A stretch of 64,000 nucleotides of DNA from Scenedesmus sp. PABB004 (Eukaryota): assembly GCA_014905635.1 (NCBI GenBank), contig JABVCE010000012.1, forward strand, positions 868,001 to 932,000, written 5' to 3'. Position 1 is the stretch's first letter; every line of letters starts with the position of its first letter. Shown here piece after piece: positions 1 to 64,000 of this stretch. The translations under genes were made by a program, and so were the position numbers. The notes under the pieces were generated by a model, which was not told the origin of the DNA, made no database searches, and worked only from the letters and a program-made list of their open reading frames with translations.

Positions 1-5
1 CGCAG

Positions 6-176
6 GCACGCCGACATCCGCGCGGCCACGTTTGCCAAGGTGCTGTCGGTGGCCGAGGCGTATGTGCGCGAGAGCAAGGCGCTGCTGCTGCGCGCGAGCC
101 TGCTGAAGCACGACGTCGTGCAGCGCGGCGCCGGCGGCGGCGCGGCCGTGGCGGCGGCGGCGGCGGCAGCGGCCCG

Positions 177-218
<42 letters not shown>

Positions 219-363
219 AGCGGGCCGGGCAAGCGCGGCGACGGGCACGGCGCGCGTCGCGCGGAGCGCGCGGCGCGCTTCGGCGGCGGCGGGCACGGCG
301 GCTTTGGCGAGCGCGCGCTCGGGCGGCACCACCACGCCGACATGCACGACTGACACGACCTAA
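6..363 (+). CDS. 3'-terminal exon of an unidentified gene entering from the left edge
   Basis: Acceptor-like cgcag at 1-5, then HADIRAATFAKVLSVAEAYVRESKALLLRASLLKHDVVQ with GC3-rich codons, a poly-Ala tail and TAA at 361-363. Family not recognised. Confidence 0.6.
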
Positions 364-868
364 TCCGCGGCGCGGGCGCGCGGCGCCGTGTGCAGTTGGG
401 GGCCTGTGCTGCGCGCCGGCGCTCGCAGTGACGCCCAGGCCCCGGTCTGCGGCCGCCGCCGGCGAAGCGATCGCGGGCAGACAACGACGCGCGACCCGCG
501 GTGACTGACTATACCAAAGTGATGGGGTCCGTGTTTGCGCCGTAGGCGCTTGTTCACCCCTGGTAACGCCCTTCTTCCCGCGACCCGCGGTGACGCCGCC
601 GCTCTCGCCGCGCCCTCGCGCCGCGTGGTGTGGGCTGCGTGCGACGGCCTGTGCGTCCCCTGCCGTATGTGCGCACCTCTGAGGCCGTCGCTGGCGCCCG
701 GGAGCGCCTGGCGTGGAGTGATGAAGGGCGTCGTGAACTCGCGCGCGGGATGTCGGCGCCGCCGCAGCAGCAGCAGCAGCCGGCGCCATCACGGCCGCAG
801 CTCACAAGAGATCTACCTTCGTGTTGCACCTGTTGCGACGCGCGAATGGCTCCCGGGGAGCCAATTCT

Positions 869-873
869 TGTAA
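869..873 (+). promoter_or_regulatory. Candidate chlorophyte polyadenylation signal TGTAA
   Basis: TGTAA in an AT-richer patch ~500 nt after the stop at 363. UGUAA is the established chlorophyte poly(A) signal. Confidence 0.35.
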
Positions 874-1110
874 CAATGTTCTTCACGGCCTCCAGCCGTC
901 CACCGGCCACCGCCGCGCGAGCGCACCCCGCCTATTCCGACTCGATAGCCCGCCACTAGTCCGACTCGCGAGGCCTGGGCCCGCGGCTCCCGCGCGTAGC
1001 ACACCTCCCGGCGGCCGCTCCCGGCAGGCCGACAGCGCGCAAAGCGGCCGCGCCCGCTGCACGCACCGCGCGCCGAGCTCACCCGTGACCGCCTAGAACG
1101 CGGCCCGGCC

Positions 1111-4100
1111 ATGCGCGCCCGCGCGGCAGCGCTGCAGTGGGCGGTGTGGGCCGTCGCCGCCGTTCTCTTCGCCGCCGGCGGCGCCGACGCCTGCCGCTGC
1201 ACCAGCTACGACGTTGCTAGCGTGGAGGAGTGGCTCTGCGCGCCCTGCGACCTGGGCGCGACGGACACGGCCACGCCCGACGCGGCGTGCGTGACCGCCG
1301 GCGCGGAGTGGCGCACCGCGTCCTGCATGCTCAAGTACCGCTGGGACCAGCTCGTGGCCGCCCAGGGCTTCAACTCGAGCGTGGACTACATCCAGATCGG
1401 CGCCGACGACCGCGCGGTCAAGGTGCGCGCTGCTGCGCCGTGCTGTGCGCTGAGCGCGCGCCCGCGCGCGCCGACGCCCCCGGCCGGCGCGCGACGCCGC
1501 CGCCCCCGCGCGACGCCGCCGCCCCCGCGCGCCCGCGTGCGCCGCAGCTGTACAAGGACAACGTCAAGTGCCTTTGCGCGGCGTACGGGCTCAACGGCAC
1601 CGCGGTCACGCTCACGCAGCCCGCCGTGACGATGGCCGCAAAGTGCGAGCCGGCGTGCCGCAGCCGCGGCGCGGCGTCGGCGCCGCACGCTTCAGCGCTG
1701 CCGGGCCTGGCGCGGCAACGCCGCGCGCGCCGCGCCGCCGGCGCGCCCCACAGGAACCCCAAGGCCGGCTGCCCCGCCAAGGGCAACCGCGGCGCTGACG
1801 ACGCCTGCGAGCTCGGCACGTGGCGCGTCGGCGGCGCCGGCAACCTGACCGGGCTGACTGCCTGCGGCTGCACCGACTGCTGGGGCCGCTGCGACATGAC
1901 GACCACCGGCACCTGCCCCACGTCCAGCTGCATGGCCAACATGCTCGGCACGGAGGAGAACAACTGCCCCAACAGCGCCAACGTGAGCGGGGGCGCCGCT
2001 GGCAGCGTTGGCTGCGGGGGCGGCTGCGGCAGCAGCGCCTGCCGCACAAGGCTCCCGGCGGCCCCGTTCACCGCCCGCTCGCGCCCCGCCCGCCCGCCCG
2101 CAGTGCCCCGTGGCCGGCAAGGGCGCCACGTGCGAGAAGATCCTCGCCAGCTGCTCCGGCAACAAGTGCCTCGGCACGGTCAAGTGCGGCAACGGCTTTG
2201 ACTGCGGCGCGTGGCAGGGCGTCGCGTTCTTCTTCGACGGCGCCAGCAACAACTGGAAGGTCTGCTCCTCGGCCGCCTGCGCGGGCGGGCCCGACCCCGT
2301 GCTCACTGACGAGCCGGAGACGTGCAGCCTGCCGACCTGGTACGGCTACGCCCTGCCCAACATCGCGGGCGTCGCCTACACGGCGCCGGCGTGCACCAAG
2401 GCCGACAACACCGCGTGCACCAACTGCGTCGGCAGCTGCTGCCTCGACGACGGCAAGTGGTGAGCTGCCGCGGCCGGCGGCACCGCCGCCAGCAGCTGGC
2501 CGGCGCCTGCGCGGCGCGCACGCGCGCGGCGCGCACGACCGTACCCGCCCGTCGCTGACCCCCCTCTGCGCTGCACGCGCGCGCGGCCTGCAGCCCCTTC
2601 ACCAGCTGCGCCGCGAGCGGCCTCGGGACGGAGGAAGGCCTCTGCGGCGCCGGCAACAGGTGAGCGCGGGGCGCCACGCCCCTGTGTGTGGCCGGGACCA
2701 GCCCCGAAGCCTTCCCACGCTGAGGCGCTGAGCCAACTCCCCTGTGCTGCCTGCTGCCTGCCTCGCAGGAAGCGGTGCCCGGCGCCCGACGGCGAGTGCG
2801 CGCTCGCGGTGACCAACTGCGTGCCGACCAGCACCGTGCCCTGCCTTGGCAAGATTGAGTGCCCACAGAACAAGGCCTGCCCGGGCTGGGAGGGCTCGCC
2901 GTGCCTGAGGATTGACAACGCCGTGAGTGCGCAGCAGGCCCGCGGCCGGCGCCGCGCCGCGCAGCCAGCACAGCTGCGCGCTGCCGCGCGGCCGGCGGGC
3001 CGCCGCGCCGCGCGTAGCGCGCTGAGCCGCCCGCCCGCCCGCCCGCCCGCCCGCCGCCCGCCCGCCCGCCCGCCCGCCCGCCCGCCCGCCCGCCCGCCCG
3101 CCGCCGCCCGCCCGCCCGCCCGCCCGCCCGCCCGCGCCCGCCGCCCGCCCGCCCGCCCGCCCACCTGGCTGCTGCAGCCGAAGCGGTGGAAGGCGTGCTG
3201 GGACCCCGCGTGCGACGCCGCGACGGGCGACGCCGCCAACAAGGTGACCGACGACGACCCCTGCTCCGGCAAGGTCAGCAAGGTCGGCAGCGCGAGCGAC
3301 CCCTGCGTGTACCCGATGTGGCGCTGGAGCGCCGCGGCCACCAATTTCTCGCAGCGCGGCTACGTAGGGCGATGCGCGACGCCCGGTGCAAACGGCTGCG
3401 TGGGCAACTGTGATGGCCTGGGGGCCCCCTGCCCGAGCAGCAGCTGCCACGCAAACGCCCTGGGCGACGTGGAGATCAACTGTCCGCACAGCGCCAACTG
3501 GTGCGATGGCGGCATGCCCTCGCGCTGCGCAGCGCGCCATGCCTGGGCCGGGCCGCGCGGCGCGGCGCGGCGCGACGCGCTTGGCGCGCGGCGCAGCCGC
3601 CCTGAGCCGGACACGCGCGCGGCGGCCGCCGCCGCCGCCGGCACACGACGCGCAGCCCCGTGAAGCCCTCGGGCTCCGCGACCATCACCTGCGACGTGGG
3701 CGCGTGCTCCGGCCCCCACTGCCTCGGCTTCCTCAGCTGCTCCACGCCGGCCGACTGCATCAAGGGCAGTGGGCCCTCCCAGGTCAACTTCAACGGCGTG
3801 ACCTGCTTCATGGACGGTGCGGCGCCGCCGGGCGCCAGGCGCCAGCCTCGCGGCCGCCCGCGCGCAGCCCCGGCCGGCGCCTGCGCGCGCGGGCGCACGC
3901 TCGTGACGCAGCGCCCCTGCGCCGCGCGGGGGGCCTCTGCTCGCAGGCGTCTCCGGCAACTTCAAAATCTGCACCTCCCCTGCGTGCAACGCCGCCCTGG
4001 GGATCGCCTCCCGCATGGCGCCCGCGCCCCGCACGCAGACGCCCGGCAAGGGCCGCGGCCGGCCGCGCGGCCTGCTCACCGCCGGCGGCGCGTCCGCCGC

Positions 4101-7100
4101 GCTCGGCGCGGCGGGGCCGCGCCCGGCGGGCCGCGCGCTGCTGACCAACCCCAACCCCAACGCGAGCAAGGGCCGCGGCCACGGGCGCAAGTTTGCCAAG
4201 CTCACGCGCACGCTGGGCAAGGGCGACATGGACAAGGCCTGCTCCAACGCCGGCGACATGCCGTCGCTCGAGGAGCTCGGCGGCGAGGGCTTCCTGCGCA
4301 CCGTGGCGCTGCGGCTGTCGGTGCTCAAGGACCGCGTCGAGAACAAGGCCTGTGAGGACGCGGGCCTGCCCGTCACCTACCTCGACGAGCTGGTGCGCGC
4401 ACCGCCCGCCCGCCACCTACTCGCTCTGACCGCACGGGCGGCCGCCTGGCCCGGCCGGCACAGCGGCCCGCCAGCAGCCCAGCACGCCCACCGCGTCGCC
4501 GCCGCCGCCGCGCGCAGGCGCTGACCAACACCGCCAACCCGGAGTGCAACTGCCAGAGCGCGATGACGCTGCTGGAGATGATGGACGCTGACCTGGCGGA
4601 CGTGCAGCTGACCATGACGGCGCAGGTCTCGGCCGACCTCGGCCTGCCCATGGAGTGGTGCGCGTACTGCGCGGAGGCCTTTGAGCAGCTGCAGCTCGCC
4701 GGCTTCGCCGGCCGCCGCCGGCTGCTGACCGGCACGACGACCGTCATCGACGCGACAAACCCGGCCAACAACGGCACCTGCCTCGTGCGCGCGCGCGCGC
4801 GCGCGGCCGCCGTGCGAGGCGGGGTCCCTGCGCCAGCGCGCGCCGCCCACCGCGCCGCGCACCGCCCGCAGGTCGTGCAAAACGCGCCGTCCACCTTCAC
4901 CCTGCCCACGATCGCGAGCGTGAGCACCTCGCTGGCCCTCATCCTCACGCCCAGCGCGACCGAGCTGGTGGGCACCGCCATCACCGTCACCGCGACCTAC
5001 CAGGAGGCCACCGGCACCAACGCGCTCGCGCCCGTGGCCGGCCAGACGATCACCTTCACCGTCAGCAGCGGCAGCCCGGCCCAGGTCACCGCCGTCACCG
5101 ACATCAACGGCATTGCCACGGCGACGGTGACCCGCGCCACGCCCGTCACCCTCACCGTCATTGCCTCGACCGCCGACAGCTCCGGCAACGCGGCAACATC
5201 CGCCCCGGCGACTCTCACCTGGTACTCGCTGGTCTACACGGTGCTGCAGCCCAGCAGGACGGTGGGGCAGACCTCGTCAGTGTCGGCATCGCTCAACTGC
5301 GGCAGCAGCCCCGCGCCGGGCGCCACCATCACGTTCACGTTCAAGCTGCCCAACTCCAACACCGTGGTCGCCGCCCAGACCTGCACGTGCGTCACGGACG
5401 CGACCGGCGCCTGCACCGCCACTGTGCCCGCGAGCGCCACGGCCGTGGTTTACAATGCGTTTGCTGCCACGAGCAACGTCTGCAGCGGCACCAACTCCGT
5501 CACCGGCTCGCTGACCAACGGCAGCCCCCCGGACGTCACCTGGGTGACAGCGCCGGCGCCTCCGCCGGGCCCCAACCCGCCCAACCTGCCCCCGGGGCCG
5601 ACGCCTCCCGGCCCTACGCCGTCGCCTGGGCCTACGCCGCCGGCTAGCCCTGCACCGCCCAACTCGCCGCCCCCGGCGCTGCCGTCGCCCAGCCCCGCGC
5701 CCCCGGTGGTGGTGCCGCCGCCGTCGCCCAAGCCGGTGGTCTCCCCGGCGCCCACGCCGTCGCCTGCGCCTGGCCCTGACCCGGAGCTGGGCCTGGTGCT
5801 GGTGCTGGTGCCCAGCGCCCGCGAGCCTGTGCGCACGACCGTTACCGTGTCGGCCACACTCACCTCGGGCGGCGCGGCCGTGGCGAGCAGCGGCGTGCGC
5901 TTTGCCGTTGACTACGACGACGGCACCAGCGCCACGCCGTCGCGCACCACCTCCGCGAGCGGTGTGGCTACCCTGGACCTGGTCCGCGACGTGCCGCGCA
6001 CCGCAACCGTGACCGCGTCTGCGGCTGTCGATGGCAAGCCGGTGTCCTCGACGGCGGTCAGCATCGAGTGGTACGTGGATCCGATCGACCCCACCGGCAC
6101 TGATGAGCTGATGCTGTCGGTGCTGGACCCGCTGGTGCCCGTGGGCGACAGGGCGGCCGTGCAGTGCTTCTACACCGTCGACGGCAAGGCCGTCGCGGGC
6201 GCGCAGGTCTCCTTCAGCCTGTCCGACCCCAACACCGGTGCGCCGGCGGGCCGCACCTACTCGGCCCTCACGGACGACCTGGGCGTGGCGCGCGTGAGCG
6301 TGGACGCCAGCGACGTGCCCCTGGTGCGCAACGCCGCCTGCTCGACGACCAACAGCCGCGGCAGCATCGTGAAGCACACGCTCAACCCCGGGAGCCTGCC
6401 CTCCATCACCTGGGTGGACCAGCGGCTGACCATCTCCCCCGACAACGTGCGCCTGCCGCTCGGCACGCCCTCCACCGTCTGCGCCGAGTACACCGAGGGC
6501 GGCTCCGTGGCGGGCCGCACCATCACGTTTGCGGTCGTGTGGGCCGGCGGCGCCAAGGCGTCGCTCACCGGCACCACCGACGCGAGCGGCCGGGCCTGCG
6601 TGCCGCTCAGCAGGGACGCCACCACCGACGACTCTGCGACCGTGCGCGCGACCACGACCAGCACGCGCAACAAGCCCGTGTCGTCGGTGTCTGTCGGCGC
6701 GGGCGCCAGCCCCGACGCCAGCTTCACCACCATCACCTGGTACCCGCCCGGCGGCGAGGAGCTCATCCTGTCGGTGCTGGAGCCGCTCGTGTCGGTGGGC
6801 GAGCCCGCGACGGTGCAGGCGCTGTACCGCGTCAACGGCCAGCCCAAGCCCAACGTGCCCATCAGCTTCCAGCTTGTCAACCCCGAGTCGCTCGCGCCCG
6901 AGGGGCCGATCTATTCTGGCATCACCAACCAGCAGGGCATCGCGATTGTGCAGGTCGCGGGCAGCAAGGCGGTGACGCTGAAGCTGGTCTCCGCGTCCAC
7001 GCAGAGCAGGGGCAGCGGGCTGCCGCTGACGGCCTACCTGGAGCCGGCCAGCCCCAACGCCATCCGCTGGGCAGCCGAGACGCTGGTGCTGACGCTCAAG

Positions 7101-8801
7101 CCCTCGGCGCGGGTGCCCATCAACACGCGCGTGTCCCTGTCCGCGACCTACAAGGAGGGCGCCGCGGTGCGCGGCCAGGCCATCACCTTTGCCATCACCT
7201 ACACCGACGGCACCAAGGACAGCCAGACCGCCGTCACGGGCGCCGGCGGCGTCGCGACCATCGTGCTGGTGCAGCCCAAGGCCGTGATCGCGACCGTGAC
7301 CGCGCGCACCACCAGCAGCCGGGGCGTGGCCGTCAGCTCTGTGTCGCAGGGCGACGGCGCCGCCGACAAGGGCGGGTCCAGCCGCGTGGAGTGGTTTGGC
7401 GCCGGCCCCGAGCCGCTGCTGGCGCTCTCCCTCGTGCCCGACGCGCGCGTGCCGGTCAAGACCACGATCACCGTGTCTGCGCTCTACACCGAGGGCGGCA
7501 AGCCCGTGCCGCGCCGGCCCATTGCCTTCACGTTCACCTTTGCCGACGGCACCACGCGCCTCGTGCGGGGCCGCACCAACGTGCAGGGCCGCGCCAAGGC
7601 GAGTGTGGTCCGCCCCGACGTGATCACGGCCGAGGTCACCGCGGCGACCACGTCCACGGCCGGGCGCCCCGTGTCGTCGACCGACAACTCGGCCGCGCCC
7701 AATGGCGGCAAGGCGCAGCTCTCGTGGTTCACCAACCTCACGACCGCGAGCATGCAGATGTCGCTGCTGCTCACCAAGGCCCTGGGCATCGTGGACCTGT
7801 CCTGTGCCTCGCTGTCGCGCGGCAGCCTGGGCACCGCGCTGGCGGGCGGCGTGCGCGACGACGTGTCCCGCCGCGCTGCCGCTCTCACCAAGCGCGCGAC
7901 GGCCAGCCACCAGGTCAACAGCACCACGAGCCAGTGCGTCGACAAGGTGAGGGCTGCTGCCGGGAGCGGGGCTGGCGCGTGAGCGCCCGCCGTGGAGTGC
8001 CAGCCCTCTGCCTGCTCTGCGCAGCACGCGCAGTGCCCTCCTCCTGCTCTCACACGCTGCTGCCCTGCCGCGCCGCGCTGCCCGCGCCACCCGCAGGGCC
8101 CCGCCGGCGTGGAGGTCTGCTTCACTGTGACCTTTGACGGCGTCACTGCTGACTTTGCCAACGTGCAGCTGCCTCAGATCACCAAGGACGTCACGTCGCA
8201 GCTCACGCAGGACACCGCGTGCGGCGCGCTCAACCGGACCTGCGCCGCGCTGAAGAACCAGCTCGTCAGCATCGGCGGCGCCTGCAGCGCCGCCAGCACC
8301 CAGTGCTGCACAGCGTCGCCCTTCCCCGTCAACCCCAGCGGCGGCGGCGTCTGCCCGCTGGGCCCCGGCGACAGCAAGCCCGCCGCCACGAGCGCCAGCC
8401 TGTGGACCGGCACGGTCGTGCCGGTGCGGGGCGGCAGCTGCACCGTGATGGCGTGCAACGTCCTCAAGGGCGAGGCCTGCTTCCCCTTTGCCGCGGACAT
8501 CACGCAGCAGTCCAAGACCGTCGGCTCCGCCACGGTGTCGTGCGTGGGCGGCAAGGTGGTCGGCTCCTTCACCGCCGCGCCCGGGTTTGCGCTCTCCAAC
8601 GCGCGCGTGCAGTCGGTGTGCGGCGAGGCTCCGACGTACTGCCCCGAGCGCGTAAACAAGCGCAGCAGCGGCGTCACGCCGGTGGCCACGCCGCTGTCCA
8701 ACCCGCTGGCGGTGGCAGGCCTCGGCGTGGAGAGCTGCCTGTGCGAGAGCGGCTGCGCGCCGTTCATTTGGGTCGACGCCGAGGTGGCAGAGGCCTGCTA
8801 G
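1111..8801 (+). CDS. Paralog A: secreted Cys-rich / Big-1-like Ig-repeat protein (~2062 aa, 12 exons)
   Basis: Exons 1111-1422, 1548-1642, 1754-1982, 2104-2459, 2594-2659, 2769-2922, 3178-3500, 3656-3816, 3947-4392, 4518-4784, 4872-7946, 8097-8801. All introns are GT-AG and the exons sum to 6189 nt in frame. Signal peptide MRARAAALQWAVWAVAAVLFAAGGADA; three Cys-rich repeats; 8 ~100-aa repeats with the pattern TVTATY..V.G..ITF..TD..G.AT....TVTA..W; Pro hinge; no TM segment. Confidence 0.85.
3027..3161. repeat. (GCCC)n microsatellite in intron 6 of paralog A
   Basis: Near-perfect gcccgcccgccc tract visible in the sequence. Confidence 0.9.
4890..8798 (+). repeat. Left arm of a ~3.9-kb near-identical inverted repeat (partner ~23691-27931)
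   Basis: The translations of ORF 4563..7982(+) and 24359..29134(-) are almost residue-for-residue identical from LPT.ASVSTSLAL to QCVDK. The last intron and last exon also match. Confidence 0.92.
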
Positions 8802-10157
8802 TCTTTAACCTGGCTTGGCTTGAATTGATGGCGACTTGATCTGCACTGGAGCAGTTGCTAGAGTTCCATCTCCTGGGAGCAGTGCCTTTGACCGTGCTTC
8901 AAGCTCTCTCATGCACTTTGACACCACCACAAAACTTTGCACACTGCCCGGGAGGCGCGCGGCGCGGGTGCCCGCGCTGCGCCCTTCGTCCCCGACGGTT
9001 TGATCGCACGGCTGCGCCGCCGCGCCGCGCCCGACAAGACTTGAGCCTCAGGCGGCACCTGAGCACGCACTGCTGCAGCCTGGCCTGGCAGGGCCTGGGG
9101 CGGGCACTCATTGAATGGCGGCTTCCTCGCCACTCACACACTTTCACACGACACCCCTGAACACGCTGGCAGCCGGAGCCCGGCTCAGCGGCTGGTTTGG
9201 TTTAAAGAGCGCATGCAGGCCGGCGGCCTGCAGCTCCAACAACAACCTGCATTCCTTTTGGCCCAGCGGGCGACGCTGCGCTGCGAGAATCCACACGGTT
9301 GAACGCGAGACCGCACACTGCTGGTTTGGCGAGGCCGGGCGCGCCCACGCGCGCGAACTGCGGCCCCGGCGGCTCAGCACTTGCCCCGGTTGGTGTGTGG
9401 CACGGTACGCGGGCAGCACTTAACTAAAAAACGCCAGACGCCCGCCGACGTGGGCGGTGGGGGGAGCTCCCCACCGCCTCGGAGGCGGCGGCGGCGGCAC
9501 GCGCGGGGGAGCACGCGACAGCAACAAGCTGCACGACGGCTCCGCGCGCTGCACGATGACATGCAGCGCGCGGAGCGCTGGCGCGCCCAGGCCGCCCTGG
9601 CGGCCTGGGCGTTGCCGCGGCGGCGGCGACGGGCACACGACGGGCACGGAGCGCGCGGAGCGCACGGCGCGCTTTTCGCAGCGGCGGCTTGACGGGCGCG
9701 CAGTGTGGTTGCGGCGCATCGATGCGCCCAATATCGGGCGGCATCACACCAAAAATGCATGCCATATGGCTTTTTTTTTCGCGCGCGCGCTCGAGCAAGT
9801 GGCGCACGCGCGCAGGCGGGCGGCTGCGTGTGGCTTTGTGTGCGGGCGACCGGCTCCGCTGCTGCACGCATTGGGGGCCCAACACAACCGCGACAAGCAA
9901 GGGCCACGCTGTTGTTCTGTTTGCGGCTTGGCTCGGGATGCGGCAGAGGGATCCCGGGGGCGGCGGAGGAGGGGACAGGTATTGCAAACGCTGTTCCCTT
10001 CCAACGCAGACGGCCCGCCCGCGCAGCTGCGTCCGCCGCCCGCCCGCGCCGCCGGCCTCGCAACAACGCGCGCGCCGCGAGCCCGCTGCCTCCCGCGCGC
10101 CTGCGGCGGGCGCCGCGCCGTGCCGCCGCCGCCCGGCCTGGAGGTGAGCCGCGGGGC

Positions 10158-11611
10158 TCACGGGCGGTCCTCGGGGTCATCCATGGCCAGCACGAAGAGG
10201 TTGCCCTTGTCGCCGCGGCTGCGTGGGGCGTGCAGGAGGGGGCGTGGGGCGCAGCGGGCGCACGGCGCGCGCGGCGGCGCGGCGAGCCCGCGGGCGCGCG
10301 GGGCGCGCGGGGCGCGGCGCGGCGTGGCGCGGCGCGGCGCGGCGCGGCGCGGCGCGGTGCGGCGCGTGAGCGCGTGCCTGATGCGCAGGTCCTCATCCAG
10401 GTAGGTGATCTCGAGCTCGCCTGCGTCAGGGGCAAGGGTTGAGTCAGTGCCGTCAGCCAATGCCAGGGCCGGCGCGGCCGGGCGCGCGCGCGCGCGCATG
10501 CTCGCGCGGGGCCCGCGCGGCGCCTGCCGCCGGCGGCGCCGCCGCCGCACCGCGCGCCGAGGGCGGGGCGGTGATCGGGATGAGACCGAAGATCTTGAAG
10601 GTCTTGAACTGCGTGTGCCGGTTGTGAGGGTTTAGAGCCAGGGTTGCAGGGTGGACGCTGCCCCCGGCACGACGCGGCGTGCACGCGCTCGACGGCAGCA
10701 GCGCTGCACGCTGCGCCGCGCCCATCACCTGCACGGCGACCTTGGACGGCGACAGCGGCGTGAGCGCCGCCGTCACCTGCGTGCGGCGCGCGGCGCGGCG
10801 CGCGGCTCTGTCGGGGCGGCCCCGCGCACGCGCTCGCGCACGGACCGCGCGTTGGCTGCGCGGGCGGGGCCCGGCACCCCGTCCCCAGCCCCCACCCCCA
10901 CACACCTGGTTGTACAACGGTGAGGTCTCGCGGTTGGCTGCCGTAAGGTTTTGGCCGTCTGTCGGCGGGCGCGGCGCGCGCGCGCGGCTCGGCGCGGGGC
11001 CGGCGCCGCCAGACGGCCGCGCCCCGCCCCGAGCCCCGCCCCGCCCGCGCGCACCGCGGCCGCCGCGCGCGCGCCCGCGCCCGCGGCCCGCGCGCGCCCT
11101 GCAGTCGCCGCGCGGCGCGCGCCGCGCCTGCGGCTCACCCAGGAGCTGGTAGATGGGGCCGGAGGGCCGCAGGAGCGCGGGCTTGCTGGACCCCAGGATG
11201 GAGCCGCTGGTCGTGTAGAGCAGGCGCCAGCGGCCGCTCAGCAGCGGGCTCTCGAGCGGCCGGCGCGTGGGGTTGAGCCGCTCGAGCGCACCCGCGGCCG
11301 CCTCGACCTCCGCGGCATCCGACGGGCCCGCCGCGAGGCCGCGCTTGAGCGGCGCAATGAGGCCCAGCAGCTGCGGCGGCGGCGGTGCAGGGGGGTGTGT
11401 GCCGGCGGAGCTGCCCGGCGGCGGGGGCGGCTGCGCCGCCCGCGCCGCCAAGCCGCACGTCCTCCTTAAGCTGCTCCCGCTGCTCGGACGCCTGGCCGCC
11501 GCCAAAGGTGGGCAGCTTGAGGCCGAACAGCGCGCGCGGCGCCACCAGCGCGCCGCGGCGCCGGCGAGGCGCGGCGCGCGCGGCGCGGGTCGCGCTCGGG
11601 GCGACCTGCAT
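10158..11611 (-). CDS. Plastid lipid-associated protein / PAP-fibrillin (FBN3-like), multi-exon
   Basis: Transit-peptide-like MQVAPSATRAARAAPRRR. Spliced motifs [60 protein letters not shown] are typical of PAP_fibrillin. The last intron is GC-AG (10377-10219). Confidence 0.9.
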
Positions 11612-12219
11612 GGCAGCAGGGACGGGCCTGGCGCGCAGCCGCCAAGCGCGGCGCGTGAGAGCGGGGTGGGCGCGCGGCGCGCCGCAGGCGCGCCGGCTGC
11701 TGAATCCGCGCAGCAGCAGCGGCGCGCTGCAGCGCTGGCGCGGCGTGCGGCCGCTGCCTGCCCACGCGGCATGCTGACGTCGGCGATCGGCGCCGGCGTG
11801 GCGCGCCGCGGGCAGGAGCCGCTCCGCGTCCGCAGAAGCAGCGGCGCACCTGCGGCGCTGCTGCCGTCCAGGCGCCTGCTGCTCAGGCCGCGCGCCCGGC
11901 GCGTGCGATCTGCTGTCGTGCGGAGGGTACGACCGGTCCGGCGGGCTGGACGGGCGACGCGCCCGACGGCGGGCGGCGACGCGCGGCAGCGGCGGCGCTG
12001 TGTGGAGCGGCTGGCGCGCGCGGCGGCTGGCGGCCAGCCTGATGCAGCTGTGCAGCTCGGGGTGTGCGCTGGCGGCCGGCCAGAGATTTGCAGCTCAGCC
12101 AAGCTGCCTCGTGCGGTTCACACAGCCCTGCGCAGCGGGGAGCCCTGCGCACGGCCTGACACCCGCGCGGCGGGTGTGCGTGTATGTCGTTGTTTGCGGT
12201 GGGTGTTGAGTGGGTGTCG

Positions 12220-12224
12220 TTACA
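12220..12224 (-). promoter_or_regulatory. Candidate TGTAA poly(A) signal for paralog B
   Basis: TTACA on + (TGTAA on -), ~1 kb downstream of the stop at 13263. Confidence 0.25.
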
Positions 12225-13262
12225 ACGCATTGGTTTGCCTGTTCTATGCGTCAACCTGCACACATTGCAAAGCGATGGCACGGGTGGGTGCCCTCCGTGC
12301 GTTGAGCTATACCAGCCATTCCGGGCGCCGTCTCCGCCCCGCCCCGACCCACGCGTGCCAGCCGTTCCGGCCCGGAGCAGGTGTGTAAAAGCCAGGGTGC
12401 GCGCGCTCCGCGCAGCCCACCCCGGCCGTGTGTGCGTGACGCCGCGCCGCCGGCTGGAGCAGCCAGCCCCCGCACCGTTGTTGGTCTTTCCCTAGCCAGC
12501 GCCGTCGTGGTCTAGCCAGCGCCGGCTTCAAGGCAGGGCGCCCCGCACGGGCGCAATGCGGCCAGCCCAGGGTGCACCTCCGGGAGTTCTCTGCCCAAGC
12601 AGCGGGCCGCCGCTGCCGCGGTAGGGCCCGCCGCGAGGGGCCGTTTATTGATCAGTCTGGGGGAACGGGAGACGGGGTGGGTGACACGATCGCGGGGCCG
12701 AGGGCCCCAGGGTGCGGGGCCAGCCCCGCGCGCTGGCCGGGGCCGCCGGTGTTATGGTAGGTCCGCCAATGTCATAGAGTGACATGGTGCAGCATGCGCA
12801 GGGGAGGGCATGGCAACGCGCCACCCCCGGGGGAGCCTAGCAGAGGTTGAAAGAGGAAAAAAACGACACACAGGCCGGGCGGGGGCGCGTCCCACAAGGG
12901 ACAGGCAGGCGCACCAGGGGAGCGCCACTGCGGCGCCACGCTGGAGCAGCACGCCGGCGGCAGCGCCGCCACTAACCGCCCCTGCTAAGCCCGTGCCCAC
13001 CAGGCACAGCATGCATTGCGCGCCGTCGCGGTACTGCAGTCCCAGTCCCAGGGCCCAGGGGCCATGCAGGCCCCAGCAGGCGGCCGGCCGCCTGACGCGG
13101 GCCGCGCAGCCGGCAGGCTGACACGGCCTGCCGCGCGACGGGCCTGGCAGCAGGCCCGTTTTCTTCCCCCGCCCGCCGGCGACCTCCGCCATGTCAAAGA
13201 CCGAGCCTTTAAGGAGTGGAAGAAAGATCACAGCAGCAGCAGCCCGAGCTGCACGCGGCTGG

Positions 13263-16200
13263 TCAGCAGGCCGTTGCCACCTCCACGTCCACCCAAATGA
13301 ACGGCGCGCAGCCGTTGTCGCACAGGCAGCTCTCCACGCCCTGGCTGACCACGGCCAGCGGGTTGGACCGCGGCGTGGCCACCGGCGTGACGCCGCTGCT
13401 GCGCTTGTTTACGCGCGCGGGGCAGTACGTCGGCGCCTCGCCGCACACTGACTGCACGCGCGCGTTGGAGAGCGCAAAGCCGGGCGCGGCGGTGAAGGAG
13501 CCGACCACCTTGCCGCCCGCGCACGACACCGTGGCGGAGCCGACGGTCTTGGACTGCTGCGTGATGTCCGCGGCAAAGGGGAAGCAGGCCTCGCCCTTGA
13601 GGATGTTGCACGCCATCACGGTGCAGCTGCCGCCGCGCACCGGCACGACCGTGCCGGTCCACAGGCTGGCGCTCGTGGCTGCGGGCTTGCTGTCGCCGAA
13701 GCCGAGCGGGCAGACGTTGCCGGTGGGCGGCGCGAGCGGGAAGGGCGAGGCCTTGCAGCACGAGGTGCCGTCGCTGGTGCAGGCGCCGCCGACGTTGACC
13801 AGCTTGTCCTTGAGGGAGGTGCAGGTGCGGTCGAGCACGCCGCACGCGGTCGCCTGCGTGAGCGAGGAGGTGACGGTCTTGGCGATTTCGAGCAGCTTTG
13901 CCGCAAACTCGGGCGTCACGCCCTTGAAGGTCACGCTGAAGCAGAGCTCGGAGCCCTCGGCGCCCTGCTCGGCGCGGCGCGCGCGCGGGGGGGGGGGGGG
14001 GGGGGGCAGCGGGCGCGGCGGCGCGCGGGCGTGAGCGCAGCGCGCGCGCGCAGGGCTGGCCGCCAGCCGCGGCGGCGGCGGCGCCCGCGCGGCCCCCGCC
14101 GCGCCGCACCTTGTCGACGCATTGGTTCTGAATGCTGCTGATCTGCTGCTTGGTGAGCGAGCGCTTGGTGAGGGCGAGGATCTGCTTGATGAGGTCCGAC
14201 TGCACGCCGCTCGCGAGCAGGTCGTCCACGCCCGTGCGCGCGAGCGACTCGCACGTGAGCTCCACCAGGTCGAGCGCCTTGCTCAGCAGCAGCGACATCT
14301 GCCATGTCACGTCCACCAGCTCCTCCGTCGGCGCGTACCACTCAATCAACGCAATGCCGCCGTTGGGCGCGGCCGGGTTGTCGGTCGACGACACGGGGCG
14401 CCCGGCCGTGGACGTGGCCGCGGCGGTGACGTTGGCGGTGATCGCGTCGCGCCGCACGAGCGGCAGCGTGGCCACGCCCTCGTCGTCGGTGCGGCGCCGC
14501 ACGACGCGCGTGGTGCCGTCGGCAAAGGTGACCGTGAAGGTGATGGGCCGGCGCGCCACGGTCGCGTTGCCCTCGGTGAAGAGCGCAGACACGGTGACCG
14601 TGGTCTTGACCGGCACGCGCGCGTCGGGCACGAGGGAGAGCGTCAGCAGCGGCTCGGCCGGCGGCGCGCTGTCGTCGTACCACTCCACGCGGCTGGAGCC
14701 GCCCTTGCCGGACGCGCCCTTGCCCGAGGACCGCGACGGCACCTTGCGGCCGCGGCTGTTGGTCGTGCTGGCGGTCACGTTTGCGATCAGGGGCTCGGGC
14801 TGCACCAGGTCTATGGTTGCGACGCCGTCAGCGCCCGTGGTTGCAGTCTTGCTCTCCTTAGTGCCATTGTTGTAGGCGATGGCAAAGGTGATGAGCTTGC
14901 CGGAGACGGGCGAGCGCCCCTCCTTGTAGGTCGCCGACAGCGACACGGTCGTGTCGACGCGCACGCGCGCGGAGGGCTCGAGCGTGAGCACCAGCGACTC
15001 GTCCACCCAGGTGATAGAGGGCGAGCTGCCGGGGCTCAGCGTGTGCGTCACCGTGTCGCCCGGCGGCGCGCCGGGGACCTGGCTGGGCGTGGTGCAGGCG
15101 GCGTTGCGCACGAGGGGCACGTCGCTCGCGTCGACGGTCACGCGCGCCACGCCGCGCGCGTTGGTGAGCGCCGAGTAGGTGCGCCCCGTCGGCGCGCCGG
15201 TGACGGGGTCGGACAGGCTAAACGTGACGGTCGCGCCCCGGACCGGCTTGCCGTTCTCGTCCAGGAACTTGCACTGCACGCCCGCCTTGGTGCGCACGGG
15301 GACGAGGGGATCGATGACCGTCAGCACCAGCTGCTCCGCCTGGTTGGGGGTGATGTTCGGGTCAAACCACGTGATCCTGGCCGGCGCGGGCGCCGACACG
15401 GGCGTGCCGCTGACGGCCGCGCTCGCAGTCACGTCGGCGACGCTCGGCGTGGCGCGGACGAGGTCGAGCGTCGCGACGCCGCCCGCGTCGGTCGGGCGCG
15501 AGGCGGTGTCGGTCGTGCCGTTGGACGACACGGTGAAGGTCACGGGCGTGCCCGCCGGCGGGGGCGTGCCCGCGGCCGTCGTGAGCGTGGCCGACACGGT
15601 GACGGTCGTGCCCACAAGCACACGCGCGCTGGGGTCGAGCGACAGCGCCAGCCCGGGCTGCCCAGCCGGCGGCGCCGGCCCGGGGCCCGGCGTGGGCGCG
15701 GGCCCGGGCGGCGTGGGGCCAGGCGGCGGCGTCGGGCCAGGCCCGGGCGGGGTCGGCCCGGGGGCGGAGCGGGGCCCGGCGCCGGCGCCGGCCCAGGGGT
15801 CGGCGCCGGGGCGGGGCCCGGGCCCGGCGCCGGCGCGGTCCAGGTGACCGCCGGCGGGCTGCCGCTCGCCAGCGAGCCGGAGACGGGCGTTGCTGGCGTG
15901 CTGCCGCACACCGCGCCGCTGGTCGCGGCAGACACGGTGTACGTCGCAGCAACGGCGCTGGCGGGCACGGTGGCGTTGCAGGTGCCGGCCGCGTCCGTGA
16001 CGCACGAGGCGGTGGTGGTGGCGCCGCCTCCGGTAGGGGTGAAGGTGAAGACGACGTTGACGCCCGCGATGCTGCCGCTGCTGCAGGTGATCGCGGCCGA
16101 CACCGACGAGTTCTGCCCCGTCGTCTTGTTGGGATCAAGCACCGTATACACCAGGGAGGGCGGCGCCGGCGGCGGCGTCCAGGTGACGGTTGACGGGCTG

Positions 16201-19200
16201 CCGCTCGCCACCGTGCCGTTGAGGGGCGTCGCTGGCGTGCTGCCGCACACCGCGCCGCTGGTCGCGGCAGACACGGTCTGCACCGCGGCCACGGCGCTGG
16301 CGGGCACGGTGGCGTTGCAGGTGCCGGCCGCGCCCGTGACGCACGAGGCGTTGGCGACCACGCCGGTGCCGTCGGCGAAGGAAAAGACCACGGTGACGTT
16401 CACCGCGGGGCTGCCGTTGCCGCAGGTGACCGCGGCCGACACGGCCGAGGTCTGCGTCGTCGTCTTGTTGGGCTGCAGCACCGTGAACACCAGCGAGGGC
16501 GTGGTGTACCACTCGAGGCTCGCCGGCGGCGACGCGACCGGGTTGCCGGCGCTGTCGAGGGTCGAGACCGTGACGTTGACGACGGCCGGGGTCAGCCGCG
16601 TCAGCGTGACCGAGGCCACGCCGGTCGCATCGGTCTTGGCGGTCACGCGCGTGGTGTTGCCGCCGGGGGCGGTGAAGTCAAAGGCCATCGACTGGTTGGC
16701 CACCGGCGCAACCGCGCCGGCTGTGACGCCCTCCTTGTAGGTCGCGGTGACGGTCACGTTGGTGCCGACCAGCTCGCGCGCGCTGGGGGCGAGCGTCACG
16801 TTGAGCGAGGACGCGACGGTCGTGACTGCCGGCAGCGACGCGACGGTGGCCACAGTGCTGGTTTGCGTGATCTGCGCATCACGCGGCGTGCAGCGCGCGG
16901 GGCGGGGGCGCGTCGGGCGCGCGCGCGGGCCGCTGCAGCTGGCACGCGCGCGCGCGCGCGCGGCCCGCCGCCGCCGCCGCCGCCGCGCGGGGCGACGCGA
17001 CGCGCGCGCTGCGGGCGGCGCGCACGTTGCAGTAGGAGTTGCCGGTGGTGCCGTCAAACAGCACGAAGCCGTTGGAGGTGGTCTGCAGCAGGCTGCGGCC
17101 CCAGGGGCCGTACTCGTTCGCGTAGTCGGCGTAGGTCTGCAGCCGGCGGCCCGTGACGCTGCCGCCGCCAGCGACGGGGCCGATCGCCGTGAACTCCAGG
17201 CAGAGCCCGGCGCAGTAGGCGCACCAATCGGGCGGCAGCCCGAGCGCCGCGCTGGTCTGGTTGACGACGGTGGAGAGGTCTCCCAGCGCGTTCTCGAGCA
17301 GCTGCATGACCATGCTCGCGATCAGGCAGTCGCACTCTGTGGAGCCGTTGGTGCTCTTGAAGGCCTGCGCCGCGGCGGGCAGGGGGCAGGGGCGTCGTCG
17401 GCACGCGCGGGCCGAGTGCACGCGGCAGCAGCGCGCGGCGGCGCGGAGCCAGCGTCGGCGCCGCGGGCACTCACCACTTCGTCCAGGTAGGTCACCGTCC
17501 TGTGGCGCCGCGGCGGCGGCGGCGGCGCGGTCAGGCGCGTGCGCGGAGCCGAGGCGCGCGCGGGGGGCCGAGGCGCGCGCGCTGTGCTGCGCTGCTTGCG
17601 CTGCGCAGCGCGCCCCAGCCCAGCGCGCGCCGCGCGCGCCTGTTGTTGGGCGAGTCCTCGCAGGCCCTGTTCTCGATGCGGTCCTTGAGCACGCTGAGCT
17701 TCAGCGCGACGCTGCGCAGGAAGCCCTCGCCGCCGAGCTCCCACAGCGCGGGCATGTTGGCCTGGTCGTTACAGATCGAGTCGGTGTCGTTCTTGTTGTA
17801 GCCGCGGTTCAGCCGCGCGACCGCCGGGCCCTTGCCGCGGACCTTGTCGGCCGGGGGCGCGAGCAGCGCGCGGCCGTGCCGCGGCGCGAGGCCCGTGGCG
17901 AGCAGCGGGTCGTCGTCGCCGGCCGCGAGCATGCTGCGCCCGCGCGGGCGCGGGCGCCGGGGCCGGCCCGGCACGCGCGGCGCCGGCGCGGCCCTGAACG
18001 AGTAGCCGAGCATCGCGTCGCAGCCCGGCGAGGCGCAGACCTTGTAGTTGTCCGACACGCCTGGCGACGGCAGAGTGGTGGTGGTGCGGCGGCGGCGATC
18101 AGCGGACGCACGGCCGCCCGCAGCACAGCGCGCTTGCCCGGCTGGCCAGGCCCGCCAGGCCCGCTGGGGGCTGCCAGGCCAGCGGCGCCAGGCGCGCACC
18201 GTTGTAGAAGCAAGTCCGGCCGTGCCAGTTGTAGCCGTCCTTGGTGCAGTTGCCGTTGGGGCAGCTCAGCCAGCCAAAGCAGTGGGGGTCGCTGCAGCTG
18301 GGGTTGCCCTTCACGCACGAGGCGCCCGCGACGCCGCGCACGGGGCTGCGCCAGGGGCGGCGCGGGCGGGGTGAGTGAGTCAGCAGCAGAGGAGGGGGGC
18401 GGTGCTGCGGCGTGCTGCGGAGCGCGGCGCGGCTGGCGCGGCGCAGCCCGCTCGTCGCACCAGTTGGCGGAGTTGGGGCAGTTGAGCTCCACGTCTCCCA
18501 GGGCGTTTGCAATGCAGCTGCTGGTCTTGCAGACGCCTTTTGGGTCGCAGTTGCCGATGCAGGAGCGCGTCGACGGCGTCTGGCTGGGGTCGAGGTCGCA
18601 GCGCCCGGCAAAGCCGGTCCTGTTGATGGCGCCAGCGGTGAAGTCCCAGCGCCAGCCGATGTAGTTGCACGCGGTCGCGTCGCCCGTGTCTTCGGGCGGC
18701 GTGCTGCTGCAGGGGTCCGCGGGGAGGGGGGGCGCGATGGTGACCCCCGCCGGCGCCGGGCACGAGCTGTCCATGCAGATCTTCCAGTTGTTCTGTGGGG
18801 GCGGTGCAGGCGGAGGGGGAGGGCGCTGGTGACGCCAGGCGGGATGCGGGGAGGGGGGGGGGGAGAGACTGCACCACTCACGCTGGCGCCGAGGTAGAAG
18901 CAGGGCTTGCCCTCCCACTCGGGGCAGGAGGTAGCTCCCTTGCATTCGATCTTCCCCAGGCACTTGTTATTGTTGCAGGAGCTGTAGTACTTCGTGCACA
19001 CGGCGCCGTAGTCGGGCCAGGTGGTTTCGGCGTTGTTCTTCCTGTCCCGCACCGGGCACCTGCGGCATTGCGCAAACACGCAACGTCAGCGTCGGGCTTC
19101 CGAACAACTCAGGAGTGCGCATGGGTGCGCACGCGCCCCGTGCAGGGGCACACGCCGCACCTGGCAGAGTTGGGGCAGTTGGCCTGGTCGTTGCCGAGGC

Positions 19201-21076
19201 CGTTGGCGACACAGCTGCTCGTGGGGCTGCGCACGCGGCAGCGGCAGGGCGGCGAGGCGGTCAGCCGCCGCCTGGCGCCTGGCGCGTCGCGCGGCTAGCA
19301 GCACCCCAACAGCCCAGCTGCCAGGCGCCCGCTCAGCCTACCAGTAGCCAAAGCCACTGTCCAGGCAGCAGTTGCCGAAGCAGTTGGTGCAGTTGACCGT
19401 TTGTTGGTTGTTCCCGTTCCCGGTCACTTTCTTGCAGACCGGACCTTGGTAGCCCGCCGGTATCACATAGTTGACAGTCTGGCTGAGCGGGAAGGCGCAC
19501 GTGTCGGGCGGGTCGGTCACCGCGGGGCTGGGCCCCGCCGAGCAGGCGGCCGAGGAGCAGACCTTCCAGTTGTTGCTGGCGCCGTTGTAGAAGCACGCGA
19601 CGCCCTGCCATTCCCCGCAGTTGGAGCACTGCACCTTGCCAAGGCACTTGTTGGTGCAGCCCGAGACGAGCGGCACGCACGTGGCGCTCTTGTCCACGGG
19701 GCACTGCGGGCGGGCGGGGGCGCGAGCGGGCGCTGAACGGGGCCGCCGGCAGCCTTGTGGGGCAGCTGCCGCAGCCGCAGCTGCGCCCCCCTCCCCCCGC
19801 CACCCCCGCCGCAGCCAGCGGCGCCTGCTCACGTTAGCGCTGTTGGGGCAGTTGTTCTCCTCCGTGCCGAGCATGTTGGCCGTGCAGCTCGACGTGGGGC
19901 AGTCGCCGGTGCCGGTCGTCTTGCAGGCGCCCCAGCAAACGCCAGAGGGGTCCCTGCAGTCTGGGTCCTCGTAGCCGGTCAGGTTGCCCAGCCCGCCCAC
20001 GCGCCAGGTGTTCAGGGTGCAAACCTCGTCGGGGTCGTTGCCATTACCGTTGTTGCTCTTGGAGCCGCCCTTGGTGGTGGGGCAGCCCGCCGCAGACTTG
20101 GCCGCGGCGTTGGCGTTCCTGCAGGAGGCGCGCGCGCGCGTGCGCGCGGGGTCAGGGAAGGGCCCCGCAGAGTTGGGAGACGCGGCGGCAGCGCATGCCC
20201 GCCAGCGGCGCCAGCGGCTCCGCGCTGCGGCCAGGCGCGCCGACTGCTGCCGCCTGGCACGCGTGCGCCGAGCGCGAGCCCGCACGCACGGGCGCGCGCG
20301 CGCCCGCGCGCTCTGCCGCGGCCGCGCCACGGTCGCCGCGCCGCGCCGTGCTGCACCGCCACGGCGGCTGCGCGCGGCGGCTGCGCTCACTTCTTGTCCT
20401 GCTCCTTCTTCTGCTTGTCGATGGGCGACTCGGACGTCGGCTTGGTGAGTGGCACGACCGTGCTGGAGATCTGGTACGCCGCGCACATGCACTTGATCGT
20501 GTCCTTGGACAGCTGCGCGCGGCGGCGCGTGGCCGGGCGGGCGGCCAGGCGCGGGCGCGCGGGCGCGGGCGCGGGCGGGGGCGGGTGGGGCGCGGCCGGG
20601 GCGCCCAGCTGCGGAAGCGGCTCTGCTGCCGCGGCCGCCGCGGCGGCGGCGGCGGCCGCGGCAGCCAGCGGCGCCGTCGCCTGCGCCGGCGGCGCCGCCC
20701 CCGCCCAGCGCGTGCGCCGCACCTCGATCTGCCGGTCGCCGGAGCCGATGAGCAGGACGCCTTTGAGCGTGGCATTGGCGTCACCCTGCGCGGCGACGAG
20801 CTGCGGCCAGCGCGTGTCGATCATGCACGACGCGTAGCGCCACGCCCAGCTCGGGTCGGTCGCCTGGCAGTCGGGGTCGGGCGCGAACGTCCCGGTGCTC
20901 AGCTGGTCGGTGATCGTGGTGTCGCAGGGCGTGCAGAGCCAGTCCTCGATCTTGTTGAAGCGGTAGCTCGTGCACCGGCAGGGCGTGCCCGCCGCCGCGG
21001 GCGCCGCCGCGAGCGCCAGGGCGCACAGCACCGCCAGCAGCGCCATCAGGCCGCGGCCGCCGTGGGGCGCGCCCAT
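13263..21076 (-). CDS. Paralog B: secreted Cys-rich / Big-1-like Ig-repeat protein (7 Ig repeats; 1-nt frameshift at ~15760)
   Basis: Signal peptide MGAPHGGRGLMALLAVLCALALAAAPAAA then CRCTSY..IEDWLC. Same exon and domain order as A. The long exon is split between ORFs 15540..17057 and 13228..16005 by a frameshift in the Pro hinge. The last exon ends FIWVDVEVATAC-TGA. Confidence 0.8.
13987..14006. repeat. Poly-G run (~20 nt) in the last intron of paralog B
   Basis: Visible in the sequence. Confidence 0.85.
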
Positions 21077-23687
21077 GCCTCGCCGCGGGCCGCCAGCAGC
21101 GCCCGGCGCGCGGGGCGGCCGGGGGATTGCCAGGGTGGCCGTCGCGGCCGCTGCGCGCGGTGGGGGGCCTGAGGCGGCCGATCGCCGGGGCCACGGCCGT
21201 TCGCGGGGTGGTGTGGGGCGCTGGGGCGACTGCTGACGTCCCTCGCGCGGCGCAGCGGCAGGCGGGCGCTGCCCGGTTGTTGAGGTGCTGCGCTGCGGCG
21301 CTGCGGCGGCGCGCGCTGCCTCGCGGTGAGCGGTCTGGATGCGGCCGGCTCGCCGCGCAGCAGAGGAAGGGCGGGCGGGGTGCGCGGGGCGCGCCGGGGT
21401 CGCCGGGGTCGCACATGGTGAGGTCGCACAAACCGAGGCCCGCGATGCACGGGCTCCCCCCGCCCTGCGCCGACGCCAGCAGACTGCATGGACGCCGAAT
21501 TGCAGATATAACGGGCACGAACGGCCCCACCCCGCCTGCTGCCGCCGGGGGGCGTTCTGTCAACTCGGCGGCCCGCGCCTTCCCCGCGCCCGCCGCGCGC
21601 AGTACCTAGGTTGCGTGCTCGAAATCGCCGCGGCCGCGTAGGCACAGCTGGCGGGCGAGGGCACTGGCCCCTTGCTGCGGCGGGCGGCCGGCGGCGGTGG
21701 CGGCCAGCCGGGGGCGCGTGCGTGTCTGTTCTCGGCTTCCCGCCGCGTGTGCCGAGCTCGGTGGCCGCGCACGAGCGCTGGGCGGTTCGCGCAGCAGCGC
21801 GGCGGCGGGCGGGCAGCAGCAGCCAACCGGTGACGTTGCGGCCGGGACGTTGCTGCGGCGGCAGCTTTCCCCCCCACCTCTGGCCCCCGTGTCCCCGCTG
21901 CCGCGCCCCAGGCGGCGCAGCGCAGGCCGCCGGCGCGCTCTCGGGGCTGGGCACGCCGCACGCCTGGGCGGCCACGGCCGAGGCCAGTCCGCTGCGGGCT
22001 GGCCGCCCGCCGACGCAGCGCCGGTGCACCGGGCCGCCACGAGTCCGAGCTTGGCCCTGCGGCCTCGCGGCGCCGCGTGTGACCTGCAGCAGCAGCCGCC
22101 CTGCTCAGCAGCCCGTCGCGTGCCGTGACACGCTGCCGGCGCTGCGCACGCGCGGTGCCAGCTGGCTGCCGCAGCGGCGCGAAGAACCGCCGCGTGGGTG
22201 TGTTACTGCTCAACATGCATTAATAGCCATAGCCGCCGCCGTGTTTGAGACTCCAAGGCACGGGCAGGCGCGTGCAACAAGCTGGCCCGCACGGGAGGCC
22301 CCGCCCCCACCGCGCGGGAGGCCCCGCCCCCACCGCGCGGTGCTGAAAAGCCCTGCAGTGACCGAGGTGCCACATGGTGCCATGTCAACGCGGCCCCCGT
22401 GGGGCCAGCGCCGCCGCGCGGCTCTGGCGCGCTGCGCGTTCCAGGTGGCGAGCGCGCGCGTGCAGGCTGCAGCAGAGCGCGTATAGAGCAGGAGAGGGGG
22501 GCGGCGCGGGCACACGGCGCGCCCCGCGACACCCGCGCCCTTTCAGGAGACGCCAACACCCGCCGCCAACACCCGCGCTCCCTTGGTCATGGTGCCCTTG
22601 CCGCCCGAGCACACTGAGAGATGGCGTGAAAAGACGCCGCAGCCACCCGCGTGCGCGCGGCGGCGGCGCCGGCACGCGAGCACGCTCCCCCGTGGCGCCG
22701 TGGGGCAGCCCGCCCAGCCGGCCCCGCACTGCGGCTGCCGTCCCACACACAGCAACCGCCCCACAACCCACGCGCTTGACCAATCGCTGCCCCACGTCCG
22801 CTTGCCGCTGCCGCCCCAGGGCATTCATCCAGCCGGCCGGCCTGCCACGCGCGCGTACGCCGCAGCGCCGCTGCAACGAGCAGGGCAGGGCAGCAGACGC
22901 GCTGCCACGCAGGGCCTAGCCGCTGCGTCCTGCAGCGGGCTGCAGTGCGCGCGCGCGCGATGCAAAGGTGCCCCTTTCTGCGCACGAAGCGCCGGAGCTA
23001 TTCACACAAGTGCGCACACTATGTTGAAAGAAGTAAAACTGCGGTACAGTAAAAGAAAGTCTTAAAAAGAGCCACAGCCGGGATGCCTTCCGGCTGCGGC
23101 CCTCCGCAAAGGAAGGCAGGTGCCGCCGTCGCCGCGCGCAGTCCGGGGTGCCGCTGATGGAGCCAAGGAAGGCGGTCGGTCGCCCAGACGGGGCGCAGTG
23201 CCGAACACACAACTCGAACCAGCCGGCACGATGTGCTGGGCACCCCACGCCGAAACACCACGACGTCACACACACGGCTCGCGCCGCAGTCTGCAGTGAG
23301 CCGTCAGAGCCAGCTGCGGACCCGAGCGCGACCAAAGCGCCCCCGCTGCGCAGCAGCAGCCGTGCAGGGCCGCGCCGTGCGGCGCTGCCGCGCCGTGCGC
23401 GACCGAGTCGGCAGTCAACGGGTGCGCGCCGCGCAGCAAGGCGCTGTGCAGCGGAGCATGCAGGCCTTGTTGTAGGGCGCTGGGCTCGCCATGCCCGCGC
23501 GCATGCATGCGCAAGTATTTGAAGGCAGGTTCCGCAGCGGCGCCGGCTGCCGCTGGCCAACCGGCCCGCGGGTGCTCTTGGCAGACAGCAGTGCAGTGCC
23601 GCCCCTTTCGGCCGGTGCTCACGGCCGCCGCCGCCCCCCACGCGGCAAGCCGCCCGAGTTCCCAACGCCCGCTGGTAGCGATGCCGA

Positions 23688-26600
23688 TCAGCAGGCCTCT
23701 GCCACCTCGGCGTCGACCCAAATGAACGGCGCGCAGCCGCTCTCGCACAGGCAGCTCTCCACGCCGAGGCCTGCCACCGCCAGCGGGTTGGACAGCGGCG
23801 TGGCCACCGGCGTGACGCCGCTGCTGCGCTTGTTGACGCGCTCGGGGCAGTACGTCGGAGCCTCGCCGCACACTGACTGCACGCGCGCGTTGGAGAGTGC
23901 AAAGCCGGGCGCGGCGGTGAAGGAGCCGACCACCTTGCCGCCCACGCACGACACCGTGGCGGAGCCGACGGTCTTGGACTGCTGCGTGATGTCCGCGGCA
24001 AAGGGGAAGCAGGCCTCGCCCTTGAGGACGTTGCACGCCATCACGGTGCAGCTGCCGCCCCGCACCGGCACGACCGTGCCGGTCCACAGGCTGGCGCTCG
24101 TGGCTGCGGGCTTGCTGTCGCCAAAGCCGAGCGGGCAGACGCCGCCGCCGCTGGGATTGACGGGGAAGGGCGACGCCGTGCAGCACTGGGTGCTGGCGGC
24201 ACTGCAGGCGCCGCCGATGCTGACGAGCTGGTTCTTCAGCGCGGCGCAGGTCCGGTCGAGCACGCCGCACGCGGTCGCCTGCGTGAGCTGCGACGTGACG
24301 TCCTTGGTGATCTGAGGCAGCTGCACGTTCGCAAAGTCAGCAGTGACGCCGTCAAAGGTCACAGTGAAGCAGACCTCCACGCCGGCGGGGCCCTGCGGGC
24401 GGCGGCGCGGGCAGCGCGGCGCGGCAGCGGCGTGTGAGGGGGCGGGAGGGGGCAGCGTGCACGTGCTGCGCAGAGCAGGCAGAGGGCTGGCACTCCACGG
24501 CGGGCGCTCACGCGCCAGCCCCGCTCCCGCACAGCAGCCCTCACCTTGTCGACGCACTGGCTCGTGGTGCTGTTGACCTGGTGGCTGGCCGTCGTGCGCT
24601 TGGTGAGGGCGGCCGCGCGGCGGGACACGTCGTCGCGCACGCCGCCCGCCAGCGCGGTGCCCAGGGTGCCGCGCGACAGCGAGGCGCAGGACAGGTCCAC
24701 GATGCCCAGGGCCTTGGTGAGCAGCAGCGACATCTGCATGCTCGCGGTCGTGAGGTTGGTGAACCACGAGAGCTGCGCCTTGCCGCCGTTGGGCGCGGCT
24801 GAGTTGTCGGTCGACGACACGGCGCGCCCGGCCGTGGACGTGGTCGCCGCGGTGACCTCGGCCGTGATCACGTCGGGGCGGACCACGCTCGCCTTGGCGC
24901 GGCCCTGCACGTTGGTGCGGCCCCGCACGACGCGCGTGGTGCCGTCGGCAAAGGTGAACGTGAAGGCGATGGGCCGGCGCGGCACGGGCTTGCCGCCCTC
25001 GGTGTAGAGCGCAGACACGGTGATCGTGGTCTTGACCGGCACGCGCGCGTCGGGCACGAGGGAGAGCGCCAGCAGCGGCTCGGGGCCGGCGCCAAACCAC
25101 TCCACGCGGCTGGACCCGCCCTTGTCGGCGGCGCCGTCGCCCTGCGACACAGAGCTGACGGCCACGCCCCGGCTGCTGGTGGTGCGCGCGGTCACGGTCG
25201 CGATCACGGCCTTGGGCTGCACCAGCACGATGGTCGCGACGCCGCCGGCGCCCGTGGCGGCGGTCTGGCTGTCCTTGGTGCCGTCGGTGTAGGTGATGGC
25301 AAAGGTGATGGCCTGGCCGCGCACCGCGGCGCCCTCCTTGTAGGTCGCGGACAGGGACACGCGCGTGTTGATGGGCACCCGCGCCGAGGGCTTGAGCGTC
25401 AGCACCAGCGTCTCGGCTGCCCAGCGGATGGCGTTGGGGCTGGCCGGCTCCAGGTAGGCCGTCAGCGGCAGCCCGCTGCCCCTGCTCTGCGTGGACGCGG
25501 AGACCAGCTTCAGCGTCACCGCCTTGCTGCCCGCGACCTGCACAATCGCGATGCCCTGCTGGTTGGTGATGCCAGAATAGATCGGCCCCTCGGGCGCGAG
25601 CGACTCGGGGTTGACAAGCTGGAAGCTGATGGGCACGTTGGGCTTGGGCTGGCCGTTGACGCGGTACAGCGCCTGCACCGTCGCGGGCTCGCCCACCGAC
25701 ACGAGCGGCTCCAGCACCGACAGGATGAGCTCCTCGCCGCCGGGCGGGTACCAGGTGATGGTGGTGAAGCTGGCGTCGGGGCTGGCGCCCGCGCCGACAG
25801 ACACCGACGACACGGGCTTGTTGCGCGTGCTGGTCGTGGTCGCGCGCACGGTCGCAGAGTCGTCGGTGGTGGCGTCCCTGCTGAGCGGCACGCAGGCCCG
25901 GCCGCTCGCGTCGGTGGTGCCGGTGAGCGACGCCTTGGCGCCGCCGGCCCACACGACCGCAAACGTGATGGTGCGGCCCGCCACGGAGCCGCCCTCGGTG
26001 TACTCGGCGCACACGGTCGAGGGCGTGCCGATCGGCAGGCGCACGTTGTCGGGGGAGATGGTCAGCCGCTGGTCCACCCAGGTGATGGAGGGCAGGCTCC
26101 CGAGGTTGAGCGTGTGCTTCACGATGCTGCCGCGGCTGTTGGTCGTCGAGCAGGCGGCGTTGCGCACCAGGGGCACGTCGCTGGCGTCCACGCTCACGCG
26201 CGCCACGCCCAGGTCGTCCGTGAGGGCCGAGTAGGTGCGGCCCGCCGGCGCACCGGTGTTGGGGTCGGACAGGCTGAAGGAGACCTGCGCGCCCGCGACG
26301 GCCTTGCCGTCGACGGTGTAGAAGCACTGCACGGCCGCCCTGTCGCCCACGGGCACCAGCGGGTCCAGCACCGACAGCATCAGCTCATCAGTGCCGGTGG
26401 GCTCAATTGGGTCCGCGTACCACTCAATGCTGACCGCCGACGAGGAGACCGGCTTGCCGTTGACAGCCGCAGACGCGGTCACGGTTGCGGTGCGCGGCAC
26501 GTCACGGACCAGGTCCAAGGTAGCCACGCCGCTCGCGGAGGTGGTGCGCGACGGCGTGGCGCTGGTGCCGTCGTCGTAGTCAACGGCAAAGCGCACGCCG

Positions 26601-29600
26601 CTGCTCGCCACGGCCGCGCCGCCCGAGGTGAGTGTGGCCGACACGGTAACGGTCGTGCGCACAGGCTCGCGGGCGCTGGGCACCAGCACCAGCACCAGGC
26701 CCAGCTCCGGGTCAGGGCCAGGCGCAGGCGACGACGTGGGGGCCGGGGAGGCCTCCGGCTTGGGCGACGGCGGCGGCACCACCACCGGGGGCGCGGGGCT
26801 GGGCGACGGCAGCGCCGGGGGCGGCGAGTTGGGCGGTGCAGGGCTAGCCGGCGGCGTAGGCCCAGGCGACGGCGTAGGGCCGGGAGGCGTCGGCCCCGGG
26901 GGCGGGTTGGGCGGGTTGGGGCCCGGCGGAGGCGCCGGCGCTGTCACCCAGGTGACGTCGGGGGGGCTGCCGTTGGTCAGCGAGCCGGTGACGGAGTTGG
27001 TGCCGCTGCAGACGTTGCTCGTGGCAGCAAACGCATTGTAAACCACGGCCGTGGCGCTCGCGGGCACAGTGGCGGTGCAGGCGCCGGTCGCGTCCGTGAC
27101 GCACGTGCAGGTCTGGGCGGCGACCACGGTGTTGGAGTTGGGCAGCTTGAACGTGAACGTGATGGTGGCGCCCGGCGCGGGGTTGCCGCTGCAGGTGAGC
27201 GATGCCGACACCGACGAGGTCTGCCCCACCGTCTTGCTGGGCTGCAGCACCGTGTACACCAGGGAGGGCGCTGCCACCCAGGTGACGTCGGGGGGGCTGC
27301 CGTTGGTCAGCGAGCCGGTGACGGAGTTGGTGCCGCTGCAGACGTTGCTCGTGGCAGCAAACGCATTGTAAACCACGGCCGTGGCGCTCGCGGGCACAGT
27401 GGCGGTGCAGGCGCCGGTCGCGTCCGTGACGCACGTGCAGGTCTGGGCGGCGACCACGGTGTTGGAGTTGGGCAGCTTGAACGTGAACGTGATGGTGGCG
27501 CCCGGCGCGGGGTTGCTGCCGCAGGTGAGCGATGCCGACACCGACGAGGTCTGCCCCACCGTCCTGCTGGGCTGCAGCACCGTGTAGACCAGCGAGTACC
27601 AGGTGAGAGTCGCCGGCGAGGACGTGGCCGCGTTGCCGGAGCTGTCGACGGTAGAGGCGGTGACGGTGAGGGTGACGGGCGTGGCGCGGGTCACCGTCGC
27701 CGTGGCCACGCCGTTGCTGTCGGTGACGGCGGTGACCTGGGCCGGGCTGCCGCTGCTGACGGTGAAGGTGATCGTCTGGCCGGCCACGGGCGCGAGCGTG
27801 TTGGCGCTGGCGCCCTCCTGGTAGGTCGCGGTGACGGTGATGGCGGTGCCGACCAGCTCGGTCGCGCTGGGCGTGAGGATGAGGGCCAGCGAGGTGCTCA
27901 CGCTCGCGGTCGTGGGCAGGCTGAAGGTGGAGGATGTGGTAGGCTGCACGGCCTGCGCAGCAACAAGGCGGCGGGCGCCGGCGCGCGCGCAGGGCGAGGA
28001 TGAGGACAGGGGCAGCACAGAGTGCGCCGCGCCGCGCGCCGCGCTGCGCCCGCGCCGCGCCGCGCCGCCGGGCCGCGCCGGCACGCCGCGCCGCGCGCCG
28101 CCCCGCGCGCGCACCAGGCACACGCCGCTGGGCGGGGTGGTGCCGTCAAAGACGATGTATCCGTTTGAGGTGTAGGACAGAAGGCTGCGCCCCTGCGCCA
28201 CCGCGGCGGGGAGGCCGTCGAGCTCGGGGTATGCCGCGTCGGCGTCGCCCGCGCCAAGCAGCCGGCGGCCGGTGTTGGGGCCAAAGCCGGCGAGTGAGAG
28301 CTGCTGCATCATCTGGGTGCAGTATGTGCACCAGTCGAGGCCCATCGTGACGTCGGCCGACACGTTGCCGGCGTTGACTACGACGTCGGCGAGTCCGGCA
28401 TCCATCGCCTCCAGCATCAGCTCGGCGGTGAAGCAGTCGCACTCGGACGTCCCCGCCGACGATTTGATGGCCTGGGCGGGCGCGCGCGCGCCGCGGCGGG
28501 CGGGCGGGCGGGCGGGCGGGCGGGCGGGCGGGCGGGCGGGCGGGCAGGCGGGCGTCAGCGCGGCGCACGCGCGTGGCCACGCAGCCGGCCGGCGGCAGGG
28601 CGGCGGCGGTGCGCGCACCAGCTCGTCGAGGTAGGTGACGGGGCGGTTTGCGTCCTCGCAGGCCTTGTTCTCGATGTGGTCCTTGAGCACCGACAGCCGC
28701 AGCGCCACGGTGCGCAGGAACGCCTCGCCGCCGAGCTCGGCGAGCGCGGGCATGTTGGCCTGGTCGTTGCAGACCTTGTCCACGTCGGTCTTGGCAACCG
28801 CGCGCGTGAGCTTGCCAAACTGGAGGCCCTGGCCGCGGCCCTTGCCGCCACTCTGCACCACCTGGTTGTTGTTCTGGTTGTTGTTGTTGTTGTTCTGGTT
28901 GTTGTTGTTGGGGCTCAGCAGCGAGCGGCCGGCGTGGGCCGGCGCGGCGGGGGCTTCGAGGAGGCCGCGGGGCCGCCGGGCCCTGCCAGGCTTTCCGGGC
29001 TTGGCACCCAGGAGCGGCCCGGACAGGCCGAGGCTGGCCGGGATGACGGCGGGCGTGCGGCCCTGCAGCGCGTCACACGCGGGCGAGGCGCAGACCTTGT
29101 AGTTGGACGACTTGCCTGCGGCGGTCGGCGGCAATGGTCAGCAATGCGCGCACCGCACACACTGCACAGCGCACGCGCCTGCCCGGCTGTATGCTGGGCA
29201 GGCCCGACGAGGCGGCCTGCCGGGCCAGCGGCGCGGCGCGCGCACCATCGTAGAAGCAGGGCATGCCGTGCCAGTTGAAGCCGTTGTTGATGCACGTCCC
29301 GCCGGGGCAGTTGAGCCAGCCGAAGCAGTGCGGGTCGGTGCAGGTGCCCTGCTTCTGGCACACCGCGCCCGCGACGCCGCGCACGGGGCTGCGCCAGGGG
29401 CGGCGCGGGCGGGTTGAGTCAGCAGGGGAGAGGGGGGCGGTGCTGCGGCGTGCTGCGGAGCGCGGTGCGGCTGGCGCGGCGCAGCCCGCTCGTCGCACCA
29501 GTTGGCGGAGTTGGGGCAGTTGAGCTCCACGTCTCCCAGGGCGTTTGCAATGCAGCTGCTGCTCTTGCAGTCGCCGAGCGGGTCGCAGTTGCCGATGCAC

Positions 29601-31956
29601 GTGCGCGTCGTCGGCGTCTGGGTGGTGTCGATGGTGCAGCGCCCCGGGTAGCCAAACTGATCGACGCCGGTAAAGTCTGACTTGTAGCGCCAGCCGGGGT
29701 AGGTGCAGGCGTTGGCGTCGCCCTTCTTGCCAGACTTGCCGTTGCAGGTGTCCTCGGGGACGGCGGCGGGGGCGGGGCGGCCCGCGGGGGGCGCGCACGC
29801 GGGGTCCCAGCAGACCTTCCAGTTCTGCGGGCGGGGCGGGGCGTGTGCATGTGTGTGTGTGTGTGTGTGGTGTGTGTGTAGGGGGGGGGGGGTGGTGCGG
29901 CGGCAGCGCTTCTGCAGCCACCGCCGGCGCCGCAGCTGCTTTCTCGCCCGCCCGCCCGCCCGTACACGCGAATGCTCACGTTGCTGGCCCCGAGTTGAAA
30001 GCAGGTCGCGCCCTGCCAGGCGGGGCAGGCGGTGCCCTGGCAGTTGACCGTGCCGATGCACTTGAGCGCGTTGGGGCCGTTGCGTGCGGTGCAGTTGGCG
30101 TTCAGCACGCACTCGGCACGGTACGTGTTGTCCTTGACCGGGCACCTGCGCGCAGCCGCCGGCGGCGGCGGCCGGCGGCGGGCGGGCGGGGGCGGCGCGC
30201 GCTCAGCTGCGGCGCGCCGCAGCCGCGCGCGTGTCCCTCTGTCAGCCCCGCGGCGCCCAGTCAGCGGGGGGCCTCGGCACGCTCGCCGCACCTGGCAGAG
30301 TTGGGGCAGTTGGCCTGGTCCGTGCCGAGGCCGTTGGCAATGCAGCTGCTGGTGGGGCTGCGCGCGCGGTCGCGGCGGCGGCGGCAGGGCGGCGTCGTCG
30401 ACGCTCGAGCGGCAGAGCGCGCCCGGCCGGCACGCGCGCGCGCGCGGCAGCGGCGCCCGAGTGGCCGGCGTGCTCACCAGGAGCCGTCGTCGAGGCAGCA
30501 GTTGCCGACGCAGTTGGTGCACGCGGTGTTGTCGGCCTTCTTGCACGCGGGGCCCTGGTAGTTGGCGGGCGCCTGGTAGTTGTACCATGTCGGCAGGCTG
30601 CACGAGTCGGGCGTGTCGGTCTCGGCGGGGTCGGGCCCGCCCGAGCAGGCGGCCGATGAGCAGACCTTCCAGTTGTCGCTGGCGCCGTTGTAGAAGCACG
30701 CAACGCCCTGCCACGCGCCGCAGTCAAACCCGTTGCCGCACTGCACCTTGCCGAGGCACTTGTTGGTGCAGCCCGAGACGAGCGGCACGCACGTGGCGCC
30801 CTTGTCGGCCACGGGGCACTGCGGGCGGGCGGGGGCGCGAGCGGGCGGTGAACGAGGCCGCCTGCAGCCTTGTGGGGCAGCTGCCGCAGCCGCAGCTGCG
30901 CCCCCCTCCCCCCTCCCGCCACCCCCGCCGCAGCCAGCGGTGCCTGCTCACGTTGGCGCTGTAAGGGCAGTTGTTCTCCTCCGTGCCGAGCATGTTGGCC
31001 ATGCAGCTGGACGTGGGGCAGTCGCCCGTGCCGGTCGTCTTGCAGCGCCCCCAGCACGTGCCGGCAGAGCCGCCGCCCCTGCAGTTGGGGTCCTCATAGC
31101 CAGTCAGGGCGCCGGCCCCGCCCACGCGCCACGTCGGCAGCAGGCAGCTGTCGCCGGGGTTGTTGGCGTCGTTCCCAGCGTTGCCCTTGCCGGGGCAGCC
31201 GGCCTTGGGGTTCCTACGTGCGGGGGCGCGATGCGTGCAGGCGCCGCGCGCGTCGGCCCGCCGCCGCGCCGCGCCCCCGCGCGCAGGCCAGCGAGCCGTT
31301 GCCGCGGAGCTGCGGGGCCACGCGCGCGCGCGCCGGCGCCGCCGCGCACCCCTGCGACTTGGGCGTCGTGGTCGTCGGCGCGGTGATGGTCACGGTCGTG
31401 TTGCTGAGGGAGTAAGCCGCGCACATGCACTGCAGCGCCTGCTTGGTGAGCTGCAGGGCGCGGCGCGCGCGCGCGGACGGCGGCGTCCGGTGGCGAGTCA
31501 GTGACGCCGCGCCCCGCGGCCGGGCGCCGTCCACGGCCCGGCGCCGCGTCGCGCGGCCGGGCGCCGCCGCGCTCGCCGGCGCGCCGTGCCGGCGCGGCGG
31601 CCGCGCTGCGAGGAGCGCGCCGCCCCTCCGCGCACCTGGATCGTGCGGTCGGCGGTGCCGACCTGGATGTAGTCCACGCCCGCGCCCAGGCCCTGGGCGG
31701 CCACGAGCTGGTCCCAACGGTACCGGAGCATGCACGACGCGCTGTGCCACTCCGCGCCTCCGGTGACGCAGGCCGAGTCGGGCGTGAACGAGTCCGCCGC
31801 GGTCAGGTCGCAGGGCGCGCAGAGCCAGTCCTCCACGGAGCTGAACTTGTACGAGGTGCAGCGGCACGGCGTGACCGTGGCCTCGCCGCGCGGCGCCGCG
31901 AGCAGCACCGCGGCCAGCGCGGCCAGCGCGGCCAGCGCCGCGCGCGGACGGGCCAT
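23688..31956 (-). CDS. Paralog C: secreted Cys-rich / Big-1-like Ig-repeat protein (9 Ig repeats)
   Basis: Signal peptide MARPRAALAALAALAAVLLAAPRGEA then CRCTSYKFSSVEDWLC. Exons correspond to those of A. Asn/Gln tract. The stalk is nearly identical to A plus one extra Ig unit. Ends FIWVDAEVAEAC-TGA. Confidence 0.85.
23691..27931 (-). repeat. Right arm of the ~3.9-kb inverted repeat (includes an extra 330-bp unit)
   Basis: Reverse complement matches 4890-8798 with scattered substitutions. Confidence 0.92.
26941..27596. repeat. 330-bp near-perfect tandem duplication (one Cys-containing Ig domain)
   Basis: 26941-27266 and 27271-27596 repeat at an offset of exactly 330 nt (e.g. cacccaggtgacgtcgggggggctgc at 26945 and 27275). 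Confidence 0.93.
28497..28553. repeat. (GGGC)n microsatellite in an intron of paralog C
   Basis: Visible in the sequence. Confidence 0.85.
29850..29892. repeat. (TG)n microsatellite plus G-run in an intron of paralog C
   Basis: tgtgtgtg... followed by a run of ~12 G. Confidence 0.85.
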
Positions 31957-32542
31957 GGCCCGGGTACACACGATGCCCAGGGGCACGGGCAGTCTATCGC
32001 GCCGCAGCGCGGGGTCGCGGCAAGTCGTTTCGCGGCGCGGGGCGGTCGCGATGCTCGGCGTGTCGAGGGCTTCTCGGCGCGTGCGTGGGGGCGCGTGCTA
32101 GGCGTCGCGGTGTCGGGTCGGGTCCGCGCGAGCGAAGGCGCGGCGCGGGGCGTGCGCGGGACCAGCCTCTCGGCGTCGGGAAGGGGCGAACGCCCGGGGA
32201 GTGAGGGAGCTGCCCTGCGAACTTGGTCGCGCGCCGGCATGCGCCACGCCCGTCGCGCCGCGACCGCACGCGCAGCGCCAGACCGACTGCGAGCCGTCGT
32301 GGCGCCAGTGCGAACGGGCGGGGGCGCCCTCTAGCGCCGTGTGTCAAGAGCCCGGTGATGCGGCCGTGCTTGCGGCGCGTATGTCGCGCCACGGCGCTGC
32401 ACGCGCGGGGCTGGCGGCACGCCTCGCAGATCCACAAGCACAATCAGACACGCGTGGGCGTGTGCGTACGGCGCTCAGAGGCGGCGGTAGAAACCCGCCG
32501 AGCTACGACACCAGTCGCCGCTGCCGCCGGCCGCGCGGTGAA

Positions 32543-33955
32543 TCAGCCGCCGCCGCTGCAGCTCCGCACAAACGCCGCCGCGCTGCGCACGCTCCACCCC
32601 TGCTGCTCGCCCCACGCGACCGCCGCCGCCTCGAGCTCGTCCCCCGCAGGCGCCGGCGCCGCGTCGGCGCCGCGCGCCGCCGCGAGCAGCTCGCGCACGG
32701 CGGCGAGGTATGCCTCGCGGCCGTCCAGCCCCGGCAGCGCCACCACGAGCGGGCAGCGCGCCACGAGCGGGTCGGAGCGCGAGACCGTGGCGCTCGCCGA
32801 CGCGCCGACGTAAAGCAGCGTGTTGGCCGGCCACCCGGCGCCGCCGGCGCCGCCCAGCCCCGACAGCAGGTCGCCCGCGGCGCCGCCGCGCAGCGGCAGG
32901 TCCACGTGGTCGGCGACGAGGATGAAGTGCAGCCGCGGGTAGCGCGCGCAGCCGCGCGCGATGTCCAGGATGTTTGGCAGCTCGGCGGCGGGCACGTCGA
33001 CGACGCGCAGCCCTGCGTCGCGCCCCGCGAGCAGCGTGCCCTCCCACAGCAGCCAGCTCTTCCCCGCGCCGGGCGGGCCGCACACGACCGCGTGCGCCGC
33101 GGGGCGGCCCGCGCAGTGCGCGCGCGTGTTGGCGGCGAGCGCCTCCCACGGCGCCGCGAGCGCGCGCAGCACGGCGCCGCCGCCGCCGGCCACGGCGGCG
33201 GCCGGCGGCGCGAGCGCCGTCGCCGGGCTCGCGCCCGGCGGCGGCGCGGCGGGCGCGAGCCCGCCCTCGCTCGCCTCCTCGAACCCGCCCTTGCTCCAGC
33301 GCAGCGCCGCGCTGCGGCTGGTGATGCCGAAGCCGTGGGCCTCGTAGTACTGCTGTAGCAGCCCCGCCGCGCCCGACCACGCGGCGTGGCCCGCGACCGC
33401 GGCGCGCCACTGCGCCAGCTCCTCGGCGCCCGCGGGCGGGCCGATGAACGGGCGCGGCGCCGCGCCGGCGGCGCCGCCGCCGGGCAGCACGACGGCCGGC
33501 GGCGCGGGCGGTGCGGCGCCGCCGCCGGGCGGCAGCGCCGCGCCGCCGCGCCGCCGCACCGCCGTCGCGCTCGCCGCCGAGACCCAGTACGCGCCCGCCG
33601 TCGGCGCGACCTCGCCTACGTACTCGGCCAGCATCTCCAGGCTGACCGCGAGGCCCTGCAGCGTGTCGAGGTCGTACGCGACGGCCTGCGGCGCCGGCGC
33701 CGGCGGCGGCGGGAGCTCGGCGGCGGGAGCTCGGCGCCGGCGCGGGCCTGGCGCCGGCGCCGCCCCGGGCTGCCCGCCGGCGCCGGCGCCGCGGCGGCGC
33801 ACCTGCAGGATGGGCGCGCCCGGCTGCACCTGGCCCTGCGCCGCGGCGCGCGCAAACGCGTTGTCGCGGCCCAGCAGGATCTGATCGAGCACGTAGTCCT
33901 GCGAGCGCGCGCGCGGGGAGGGTGTGGTGGGCGCAGGCCGGCGCGGGGGCCCGCC

Positions 33956-33992
<37 letters not shown>

Positions 33993-34580
33993 GCGCGCAG
34001 CCGCCGCGGCGCGCGGGCGCCTCACGGTGAAGCAGTCGTATCCGGACAGCATCAGCAGGTTGTAAAACTTGGCGTACGCGCCCACGATGTCCTGCGCGGA
34101 GGGGCCGGCGGCGGCGGGCGCGGCCGCCGCGGTCGGCACGGCGCCGCAGCGGGCGCGGCACAGCGACGGGGGCGGCGGGCGCGGCGCGGCGCGGCGCACC
34201 TTGTTGCTGGCCTGGTACTTCTGGCTGGCCGCGATGAGCGCCAGCACCGCCTCGCCGACCGCGCCCTTGAAAACGTGCGCGTAGAGCAGCAGGCTCGCGG
34301 CGCGGAGCGTGTACGCCGAAAAGGCCTTTGGCGACAGCGGCTTCGGGGGCGCCGCGCCGCGCGCGCCGCCGCTGCGGTCGTCGTCGTCGCCAAAGTCAAA
34401 GCCCAGCGCCGCGATCCGCAGCGGCGCGCGGGAGCCCGCCGGCGGCCGGCGATCCCGGCGCTGCGGCTGCGCCGGGGCGGCGCCGCAGCACGGCGTCCAG
34501 CGCTGCTGCTGCTGCCGCTCCGCCGCCGGCGAGGAGAAGGCCCGCCCGGAGCCAGCGGACCGCCTAAGAAGCGCGCTCAT
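32543..34580 (-). CDS. DUF815-family P-loop ATPase-like protein, probably organelle-targeted (4 exons)
   Basis: Arg/Ser/Ala-rich N-terminus; SLLLY..VF, DYVLDQIL..DNAF, AYDL..LQ, YY..HGFG, NT......PA..A.V.GPPGAGKS (Walker A), GLRVVDV, FILVADH, WPANTLLY. These resemble cyanobacterial/algal DUF815 proteins, recalled from memory. Confidence 0.72.
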
Positions 34581-34892
34581 TGCCTCCCGGCGGGAAGAGA
34601 GCGCGGCACGGGTGCGGGCGGCGCGGCTGCTGCGTCGGTCGCCGCTGATGCGATGGCTGGCCGCCGCTGATGCGATGGCTGGCCGCCGCTCGGCAGGCGC
34701 GGACTGCGGAAGGGAGCGCGGCTGCTGCTGCTGCTGCTGCTGCTGCTGCGGCTGTGGGACGACTCAGACAACAGCTGCAGAAGCAGGGTTCAGGGGTGTT
34801 GAGCCGCGGCGGCGCGCGATCGCTGCACCCCGTGCGGCGGGCGTGGGCGGCTGCTCGCGTTGCCGCCGGGCCCACGCGCCGCCCTGCGTGGC

Positions 34893-36641
34893 TCACACGA
34901 CAATGTCCACCTGCCGCATCTCCTCCGCCAGGCCGGCCAGGTAGGTCTCCAGCTCCGCCTTGGCGTCGCCGCCGCTGCCGCACACCAGCCCGCCCAGCTC
35001 CTGCGCGGCGGCCGGCGGCCCGCGCGGCGGCCGGCGGTCGGCGCTGCGCGGCCGCGAGCCACGCGCCGCGCACCGCGCGCGGCGGCCGGGCGCACCTCGT
35101 CCGGGCGCGCCTTGAGCTTGGCCCACTGCGCCACGAGCCGCTTGTGGATCGCCGCCGCCTCCTCGGGCGCGTCGGTGTCCTCCCACCTGCCCGCGGGGCG
35201 CGCCGGCGCGCGCGCGCGGTGTGTTTGCTGGCGAGCCCGGGGCCGGCGCCGCGGCAAGCCCGGCGCGCCGCCGCGCCGCCGCGCACCAGTGCTCCTCGCG
35301 GCGCGCCGCCAGCAGCAGCGCGGTCCAGCGGCAAAAGGCAGCCTGCCACTTCTTGGCCCTGAGAGCGCGCGCGGCACAGTCAGTGCGCCCGCGCCTGCCC
35401 GCCCGCCGCCCGCGCGCGCCCGCGCGCGATCGCGCCGCCGCCGGCCGGCGCGCGGGGCTCACTTGATGGCCTTGTCCACCACGGCCAGGTGGCTGCGCAG
35501 CACCTCGTGCATCTCCGCCGCGTGCGCCGTGTCGCGCATGGCCACGCCGCCGAGGAACGCTGACAGTACCTGCCCGAGCTCCGCCTGCATCGCCGCCTTG
35601 GCCTCGTCGTCCAGCTCGAGCGGCGCCGCGCCGTCCTCGTCCTCGTTCTCGTCCTCCTCGCCCTCCTCGCCCTCCTCGTCCTCGTCGTCGCTGCCGTCGC
35701 TGCCGGCCTCGTCGTCGCTGCCAGACTCGCTGCCCGAGGGCTCGCCCTCCCCGTCCTCGCCCTCCTCGTCCTCCTCCTCGTCGTCGCTGGAGGCGCCGAT
35801 CTCCTGCAGGTCGCCCCAGATCTGGACGCGGCGCGCGGGCGTGAGCCGCTTGCTGCGCCGTGCCGCGGCCCGCGGGCCCCGCCGCTGCCTGCTTGTGCAG
35901 GCGTGCGGCGTTGCCCCCCCCCCCTCTTTCACACAGCGCCGCACCTCAATGAACTGGTCCTGCACCTCGGCCGGCACAAAGACCTGCGTGAGCGCCTGCA
36001 GCTCCTCCAGCGTCACCTGCGCGCGGCGGCGCCCGCGGGGCGGCGCGCGGTCGCGCCGCGCGGCGCGGGCACGGGCGCGCCCGGTGCGCGCGGCGCGGTG
36101 GCGCGCCTCGTCCTCGTCCGCCTCAACGGTGCCCATGATGATGCAGTGCTTGCCGAGCTCCTGCTCGCGCGCGTGCACCGCCTCCATGAACTGCGGCGCG
36201 CGCGGGGGGCAGCCAGGGGCGCCGCCGCCGTCGGTTGCGGCGGTTGGCGCCCGCCGCGGCGCGGCGATCGCGCCGCGATTGAAGGCAAGCAAACCCGCGC
36301 GGGCGGGCCACCTGGTCGTGCACGCTGAGCGGCTCCGCCTCCGCCTGCTTCTTCGTCTTGTGCTTTGCCGGCGGCTTGGCCGGCGCGGGCGCGGGCGCCG
36401 CCGGGGCCAGCGCTGCTGCCGCCTTGCCGCGCGCCGCCGCCGCTGCCTTCTTGCCGCGCGGCGCCGGCTTCTTGGCGGGCTCGGGCGCTGGCGGCGCGGC
36501 CTTCTTGCCGCGCGGCGCCGGCTTCTTGGCGGGCTCGGCGGCCGCCGGCTCTGCGGGCGCCGCCTTCTTGCTGCCACGCTTCTTGGCGGGCTCAGGGGCC
36601 GCCGCGGGCGCCTCCTGCGCCTTGCGCTTGGGCTTGCCCAT
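34893..36641 (-). CDS. Unknown protein with a Lys/Ala/Pro-rich N-terminus and an acidic tract (~7 exons)
   Basis: MGKPKRK...(EPAKKPAPRGKK)x2, an Asp/Glu-rich tract, and in-frame spliced exons ending ...AEEMRQVDIVV-TGA. Confidence 0.7.
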
Positions 36642-36898
36642 GGCGCTGCTGGCCGCGGCGGCGGGCGGCGCTGATGGCAGCGGCTGCGGGGCCTGCGCTC
36701 GTGCGGCCTGTGCGTTGGCGGGCTGCCGGGAGCTGCGCGCGTGTAGATTGTGTGCACGTGCTGCGGGGAGCGCGTGCGGCGCCGCCGCCCGCAGCGCGCC
36801 GGCGACAACCGCTCGAAAAGCGCAAGTGACGTGCGGCCAGCCCGCCGCGGGGCGCCGGCCCCGGCCACGCCTGTCCAGGCCCACGCTCGCTGCGCAGT

Positions 36899-38219
36899 TC
36901 ACGCTCCGCCGCTCCCGCCGCCGCCGCTGCCGCCGCCCGCGCACGCCAGCGCGCGCAGCAGGCGCTTGAAGCGCGCCCGCGCACGCGTGATGCTGCCGCC
37001 GCCCCTCGCGCGCAACGGCGCCGCCGGCGGCGCCGCCGATGGCGCCGTGGCGAGCGCCAGGCGATGCGTGACCCTGCGCGGCGGCGCCGGCAGCGCGCGG
37101 GAGCGGTTGGCCGCGGTCGACTGCTGTTGCCCCCCGCCGCGCCAGCACGCCACGCGCGCCACACACCTGTAGTACTGCCCCGCGCGGCGGCCGTGCATCG
37201 CGCAGACCTGCAGCTCCCGCACCACCACTTCGCCGCCGTCGGCGTCGCGCTGCGCCGCCAAGGCGGCGTCGGGGATGCGGGCCCGGCGCGCGCCCCTCGA
37301 CGCCGCGCCGGCGAGGCGCGAGGTCTTGGCGATCGTCACGTGCGGCGCAAAGGCGCCCTCGCGTCCCTGCGCCGCCGCGCCCGCCGGCGCGGGCTGCTCG
37401 CACAGCAGCGCCCCGCCGGCCGCGGCGGCGAAGCAGCGGCTCACGGCCGCGCCCAGCGCCTGCAGCGCGTTGCGCCCCGGGCCGGGGGCGACGTCCATGT
37501 AAAGCACCTGGCCGTGAGCGCGGGGCCGGGGCTGAGCCTGGGCGCCGCGGCAGCTGCTCCGGAGCCCGCCGCGCCGCGCCGCGCCGCCTGCCGCCCCTGC
37601 CGCGCACGCGCCTGGTGCCGGAAGTGGGCCAGCCCGCGCAGCCGCAGCGCCAGCGGCGTCAGCAGGCGCTGCGCCGCAAGCTCGTCGCGCAAGTCGGCGA
37701 GCGCGGCCGCCGCCGCGTCGAGCTGCTCCTGCGGGCGGCGGCGGGGTCGCGCGCGCGCGCGCGTCCTGAGCGCCGGGGGCCCGCCAGCCCGCCGGTCCGT
37801 TGGACCCGCCCCACCTGCTGCGGGAGCTGCAACACCATCAGGGTCAGGTGCGCCGTGACCGGCTCGAGCAGGCAGCGCGCCAGGGCTGGCTCCGCCGCGA
37901 CCAGCGCCGCCTGCACGCCCGCGAAGGCCTCCACGAGCTGGGGGCTGTGCGAGAGCTGGATGGCGATGAAGTGCGTGGGCCGTGGCGGCGGACCGCGCTT
38001 GCCTGTGCCGCCCGCGCGCTGCGACGCCGCCGTCTGCGACTGCTGCGGCCGCCGCAGCTGCTGCTGCTCTGGCGCGCCGGGGCCGTCTGCCGCCGCCCCC
38101 TGCATGGCGGGGCGCCAGGGCAGCAGAGGGCCACCGCCGCCGCGCGGCGCGCCGGCAGCAGCGGCGGCAGCGCAGCGGCCGGTCGCACGCGCAAGCCACG
38201 GCGCGGCGGCGGTCCGCAT
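36899..38219 (-). CDS. AKAP7-like 2H phosphoesterase (3 exons)
   Basis: RPTHFIAIQL; two HxT motifs (AHLTL, PHVTI); L.L.GL.HF..QVLY; ELQVCAM....YY.C. The start codon is uncertain. Confidence 0.85.
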
Positions 38220-38394
38220 GAGCGGTCAGCGCGACGAGAGCTTGCGGATGTCGCGACTGACAGAGACTCGCGGGAGCGCCCTATCAGCTGCGCCGGCGGC
38301 GTCGCGCGCGCTTCAAAAACGCCGGGACCGCGCGCCCCGGTCCGCGCCGCGCCGGCCACTCCCCGCCTCACGTCCAAGCCAACTTCCTGTCGAC

Positions 38395-39387
38395 ATGGCG
38401 ACGTCGAGCTGGCGCACGGCCTGCGTGGTCGACCTCACTGCGCGCCAGGAGCAGCAGCCAGCGCCGCTGTCCTGCGCGCCGCCCTCGCGGCAGCCGCCCG
38501 CCAGGCAGCAGCCGCTCGCCAGGAAGCAGCCGCCCGCCAGGGAGCAGCTCGCCAGGCAGCCGGTCGCGGAGCCGCCAGCGCGGCGGGCGGCAGGCGGCGC
38601 GCCGGGCGCGCTGCAGCGCGCCGCGGGCCCCGCGCCCGCCGGCCGCGCCGACAGCGGGGCGCGCGCGCAGCCGGCGACCTGCAGCGCCACCAGCAGCGCC
38701 GCCGCGCCCGACGGCCGCACTGGCGCCGGCGCCATCGCGGCGCTGCTGCGCGTGGCGGGGGTGGACGACGTGCTGGCCGAGCTGGAGGCGCTCGCCGCGG
38801 CGGGCGACCAGGCCGCGCTGCGCGCGGTCTTCGCGGCAACCGCATGCGTGCAGCAGGCCGTGCGCAAGGCGCGCGCGCGCGGGGCGGCGCCGGCGGCCGG
38901 GCGGGGCGGCGCGGCGGCGCGGCGGTGCGCCGCTCGGCGAGGGCCGCGCCGCGACCCCCGCCGCGTGCGTGCGCGCGGGCCGGCCCGTCCGCCGCAGGTG
39001 CAGGCGGCGCACCAGATGACCTACTGGCTGCCGCTGCACTGCCACTGCAACTCCAAGGTCCGCTGGCCGGGGGCGCGCGGGGACACGCTCTGCAGCGGCG
39101 ACCGCGCGCGGCGGGGCTACCAGCACAAGCTGTGCATCGACCGCGTGCTCTGCACCTTCTGCAACACCGGCTGGGCACTCGGCACGCTCGACGTGCGTGC
39201 CGCGCGGGCGGCTGCGCAGGCGCAGGCGCAGGCGCGCGGGGCGGCGGCGCCGGACGCGGCCGTGTGGCACCCGCTGCTGCACAAGCACTGCGTCAACCCC
39301 GAGTGCAGCCGTGGGCCGGGGCGCGAGGCGTTCAAGACAGCGACCGCGTCCGACGCCAGCAAGCGCGGCCCGGTGCTGCTGCGCTGA
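38395..39387 (+). CDS. Unknown protein with a C-terminal Cys/His-rich putative metal-binding domain (2 exons)
   Basis: ATG at 38395; in-frame GC-AG intron 38869-38997; HCHC...C...HKLC....CTFC...HKHC...C in exon 2. Confidence 0.65.
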   Translation: MATSSWRTACVVDLTARQEQQPAPLSCAPPSRQPPARQQPLARKQPPAREQLARQPVAEPPARRAAGGAPGALQRAAGPAPAGRADSGARAQPATCSATSSAAAPDGRTGAGAIAALLRVAGVDDVLAELEALAAAGDQAALRAVFAATACVQQAVRKARARGAAPAAGRGGAAARRCAARRGPRRDPRRVRARGPARPPQVQAAHQMTYWLPLHCHCNSKVRWPGARGDTLCSGDRARRGYQHKLCIDRVLCTFCNTGWALGTLDVRAARAAAQAQAQARGAAAPDAAVWHPLLHKHCVNPECSRGPGREAFKTATASDASKRGPVLLR

Positions 39388-39730
39388 GCGCGCGCGGGGC
39401 GCGCGTCGGCGGCGGCGGCGGCGCTGAGCGCGCGGGCGCCGGATCCAGCACCTGGCGCAGCTCCGGGGCGCGGGGGGCGCGCCGGCGCCTTGCGGGGACG
39501 AGCTGGCACCTCGATGCTGCCTGCTGGGGCAACACAACGCCCCAACCATTGGAGCCCCCGCGGGCGGGCCCCCGCGGCGGGGCGGCGCATTCGAATCGAT
39601 CGGCGCGGTTCAGCGCTGCGCTGCTGCCTCAAGAACAGCTGTCTCGCACCACACACACCGCGCAGCACACCGAACCGGCTGCTCCACCCTGCATCCAGCT
39701 CCAGCTCCAGCTCCAGCGCAGCTGCTGATC

Positions 39731-40971
39731 ATGGCCCGCTCTCACCAGCAGCTCGCGGCGGCGGTGGTGGTCGTGATGGTGGCCTGCGCTGCCGCCTATC
39801 CCGCCTACTGGGTCCGCGACGCGGCAGAGGACAAACTCCCCTGCATCGCCCACCCGACCGAGAGCGAGGGGAAGCACGGCGCGCCCGTGCCTGACAAGTG
39901 AGCTGCGGCTGCTCCCGCGCCGCGATCTGGATCGGCTGGGGCCCTGATCGGCGGGCTGTGGGCGCGCAGCAGCTTCGATCGTGCGCATCGTGCCGCACCC
40001 CCGCCCTGCTGCAGCGCCGGCGCTGCGCGTGGGCCGGATCACGCCGGGAGGAACGAGACCACCTATTTGGCCGGTCTCGCTGGGCCGGGGGCCGGGGCGT
40101 CACCGGCGGCGCCGCTGCTCGCCCACGCGCGCCGCCCCCCCGCGCCTCGCTGGCCGCCCGTCGCAGGACGACGACGTTCAAGGTCACCGAGGGCGGCAAG
40201 GCCGTCACGTCGCTCTGCCCGGGCGGCGAGTACGAGGTGTCGGTCGACTTTGCCGCCACGCCGCGCCGCGCGCTGCTCACCACCTCTGCCGGCACCCTGG
40301 CGCGCGCCACCGCGCCCTGGTGAGCCGGCCGCGCGCGCCGCGTCGCGCCGCGTCGCGCCGCGTCGCGCCGCGTCGCGCCGCGTCGCGCCGCGCCGCGCTG
40401 CGCGCAGCGCTCTCGGCGCCTGCCGACGCCGCGCCCGCTCCGCCGTGCAGCGCAAACCGCGCCTACACGCTGCCCACTGAGTCGGCGGCGGCCACGTTCG
40501 TGGACACGCTCACCGTCCCCTGCAACGCCACGGGTGCGCGCCGCCGCGACCACCGCTGCGCGCCGCGCACCCCCGCGCACCCCCGCGCACACCCCGGCGC
40601 ACCCCAGCGCGCCGCCGTGCGAGCACCGCCGCCGCCCCCGCTGCCCGCGCCGCGCAGGCGCCGCCGACCTCGTTGTCACGAGCGCGACCGGCAGCTCCGC
40701 CGCGTTCCAGGAGGCGCGGCTCAAGGTCCCCATCGCGGCCTCGCCGGCGTGCGCGGCCGCGTGCGGCGCGCCCAAGAACGCGACCGCCGCGGCGGCCGTG
40801 GCCAAGAACGCGACCGCCGCCGAGAACGCGACCGCCGTCATCGCGGCGGCCGCTGACAGCCTTGCCAACGCGACCGCGGCCGTGGCCGCCAAGAGCGGCG
40901 CCGCCGCCGCCGCCGCGCCCGCCGCCGCCGCGCTCGCCGCGCTCGCCGTGGCCGCGGCCGCGCTCTTCTGA
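39731..40971 (+). CDS. Small secreted, probably GPI-anchored glycoprotein (possibly reeler-like; 4 exons)
   Basis: Exons 39731-39897, 40167-40319, 40451-40533, 40658-40971. Signal peptide then YPAYW...C.AHP....HG.P; repeated NAT sequons; KSGA followed by a hydrophobic C-terminus. Confidence 0.75.
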
Positions 40972-41473
40972 GCAGAGCACTCCCACTGCGCGCACTGTCA
41001 AAACACCCCAAGAGACCCCCCAGCGTGTGCCCCCGCCGTGCTTTGATCGCGCGGCTTGCGCGAGTCGGATTGCAATTGCCTTTGTGCGCGCGTGTGCCGC
41101 CTGCGGCGCCGCGCGCTGGGCCGGGCCGGGCGCCGCGAGCGCGCCTGGCGTTGACCACACCACCAGCACGCCCAGCACACCCATCTCTGCTTCGGCAGCG
41201 CACAGCCACTCTATTTATATGCGACGGCCAGCCGCCGCCGCCGGGCGTTGAAGACCTGGCGTCGTGCAACCGCGTCACGTCCCAGCCCCGGCTGCACCGC
41301 CCGCTGCCGCCGCCGGCGTTGCCAGAACACCTCTGCCCGTCGACTCCAGGGCTCACACGACCCGCGCACAGCCCACGCAGCGCAGCTGCCGCCGCTGCTG
41401 CCGCCGCTGCCGCCGCCGCGCAGCGATCGAGCGGCGCCCGCCTGAGCACAGGGCGCCCTCATTGGCCCGCGCC

Positions 41474-42824
41474 ATGGCGGACAGCGCGCGCGCGAGCGCG
41501 CAGGAGGCGCGCAGCGCCTCCCGCCGGCTGCAGGCGCTGCCGACCGGGGAGCGCGTGGCCATGCTGGGCCGCGTCGCGGACGCGCTGCTGGCCCACGAAG
41601 CGGAGATACTGGCGGAGAACGCCAAGGCGCGGCCGCGGGGCCAGCGGGGCGCTGCGCGGCGCGGCAGCAGCGCCGCGAGCGGCCTGGCCCGGCGCCCGCC
41701 GCTGCGGCAGCGGCGCCCGCGGCGGCCGGGGGCAGCGGGCGCGCCTCGGCCGCGCCCGAGCCCTGGACAACGGGCGCACCGAGCCGCCGCCGCCGACGCC
41801 GCCGCCGCTGCGCGCGCCGCGCAGGACGTGGCGGAGGCGCGCGGCAAGATCAGCGAGTCGCTCCTGCAGCGCCTGGTGCTCAAGCCCGCCAAAATCCAGC
41901 AGCTCGCGGAGGGCATCCGCGCCATCGCCGCGCAGGAGGAGCCCATCCGGCGCGTGCTCGCTCGCACCGAGGTGGCAGAGGGTGCGCGGCGCGGCCGCGG
42001 TGGCCCCGCCTCGCAGTGCGAGCGCACGGGGGCACGCGCGGCGGCCGGCAGCGGCGCGGCAGCGCGCGCGGCGCGGCGGCCCACGCCGCCGCCCGTGCCG
42101 CGCCGCCGCCCGCGCGCTGCCTGCCCCCCAGGCCTGGTGCTGGAGAAGCAGACGGCGCCGATCGGCGTGCTGCTGATCATCTTTGAGGCCCGTCCCGACG
42201 CGCTGCCCCAGATCGCGGCGCTCGCGCTGCGCAGCGGCAACGGCCTGCTGCTCAAGGGTGGGCGGGGGCGCCCGCACGCGCCGCGCCGCGCGGCGCGCCG
42301 AGCCGCCGCCCGGCAGCGCGGCCGCCCGGCAGCGCGGCCGCCGGCAGCGCCGCGCCCACGCGCGCCGCGCTTGCGCCGGCAGGCGGCAAGGAGGCTGCGC
42401 GCAGCAACGCGGTGCTGCACCGGGTCATCGTGGACGCGGTCGGGCCGCTCGGGCCGTCGCTCATCCACCTCGTGACGAGCCGCGACGAGATCGCCGACCT
42501 GCTGGGTCTGGACGACGTGATCGACCTGGTCATCCCCCGCGGCGGCAACGCGCTCGTGAGCCACATACAGGTGCGCGCCGCGGCCCCGCGCCCCGCGCCC
42601 CGCGCTCTGCGCGCCCGCGCCTCCGCGCCCGCGCCTCCCGGCGTGCCGCGGCGCTCGCGCGCGCGCTCACGCCCGCGCGCCGGGCCGCGCTGCGCTGGCG
42701 GCGGCAGGCCAACACGCGCATCCCGGTGCTCGGCCACGCCGACGGCATCTGCCACGTGTACGTCGACGCCGCGGCCGACCTCGCCAAGGCGGCGCGCATC
42801 GTCGTCGACGCAAAGGCGCGCCGC

Positions 42825-42869
<45 letters not shown>

Positions 42870-43887
42870 CGCAGCCGGCGCGCTGCGCCGCGCGCCGCCT
42901 GGGGCGCCCGTGCCCACTCGCCGCCGCTGCGCGCGCGCAGGTTGACTACCCCGCTGCCTGCAACGCGGTCGAGAAGGTGCTGCTCCACGACGCGCTCGCG
43001 GCCGCCGGCGGTCTCGACGCGATCCGGGCCGCGCTCAGCGACGCGGGTGTGCAGGTGCGGCGGCCGGCGCGCCGCGCGCGCGGTCCGCGGCAGCCGCGCG
43101 GCGCGCGGGCCCGCGCCGAGCGGCGGCGCCCCGCCGCGCGCGCGCGCGCGCCAGGTGCACGCCGGCGAGCGCCTGCTGCAGCTGCAGCCGGGCTGCGGCC
43201 TGCCGCCCGCGCCGGCGGCGCGGCACGAGTACAGCAGCCTGGACGTCACGCTGGAGCTGGTGCCGGACATGGCCGCGGCCATCGACCACATCCACGCGCA
43301 CGGCAGGCGCGCCGGGGACGGGGACGGGGCGCGCCGGGGACGGGGGCGCGGGCGCGGCGGGCGGCGGCTGGGCGGGGCCTCGCCGGCGCGCAACGCTCGT
43401 GCGCAGCGAGCGCCGCTCACGTGTAACTCACACGCCGCGCCGCGTCGCGCCGCGCCGCGCCACGCAGCGGGCACACCGAGTGCATTGTGACGGAGGACGG
43501 CGCCGCGGCGGAGGCGTTCCTGCGCGGCGTGGACAGCGCGTGCGTCTTCCACAACGCCTCGACGCGCTTCGCCGACGGCTTCAGGCGCGCGGCGGCGCGG
43601 CGCAGGGCCGCGGCGGCGCAGCGCGCGGGGCGCGGCGCGCGGCGCGGCGTGCAGGAGTGCGCGGCGCCGGCCGGCGCAGCGCGCCGGGCCGACCCGCCGC
43701 CGCGCCCGTCGCCGGCAGGTTTGGGCTGGGCGCGGAGGTGGGCATCAGCACGAGCCGCATCCACGCGCGCGGCCCCGTCGGCGTGGAGGGCCTGCTGACG
43801 ACCAAGTGGGTCATGCGCGGCGGCGGCCAGGTGGTGGCCAAGGACAGCGGCGTCGCGTACACCCACCGCGCGCTGCCGACGGCCTGA
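41474..43887 (+). CDS. proA: Gamma-glutamyl-phosphate reductase (glutamate-5-semialdehyde dehydrogenase), stand-alone, 9 exons
   Basis: [108 protein letters not shown]. Confidence 0.95.
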
Positions 43888-44202
43888 GTTGCGCGGCGGC
43901 GCGACCGCGACAGCGGCGGCGGCGGCGACCCCGCGCGCGCGGCTGTGGGGATGCAGCGCGGCGCGGGCGAGCGCGCGCTGCGCCGTGGCGGGGACGGGGC
44001 AGGGCCGCACGGGCCGGCTGGGTCCGAGTAAGCGCCGCTTCGCCGCTCCCGGCAGCACAGCCCACGGCGCGCGCGCTGCGCCGCGGCCTGGCTCGCGGCA
44101 GCGATCGTCGCGTGACGCGGTTACCGCCCGGCGCGCGCACGTGCCGCAACAGGGCACTGGCGCCCGCCGCCGGAGCTTGCTTGAGCCGGGGCCGCCCCAG
44201 CG

Positions 44203-47200
44203 TCACTGCTGCTGCCTCGCCGCCGCCGCCGGGCCGCCGCCGCCGCGCGCGGCGCGCAGCTCCGCGAGCGGCTGCTCGCCCGCGTTGAGGCGGCGCGCAA
44301 ACTCGAGCATGCGCAGGTGCGCGGGCAGGCGGTCCATCGGCGTCGTGCAGCGCCCGCCCCATTCGGCGGGCACGTTGTCGAGGCCGCCCATGTGGTGCGA
44401 GATCACGCCCAGCGCCGCCTTGGGGTGCCCCACCACGACGACCTTGGCGCTGCGCGGCGGCACGAGTCGGGGGCGCGAGTCGGGCGCGTGGCGGCGCGGG
44501 TCGGCGGCGGCGCTCGCACCGCGGCGCGGTCACGCCAGCCGGCGCGGCCGCGCCCGCCGTCGGCGCGGGCGCGGCGGCGGGCGCGCCTGGTGTTGGCGTC
44601 GAGGAAGGAGGAGAGCAGCCGCCAGGGGTAGCTGAACCAGGCGGGCGCGTTGATCACCAGCGCCTGGATGGGGCGGCCGGAGCGGCCGGAGCGTTCGCGG
44701 CGGGGCGAGCGGGCGCACGTCGGCAACCGGCGGCGCGGCGGCGCGGCGGCCGGCGGCGCGGCGGGCGCGGCGGCGCGCGCCTGGTGGAGGCGCTCCGGGT
44801 AGTAGTGGCCGTAGCGCACCAGGATCTGGGGGGTGGGCAGCGGCGCGGGGGTGGGCAGTGGCGCTCGGGCGGCAGGGCGCCCTTTCGCAAAACCCTATTC
44901 GCAGAGCCCTGCTGGGCAAACCCCTTCAGCAAAACCCCTCAGCAGAAACCCTCTGGCAGAGCCCTTAAAGCCCTTAACCGAGCGGCGCGCCTTGAAGAGC
45001 GTGATCATGTCGCCCATCACGTAGCTCAGCCGGAAGCCCGCCAGGTCGTACAGCTGCACCTGGAACCCACCCGGCAGCGCCCCCGGCGCCGCGACCTGCG
45101 ACGCGCACGGCGCGGGCGCGGGGCGCGGGTCGGCGCGGGGCGTCGGCACGGCGCAGCACGCCCCCCGCGCGCGGCGGCGCCGCCGCGCCACGGCCCGGCG
45201 GCGCCCCGCCCCGGCGCCCCGCCCCGGCCCCGGCGTCAACCGACCTGCACCAGGTACTCATTCAGCAGCGCGAGCGTGTGCTCCACCTGCACCAGGCTCA
45301 CGCCCGGCGTGCCTGTCGCGGCGGCGGCACGGCGCGGCGCGGCGCGGCGTGGGGCACGGCGCCCGGCGCCGCAGCGAGCCGCGCGGCGCGGGCACGGCCC
45401 CTGGCGCGCGGCGCACCGGGCGGGGGGTTGAACACCAGGTCGCACAGGTCCTTGATGGCCCCGACCTGCGCGGCGGCGGCGCGGCGGCGCTGGGCGTTGT
45501 GCACGGCCGGCCTGGCCAGGGGCGGGCGACACGCTGGGGAGCGACGCGCGGGGGACGCCCGGGCGGGTGCGGCGTCGCCGCGCCTTCATGAGCACGACGG
45601 CGTGGCCGTCTGGGTTTTCGTCAAGCAGCGTGTATGTGGGGAACGCGGCCGCGATGGCCTCAAAGCCGGGGCACGGCCGCGTGAGCACCGAGTCGACGTC
45701 CATGCGCACGCGCCACTTGTGCGTGCGCCGCGCCTGCTCGCGCGACGCCTCGAGCGTGGGCTTGGCGTTGAGGAAACTGCGCGGCCGGCGGCGCGGCGGC
45801 GGCGGCGCGGGGCGGGGCGGCGGCGCGCTCGGCGGCGCGCTCGGCGGCGCGCTCGGCGGCGCGCTCGGCGCCTGCACGCTGCGCGCGCTGCGCGCGGGCC
45901 CGTGCGCGCGTGCTGCCACCGGCGCCGCAGACACCGCCGGCCCACGCACCGCTGCTTGTTGTCCGGGTGGAGCCAGTCGGGCTCGGGGTCTGACACGAGG
46001 ACCGGCACGCCGCCGCTGACCGACAGCAGCGGCAGCAGCGCCGCGCCGCCGCTGGACATGCTCACGCTCGCCATGCGCTGGCGCAGGGCCGTCAGGCCCC
46101 GGTCGGCACGCGCCATGGCGACCTGGAGCTGCAGGAAGCGGCACGGCGCGGCGACGACGTCGCCGCTCACCAGGCGCAGCGACCAGCCGCAGCACGACGC
46201 GTCCTCCCCGCCGCCGTCCGCGCCGCCGCCAGGTGCGGCGCCGGGCGCCGCAAAGGGGCTCGCCGCCAGCACGCCCGCCTCGCTGCTGCCGCCGCCACCA
46301 CCGCCGCTGGTCGCCTTGCCGCCGCCCCCGCTGGCGGCGGCCGCGCCGCTGCGCTGCTCGCCGCTGCCACCGGCGCGCAAGCTCAGCGCGGCCAGGGCGG
46401 CGACCGCCGCGAGCTGCAGCAGCGCCACGCCCGGCGCCGCGCCCAGCTGTGCGCAAGCGAGCGCAGCGAGCAGCGCCAGCGCTGCCAGCTGCAGCGCCGT
46501 CGCCCGCTGAGGCGGCGCACCCGCGCCGCGTGCCGCCTCGCGCGCAGCCTGCCCCGCCGGGCCGCGGCCGCGACCGCCGCGACCGCGCCCGTCGCCGCCG
46601 CCGCCGCCGCCGCCGCGCCGGGGCTGCACGCGTGCGCCGCGCCGCGCCGGCCCGCGGTGTGGGGCGTGCGCACCAGCTCAATGGCCACGCTCGCGTACAC
46701 CTCAAGGCTGTGGTCCACCGCGAGGCCGCCGCCGCCGGCGACGCTGACGTCGCCCGCGCTCGCGAGCGACGCGCCGGATGGCCCCGACGGCGTCACGCCG
46801 CCCAGGTTGCCGCTGCTGCTGCTGCCGTCGGCGGCGGGGCCCGCGGGCACGCGCGCGGCGACGTGCCACGCAAAGCCCGCCGTCTGCGCCGCCGCGCGGC
46901 CGCCGCCGGCGCGCGGCCGCGGTGCAACGGCACCGCGAGTACCGCGCGGCAGGCGCGGCTCAGCAGCGCCGCGCGCGCGAGCTGCGGCGTGATGACCGCG
47001 CGCGCCGCGCCCAGCGGCGTGCTGAACAGCAGCTGCAGCGCCTCGGGCCCGGTCGGCAGCTCCGCGGGGCAGCTCAGCTCCTCCATGGTCACCTCGTGCT
47101 CGTCCGCCGCCTCCGGCGCCGCGGCCGCGACCGCCGCATCCAGCAGCGGCCCCCAGGCCGCGGGCAGGCCCACCGACACGCCCCAGCCGCCCGACACGCT

Positions 47201-48430
47201 GCCCCACGGGTACGGCGCGGGCGGCGGCGCGGCGCCGCCGGGGTCGCGGCCAGCGCTCGGGCGCGGCGGGGCGCCCGCGGCGGCAGCGCCGCCGAGCGGC
47301 AGCGCGGTCAGGCTGACCGGGTCGCAGCGGAAGCCGCCGTGCAGGCCCTGCGGGCGCAGGGGGGCGACGCGGCGCGGGCGCCGGCGTGCGTGGGCGGCAG
47401 GCGCGCCGCACGCCCGCGGCGCCGCGCGGCGGCCTTGCCGCGCCGCGGGCGCGCGTCCGCCCCGGCGCCCCCCGCGCGCACCTGGTCGAGCCACTGCCGC
47501 GCCGCCGCGTACTGCGCACGCTGGAAGAGCAGCGCGGCCGCGGCCTCGTGCGCGACGGCGGCGTCCTTGAAAGCCATGGTGAAGGCATCGTACGTCACGC
47601 GCAGGCTCGCGCCCGCCTGCGCTGCGCCGCCGCCGCCGGCGCCGCCGCCGGCGCCGTCCGACGGCGTCGCGGACACCGTCGACAGGCTGCTGCTGCCCGG
47701 CGTCGCGTCGCCGGGCGTCGCCGGGCGCGGCGGCGGCGGCGGCGCCGCCGCGCCGCCGCGCCCGCGGCGCCCGCGCCGAGGTCGACCCCCGCCATGCGCG
47801 GCTTGTCGGTCGAGTCGGTCACCTCCACGCGCAGGCTGGCCGGGCCGGCGAGGGAGACCTCCAGGACCTCGTGGTAGTTCACCAGGCGCAGCACGCCGAC
47901 GCCCGCGCCGTCCGCGCCGTCGGCGGCCGCCTCGAGCGCGGCGACGTCGAGCACGAGCGCCTCGGCGCCCGTGAGCACCAGCAGCGTGCGCTTGTTGCGC
48001 GTGAACACCTTGGCCGCGCGGTACTCCGCCTCCGCCACGAACAGCGGCCTGGCGCGGCGGCGCGGGCGGCGGCGGTCGCGGCAGGCCGCGCCGGCGGCGC
48101 CTGCCGGCCCCCCGGCCGCGCGCCAGCCGCCGGCAGCGCGGGCGGCGGCGGTTGCAGGCGCGCCGGCGGCGCCTGCCGCCCGGCCGCGCCCCCGCCGCCG
48201 GCGCCCCACCTGGGCTGCTGGGACAGCCACACGGTCCGCCTGCGCTTGCCAGAAATCTTGCTGACCGTCTCCTGCGCCCGGCAGCGGCGGCAGCAGCGGC
48301 GGTGGCGGCCCGCGCCCGCGCGTGCGCGCCCCATCGCGAGTGCGCCGCCCCCAGGCACGCGCACATCGTGGCGCCCTGCTGTCCGGAGCAGCGCGTCGCC
48401 GCTGGCAAAGGCCGCCGTGGACGCCGCCAT
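44203..48430 (-). CDS. CRAL-TRIO/Sec14 lipid-binding protein with a long N-terminal extension (possible PH-like region and hydrophobic hairpin)
   Basis: C-terminal exons give YDLAGF, HYYPERL...VINAP.WF...W.LLS.FLD.NT.AK and NVPAEWGG. The N-terminal model needs 1-2 frameshifts or short introns (~47750, ~46900), so the 5' extent is uncertain. Confidence 0.7.
44880..44980. repeat. Degenerate telomere-like (AAACCCT-type) tandem repeat inside an intron
   Basis: gcaaaaccctatt / gcagagccct / gcaaacccctt / gcaaaacccct / gcagaaaccct / gcagagccctta / aagccctta, AT-rich relative to the flanks. Confidence 0.55.
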
Positions 48431-49100
48431 CGCCGGAGCTCCGCCGTCTAGGCGGTTGCTGCTGCCGCCATCGCCGGGCCGGGCCGCGGTGCGGTCGGGG
48501 TGCGTGATCGCTCGGGGATGGGTTGCGTCGTTTGGGCAGAGCGGCGGTTCTGTTGCACGCGCACGGCACGCTCAAAGCGTCAAAGGTCGTCATAGAACGC
48601 ATTGGTCAGAAGCCTTCACTTGAGCAGTTTAGAAGATCTGCGACAGCGCGCAGCCACAGAAGAACACCCTCCTTTAGCAAGCCCCGGTCTCGTGAACAAG
48701 CCCCGTCCCGTGAGAACGGAACAGCCGCGCAGTGGGCTGGGCGTGCCGGCGTCCGTCGGCGCCAAGCACCTGCACCAAGCCCACGCGCCCGCAAGCCAGC
48801 CCGGTCGCCGCAGCACCACGGCACCATCATAAAAGCGTGAGGCATCATCACATAAGGGCGTAAGGCATCCGTCCCCAGCTGCGTGGGCAGTCCTCAAAGC
48901 ACATGCGGGCGAGCGCCCCCCTCGCCATTCCCCCCCCCTCCCCCTCCCCAGGGGCGCGCCAGCGGGGGCGGCCCAAGGGATGCCCGGCGGCGCGGCGCGT
49001 GCATGTTGTGCCACAGTCCAGCAATAAGCGAGCAGGGCGCGTCGTGCGCCCGGCGGGCAGTCAGTGCGTGGGTGGGTGGAGGGGCTCTCCGCTCGTTCGC

Positions 49101-49181
49101 TCACATGCGCTGCGGCAGCGCCGCGCCCAGCGACTGCAGCAGGCTCACGACGTTGGCCGCGAGCGCCGACGGCGGCGGCGG

Positions 49182-49228
<47 letters not shown>

Positions 49229-50790
49229 GCGCCGCCCTGGAACGCCAGCGCGGCGCCGCCGCCGTCGGCCGCCCAGCGCGGCGGCGGCAGGCCGATCGGC
49301 GGCGGCGGCGCCGCCGCGACAGGCGGGGCCGGCCACGCCGGCGGCTCGTCCGGCGGCGCGAGCGACTCGAGCACGAGCGTGAGCACCGCCTGCACGCACG
49401 TGCGCGTGTTGGCCATCGTCTGCCGCAGCGACGCCGCGTCGCGCTGCGCCTCAAGCAGCTGCTGCTGCAGCGCCGACACGTTGCCGCCCTGCACCGCCGC
49501 GAGCTCGCGCTCGCGGCGCTGCGCGGCGCGCAGGTCTGCCAGGTCCCGCGCGAGCGACGCCGCGTGCGCCTTGGCGCCGGCCAGCTGGCGCTGCAGCGCG
49601 CCCGCGTGCGCGCGCGCCGCCGCGAGCTGGCTCTCCAGCTGCGGCACGCGCGCCGCGGCGCGCTGGTCCGCGCCGTCGCCGCGCCGCGGCGACGCCGCGC
49701 CGGCCTCGGGCGCTCCGCGCTCGCTGCCGCCGTCGGCGGCCGGCGGCGCCGCGGGCGGCTGCTGGCCCAGCAGCAGCAGCTGCGCGCCCGCCTCCTCCTC
49801 GCTCGTCATGTCTGAGGCCGGCTCGCCGTCCCCGTCGCCGCGCAGAGAGGCGCACAGGGCCTCGTGCTGCGACCCCGCGCCGCGCGGTGTGGTGGCGCCC
49901 TGCGTGCGCCGCGGGCGGCGGGCGACGGTGAGCTGCGGCAGGGGCGCCGCGCGCGGCCGCGGCGGCGCCGGCGCGGCGCGGCCCCTGCGCGTGCTCACCG
50001 CGCTGCTCGCCGGCTCGCCGCGCTCGGCCGCCTCCGGCTGCGGCGCGCCGTCGCTGGCGTCGGCGCTGCGCGGTGCGGCGGGCCAGCCCGAGAGGGCGCC
50101 GGCCGCGCCGGCGAGGCTGGCTGCGTCGCCCGCGATGCGGGCCTGCAGCAGCACGCGGCGGCTGCGCGCGTTGTCGAGCTGCGCCTGCAGCGCCGCCAGC
50201 TGCGCGTCCATGGCCCAGCCCTGCTCCTCCTCCCCACGTGGCGCACGCTGCATGCCGGCGTCGTCCTGCACGGCGGCGGCGGGCCGCGGCGGGCCGTCAC
50301 GCGGCGGGCGTGCCGCCGGCGTCGCAGCGGGCGCCCCGCAGGCTCGCCCAGCGCGCTGGCCGACGGGTGCAGCACTCACCGCGACGGTGCCGTGCCAGCG
50401 CGCGCCCTCAGAGGGCGAGCTCGAGCCGGCCCGCGGCCGCAGCGCGGGGGGCGGCTCCGGCCCGGTCCGTGCGGCGCCAGCGTCGCTGGAGGGCAGCCGG
50501 CGCTTGCGCCCGCCGGGCCCCGTCACCGACGCGGCCACGCGCGCCCAGACCTCGCGAGGATAGTAGCGGCCCTTGGCCAGCGCCTGGCTGCAGGGCGCGT
50601 CGGGGCGCGGCTGGTGCACGGTGAAGCACGGGGCGCAGCAGAAGTGGCCGCCGCAGTCGTCGCAGACGAGCCGATTTGCCCACAGCACGTAGGCGCTCGT
50701 CTTGTGGCCCCGGTTGCCCTGCGGCTGCGTGCACGCGGCACCAAGGATGCACCTCACGCGGCCCTCCCGATCGCCTATCGCAGAGGCCAT
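49101..50790 (-). CDS. Protein with an N-terminal piggyBac-CRD-like zinc finger and coiled coils
   Basis: ATG at 50790; RC....C..KT...CDDC....CCAPCF.VH; KRR basic motif; in-frame introns 50266-50379 and 49900-49998; heptad-rich segments. The likely C-terminus (..LLQSLGAALPQRM) needs a frameshift at ~49225. Confidence 0.6.
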
Positions 50791-51277
50791 GTTGCGCGGG
50801 AGGCCGGCCCGGCAGGCGCTGCGCCGGCCTCGCCAGGCCCCGCCGCGGCCGCGCTGCCGGTGCCCCCGTCGGCGGAGAATAGGGCCGATCACCCGGGCGC
50901 GCGCGCGCGGCGCTGTGCACGCTGGGCGCGGCGTGCGGGCGGACTTCACATTTGCAACACGGGCCCGTGGAACCCACGGGCCGTGGAACCCTCGCGCCGC
51001 CCCGCGCAGCGCCACGGCCGCGCCGCACCCAGCACACAGCCGCGCGGCGCCGTGGCGCCGCCCGCCGCGCCGCGGCGCCGCCCGCCGCGCCGCCGGCGCC
51101 GGGACGGGCCGCGGTGCGCGGTGCGGTGACGCCCGCGCGGCGGCGCGCGGGCCGCGCGCGGCGCTCTCCTCTCTGCCGCGCGCCCACGGGGGCCCGCCAC
51201 GCCGCGCGCCTCGCTCGCGCGCGCTCGGCCAAAAAGGGGGCGGGGCCGCGCGGGCGGGCCGCGCCGCGCGGCGGCGG

Positions 51278-54200
51278 TCAGGCCCGGGCCGACATGAGGC
51301 CCATCACGTAGAAGCCGAGCTCCTCCTTGGCGCTGAACGTAAAGTCCATGTGACCGTAGTCAAACTGACGCGCGGACCGCGGGGCGCGGGGCGCGCGCGG
51401 CGGGGCGGCGGGGCGGCGGGGCGAGGGTTGGCGTTGGCCGGGGGCGGGCGGCGCAGAGCGCGGGGCGCGCAGAGCGTGGGCGCAGAGCATGGGCGGCCGC
51501 GCGCACCTGGCGGTAGCTCACGTCCACGCCCGCCGCGCGCATCGCGTCAAAGTGGCGCCGAATGTTGGCCGCGGGGATGACGCCGTCGGCGACGCCCGCG
51601 ACGAGGTGCACCGGCACGCCGCGCAGCGTGCCGTACGCGGCGGCGATGTCGGGCGGCGCGCGCGCGCCGCCGTACGCGGCGGCGTTGGCGGCGGGGGAGC
51701 CGTAGTCGTACAGCTGGCAGCGCCGCGTGACGTGGAGCTGGATAAAGTGCATCACCTGCGCGGCGCGGCGCGGCGGGCGGCGTGAGGGCGGCGTGAGGGC
51801 TGGCGCCGGGCGCGCCAGGGGGCCTGCAGCGCGCCGCGTCTGGTGCGGCGGGCGGCGCGAGGGCGGCGCGAGGGCTGGCGCCGGGCGCGCCAGGGCGCCT
51901 GCAGCGCGCCGCGTCTGGCGCAGCGGCGGCGGCGGCGCGCGACGCGCGGCGGCGGCGGCGCGCCTGCAGGCTGCTGAGCAGCGGCATGCCCGCGGCGGTG
52001 TAGTGCGGCATCAGCAGCGCGCGGTCCCACGCGGAGCTGTCGCCGCCGAGCAGCAGGCGCGCCGCGGCGCGCAGCAGGTCGCCGACGGCGGGCAGGCGGC
52101 TCGTGTCGACGGTCAGCTTGAACGCGAGCATGCGCGCCAGCACCGTGGGCAGGTGCACGGGGAACGCCTGCGCCCGCGGCGCGCGGCGGCAGCGGCGGCC
52201 GCTCGGCGCGCCGCGCAGCGCGGGGCCGCGCCGGCGCGGGGCTGCGCGGCGTTGACGCGAGCGCACGCGTTCCGACAGGCGCGCGCCTTTTGGCGCCACA
52301 CGCGGCGCATCACGGCCATGAGCGGCCGCCAGACGTACACGACGGGCTTGAAGACCCACGGGATGGTGTCGTGGAAGCCGGCGGGGCTGAGCAGGATGAG
52401 GCGGCGCACGTGGTGGCGCCGCCCCGCGGCCGCGCGCTGCGTGCAGAGGATGAGCATGACGAGGCCGCCGAGGCTGTGCGACACGACGCGCAGGTCGTAC
52501 GGCTCGCCGCCGACGCCGAGCGCGCCGGGCGCGGGCGCCGCGGCCGCGCCCGGCGCGGGCGGCGCCGCCTCGGCCGCGCGCGCCGCGGGCGGCGGCGGCG
52601 CGGGCTCGCCGCCGGCGCCGCGCGGCGAGAAGGGCCACGGCCAGCTCCGCGCGCTCGGGCTCGGCGACGCGTCGCACGCGTCGCCGTCGCCGACGCCAGC
52701 CCGCACGCCCAGCTGCGGCGTGGGCGCGTCCGGGCTGCTGCCGCTGCGGCTGCTGCTGCCGCTGCCGCTGCTGTCCCGCTGCCGCCGCCGCTGCCGCCGC
52801 TCGCGTCGTCGCCGGCGCTCAGGTCGGGCGCGCTGGACACGTGCCGCATGCGGCCGCTGCCGCCGCCGGCCAGCCGGCCCCAGAGCGCGCGCGCCATGCC
52901 GCCGCTGTCGGTCGAGGCCGCCGCCGCGTCGCCGCTGCAGTCAGCCGCTCCGGCGGCCCGCACAATGTGCGCGGTGCAGCCGTCCGAGCTGCTGCCGCCG
53001 CTGCCGTGCTGCTGCCGCGCCGCGGCGCCGGCGCCGGCGGCGGCGGCCACCGCTGCGGCCGCGCCCACCACGCCGGCCGCGCCGGCGGCGAGCGCCTCCG
53101 CCCTGCTGGCGGCGCCGACCGCGCCCGCCGCGGCTGCAGCGGCTGCGGCGGCGGCGTCGATGTCCAGCGACCCAGCACGCTTGCCCGGGCTCGTCGTGCG
53201 AGCGCGCGGCCGTCCGGCGCCCGGCAGCAGCCACCAGCCGCCGTCCGCGGCGCCGTCCGAGACTGTCTTGCCATGCAGCGGCGTCAGGCCTGCCGCCGCG
53301 ACCGCGGCGCGGTGGCGGCTCAGCGCCACCGCCGCCTCGGCCGCCGCCGCGGCGTCCGCGCGCGCCGCCGCCGACTCGGCGCGCGCCGGCGGCGCGCCGC
53401 CGCGGCGGCCGCCGCCGGGCGCAGGGCCCGCGCTGCGGCCGCCGGCGGGGAAGCTGTCGGCGCCCTCGTCGTCGCCTGCCGCGGCGCCGCTGCCGCCGCC
53501 CGCGGCGCCGCCGACGCCGAGCTCGCGCGTCTTGGTGGCATGAATGTGGTCGATCTGGGCGCCCATGTCATACAGACCGACCTCGTTGTGAGTGTACAGC
53601 CAGTACGCGCTGCCGGCGCGCCGCGGGTCTGGCGCGGCGCAGCAGCGCGGCGCGGGCGGGCGTCGCGCGTGAGGCCGGGCGGGGCGCGGCGGGGTGCGGC
53701 GCGGCGCGGCGCGGCGGGGCGCGGCGGGGCGCGCCGGCGCGCACCGACGGCCGCGTGCGGCGGGTTGCTGCGGCTGCTGCCGAGCCAGACGTCAAAGCCG
53801 GCGTCCCACGCCGCAAACGCCTGGCTGCCGGTGATGCCGCCCGACACCCAGGTCAGCGAGGTGTCCAGCACGCCGTGCATGAAAAACACTGCTCGCCGCG
53901 GCGGCAGGCGGCGGGCGGGCGGGCGCCGTTTGTTCAAGCTGCCGCCGGGCGGGGCGGCGCACCGGCGCGCCACCGCCGCGGCGCGGGCGCGGGCGCGGCG
54001 CGCCGGGCGCACCCGTGTCGGACGCGCCGGGGCGGGGGATGCGCTCCATGCGCAGCAGGTAGCCGTCCGGCGTTGCAACCTCGTGCACCTCGAGGGGGTA
54101 CCCGGCGAGGCGGATGACCTGCCCCGCCGACGAGACGTCGCGCAGCTCCGACACCGCGGGGCCCGAGTGGCTGCGCTGCAGGCGGCGGCCCCCGCCGCCG

Positions 54201-56375
54201 GCCGCGCCGGACGCGCCGGCGGACGACGAGCGCCGCCGCGCGCGCGCGGGGCGGGCGGCGCCGGCGGCGGCGTCGCCCGCGCCGCGCGCGGGGTGCTGCT
54301 CGCCCCACGCGCGCCGGGTCATGGCGCTGTGGTGCTTCTCCTGCACGCGCGCGCTCGCAAAGGGCGAGGCGCCCGCGGGCTGCGGCACCGCCTGCGCCTG
54401 CGACGGCTGCGACGGCTGCTGGCACGAGGCCCCGCACGCGCCCGCGCCGGCCGCGCCCTGCTGTCCCGGGCTCGGGGCCGCAAAGGCGACGCGCGTGGTG
54501 GCCAGCCCCGTCAGCACCGACGCGGCGCGGTTGCGCGCGTGCCCGCCGCCGGTGGGCGCGCCGCGGCCGCCGGCGGGCGCCAGCGCGCTGCGCTGCGGGC
54601 TCGCGACGTTGCTGCCGCCCGACAGCGCCGGCCGCAGCGACTGCCGCGGGGACGGCGACGCCGCCGACGCCGCGGGCGACATCTGGCCGGGCGGCGTGGC
54701 GGGTGGGCCGCCCTCGCTGCCGCTGCTGCTGCCCTCGTCGTCCTCGTCCGAGTCCGCGCCTGCCCAGCGCGTGGCGGCGCGCTGCGGCGGCGGCGGCGGC
54801 GGCGGTGACCGACCAGTGCGGGCGCGCCGCGCGGCGCTCGGGCTGAGCGGCAGCCGGCTCACGCGCCGAGCAAGCGGGCTGCTGCTCAGCAGCTGCGCAG
54901 CGCCAGGGCGCGCACCGGCAGGTCGATGGACGTGCAGCTGCGCCGTCGGAACACCGGCGCCGAGGAGGGGTTCAGCGCGCTGCTGCTGCTGCGCCGCTTG
55001 GGCGGCTGGCGCCCCGCGCCGCCGCCGCCCCACAGCCGCGCGACGGCGCCGCGCACGCCCGCGCGCGGCGCGCCGGCGGTCGGCGCTGCTGTTGTGCTCA
55101 CAAAGGTGAGCTGGGCCACCAGCCAGCGGATGGCGTCGAAGACGCGCGCCACCAGCAGCTGGCTGAAGAGGCTCGCGTCCTCGAGCAGGCCTGCGCGCAA
55201 CGCATGGCGTGCAGCGGCGCGGCGTCGGCGCGCGGCGTCGGCGCGCGCGAGCGGCGGCCGCGCCCCGCAGCGCGGCGCGGAGCGGCGCGGCGCGGCGCGC
55301 GCCGCCGCCACCGCTGCCTGCGCGCGCCCGCGCCGGCGCCGCGCACCCGTGCGGCGGATGGCCTCGTGCGCGCCCCAGCCCGCCTGCGGCTCAAACACGC
55401 TGCGCATGTTGCGCGCGAGCGCGCTCGCCGCGGCGGCGGCCTCTTCGACGGCCTGCTCGGCCGCGGTGACGACGCTGCTGGCCGCCTGCTGCACCCACCA
55501 CTGCGCGGCGCCGTCGGGGTCCGCCGCCGGGCGGTCGTCCCCATCCGGCGCGATCTCGCCGCCGCCCGCGCCAGGCCCCGCGGGCGCGACGGCGCCCGCC
55601 GCCGCCGCGGCCGCCGCCGGGCCCCTGCTCGGCCGCCGGCGCGTGGCGCTGCCGCTGCTGCCCGGCCGCGCCCACAGCGCGGCGCGCGGCGCGGGCGCGC
55701 CGCCGTCGGGCGCGCCGCCGGTGGCGCTGCCTGCGCACGCCGCGCCGCGCCGCGGCAGGGGCCGGCGGGGCGCCGGGGTGAGCGCGGGAGCGGGGGCGGC
55801 ACCGCCGCGCGGGCGCGGGCGCTGCCGCGCGCCGCACCTCCGCGCTCAAACTCTCGCGCCAGCACGGCGTTGAGCGTGCCGCCGCGCCGGCTGTCCTGCG
55901 CGCCCCACCAGCTGTGCCGCGCGGCGGCCTCGTCCCAGCGGCCCCGCAGCTGGGCCTTGTAGTCTCGATTGAACACTGCGGCGCGGGGGGCGCGGCGGGG
56001 GGCGCGGTGCAGCATCAGCCGCTGCGCGCAGCGGCGGTCGCAGCGGCGGCGAGAGGCGGCTGGCCTGCTACCCGCGGCGCCAGGGAGGGCGGGGGCGACA
56101 GGGCCTCCTCGCATCGCCCCGGCCGCGCCAGCCGGCGCGCACTCGGCGGCGAGTGCGGCGAGGTGAGCGTGTCGGCGCGCCGCTGCTGCCGCCTCACCGC
56201 CGAGCACCCAGGCGCTGGTGCCGTTCACGGCGCGCTGAATGAGCGCCAGGGACTCCCGGATGAGGCTGGCGATCGCCTCCTGCGCGCTGTCGAGCGCCGC
56301 CAGCACCGCCGCCGCCCAGGGCCGCACGACGAGCGCGTGCCAGCCCGCCAGCAGCGACGCGAGCAGCGCCGCCAT
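51278..56375 (-). CDS. Alpha/beta-hydrolase lipase (acid lipase / steryl-ester hydrolase-like), multi-exon
   Basis: GYPLEVHEVATPDGYLL.MERIP, VFFMHGVLD, GFDVWLG..R, YW.Y..NE.G.YD..AQID, nucleophile SHSLGG, G..DGVI, YGHMDF. Frameshift at ~52776. Confidence 0.88.
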
Positions 56376-56732
56376 GGCCCCGGCAGAAGCCAAGCGATCG
56401 GCCGCTCACTGCAGCGCACGGCGCATCGCGGCGGCCCCGCGCGGCGGCGCGGCAGTTGGGCCCCGCGGTGGCAGCGCGGGTGGCGAGCGGCGCGCGGGGA
56501 CTGGGATAGCGGCAGCACAGCGAGCGCGGCGCCGCGCTGGGCAGCGCCGCAGCGCGAGCGACGTCGGCGAAACGACGGCGGCGGTTCGGCCGGCAGCGCT
56601 GGATCCGCTGCCGCGTGTCCCCAGACTGCACTCGCGCGCGTGGCGCACGCGCTGGCAAAGGGGCAGCGGCACGCGGCGCACACGCGCGGCGCGCGGCGCA
56701 GCAGCGGGCGGCGCAGCCCTAGCGCTGCGGCC

Positions 56733-58929
56733 ATGGTCGGCCCCGACCCCGCCGCCGACGGGCTCGGCGCCCGTGATGCGAACGACGCCGGCGCTCCCGT
56801 GCCCGGCGGCGCCGCAGCGGCGCAGGAAGCAGCAGCAGCGCCGGACGGTCTGGTGTTCGGCGAGCTCGACGACGGCGACAGCGACGTCTTTGCCACGCCC
56901 CTGGCCGCCAGCCGGGCGGACTCCTGCGCGCTGAGCGACCCGCCGGGCAGCAGCGGCGCGAGCCCCGCCGCCGCGGCGCTGCAGGCCGCTGGCGCGGCGG
57001 CGCTGCGCGGCGCCGGCGGGGACGGCGCGCCGCCGCAGCTGCAGGCCGCGGCGACGGACTCGCCGCACGCGGCGGCGGCGGCAGCAGGGGCCGGCAGCCC
57101 CGGCACGCAGCAGCACGAGCCGCGGGCGTGGCGCGAGGGCAGCGGCCTCGTCACGCTGGCGGCGCCGGGGCAGCGCGGCGGCGCGTCCGTCGACGGCGAG
57201 GGCACCGACCCCGGCGGGCCGGAGCCGGGCAGCGGCAGCGGCAGCGACAGCGACAGCGACGCGGGCTGCTACAACACATACGAGGCGGCTGCGGCCGACG
57301 CTGCCGCGTGCAGCAGCAGCGGCGGCGGCGGCGGCGGCGGCGGCAGCGCATTTGCTGCCGCAGGCCCGCAGGCGGCAGTCGCGGCCCACGCCGGCGACGG
57401 CGGCGGCGCACCCGTGCCCACAGTCGCGGCCGGGACAGCGGCGCAGCACGGGCCCCCGGGTCTGAGCCCGCCCAGCTCGCCGCTGGGGGGATGACCCTCG
57501 AGCGCTCGGCGTCCTGGCAGCTGCAGCACGCCGCGGCGGCGGCGGCCGGCACGGCGGCGCACACCGCGCCGCCGCGGTCGGACATGCAGCTGCCGCGCCT
57601 CAGGTGCGCGGCGGCTCGGCGCGGCCGCTGCGCGCTGGCTGCCCACACGTGCGCCCCCCTGCTGGGCCTTGCTGCTGAGACCTGCGCCCGCCCGCCCGCC
57701 CGCCCGCGCGCTCCGCGCCGCCCAGCAGCGTCAGCAGCAGCGGCAGCAGCCCCACGAGCCCGCACGGCGAGGACGGCTGGGCGGCGTGGCAGCGGCGGCG
57801 GCGGCACGTGTTCGTGCTCACCAGCGCCGGCAAGCCCGTGTTCAGCCTGCACGGCAGCGAGCAGGCGCTCGCGGGTGTGCCGGCGCGCTGGCGCGCGCAC
57901 CGCGCCTCGTCGTCAGTTAAACCCCGGTGCTCAAGAACGCGCCGCGCCGCAGGGTTCACCGCCGTCATCCAGGCGCTCATCAGCGTCGTCGCGGACCAGG
58001 GCGACGCGATCCGCTCGCTCTCGGTCGGCTGCGCGCAGCTCTCGTTCCTGCTCGCCGGCCAGCTCTACCTCGTCGCCGTCAGCAGCCGCGGCGAGGCGCC
58101 CGCGGCGCTGCGGCGGCAGCTCGAGCTGCTGTACCAGGCGGTGCTCATGGCCGTCACGTCCGGTGCGCCCGCGGCGGCGGCGGCGGCGGCGGCAGCCGCT
58201 GTCGGCGCGCCGCCGGCGGCCACGCCGTCCCCCGCGCTCACCGCGCCCCGCTCGCCGCGCCGGCAGGCATCGAGCGCACGCTCACGCGCAGCCCCGGGTA
58301 CGACGCCGCCGCGCTGCTCGCGGGCTCGCGCGGCAGCCTCGCCGCGCTCTCGCGCTCGTTCGGCGACTGCCCCGGCTGGATGCTGGGCACCATCGAGCCC
58401 GCGTCCGCGCCGCCGGCGGACCGCCGCGCGGCGGGCGCGGCGCTGGCAGAGGCGGTCAAGGTGCGCCGCGCCGCGGGGGCGCGCTGCGCGGGCACAGCGG
58501 GGGCGGGCCGGCGGCGCCGTCGGCGCCGACGGCGCGACGCTGGGCCCGGCCGCGCGCAGGCGAGCGGCGCGCTGTACGGCGTCGTGTTTGTCGGCCGGCG
58601 CCTGCTCGCGGTCGCGGCCGGCGGCGGCGCGCCGCCGGCCAACGTGTACGACCTGCTGCTGCTCGCCAACTTTGCGTGCACCAATGAGTCGCTGCGGTGC
58701 GCGCGCCGCCGCCGCGGGCGCGCGGGGCGGGCGGGCGCCTGCGCGCGCGTGCGTGTGTGCGCTCACGCCACCGCCGCCGCCGCGACCGCCGCGGCCGCCG
58801 CACCACCACAGGCACAGCGAGACGTTTGTGCCGGTCTGCCTGCCCAACTTCCAGCCGGGCGCGTTCCTGCACGCGTACGTCCAGCACCTGGAGCTGGCCG
58901 AGGGCGGGCAGCAGGCGCCGCAGCAGGAC

Positions 58930-58992
<63 letters not shown>

Positions 58993-59836
58993 GGGCGCGG
59001 CAGGGGCCGGCGGTCGCGGTCGCGCGACGCGCCGCCCGGCAGCGTGTTCCTGCTCCTGCTGTCAGGCTCGCCGGACGCCTTCCACAGCCTCGCCGCGGCG
59101 GCCGCGGGCTTCACGTCCGCGCTCGCGGGGCCGGGCGGCAGCGGCGGCGCGCTCTCGCGCGTCGCGGCGGCCGCCGCGCTGCCCAGCGGCGGGCGGCTGC
59201 GCGCGGAGGCGCTGCCGGCGCCTGTCGGTGCGTGCCTCGAGCCGCGCGCGCGCTGACACGCCTGCACGCGCGCTCACACGCCGCCGCCGCCGCCCCTGCT
59301 GCCGCTGCCGCGCGCGCGCGCCGCCAGGCGGCGCGCCCGGCGCCACGCCGCTGTGGCACGCGGTCGTGCGCTACCCCGCCCGCCGGCAGCACCTCTGCCT
59401 CGGCTACGCGGCCGAGCTCTTCCCGCGCCGCGCACAGCGCAAGCTGCTCGTGCGCGCGTACGCGCGCCTCTTCTGCGCCGCGTACGCGCCGCAGCTCGAG
59501 CCACCGCCGCACAGCAGCGCCGGCGCGGGCGGGCTCGGCCCGCTCGCTGGCGGCGGCGGAGGCGCCAGCGGCGGCGTCGCTGGCGGCATCGCCGGCATTG
59601 TCGGCGGCGGCGCGGGCGGCGGCGGCGGCGCGGGCGCGGCGCGGCCAGCGCACAAGCTGGTCTGGGTGAGCGGCACGCGCTGGGTCGTCGCGGCGCTGGT
59701 GGACCGCGAGTGCGAGGTCTACTGCACGTTCGACCCGCTCACGGAGAAGGACGTGGGGCTCGCGCTCGCGGAGCAGATGCGCCGCGCACTCGCGGACCGC
59801 GCCGCCGCCGCGGAGCTGCTCGTGCCGGGGCTGTGA
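56733..59836 (+). CDS. MON1: Vacuolar fusion protein MON1/SAND (Rab7 GEF subunit)
   Basis: W..RRRHVFVLTSAGKPVFS.HG.E..LAGF.AVIQALIS, LYLVAVS, DLLLLANF...ESLR, ETF.PVCLP.F...AFLHAYV, E.Y..FDPL. The N-terminal extension needs +1 G at 57485-57490; otherwise the start is at 57491. Confidence 0.9.
58933..58989 (+). repeat. (CAG)n poly-Gln tract in MON1
   Basis: About 19 Gln codons in frame within a MON1 exon. Confidence 0.9.
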
Positions 59837-60180
59837 GGCGGGCCGCGGACGGGGCGCGGGCGTGCGTAACTGCGCTGCACCGCACGCCGCGACACCAGCG
59901 CCCGCGCGAGCTTTTGACGCCGACAGACGTCAAAAGCGGCGCGCGCGGCGCCAGCCCCTCCCGCCGCGCTGGTGAAGAAGCAGCCGGCGCGGCTCCAGCG
60001 CAGCAGCGCGCCACTGCTGCTCGCACGCGCCCCGCTGCCCCGGAGCAGCAGCAGCCCGCGCGCGCAGGCGCGGCCCGGATCCGGCGGCCGCAGCGCGGTC
60101 GTCAGCTCGCGGCCGGGGGGCGCACAGAAGCAACAGAAAAAGAAAAGCACAGACGCCGCGGCACCACGAACGCGACCGCC

Positions 60181-61102
60181 ATGGCGCTGCCGGGGCGCCT
60201 GTTCCTCGTGTTTGCACTCGCAGCGCCGGCGGCCCTCGCGGGCGCGCCGCCGCGGCAGCTCTGCGCCCGCCTGCCGGGTGGGCGCGCAGGCCACGCTCGG
60301 GCGCCCGTGGGGCCCGTGCGGGGACAGGCACGATCACAACCGCCGCAACCGCCGCGCGCCGCAGCACGAGGCGCGCTGCTCGGCGTGTCGCTGGCGCCGC
60401 CGGCCGCGGGCGACGACGACGGCGCGGCGGCCTGCGACCTGCACGCCTGCGCCGGTGCCGGCTGCGCGCCGAGCCACGTCGCGGCGCTGGCGCCGCCGCG
60501 CGGGGAGGCCGGCGCGCTGCTGCTGGAGCCCGGCGCGCTGCCGGGCGGCGGCCTGTGGGACGGCGACGGCGTCGGCGGCGCGGGCGGCGACGTCACGCTG
60601 CGCCTCGCTGCCGCGTGCGGCGCTCGGGGCGAGCCCGGCGGTGGCAGCCCGGCGTGGGGCCCGGCGGTCGCGCTGACGCTGCTGCCCGAGCCGCCTGCGG
60701 CCGCACCGGTGGGCGCTGCGCGCGCATGCCCACCTGACGCGGAGCCCGTGCAGGCCTGGGAGGTGGCGGCGCCGCTCGGGCCGGCAGACGCCGGCAGCGA
60801 GGACGGCGGCGCCGTGCGCCGACTGGTGATGGTCGAGCTTGAGCCGCCGCTGGATGATGGCGCTGCGCTGGTGCCCGGGGCAGCCCGCTGCCGCCGCCGC
60901 CGCCGCCCGGCCGCACCCTCGCGCTGTGGCTGGGCCGCCTCGGCCTTGCGGGGGCGCTGGCTGGCGTGCACCTGCTGGCCGTGCGCCTCGCCGGCAGGTG
61001 ATGGTGGCCGGCCGCGCGCTGGCGGGCCTGGCGGCGGCCAGTGGCTCATGCGTGCGTTGCCCGCGGGGCAGGCAGGCAGGCAGGCGCTGCGCGTTCAGTT
61101 GA
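60181..61102 (+). CDS. Possible small secreted protein
   Basis: ATG at 60181 followed by signal-like MALPGRLFLVFALAAPAALA and coding-like segments (CDLHAC.G.GC, VTLRLAAAC, WEVAAPL). Splicing and 3' end unresolved; abuts the MscS stop. Confidence 0.35.
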
Positions 61103-63186
61103 TGGTGACGATGACACCGTTGAACGCGCGCGCCGTCAGCCCCAGGTCAAGCAGCAGCCGCTGCCCGCTTGCGCTCGTGGGCGACACCAGCAGCAGGAAC
61201 TGCGCGCGGCGGCGGCGGCGGCCTGAGCGCGCGGGCTGCGGCCGCGCGCGCGCGGACGCTGCGGCGCCGCCGCCGCGCACCGAGACGAGCAGCTCCGCGC
61301 CGGCGTCCGTGAAGCGCGAGAGCGAGACCTTGATGCTCCGCTGCGCCACGCCCGGGCGGCGCAGCGCCGCCGACAGCGCGGACGTGAGCTCCTCGAGCGC
61401 GGCGAGCTCCTTGTGGGGGAGCTTGACCTTGAACCGCAGCGTCTGCCGCTCGCGGCTCTTGGATGTGAGGGGGCTTCGCGCCTCGCGGCGTGCGCTCTTG
61501 TTGTAGACGACCATGTCGCTGATGGACTTGTTGGGCACCGCGACAAGCTCGTCGTCGAGGCCCCGCACTAAAGTTCGCATTGGAGTCACCCGCTCCACTG
61601 TTCCGCTCACGATGACGTTGCCCACGCCCTGCACAACGATGCTGTCCCCGGGCACAAAAGGCCGCGACAGGAACTGCGGCGGCGGGCGGGCCGGCGGTCG
61701 GCGGCGGGCTTCGCGGGCGCGGCGCGGTGCGGCGCGCGGCGCCCGCCCTCCGCTGCAGGCCGCCCCGCCGCGCCGCTCACGATCGAGAGGCCCATGACCG
61801 CGTTGGTGAGCAGGGTCTGCGTGGCCAGCCCAACGACGATGCCGCTCGCGCCGCCGATGGCGAGCAGAGGCCGTACATCGATGCCGAGCAGCTGCATGCT
61901 GAACAGCGCCGCCGCGACGACGAGCACCCAGCTCAGGATGCTGCGGCGGTGACCGGGCGTCGGCGGCTCAGGGATTGCGGCGGCAGCGGCTGAGCGCGCG
62001 CGGCGGCCGGCCTCTGGCCTGTGACGGGCTCCCAGCGGCTCACCCGTCGAGCGGCAGCAGCAGGCGCTCCATCTGCTCCGCGCTCTTGGGCCCCCACAGG
62101 CTCGCGCCCGTGGCGCGTCCGCCGCGCCGCGCCGTGAAGCTGCCGCCGCTGGCGAGGCCGGCGGCCGCCGCGGGCGCCGCCGCGCTGGCGGGCGCGGGCG
62201 CGCCCTCCTCGTCCGACAGCTCCGCCGCCTGCTCCGCGCCCGACGGCCAGCGCGGCCGCATCGCGACCGACAGCACGCGCCCGCCGCCGCCCTCCAGGCA
62301 GGTCTCCCCCGCCTCGCCGGCGTCGCCCGCGCGCTGCGCCGCGGCCGCGGCCGCGCCAGCGGCGGCGCCGCCGGCGTCGGGCCAGGGTGTGTGGTCCGCC
62401 GCGGGGCCGTGGTGGGGGCGGTGGTTGTGCAGCGCGGCCTCCTTGGCGCGCTGCGCCGCGATGACATGCTCCAACAGGACCGATTTCCACCTGATCAGCA
62501 CGCGCACGGTCAGCCACACCGCCAGCACGGCCGTCAGCGGCACCAGCGCCGCGTCGACAGAATTTAGCGCCGCGACAAAGCAACCCGCCGCGCGCCGCGC
62601 CGCGGGCTCCCACGCGGGCTCCGCCGACACCACAAACGCCTTGAGCAGGCCCGCCGCGCTGCGCAGCACCCTGCGGCGGCGCCCGGTGGGTGTGAGCCGC
62701 GCGCTGCGTGCGCGGCCGCTTCGGCCAGGCGGCGCGAGGAGAACAAAAACATCCGCGGCCAGCTTGTGCGCCGCACCTCGTACTGACAAACAGGCTGATC
62801 GCGACGCACGCCGGCGCCTCCAGCGCGACCGGGAGCAGCCCCAGCACCTCCACGCTGAGCGGCTGGTCAGGGTTGGCCTCGAGCCAGCGGCGCGCGCGGT
62901 CGGCGACGGCGCTGAGCGATCGGATGGCCAGCCAGCCCGCCAGGGGCGGCAGCAGCAGCTCGTCCAGGCCCGGGACGTGCGCGGCGACCGCGCCGCGCAG
63001 CAGCCCGCTGCCGGCCGCCACGCTCCTGCTGGTGCACAGCCGGAGCTGCTGCAGCTGCCTGGCGGGCTGCGGGAGGCCGTGGCGCCGCGGCTCGCCGCCG
63101 CGGTGGAGCAGCAGCGGCGGTGCGGCGCGCGGGTGTGCCGCGAGCCCTGGGGCCCGCGCCCATGGCGCACAGCACGGCCGATCCAT
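61095..63186 (-). CDS. MscS-like small-conductance mechanosensitive channel (MSL family)
   Basis: LGIDVRPLLAIGGASGIVVGLATQ.LL.N.V.GL.IF.SRPF.PGD.I, GTVERV..MRT......VAVPNK.I....V.N.S, with upstream TM segments. Confidence 0.9.
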
Positions 63187-63648
63187 CAAGCCGCGTCTCG
63201 CGAGCGCCGCCGGCTGCGCGCCAACAAAAGCGTCGTGCGGGGGCCGCGCTGCTCCGAACGGCGCGGCGCGGCGGGCTGTGCTGATGGCCTTGCGCCCAGC
63301 TGCTGCGCGGGGAGCGGCTGAGCCGGTCGACGCGGACGGGCTGGAGCCGGGTTACAGCACAGGCGCGCACCGCGCAGGGCTCACCGGCCGCGGCACACCG
63401 CTCCGCGCTGTGCCGCCGCCGCCGGTGCACGGAGGGCGCGCTGCTCGCACCAGGCGCACGCAGCTGCCACGCGCGCCCTGTGGGCAGAGGCGGCAGCGTG
63501 AGCATCAGGCCGAACCCAGAACGCCTGTGCCGCAGCTGCACGCCCGCGCGGCCGCGCGCGCACCCGCCGCGCACCGGCTCGCCGGGCTGTCGCCGGCATG
63601 GTGCCACCCGGTTGTGTTCATGTTGACTGCGCTCGACCCCTTCAGCGC

Positions 63649-64000
63649 TCAGTCGCCGCCGCCGCCGCCGTCGACCACTGCGGCGCCGGCGGCCCGCACC
63701 GCGTCCAGCGCCGCCTCGTCGGTGAAGGGCTGCAGCTCCCACAGCTGCGCAAACGCCTCCAGGTGCTCCGCCGGGGTGTCCAGGCGGATGCTGGCCGCCG
63801 CGAGCTCCTGCGGCAGCGGCGTCAGCGGGTCAGCGGCGCGCGCCGCCGCGCGGGCGGGGCGGGCGAGCGCGCACGTGCGCACAGGGGCGCGCACCATCCA
63901 CTGCAGGTCGCGCTGCAGCCCGGCGACGGCCGCGCCCAGCAGCAGCGCAAGCTCCTCGGCGCTCGCCGGCGGCTGAGGCGGGTCCGGGCTCTGCTCTGCC
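63649..64000 (-). CDS. 3' end of an unidentified gene entering from the right edge
   Basis: Two exons, ...GLQRDLQWM | ELAAASIRLDTPAEHLEAFAQLWELQPFTDE...-TGA, joined by a GT-AG intron. Confidence 0.55.
   Translation of the reverse strand, partial: AEQSPDPPQPPASAEELALLLGAAVAGLQRDLQWMVRAPVRTCALARPARAAARAADPLTPLPQELAAASIRLDTPAEHLEAFAQLWELQPFTDEAALDAVRAAGAAVVDGGGGGD

Follow-up and report, generated by a model that had tools for sequence, protein, structure and literature searches.

What do three giant, neighboring, intron-bearing genes of a very GC-rich green alga encode, and where would their products act? The genes, designated A, B and C, lie in a 64,000-nucleotide window of the Scenedesmus sp. 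PABB004 genome (contig JABVCE010000012.1, positions 868,001 to 932,000) and specify paralogs of ~2,000 residues each. We favor, at a probability of roughly 0.55, the reading that A, B and C are rod-like glycoproteins that the alga secretes into its cell wall or extracellular matrix, as judged from sequence.

Gene models and shared architecture

Models were generated by protein-to-DNA spliced alignment, using the Scenedesmus homolog P0001 as the reference, and were then refined by hand. Gene A (1111..8801, plus strand) encodes 2044 amino acids without an internal stop in 11 exons: 1111-1422, 1548-1654, 1754-1982, 2104-2459, 2769-2922, 3178-3500, 3656-3816, 3947-4392, 4518-4784, 4872-7946 and 8097-8801, the last including the stop codon. 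Gene B (13263..21076, minus strand; ~2018 amino acids) consists of 14 exon pieces, 21076-20723, 20512-20430, 20118-19833, 19703-19342, 19226-19161, 19059-18882, 18792-18461, 18345-18200, 18060-17640, 17499-17475, 17364-17026, 16871-15762, and, after a frame break, 15759-14110 and 13964-13263. Gene C (23688..31956, minus strand; 2208 amino acids) contains 11 exons: 31956-31636, 31450-31350, 31213-30952, 30818-30478, 30145-29980, 29824-29499, 29388-29246, 29115-28619, 28471-28115, 27952-24545 and 24392-23688. Introns were GT-AG in 10 of 10 cases in both A and C and in 11 of 12 in B, where the remaining intron is GC-AG.

All three proteins follow one plan, consisting of a hydrophobic N-terminus, a CRCTSY cap, three Cys-rich modules, a linker with a putative helical module, beta repeats (8 in A, 7 in B, 9 in C) split by a 51%-Pro hinge, and a Cys-rich tail; each carries ~95 Cys, set in a conserved framework. 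Kyte-Doolittle means of at least 1.6 (19-residue windows) were found only within the first 15 residues of A, B and C; because hydrophobic windows are confined to this region, no transmembrane segment was detected by this measure beyond the N-terminus. The proteins thus appear to be secreted and extracellular, and the N-terminal leader would route them to the secretory pathway. The first-pass annotation had proposed three intron-bearing paralogs of this architecture, with 7–9 repeats around a Pro hinge, a Cys-rich tail and no transmembrane segment; every element was recovered, and the ATG codons of A (1111) and C (31956) fall exactly on the limits that it gave.

Big_1-type repeats and Pro-rich hinge

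In A, two repeats precede the hinge (4932..5546, plus strand): R1 (4932-5225), of Big_1 type, which matched this family when scanned alone (E = 4.1e-8), and R2 (5226-5546), a Cys-containing variant that gave no Pfam match yet could be aligned with the other repeats along its entire length. Six follow it (R3–R8, 5787..7730, plus strand), at 5787-6074, 6075-6416, 6417-6743, 6744-7073, 7074-7397 and 7398-7730; scanned singly, all six matched Big_1 with E values from 4.4e-5 to 7.1e-3, so that 7 of the 8 repeats of A are matched individually, at 16.9-33.7 bits. The seven repeats of B are, in order, R1, R2a, R2b, hinge, R3, R4, R7 and R8. Pfam Big_1 (PF02369; curated cut-off 34.9 bits) scored 78.3 bits for A, 71.7 for C and 64.1 for the post-hinge part of B, while the pre-hinge part of B alone reached 31.9 bits, below the cut-off. 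P, F, T, G and W positions were invariant in an alignment of all 15 repeats tested, and a profile of these repeats retrieved as its top PDB rows intimin (6tpl_A, E = 1e-8; 6tqd_A, 6.3e-4; 1f00_I, 8.2e-3) and invasin (1cwv_A, 0.047). By these profile matches the repeats are Big_1-type units, as had been recognized from their pattern in the first-pass annotation, and the hits on solved intimin and invasin Big_1 domains point indirectly to an Ig-like beta-sandwich fold. Alpha-2-macroglobulin-type MG domains were rejected as an assignment: MG3/MG4 scored 11.8-18.2 bits, below cut-offs of 23.1-24.7, and the repeats concerned align with the Big_1-type units. A 330-bp tandem duplication in C (2.0 copies, 98% matches; 26937..27596, minus strand) yields the extra repeat R2b; repeat number shifts via tandem duplication. 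Arranged in tandem, the Big_1 units would make up a semi-rigid stalk like that of bacterial invasin and intimin.

The hinge of A (5547..5786, plus strand) is HRGP-like, with 41 Pro and 8 SP dipeptides in 80 amino acids. That of C is also 80 amino acids long and that of B 63, with 51% Pro in each; A and C contain 8 SP and 3-4 PPP, and in B the repeats are of GP type, with 0 SP. The hinge would be hydroxylated and O-glycosylated to give a stiff polyproline-II (PPII) segment, like those of other chlorophyte HRGPs.

An apparent frameshift, absent from the first-pass annotation, was observed in the hinge of B near 15760-15762, within an imperfect tandem repeat of 47 bp x 2.0 copies detected by TRF (15749..15844, minus strand). 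Two ORFs overlap here in different frames, no GT donor occurs between 15848 and 15659, and the frame is regained when 47 nt are deleted in silico. Given the frameshift, gene B may be a pseudogene.

Cys-rich tail

Conservation is highest in the tail, with 92-99% identity among A, B and C over the last 150 amino acids. In A the tail spans 7731..8801 (plus strand), formed from a pre-intron segment (7731-7946) and the last exon (8097-8801). The last exon encodes 17 Cys, the final one being the very last residue, a position conserved in A, B, C, P0002 and P0003. No match to the tail was found in Pfam (E ≤ 1), PDB or Atlas, the sole PDB sequence match of the tail exon being a chance row (E = 0.51), and the AF2 model (pLDDT 41.9) was too poor to judge multimerization. 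On the basis of its conservation, the near-invariant tail would be a common attachment or assembly end.

The same features bear on a tentative and somewhat unlikely alternative, that the proteins are structural wall polymers rather than adhesins, linked end to end by intermolecular disulfides between their Cys-rich ends and building up a layer or lattice within the wall of Scenedesmaceae, in which the Ig/PPII rod acts as spacer. Its logic would be that of gel-forming mucins and von Willebrand factor, which form end-to-end disulfide polymers. The conserved terminal Cys and the conservation of the tail agree with such a role, as do the odd Cys totals of the mature proteins (93 in A, 97 in B after removal of the leader Cys, 97 in C); however, Cys parity is a weak argument, A having merely lost one framework Cys.

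Linkers and putative helical module

Between head and stalk, a basic/Gly linker with G-R-x-L-L motifs is followed by a putative helical module (in A, 4050..4784, plus strand, supported by conservation and motif counts) with the motif LGGE.FLR.VAL.LSVLKDR.EN.ACED ... EC.C ... WC.YC. This region is conserved in A, B, C, P0001, P0003, P0009 and P0039. R.LL occurs three times in A, twice in B and four times in C, and 9 of 9 occurrences lie inside the two linkers that flank the putative helical module, compared with 0.3-0.4 expected by shuffling (P = 0.008 for A, 0.034 for B, 0 of 500 for C). The motifs could allow separation of head from stalk after secretion.

Taken further, A, B and C might be pro-proteins in which subtilase or S1P-like proteases cut at G-R-x-L-L on either side of the helical module, leaving head and stalk-tail to act separately. 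Plant subtilases are described as processing RKLL/RRLL motifs in pro-pectin-methylesterases (bioRxiv 10.1101/2022.07.28.501549). The clustering of R.LL above shuffle means and the presence in P0001 of four motifs in the same places favor this possibility, but P0003 has a single R.LL and the N-truncated P0002 none, a motif match does not amount to cleavage, and no algal protease is tied to the motif; we regard it as quite unlikely.

Heads and divergence among the paralogs

The head of A begins with the hydrophobic N-terminus (a putative signal peptide, with windows of at least 1.6 only at residues 5-7) and the Cys cap (CRCTSY...WLC, 8 conserved Cys), together at 1111..1654 (plus strand). The cap motif CRCTSY...[ED]WLC was found in A, B and C, with 8 of 9 Cys columns common to the three, and P0016, P0017, P0026 and P0036 are cap-only matches. 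Three Cys-rich modules, recognized by alignment, follow at 1754..4050 (plus strand), with the consensus C..W..G..C.G.C..CPTSSC.AN.LG..E.NCP.SANCPV..C..C..CLG.V.C..C..W.G..CF..G.S.NWKVC.S.AC and introns located at SAN|CPV and near |NWK. The N-half of module 2 is complete in B only, and in A a Phe replaces a conserved module-1 Cys seen in B, C and homologs. Over cap and modules, 55 of 64 Cys columns are common to A, B and C, with non-Cys identity of 0.34-0.41. None of 41 module sequences matched a Pfam family; the AF2 model of the module, of moderate confidence (pLDDT 69.3), matched no solved fold. Cap and modules would form the distal, ligand-binding end, a fixed disulfide frame bearing variable loops, although conservation is what points to this end as the tip.

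A and C share an inverted, homogenized tract of ~3.6 kb (A 5225-8799 versus C 27266-23690; 97.8% identical by blastn) that spans intron 10, and a second block (A 4890-5554 versus C 27931-27267) that is 96.4% identical. Intron 10 is 0.91 identical between A and C, compared with a background of 0.46-0.77 for introns 1-9, and dS (NG86, probably understated at GC3 0.95) is 0.43-0.47 in the head but drops to 0.03-0.08 for the stalk. Because the near-identical tract takes in an intron, the likeness of the A and C stalks and tails is attributed to a recent conversion or duplication tract, not to selection. Gene conversion keeps the A and C stalks and tails alike, as well as the last 150 amino acids of all three proteins. 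Since dN/dS is ~0.7 across most of the protein, in heads and B stalk alike, the heads are not demonstrably under special diversifying selection. Diversified heads on a conserved stalk, as first proposed, describe only the A/C pair, through this tract (head identity 56-61%); in B, compared with A and C, the stalk (50-66%) is as diverged as the head (45-64%).

Such divergent heads in clustered paralogs would also suit cell-cell recognition in mating or coenobium formation, with paralog-specific heads conferring specificity in a form analogous to Chlamydomonas sexual agglutinins or fungal FLO/ALS adhesin families. The cluster also varies in repeat number and shows gene conversion, two features typical of adhesin families, and the only named sources of the family were coenobial Scenedesmaceae. 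We consider this role very doubtful: the limits of the searches may account for so restricted a taxonomic spread, and the PPII hinge is 63-80 amino acids long as against the long HRGP shaft of agglutinins.

Relatives and known systems

Relatives of the proposed wall or matrix glycoproteins are few, comprising predicted proteins of Scenedesmus sp. PABB004 and Tetradesmus obliquus and a further 42 mostly short matches among 1.84 billion representatives. Targeted literature searches turned up no publication on these proteins; the family is in this sense undescribed, as first suggested, but full-length homologs are already public as automatic predictions, 'STR1' (P0001, Scenedesmus sp. PABB004) and, in T. 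obliquus, P0002-P0004 ('Big-1 domain-containing protein' / OEZ85_014414 / OEZ86_005786). These share with A, B and C the leader, CRCT.Y cap, three Cys modules, putative helical module, Big_1 repeats and a tail ending ...VDA.V...C, in the same order, with 42-48% identity in the stalk, 44-47% in the head and, in the tail, 64% for P0001 and 44-45% for P0002-P0004. P0001 was mis-fused by annotation to a rhodanese gene, P0002 lacks the head and P0003 differs in repeat number (3037 amino acids). At the hinge position P0001 has a Pro-rich stretch, whereas no long hinge was evident by eye in P0003.

Head modules also occur with other partners, in proteins that likewise look extracellular. P0005 (T. 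obliquus OEZ85_011408) is a 4172-amino-acid mosaic with at least six head modules between many SP-rich linkers; unlike the cluster proteins, it has no Big_1 repeats (only SpaA_2 at 19.8 bits, below its cut-off) and no cap-helical-tail frame. P0035 combines a head module with Beta_helix PF13229 (34.4 bits; cut-off 25.9). From these matches, the module is part of a modular kit, recurring in Tetradesmus and metagenome proteins in HRGP mosaics and a beta-helix protein.

The cluster proteins resemble invasin and intimin, bacterial inverse autotransporters, in that tandem Big_1 Ig-like domains would serve as a stalk presenting a binding domain. They differ in lacking a beta-barrel or LysM anchor (no Pfam match at E ≤ 1 in ORFs, head exons or P0001) and a C-type-lectin-like C-terminal tip (no Pfam match of the tail exon at E ≤ 1). 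Instead, a eukaryotic-type leader precedes Cys-rich domains, the variable end is N-terminal, and the genes are eukaryotic, with introns, a Pro-rich hinge and Cys-rich ends.

Chlorophyte HRGPs (pherophorins, algal-CAM, GP1-3, sexual agglutinins) are secreted, modular members of gene families, with Cys-containing globular ends and a Pro-rich rod. The cluster proteins share with them a secretory leader and a Pro-rich SP/PPP segment (the B hinge having no SP), but this segment is short and most of the rod consists of Ig-like repeats, which are not known from these HRGP families. The pherophorin domain (PF12499) was absent at E ≤ 1 from Pfam tables of ORFs, exons, P0001 and P0002, and neither it nor another characterized family matched head or tail, in line with the dissimilarity noted at first pass.

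Although Big_1 is mainly a bacterial family and long ORFs arise in each of the six frames of GC-rich DNA (33 kb contained 129 that reach 150 amino acids or more), bacterial contamination or chance ORFs are extremely improbable, given that, of the 32 inferred introns, 31 have GT-AG borders, at positions common to the paralogs, GC3 is 0.94-0.95 in the chosen frame only (versus ~0.60 at codon positions 1 and 2), a plastid fibrillin gene sits between A and B, full-length homologs exist in two algal genomes, and no bacterial protein was found at E ≤ 1e-3 in the homolog search.

Significance

Beyond the wall or matrix glycoprotein reading, the cluster might be a system for surface display peculiar to one lineage, the coenobial green algae, with a stalk and anchor kept alike by conversion and differing heads of an undescribed disulfide-rich fold setting cell-cell or cell-substrate specificity. 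We hold this proposal to be unlikely as a whole. If true, the system would act in colony formation, flocculation or mating, and algae would have their own equivalent of the invasin-type adhesins of bacteria and the FLO/ALS adhesins of fungi, using an Ig-like domain that is elsewhere characteristic of bacteria. What is new is a Cys-rich head type joined to a bacterial-type Ig-like stalk, so far represented only by unnamed predictions in Scenedesmus-type algae.

Gene models and locus

The 33 kb at the start of the window have a G+C content of 70–81%, and 129 ORFs of at least 150 amino acids were found there in the six frames; with long ORFs in every frame at this composition, ORF length alone carries little information. 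The ORF sets of the three paralogous genes (A, B and C) were set apart by related translations and mutual DNA matches. Gene models were generated with a purpose-written spliced protein-to-DNA aligner using P0001, a Scenedesmus sp. PABB004 protein named STR1, as the template, and junctions were then corrected by eye. Gene A (~1.1–8.8 kb, + strand) contains 11 exons encoding 2044 amino acids, gene B (~21.1–13.3 kb, − strand) contains 14 exon pieces encoding ~2018 amino acids and gene C (~32.0–23.7 kb, − strand) contains 11 exons encoding 2208 amino acids. The genes were confirmed as intron-containing paralogs, as proposed in the first-pass annotation: introns were GT-AG in A (10/10), C (10/10) and B (11/12), with positions common to the copies, such as ...SAN/CPV... 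and GACAAG/GTG ahead of the tail. The remaining intron of B is GC-AG and precedes a 25-nt exon. GC3 in the chosen frames was 0.94–0.95, versus ~0.60 at codon positions 1 and 2. Stop-free, in-frame introns are probable at 4785–4871 in A and 28114–27953 in C, based on their GTGCGC...GCAG ends, the Arg/Ala-rich read-through and the loss of A/C similarity. Template-forced "introns" of 45–47 nt, and one of 342 nt in C, were rejected, as they correspond to inserted sequence or to an additional repeat that the template lacks.

An ORF just upstream of C (32546–34021, − strand) contains a DUF815/AAA-type P-loop domain (PF05673, E = 2.6e-11), and the interval between A and B contains a PAP_fibrillin (plastid lipid-associated protein) gene fragment (10456–12117, − strand; PF04755, E = 1.7e-14), which supports a photosynthetic eukaryote. 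Microsatellites in intron 5 of A ((CCGC)n, 3027–3162, + strand) and intron 8 of C ((GGGC)n, 28474–28554) account for the many short cross-matches in blastn. Two freshwater-metagenome DNA runs from one study contain small shares of the window (0.15 and 0.12).

Apparent frame break in gene B

The reading frame of B encoding stalk repeats R1 to R2b differs from that encoding R3 onward, with the switch at ~15760–15762 (− strand) in the Pro-rich hinge. An imperfect 47-bp tandem (2.0 copies) detected by TRF spans the switch site (hinge region 15749–15844, − strand). Removing one 47-nt unit in silico generated an unbroken Pro-rich frame, and the frame is equally restored by any 1-nt gain or 2-nt loss. 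No GT donors are present between 15848 and the AG at 15659; the only in-frame GT-AG interval, GT(15848)...AG(15658), was rejected as the likely solution, as it has a poor donor and its excision would remove the hinge together with R2b's invariant Trp. Uncorrected, the upstream frame ends 73 codons on, and GC3 downstream of the break is still 0.95. Freshwater-metagenome contigs placed on 12800–32100 are short and 90–99% alike, and none of those listed visibly spans the hinge of B. The break in B reflects either a mis-assembly at a low-complexity site or a very recent disabling mutation.

Stalk repeats and hinge

The stalks contain repeats of 96–120 amino acids (8 in A, 7 in B and 9 in C); a hinge composed of 51% Pro separates the first two or three of them from the rest. 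The likeness of these repeats to the Big-1 domains of invasins and intimins, first noted from their sequence pattern, was borne out by Pfam: PF02369 scored 78.3 bits in A, 71.7 in C and 64.1 in B (cut-off 34.9), matching 7, 7 and 4 stretches, respectively. When the repeats of A were scanned singly, 7 of 8 matched Big_1 (E = 4.1e-8 to 7.1e-3), while the Cys-containing repeat R2 gave no Pfam match; the alternating units R4 and R6 also gave weak matches to DUF6795, MG4 and YtkA. The 15 repeats of A and B can all be aligned from end to end, and five columns (P, F, T, G and W) are invariant; as judged from this alignment, the repeats are versions of a single unit. A PDB search with a profile built from these 15 repeats detected intimin (6tpl_A, E = 1e-8; 6tqd_A, 6.3e-4; 1f00_I, 8.2e-3) and invasin (1cwv_A, E = 0.047) within the top five of 11 rows; single-sequence phmmer with the stalk of A returned only low-complexity, Pro-rich PDB matches. 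By sequence, the stalk repeats are assigned to Big_1, with homology supporting a beta-sandwich fold.

Leader, head and tail

Strongly hydrophobic 19-residue windows were found only at the N-terminus of A, B and C, within the leader, in agreement with the earlier claim that the proteins lack a transmembrane segment. The leader is followed by a cap (~110 amino acids, 8 Cys) and three Cys-rich modules of ~130 amino acids each. Of the three proteins, only B has the motif CPTSSC.AN.LG in the N-terminal half of module 2. After a basic/Gly linker comes the conserved segment LGGE.FLR.VAL.LSVLKDR.EN.ACED...EC.C...WC.YC, the putative helical module. A, B and C have in common 55 of 64 Cys columns in their heads, while non-Cys identity is 0.34–0.41; the predicted arrangement is a constant disulfide scaffold bearing loops that vary. 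At 2227–2229 (+ strand), a module 1 framework Cys that is present in B, C and the homologues is replaced by Phe in A (...GVACF...), leaving the partner Cys unpaired. The linker of C contains an Asn/Gln-rich run (N4 Q N6 Q N3; 28874–28945, − strand) that is not in A or B; its local G+C of 0.62 is unusual for the window (~76%).

Pfam scans detected no family at E ≤ 1 for the head exons, the helical-module exon or the tail exon, and none at E ≤ 0.01 in any of 41 head-module sequences. The head module was modeled with AF2 using module 3 of P0003, a predicted Tetradesmus obliquus protein, and a 41-row alignment (pLDDT 69.3, pTM 0.65); a 71-row alignment of the whole head was poorly aligned and was left out of folding. 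No similar solved fold was found in the PDB using Foldseek (best E = 0.77) or among 48,161 chains using VIA-align (best Z = 2.2). A head-module profile gave 0 matches to PDB sequences at E ≤ 1, and the head protein P0006 gave no usable match in the ESM Atlas. For the modeled head module, no fold match was found, which differs from a proven new fold.

The tail (~300 amino acids, 19 Cys) ends in Cys. Its AF2 model (8 sequences, pLDDT 41.9) was too poor for use. Searches with the tail yielded one chance row in the PDB (phmmer, E = 0.51), a best ESM Atlas score of 0.79, under the useful range, and no confirmed relative in two scans of metagenome contigs. Among longer proteins, none matched at E ≤ 1e-3, a weak negative in that the known relative P0002 was missed.

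Relatives of the family

Among 8000 candidates scored, the long exon of C matched two database proteins at E ≤ 1e-3: P0001 (48% identity) and P0002, a hypothetical protein of T. obliquus (42%). P0001 contains the whole architecture, opening with a leader and CRCT.Y...WLC. Its C-terminal rhodanese part, the source of the name STR1, is a gene-model fusion to the downstream gene, since P0002, P0003, A, B and C all end right after ...VDA.V...C. P0002 is an N-terminally truncated model, and module 1 of P0003 lacks, at residues ~270–285, the ...G.ACFY.GAS... segment found in all other modules, probably through a mis-placed splice site in the public annotation.

The P0001 head (757 amino acids) was searched exhaustively against 1.84 billion representatives with HMMER, which gave 42 matches at E ≤ 1e-3, 11 at ≤ 1e-10 and 1 at ≤ 1e-30. 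Most are short, some consisting of the cap alone, a module alone or the helical segment alone; the named relatives are three T. obliquus proteins. P0005 (T. obliquus) is a 4172-amino acid SP-rich mosaic with at least 6 head modules and no Big_1, P0035 has half a head module adjoining a right-handed beta-helix domain (PF13229, 34.4 bits versus 25.9), and P0009 (750 amino acids) combines a module and the helical segment with a tail that shares 32% identity with that of A, and has no Big_1 stalk. Based on its occurrence with these other partners, the head module is an extracellular domain that has moved between proteins in a small group of algae. Public homologues of the family exist already, as automatic predictions; a full-text literature search on the family and the Scenedesmus wall, with subscription journals and supplements outside its coverage, found no paper on these proteins.

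Evolution of the copies

A and C are mutually inverted. In blastn, 5225–8799 of A and 27266–23690 of C are 97.8% identical over 3583 aligned columns and an upstream 665-bp block is 96.4% identical, while the heads align in pieces only (~80%). Between A and C, dS (NG86) was 0.43–0.47 for the cap, the modules and the helical part; among the stalk repeats it was 0.08 before the hinge and 0.03 after it, and the tail gave 0.05–0.07. Identity is 91% for intron 10, which lies within the tract, compared with 46–77% for introns 1–9 and 63% for a shuffled control; identity in the 300-nt flanks is 61–66%. From the 97.8% tract, the fall in dS from head to stalk and the identity of intron 10, the likeness of the A and C stalks is due to recent gene conversion or partial duplication rather than stronger constraint. 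The proposal of diversified heads on a conserved stalk therefore holds only in that the A and C stalks are alike: B differs from A and C as much in its stalk (50–66% identity) as in its head (45–64%), and constraint is not the cause.

The last 150 amino acids are 92–99% identical among A, B and C, with dS down to 0.09. Elsewhere dN/dS is ~0.7 almost throughout; as GC3 is near 0.95, dS is probably understated, and positive selection is not claimed. TRF detected tandem duplications in C (330-bp unit, 2.0 copies, 98%) and B (339-bp unit, 2.0 copies, 83%), and R5 and R6 are missing from B; repeat number shifts via tandem duplication. A 1073-nt freshwater-metagenome contig joins a B-like stalk piece (15221–15396) to a C-like piece (25380–26276), which reflects either a related strain whose paralogue is arranged differently or a cross-over between repeats during assembly.

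Likely nature of the proteins

The products of A, B and C are most likely secreted wall or matrix glycoproteins, their features being a leader, no transmembrane segment, a Cys frame, an HRGP-like hinge and a Big_1 array. An Ig/polyproline rod would keep the Cys-rich head at a distance from the conserved tail; the hinge would be glycosylated, one of the ends would serve as the anchor and the head may bind a ligand. They are not inverse autotransporters, as they have no barrel anchor, no lectin-like tip and are encoded by eukaryotic genes; the Big_1 stalk principle is the sole likeness. Instead, they can be placed among the secreted, modular chlorophyte proteins of HRGP type, a broad class, although we know of no characterized member with this combination of Big_1 rod, head module and tail. 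The earlier view that they are unlike pherophorins agrees with Pfam scans, which detected no pherophorin domain.

That the proteins instead form a disulfide-linked structural polymer is possible, if unlikely. It is rather improbable that they are pro-proteins processed so that head and stalk separate, a reading based on G-R-x-L-L motifs. These motifs, which resemble subtilase/S1P processing sites, occur 3 times in A (residues 588, 610 and 763; linkers ~4050–4200 and 4700–4760), 2 times in B (666 and 841) and 4 times in C (603, 617, 788 and 814), versus shuffle means of 0.3–0.4; 9 of 9 fall within the two linkers flanking the helical segment, and the motifs are also present in the Scenedesmus homologue P0001. 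Similar RKLL/RRLL subtilase sites are described for plant pro-pectin-methylesterases (bioRxiv 10.1101/2022.07.28.501549). A role as mating or colony recognition proteins is the most doubtful of these alternatives.

Significance

Scenedesmus-type algae are widely grown model colony formers, and their wall governs harvesting and cell disruption. To our knowledge, their wall and matrix proteins are almost unknown at the molecular level, and this family provides tangible candidates for roles in the wall, in adhesion or in colonies. Two of the domain types that it defines, the head module and the tail, have no Pfam family, and the search for a head-module fold match was also negative; the family further presents Big_1 Ig-like repeats serving as a stalk in a eukaryote. 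The inverted paralogues A and C clearly exemplify partial gene conversion (or partial duplication). Should the heads turn out to recognize specific ligands, this locus would open algal cell-cell recognition to direct testing.
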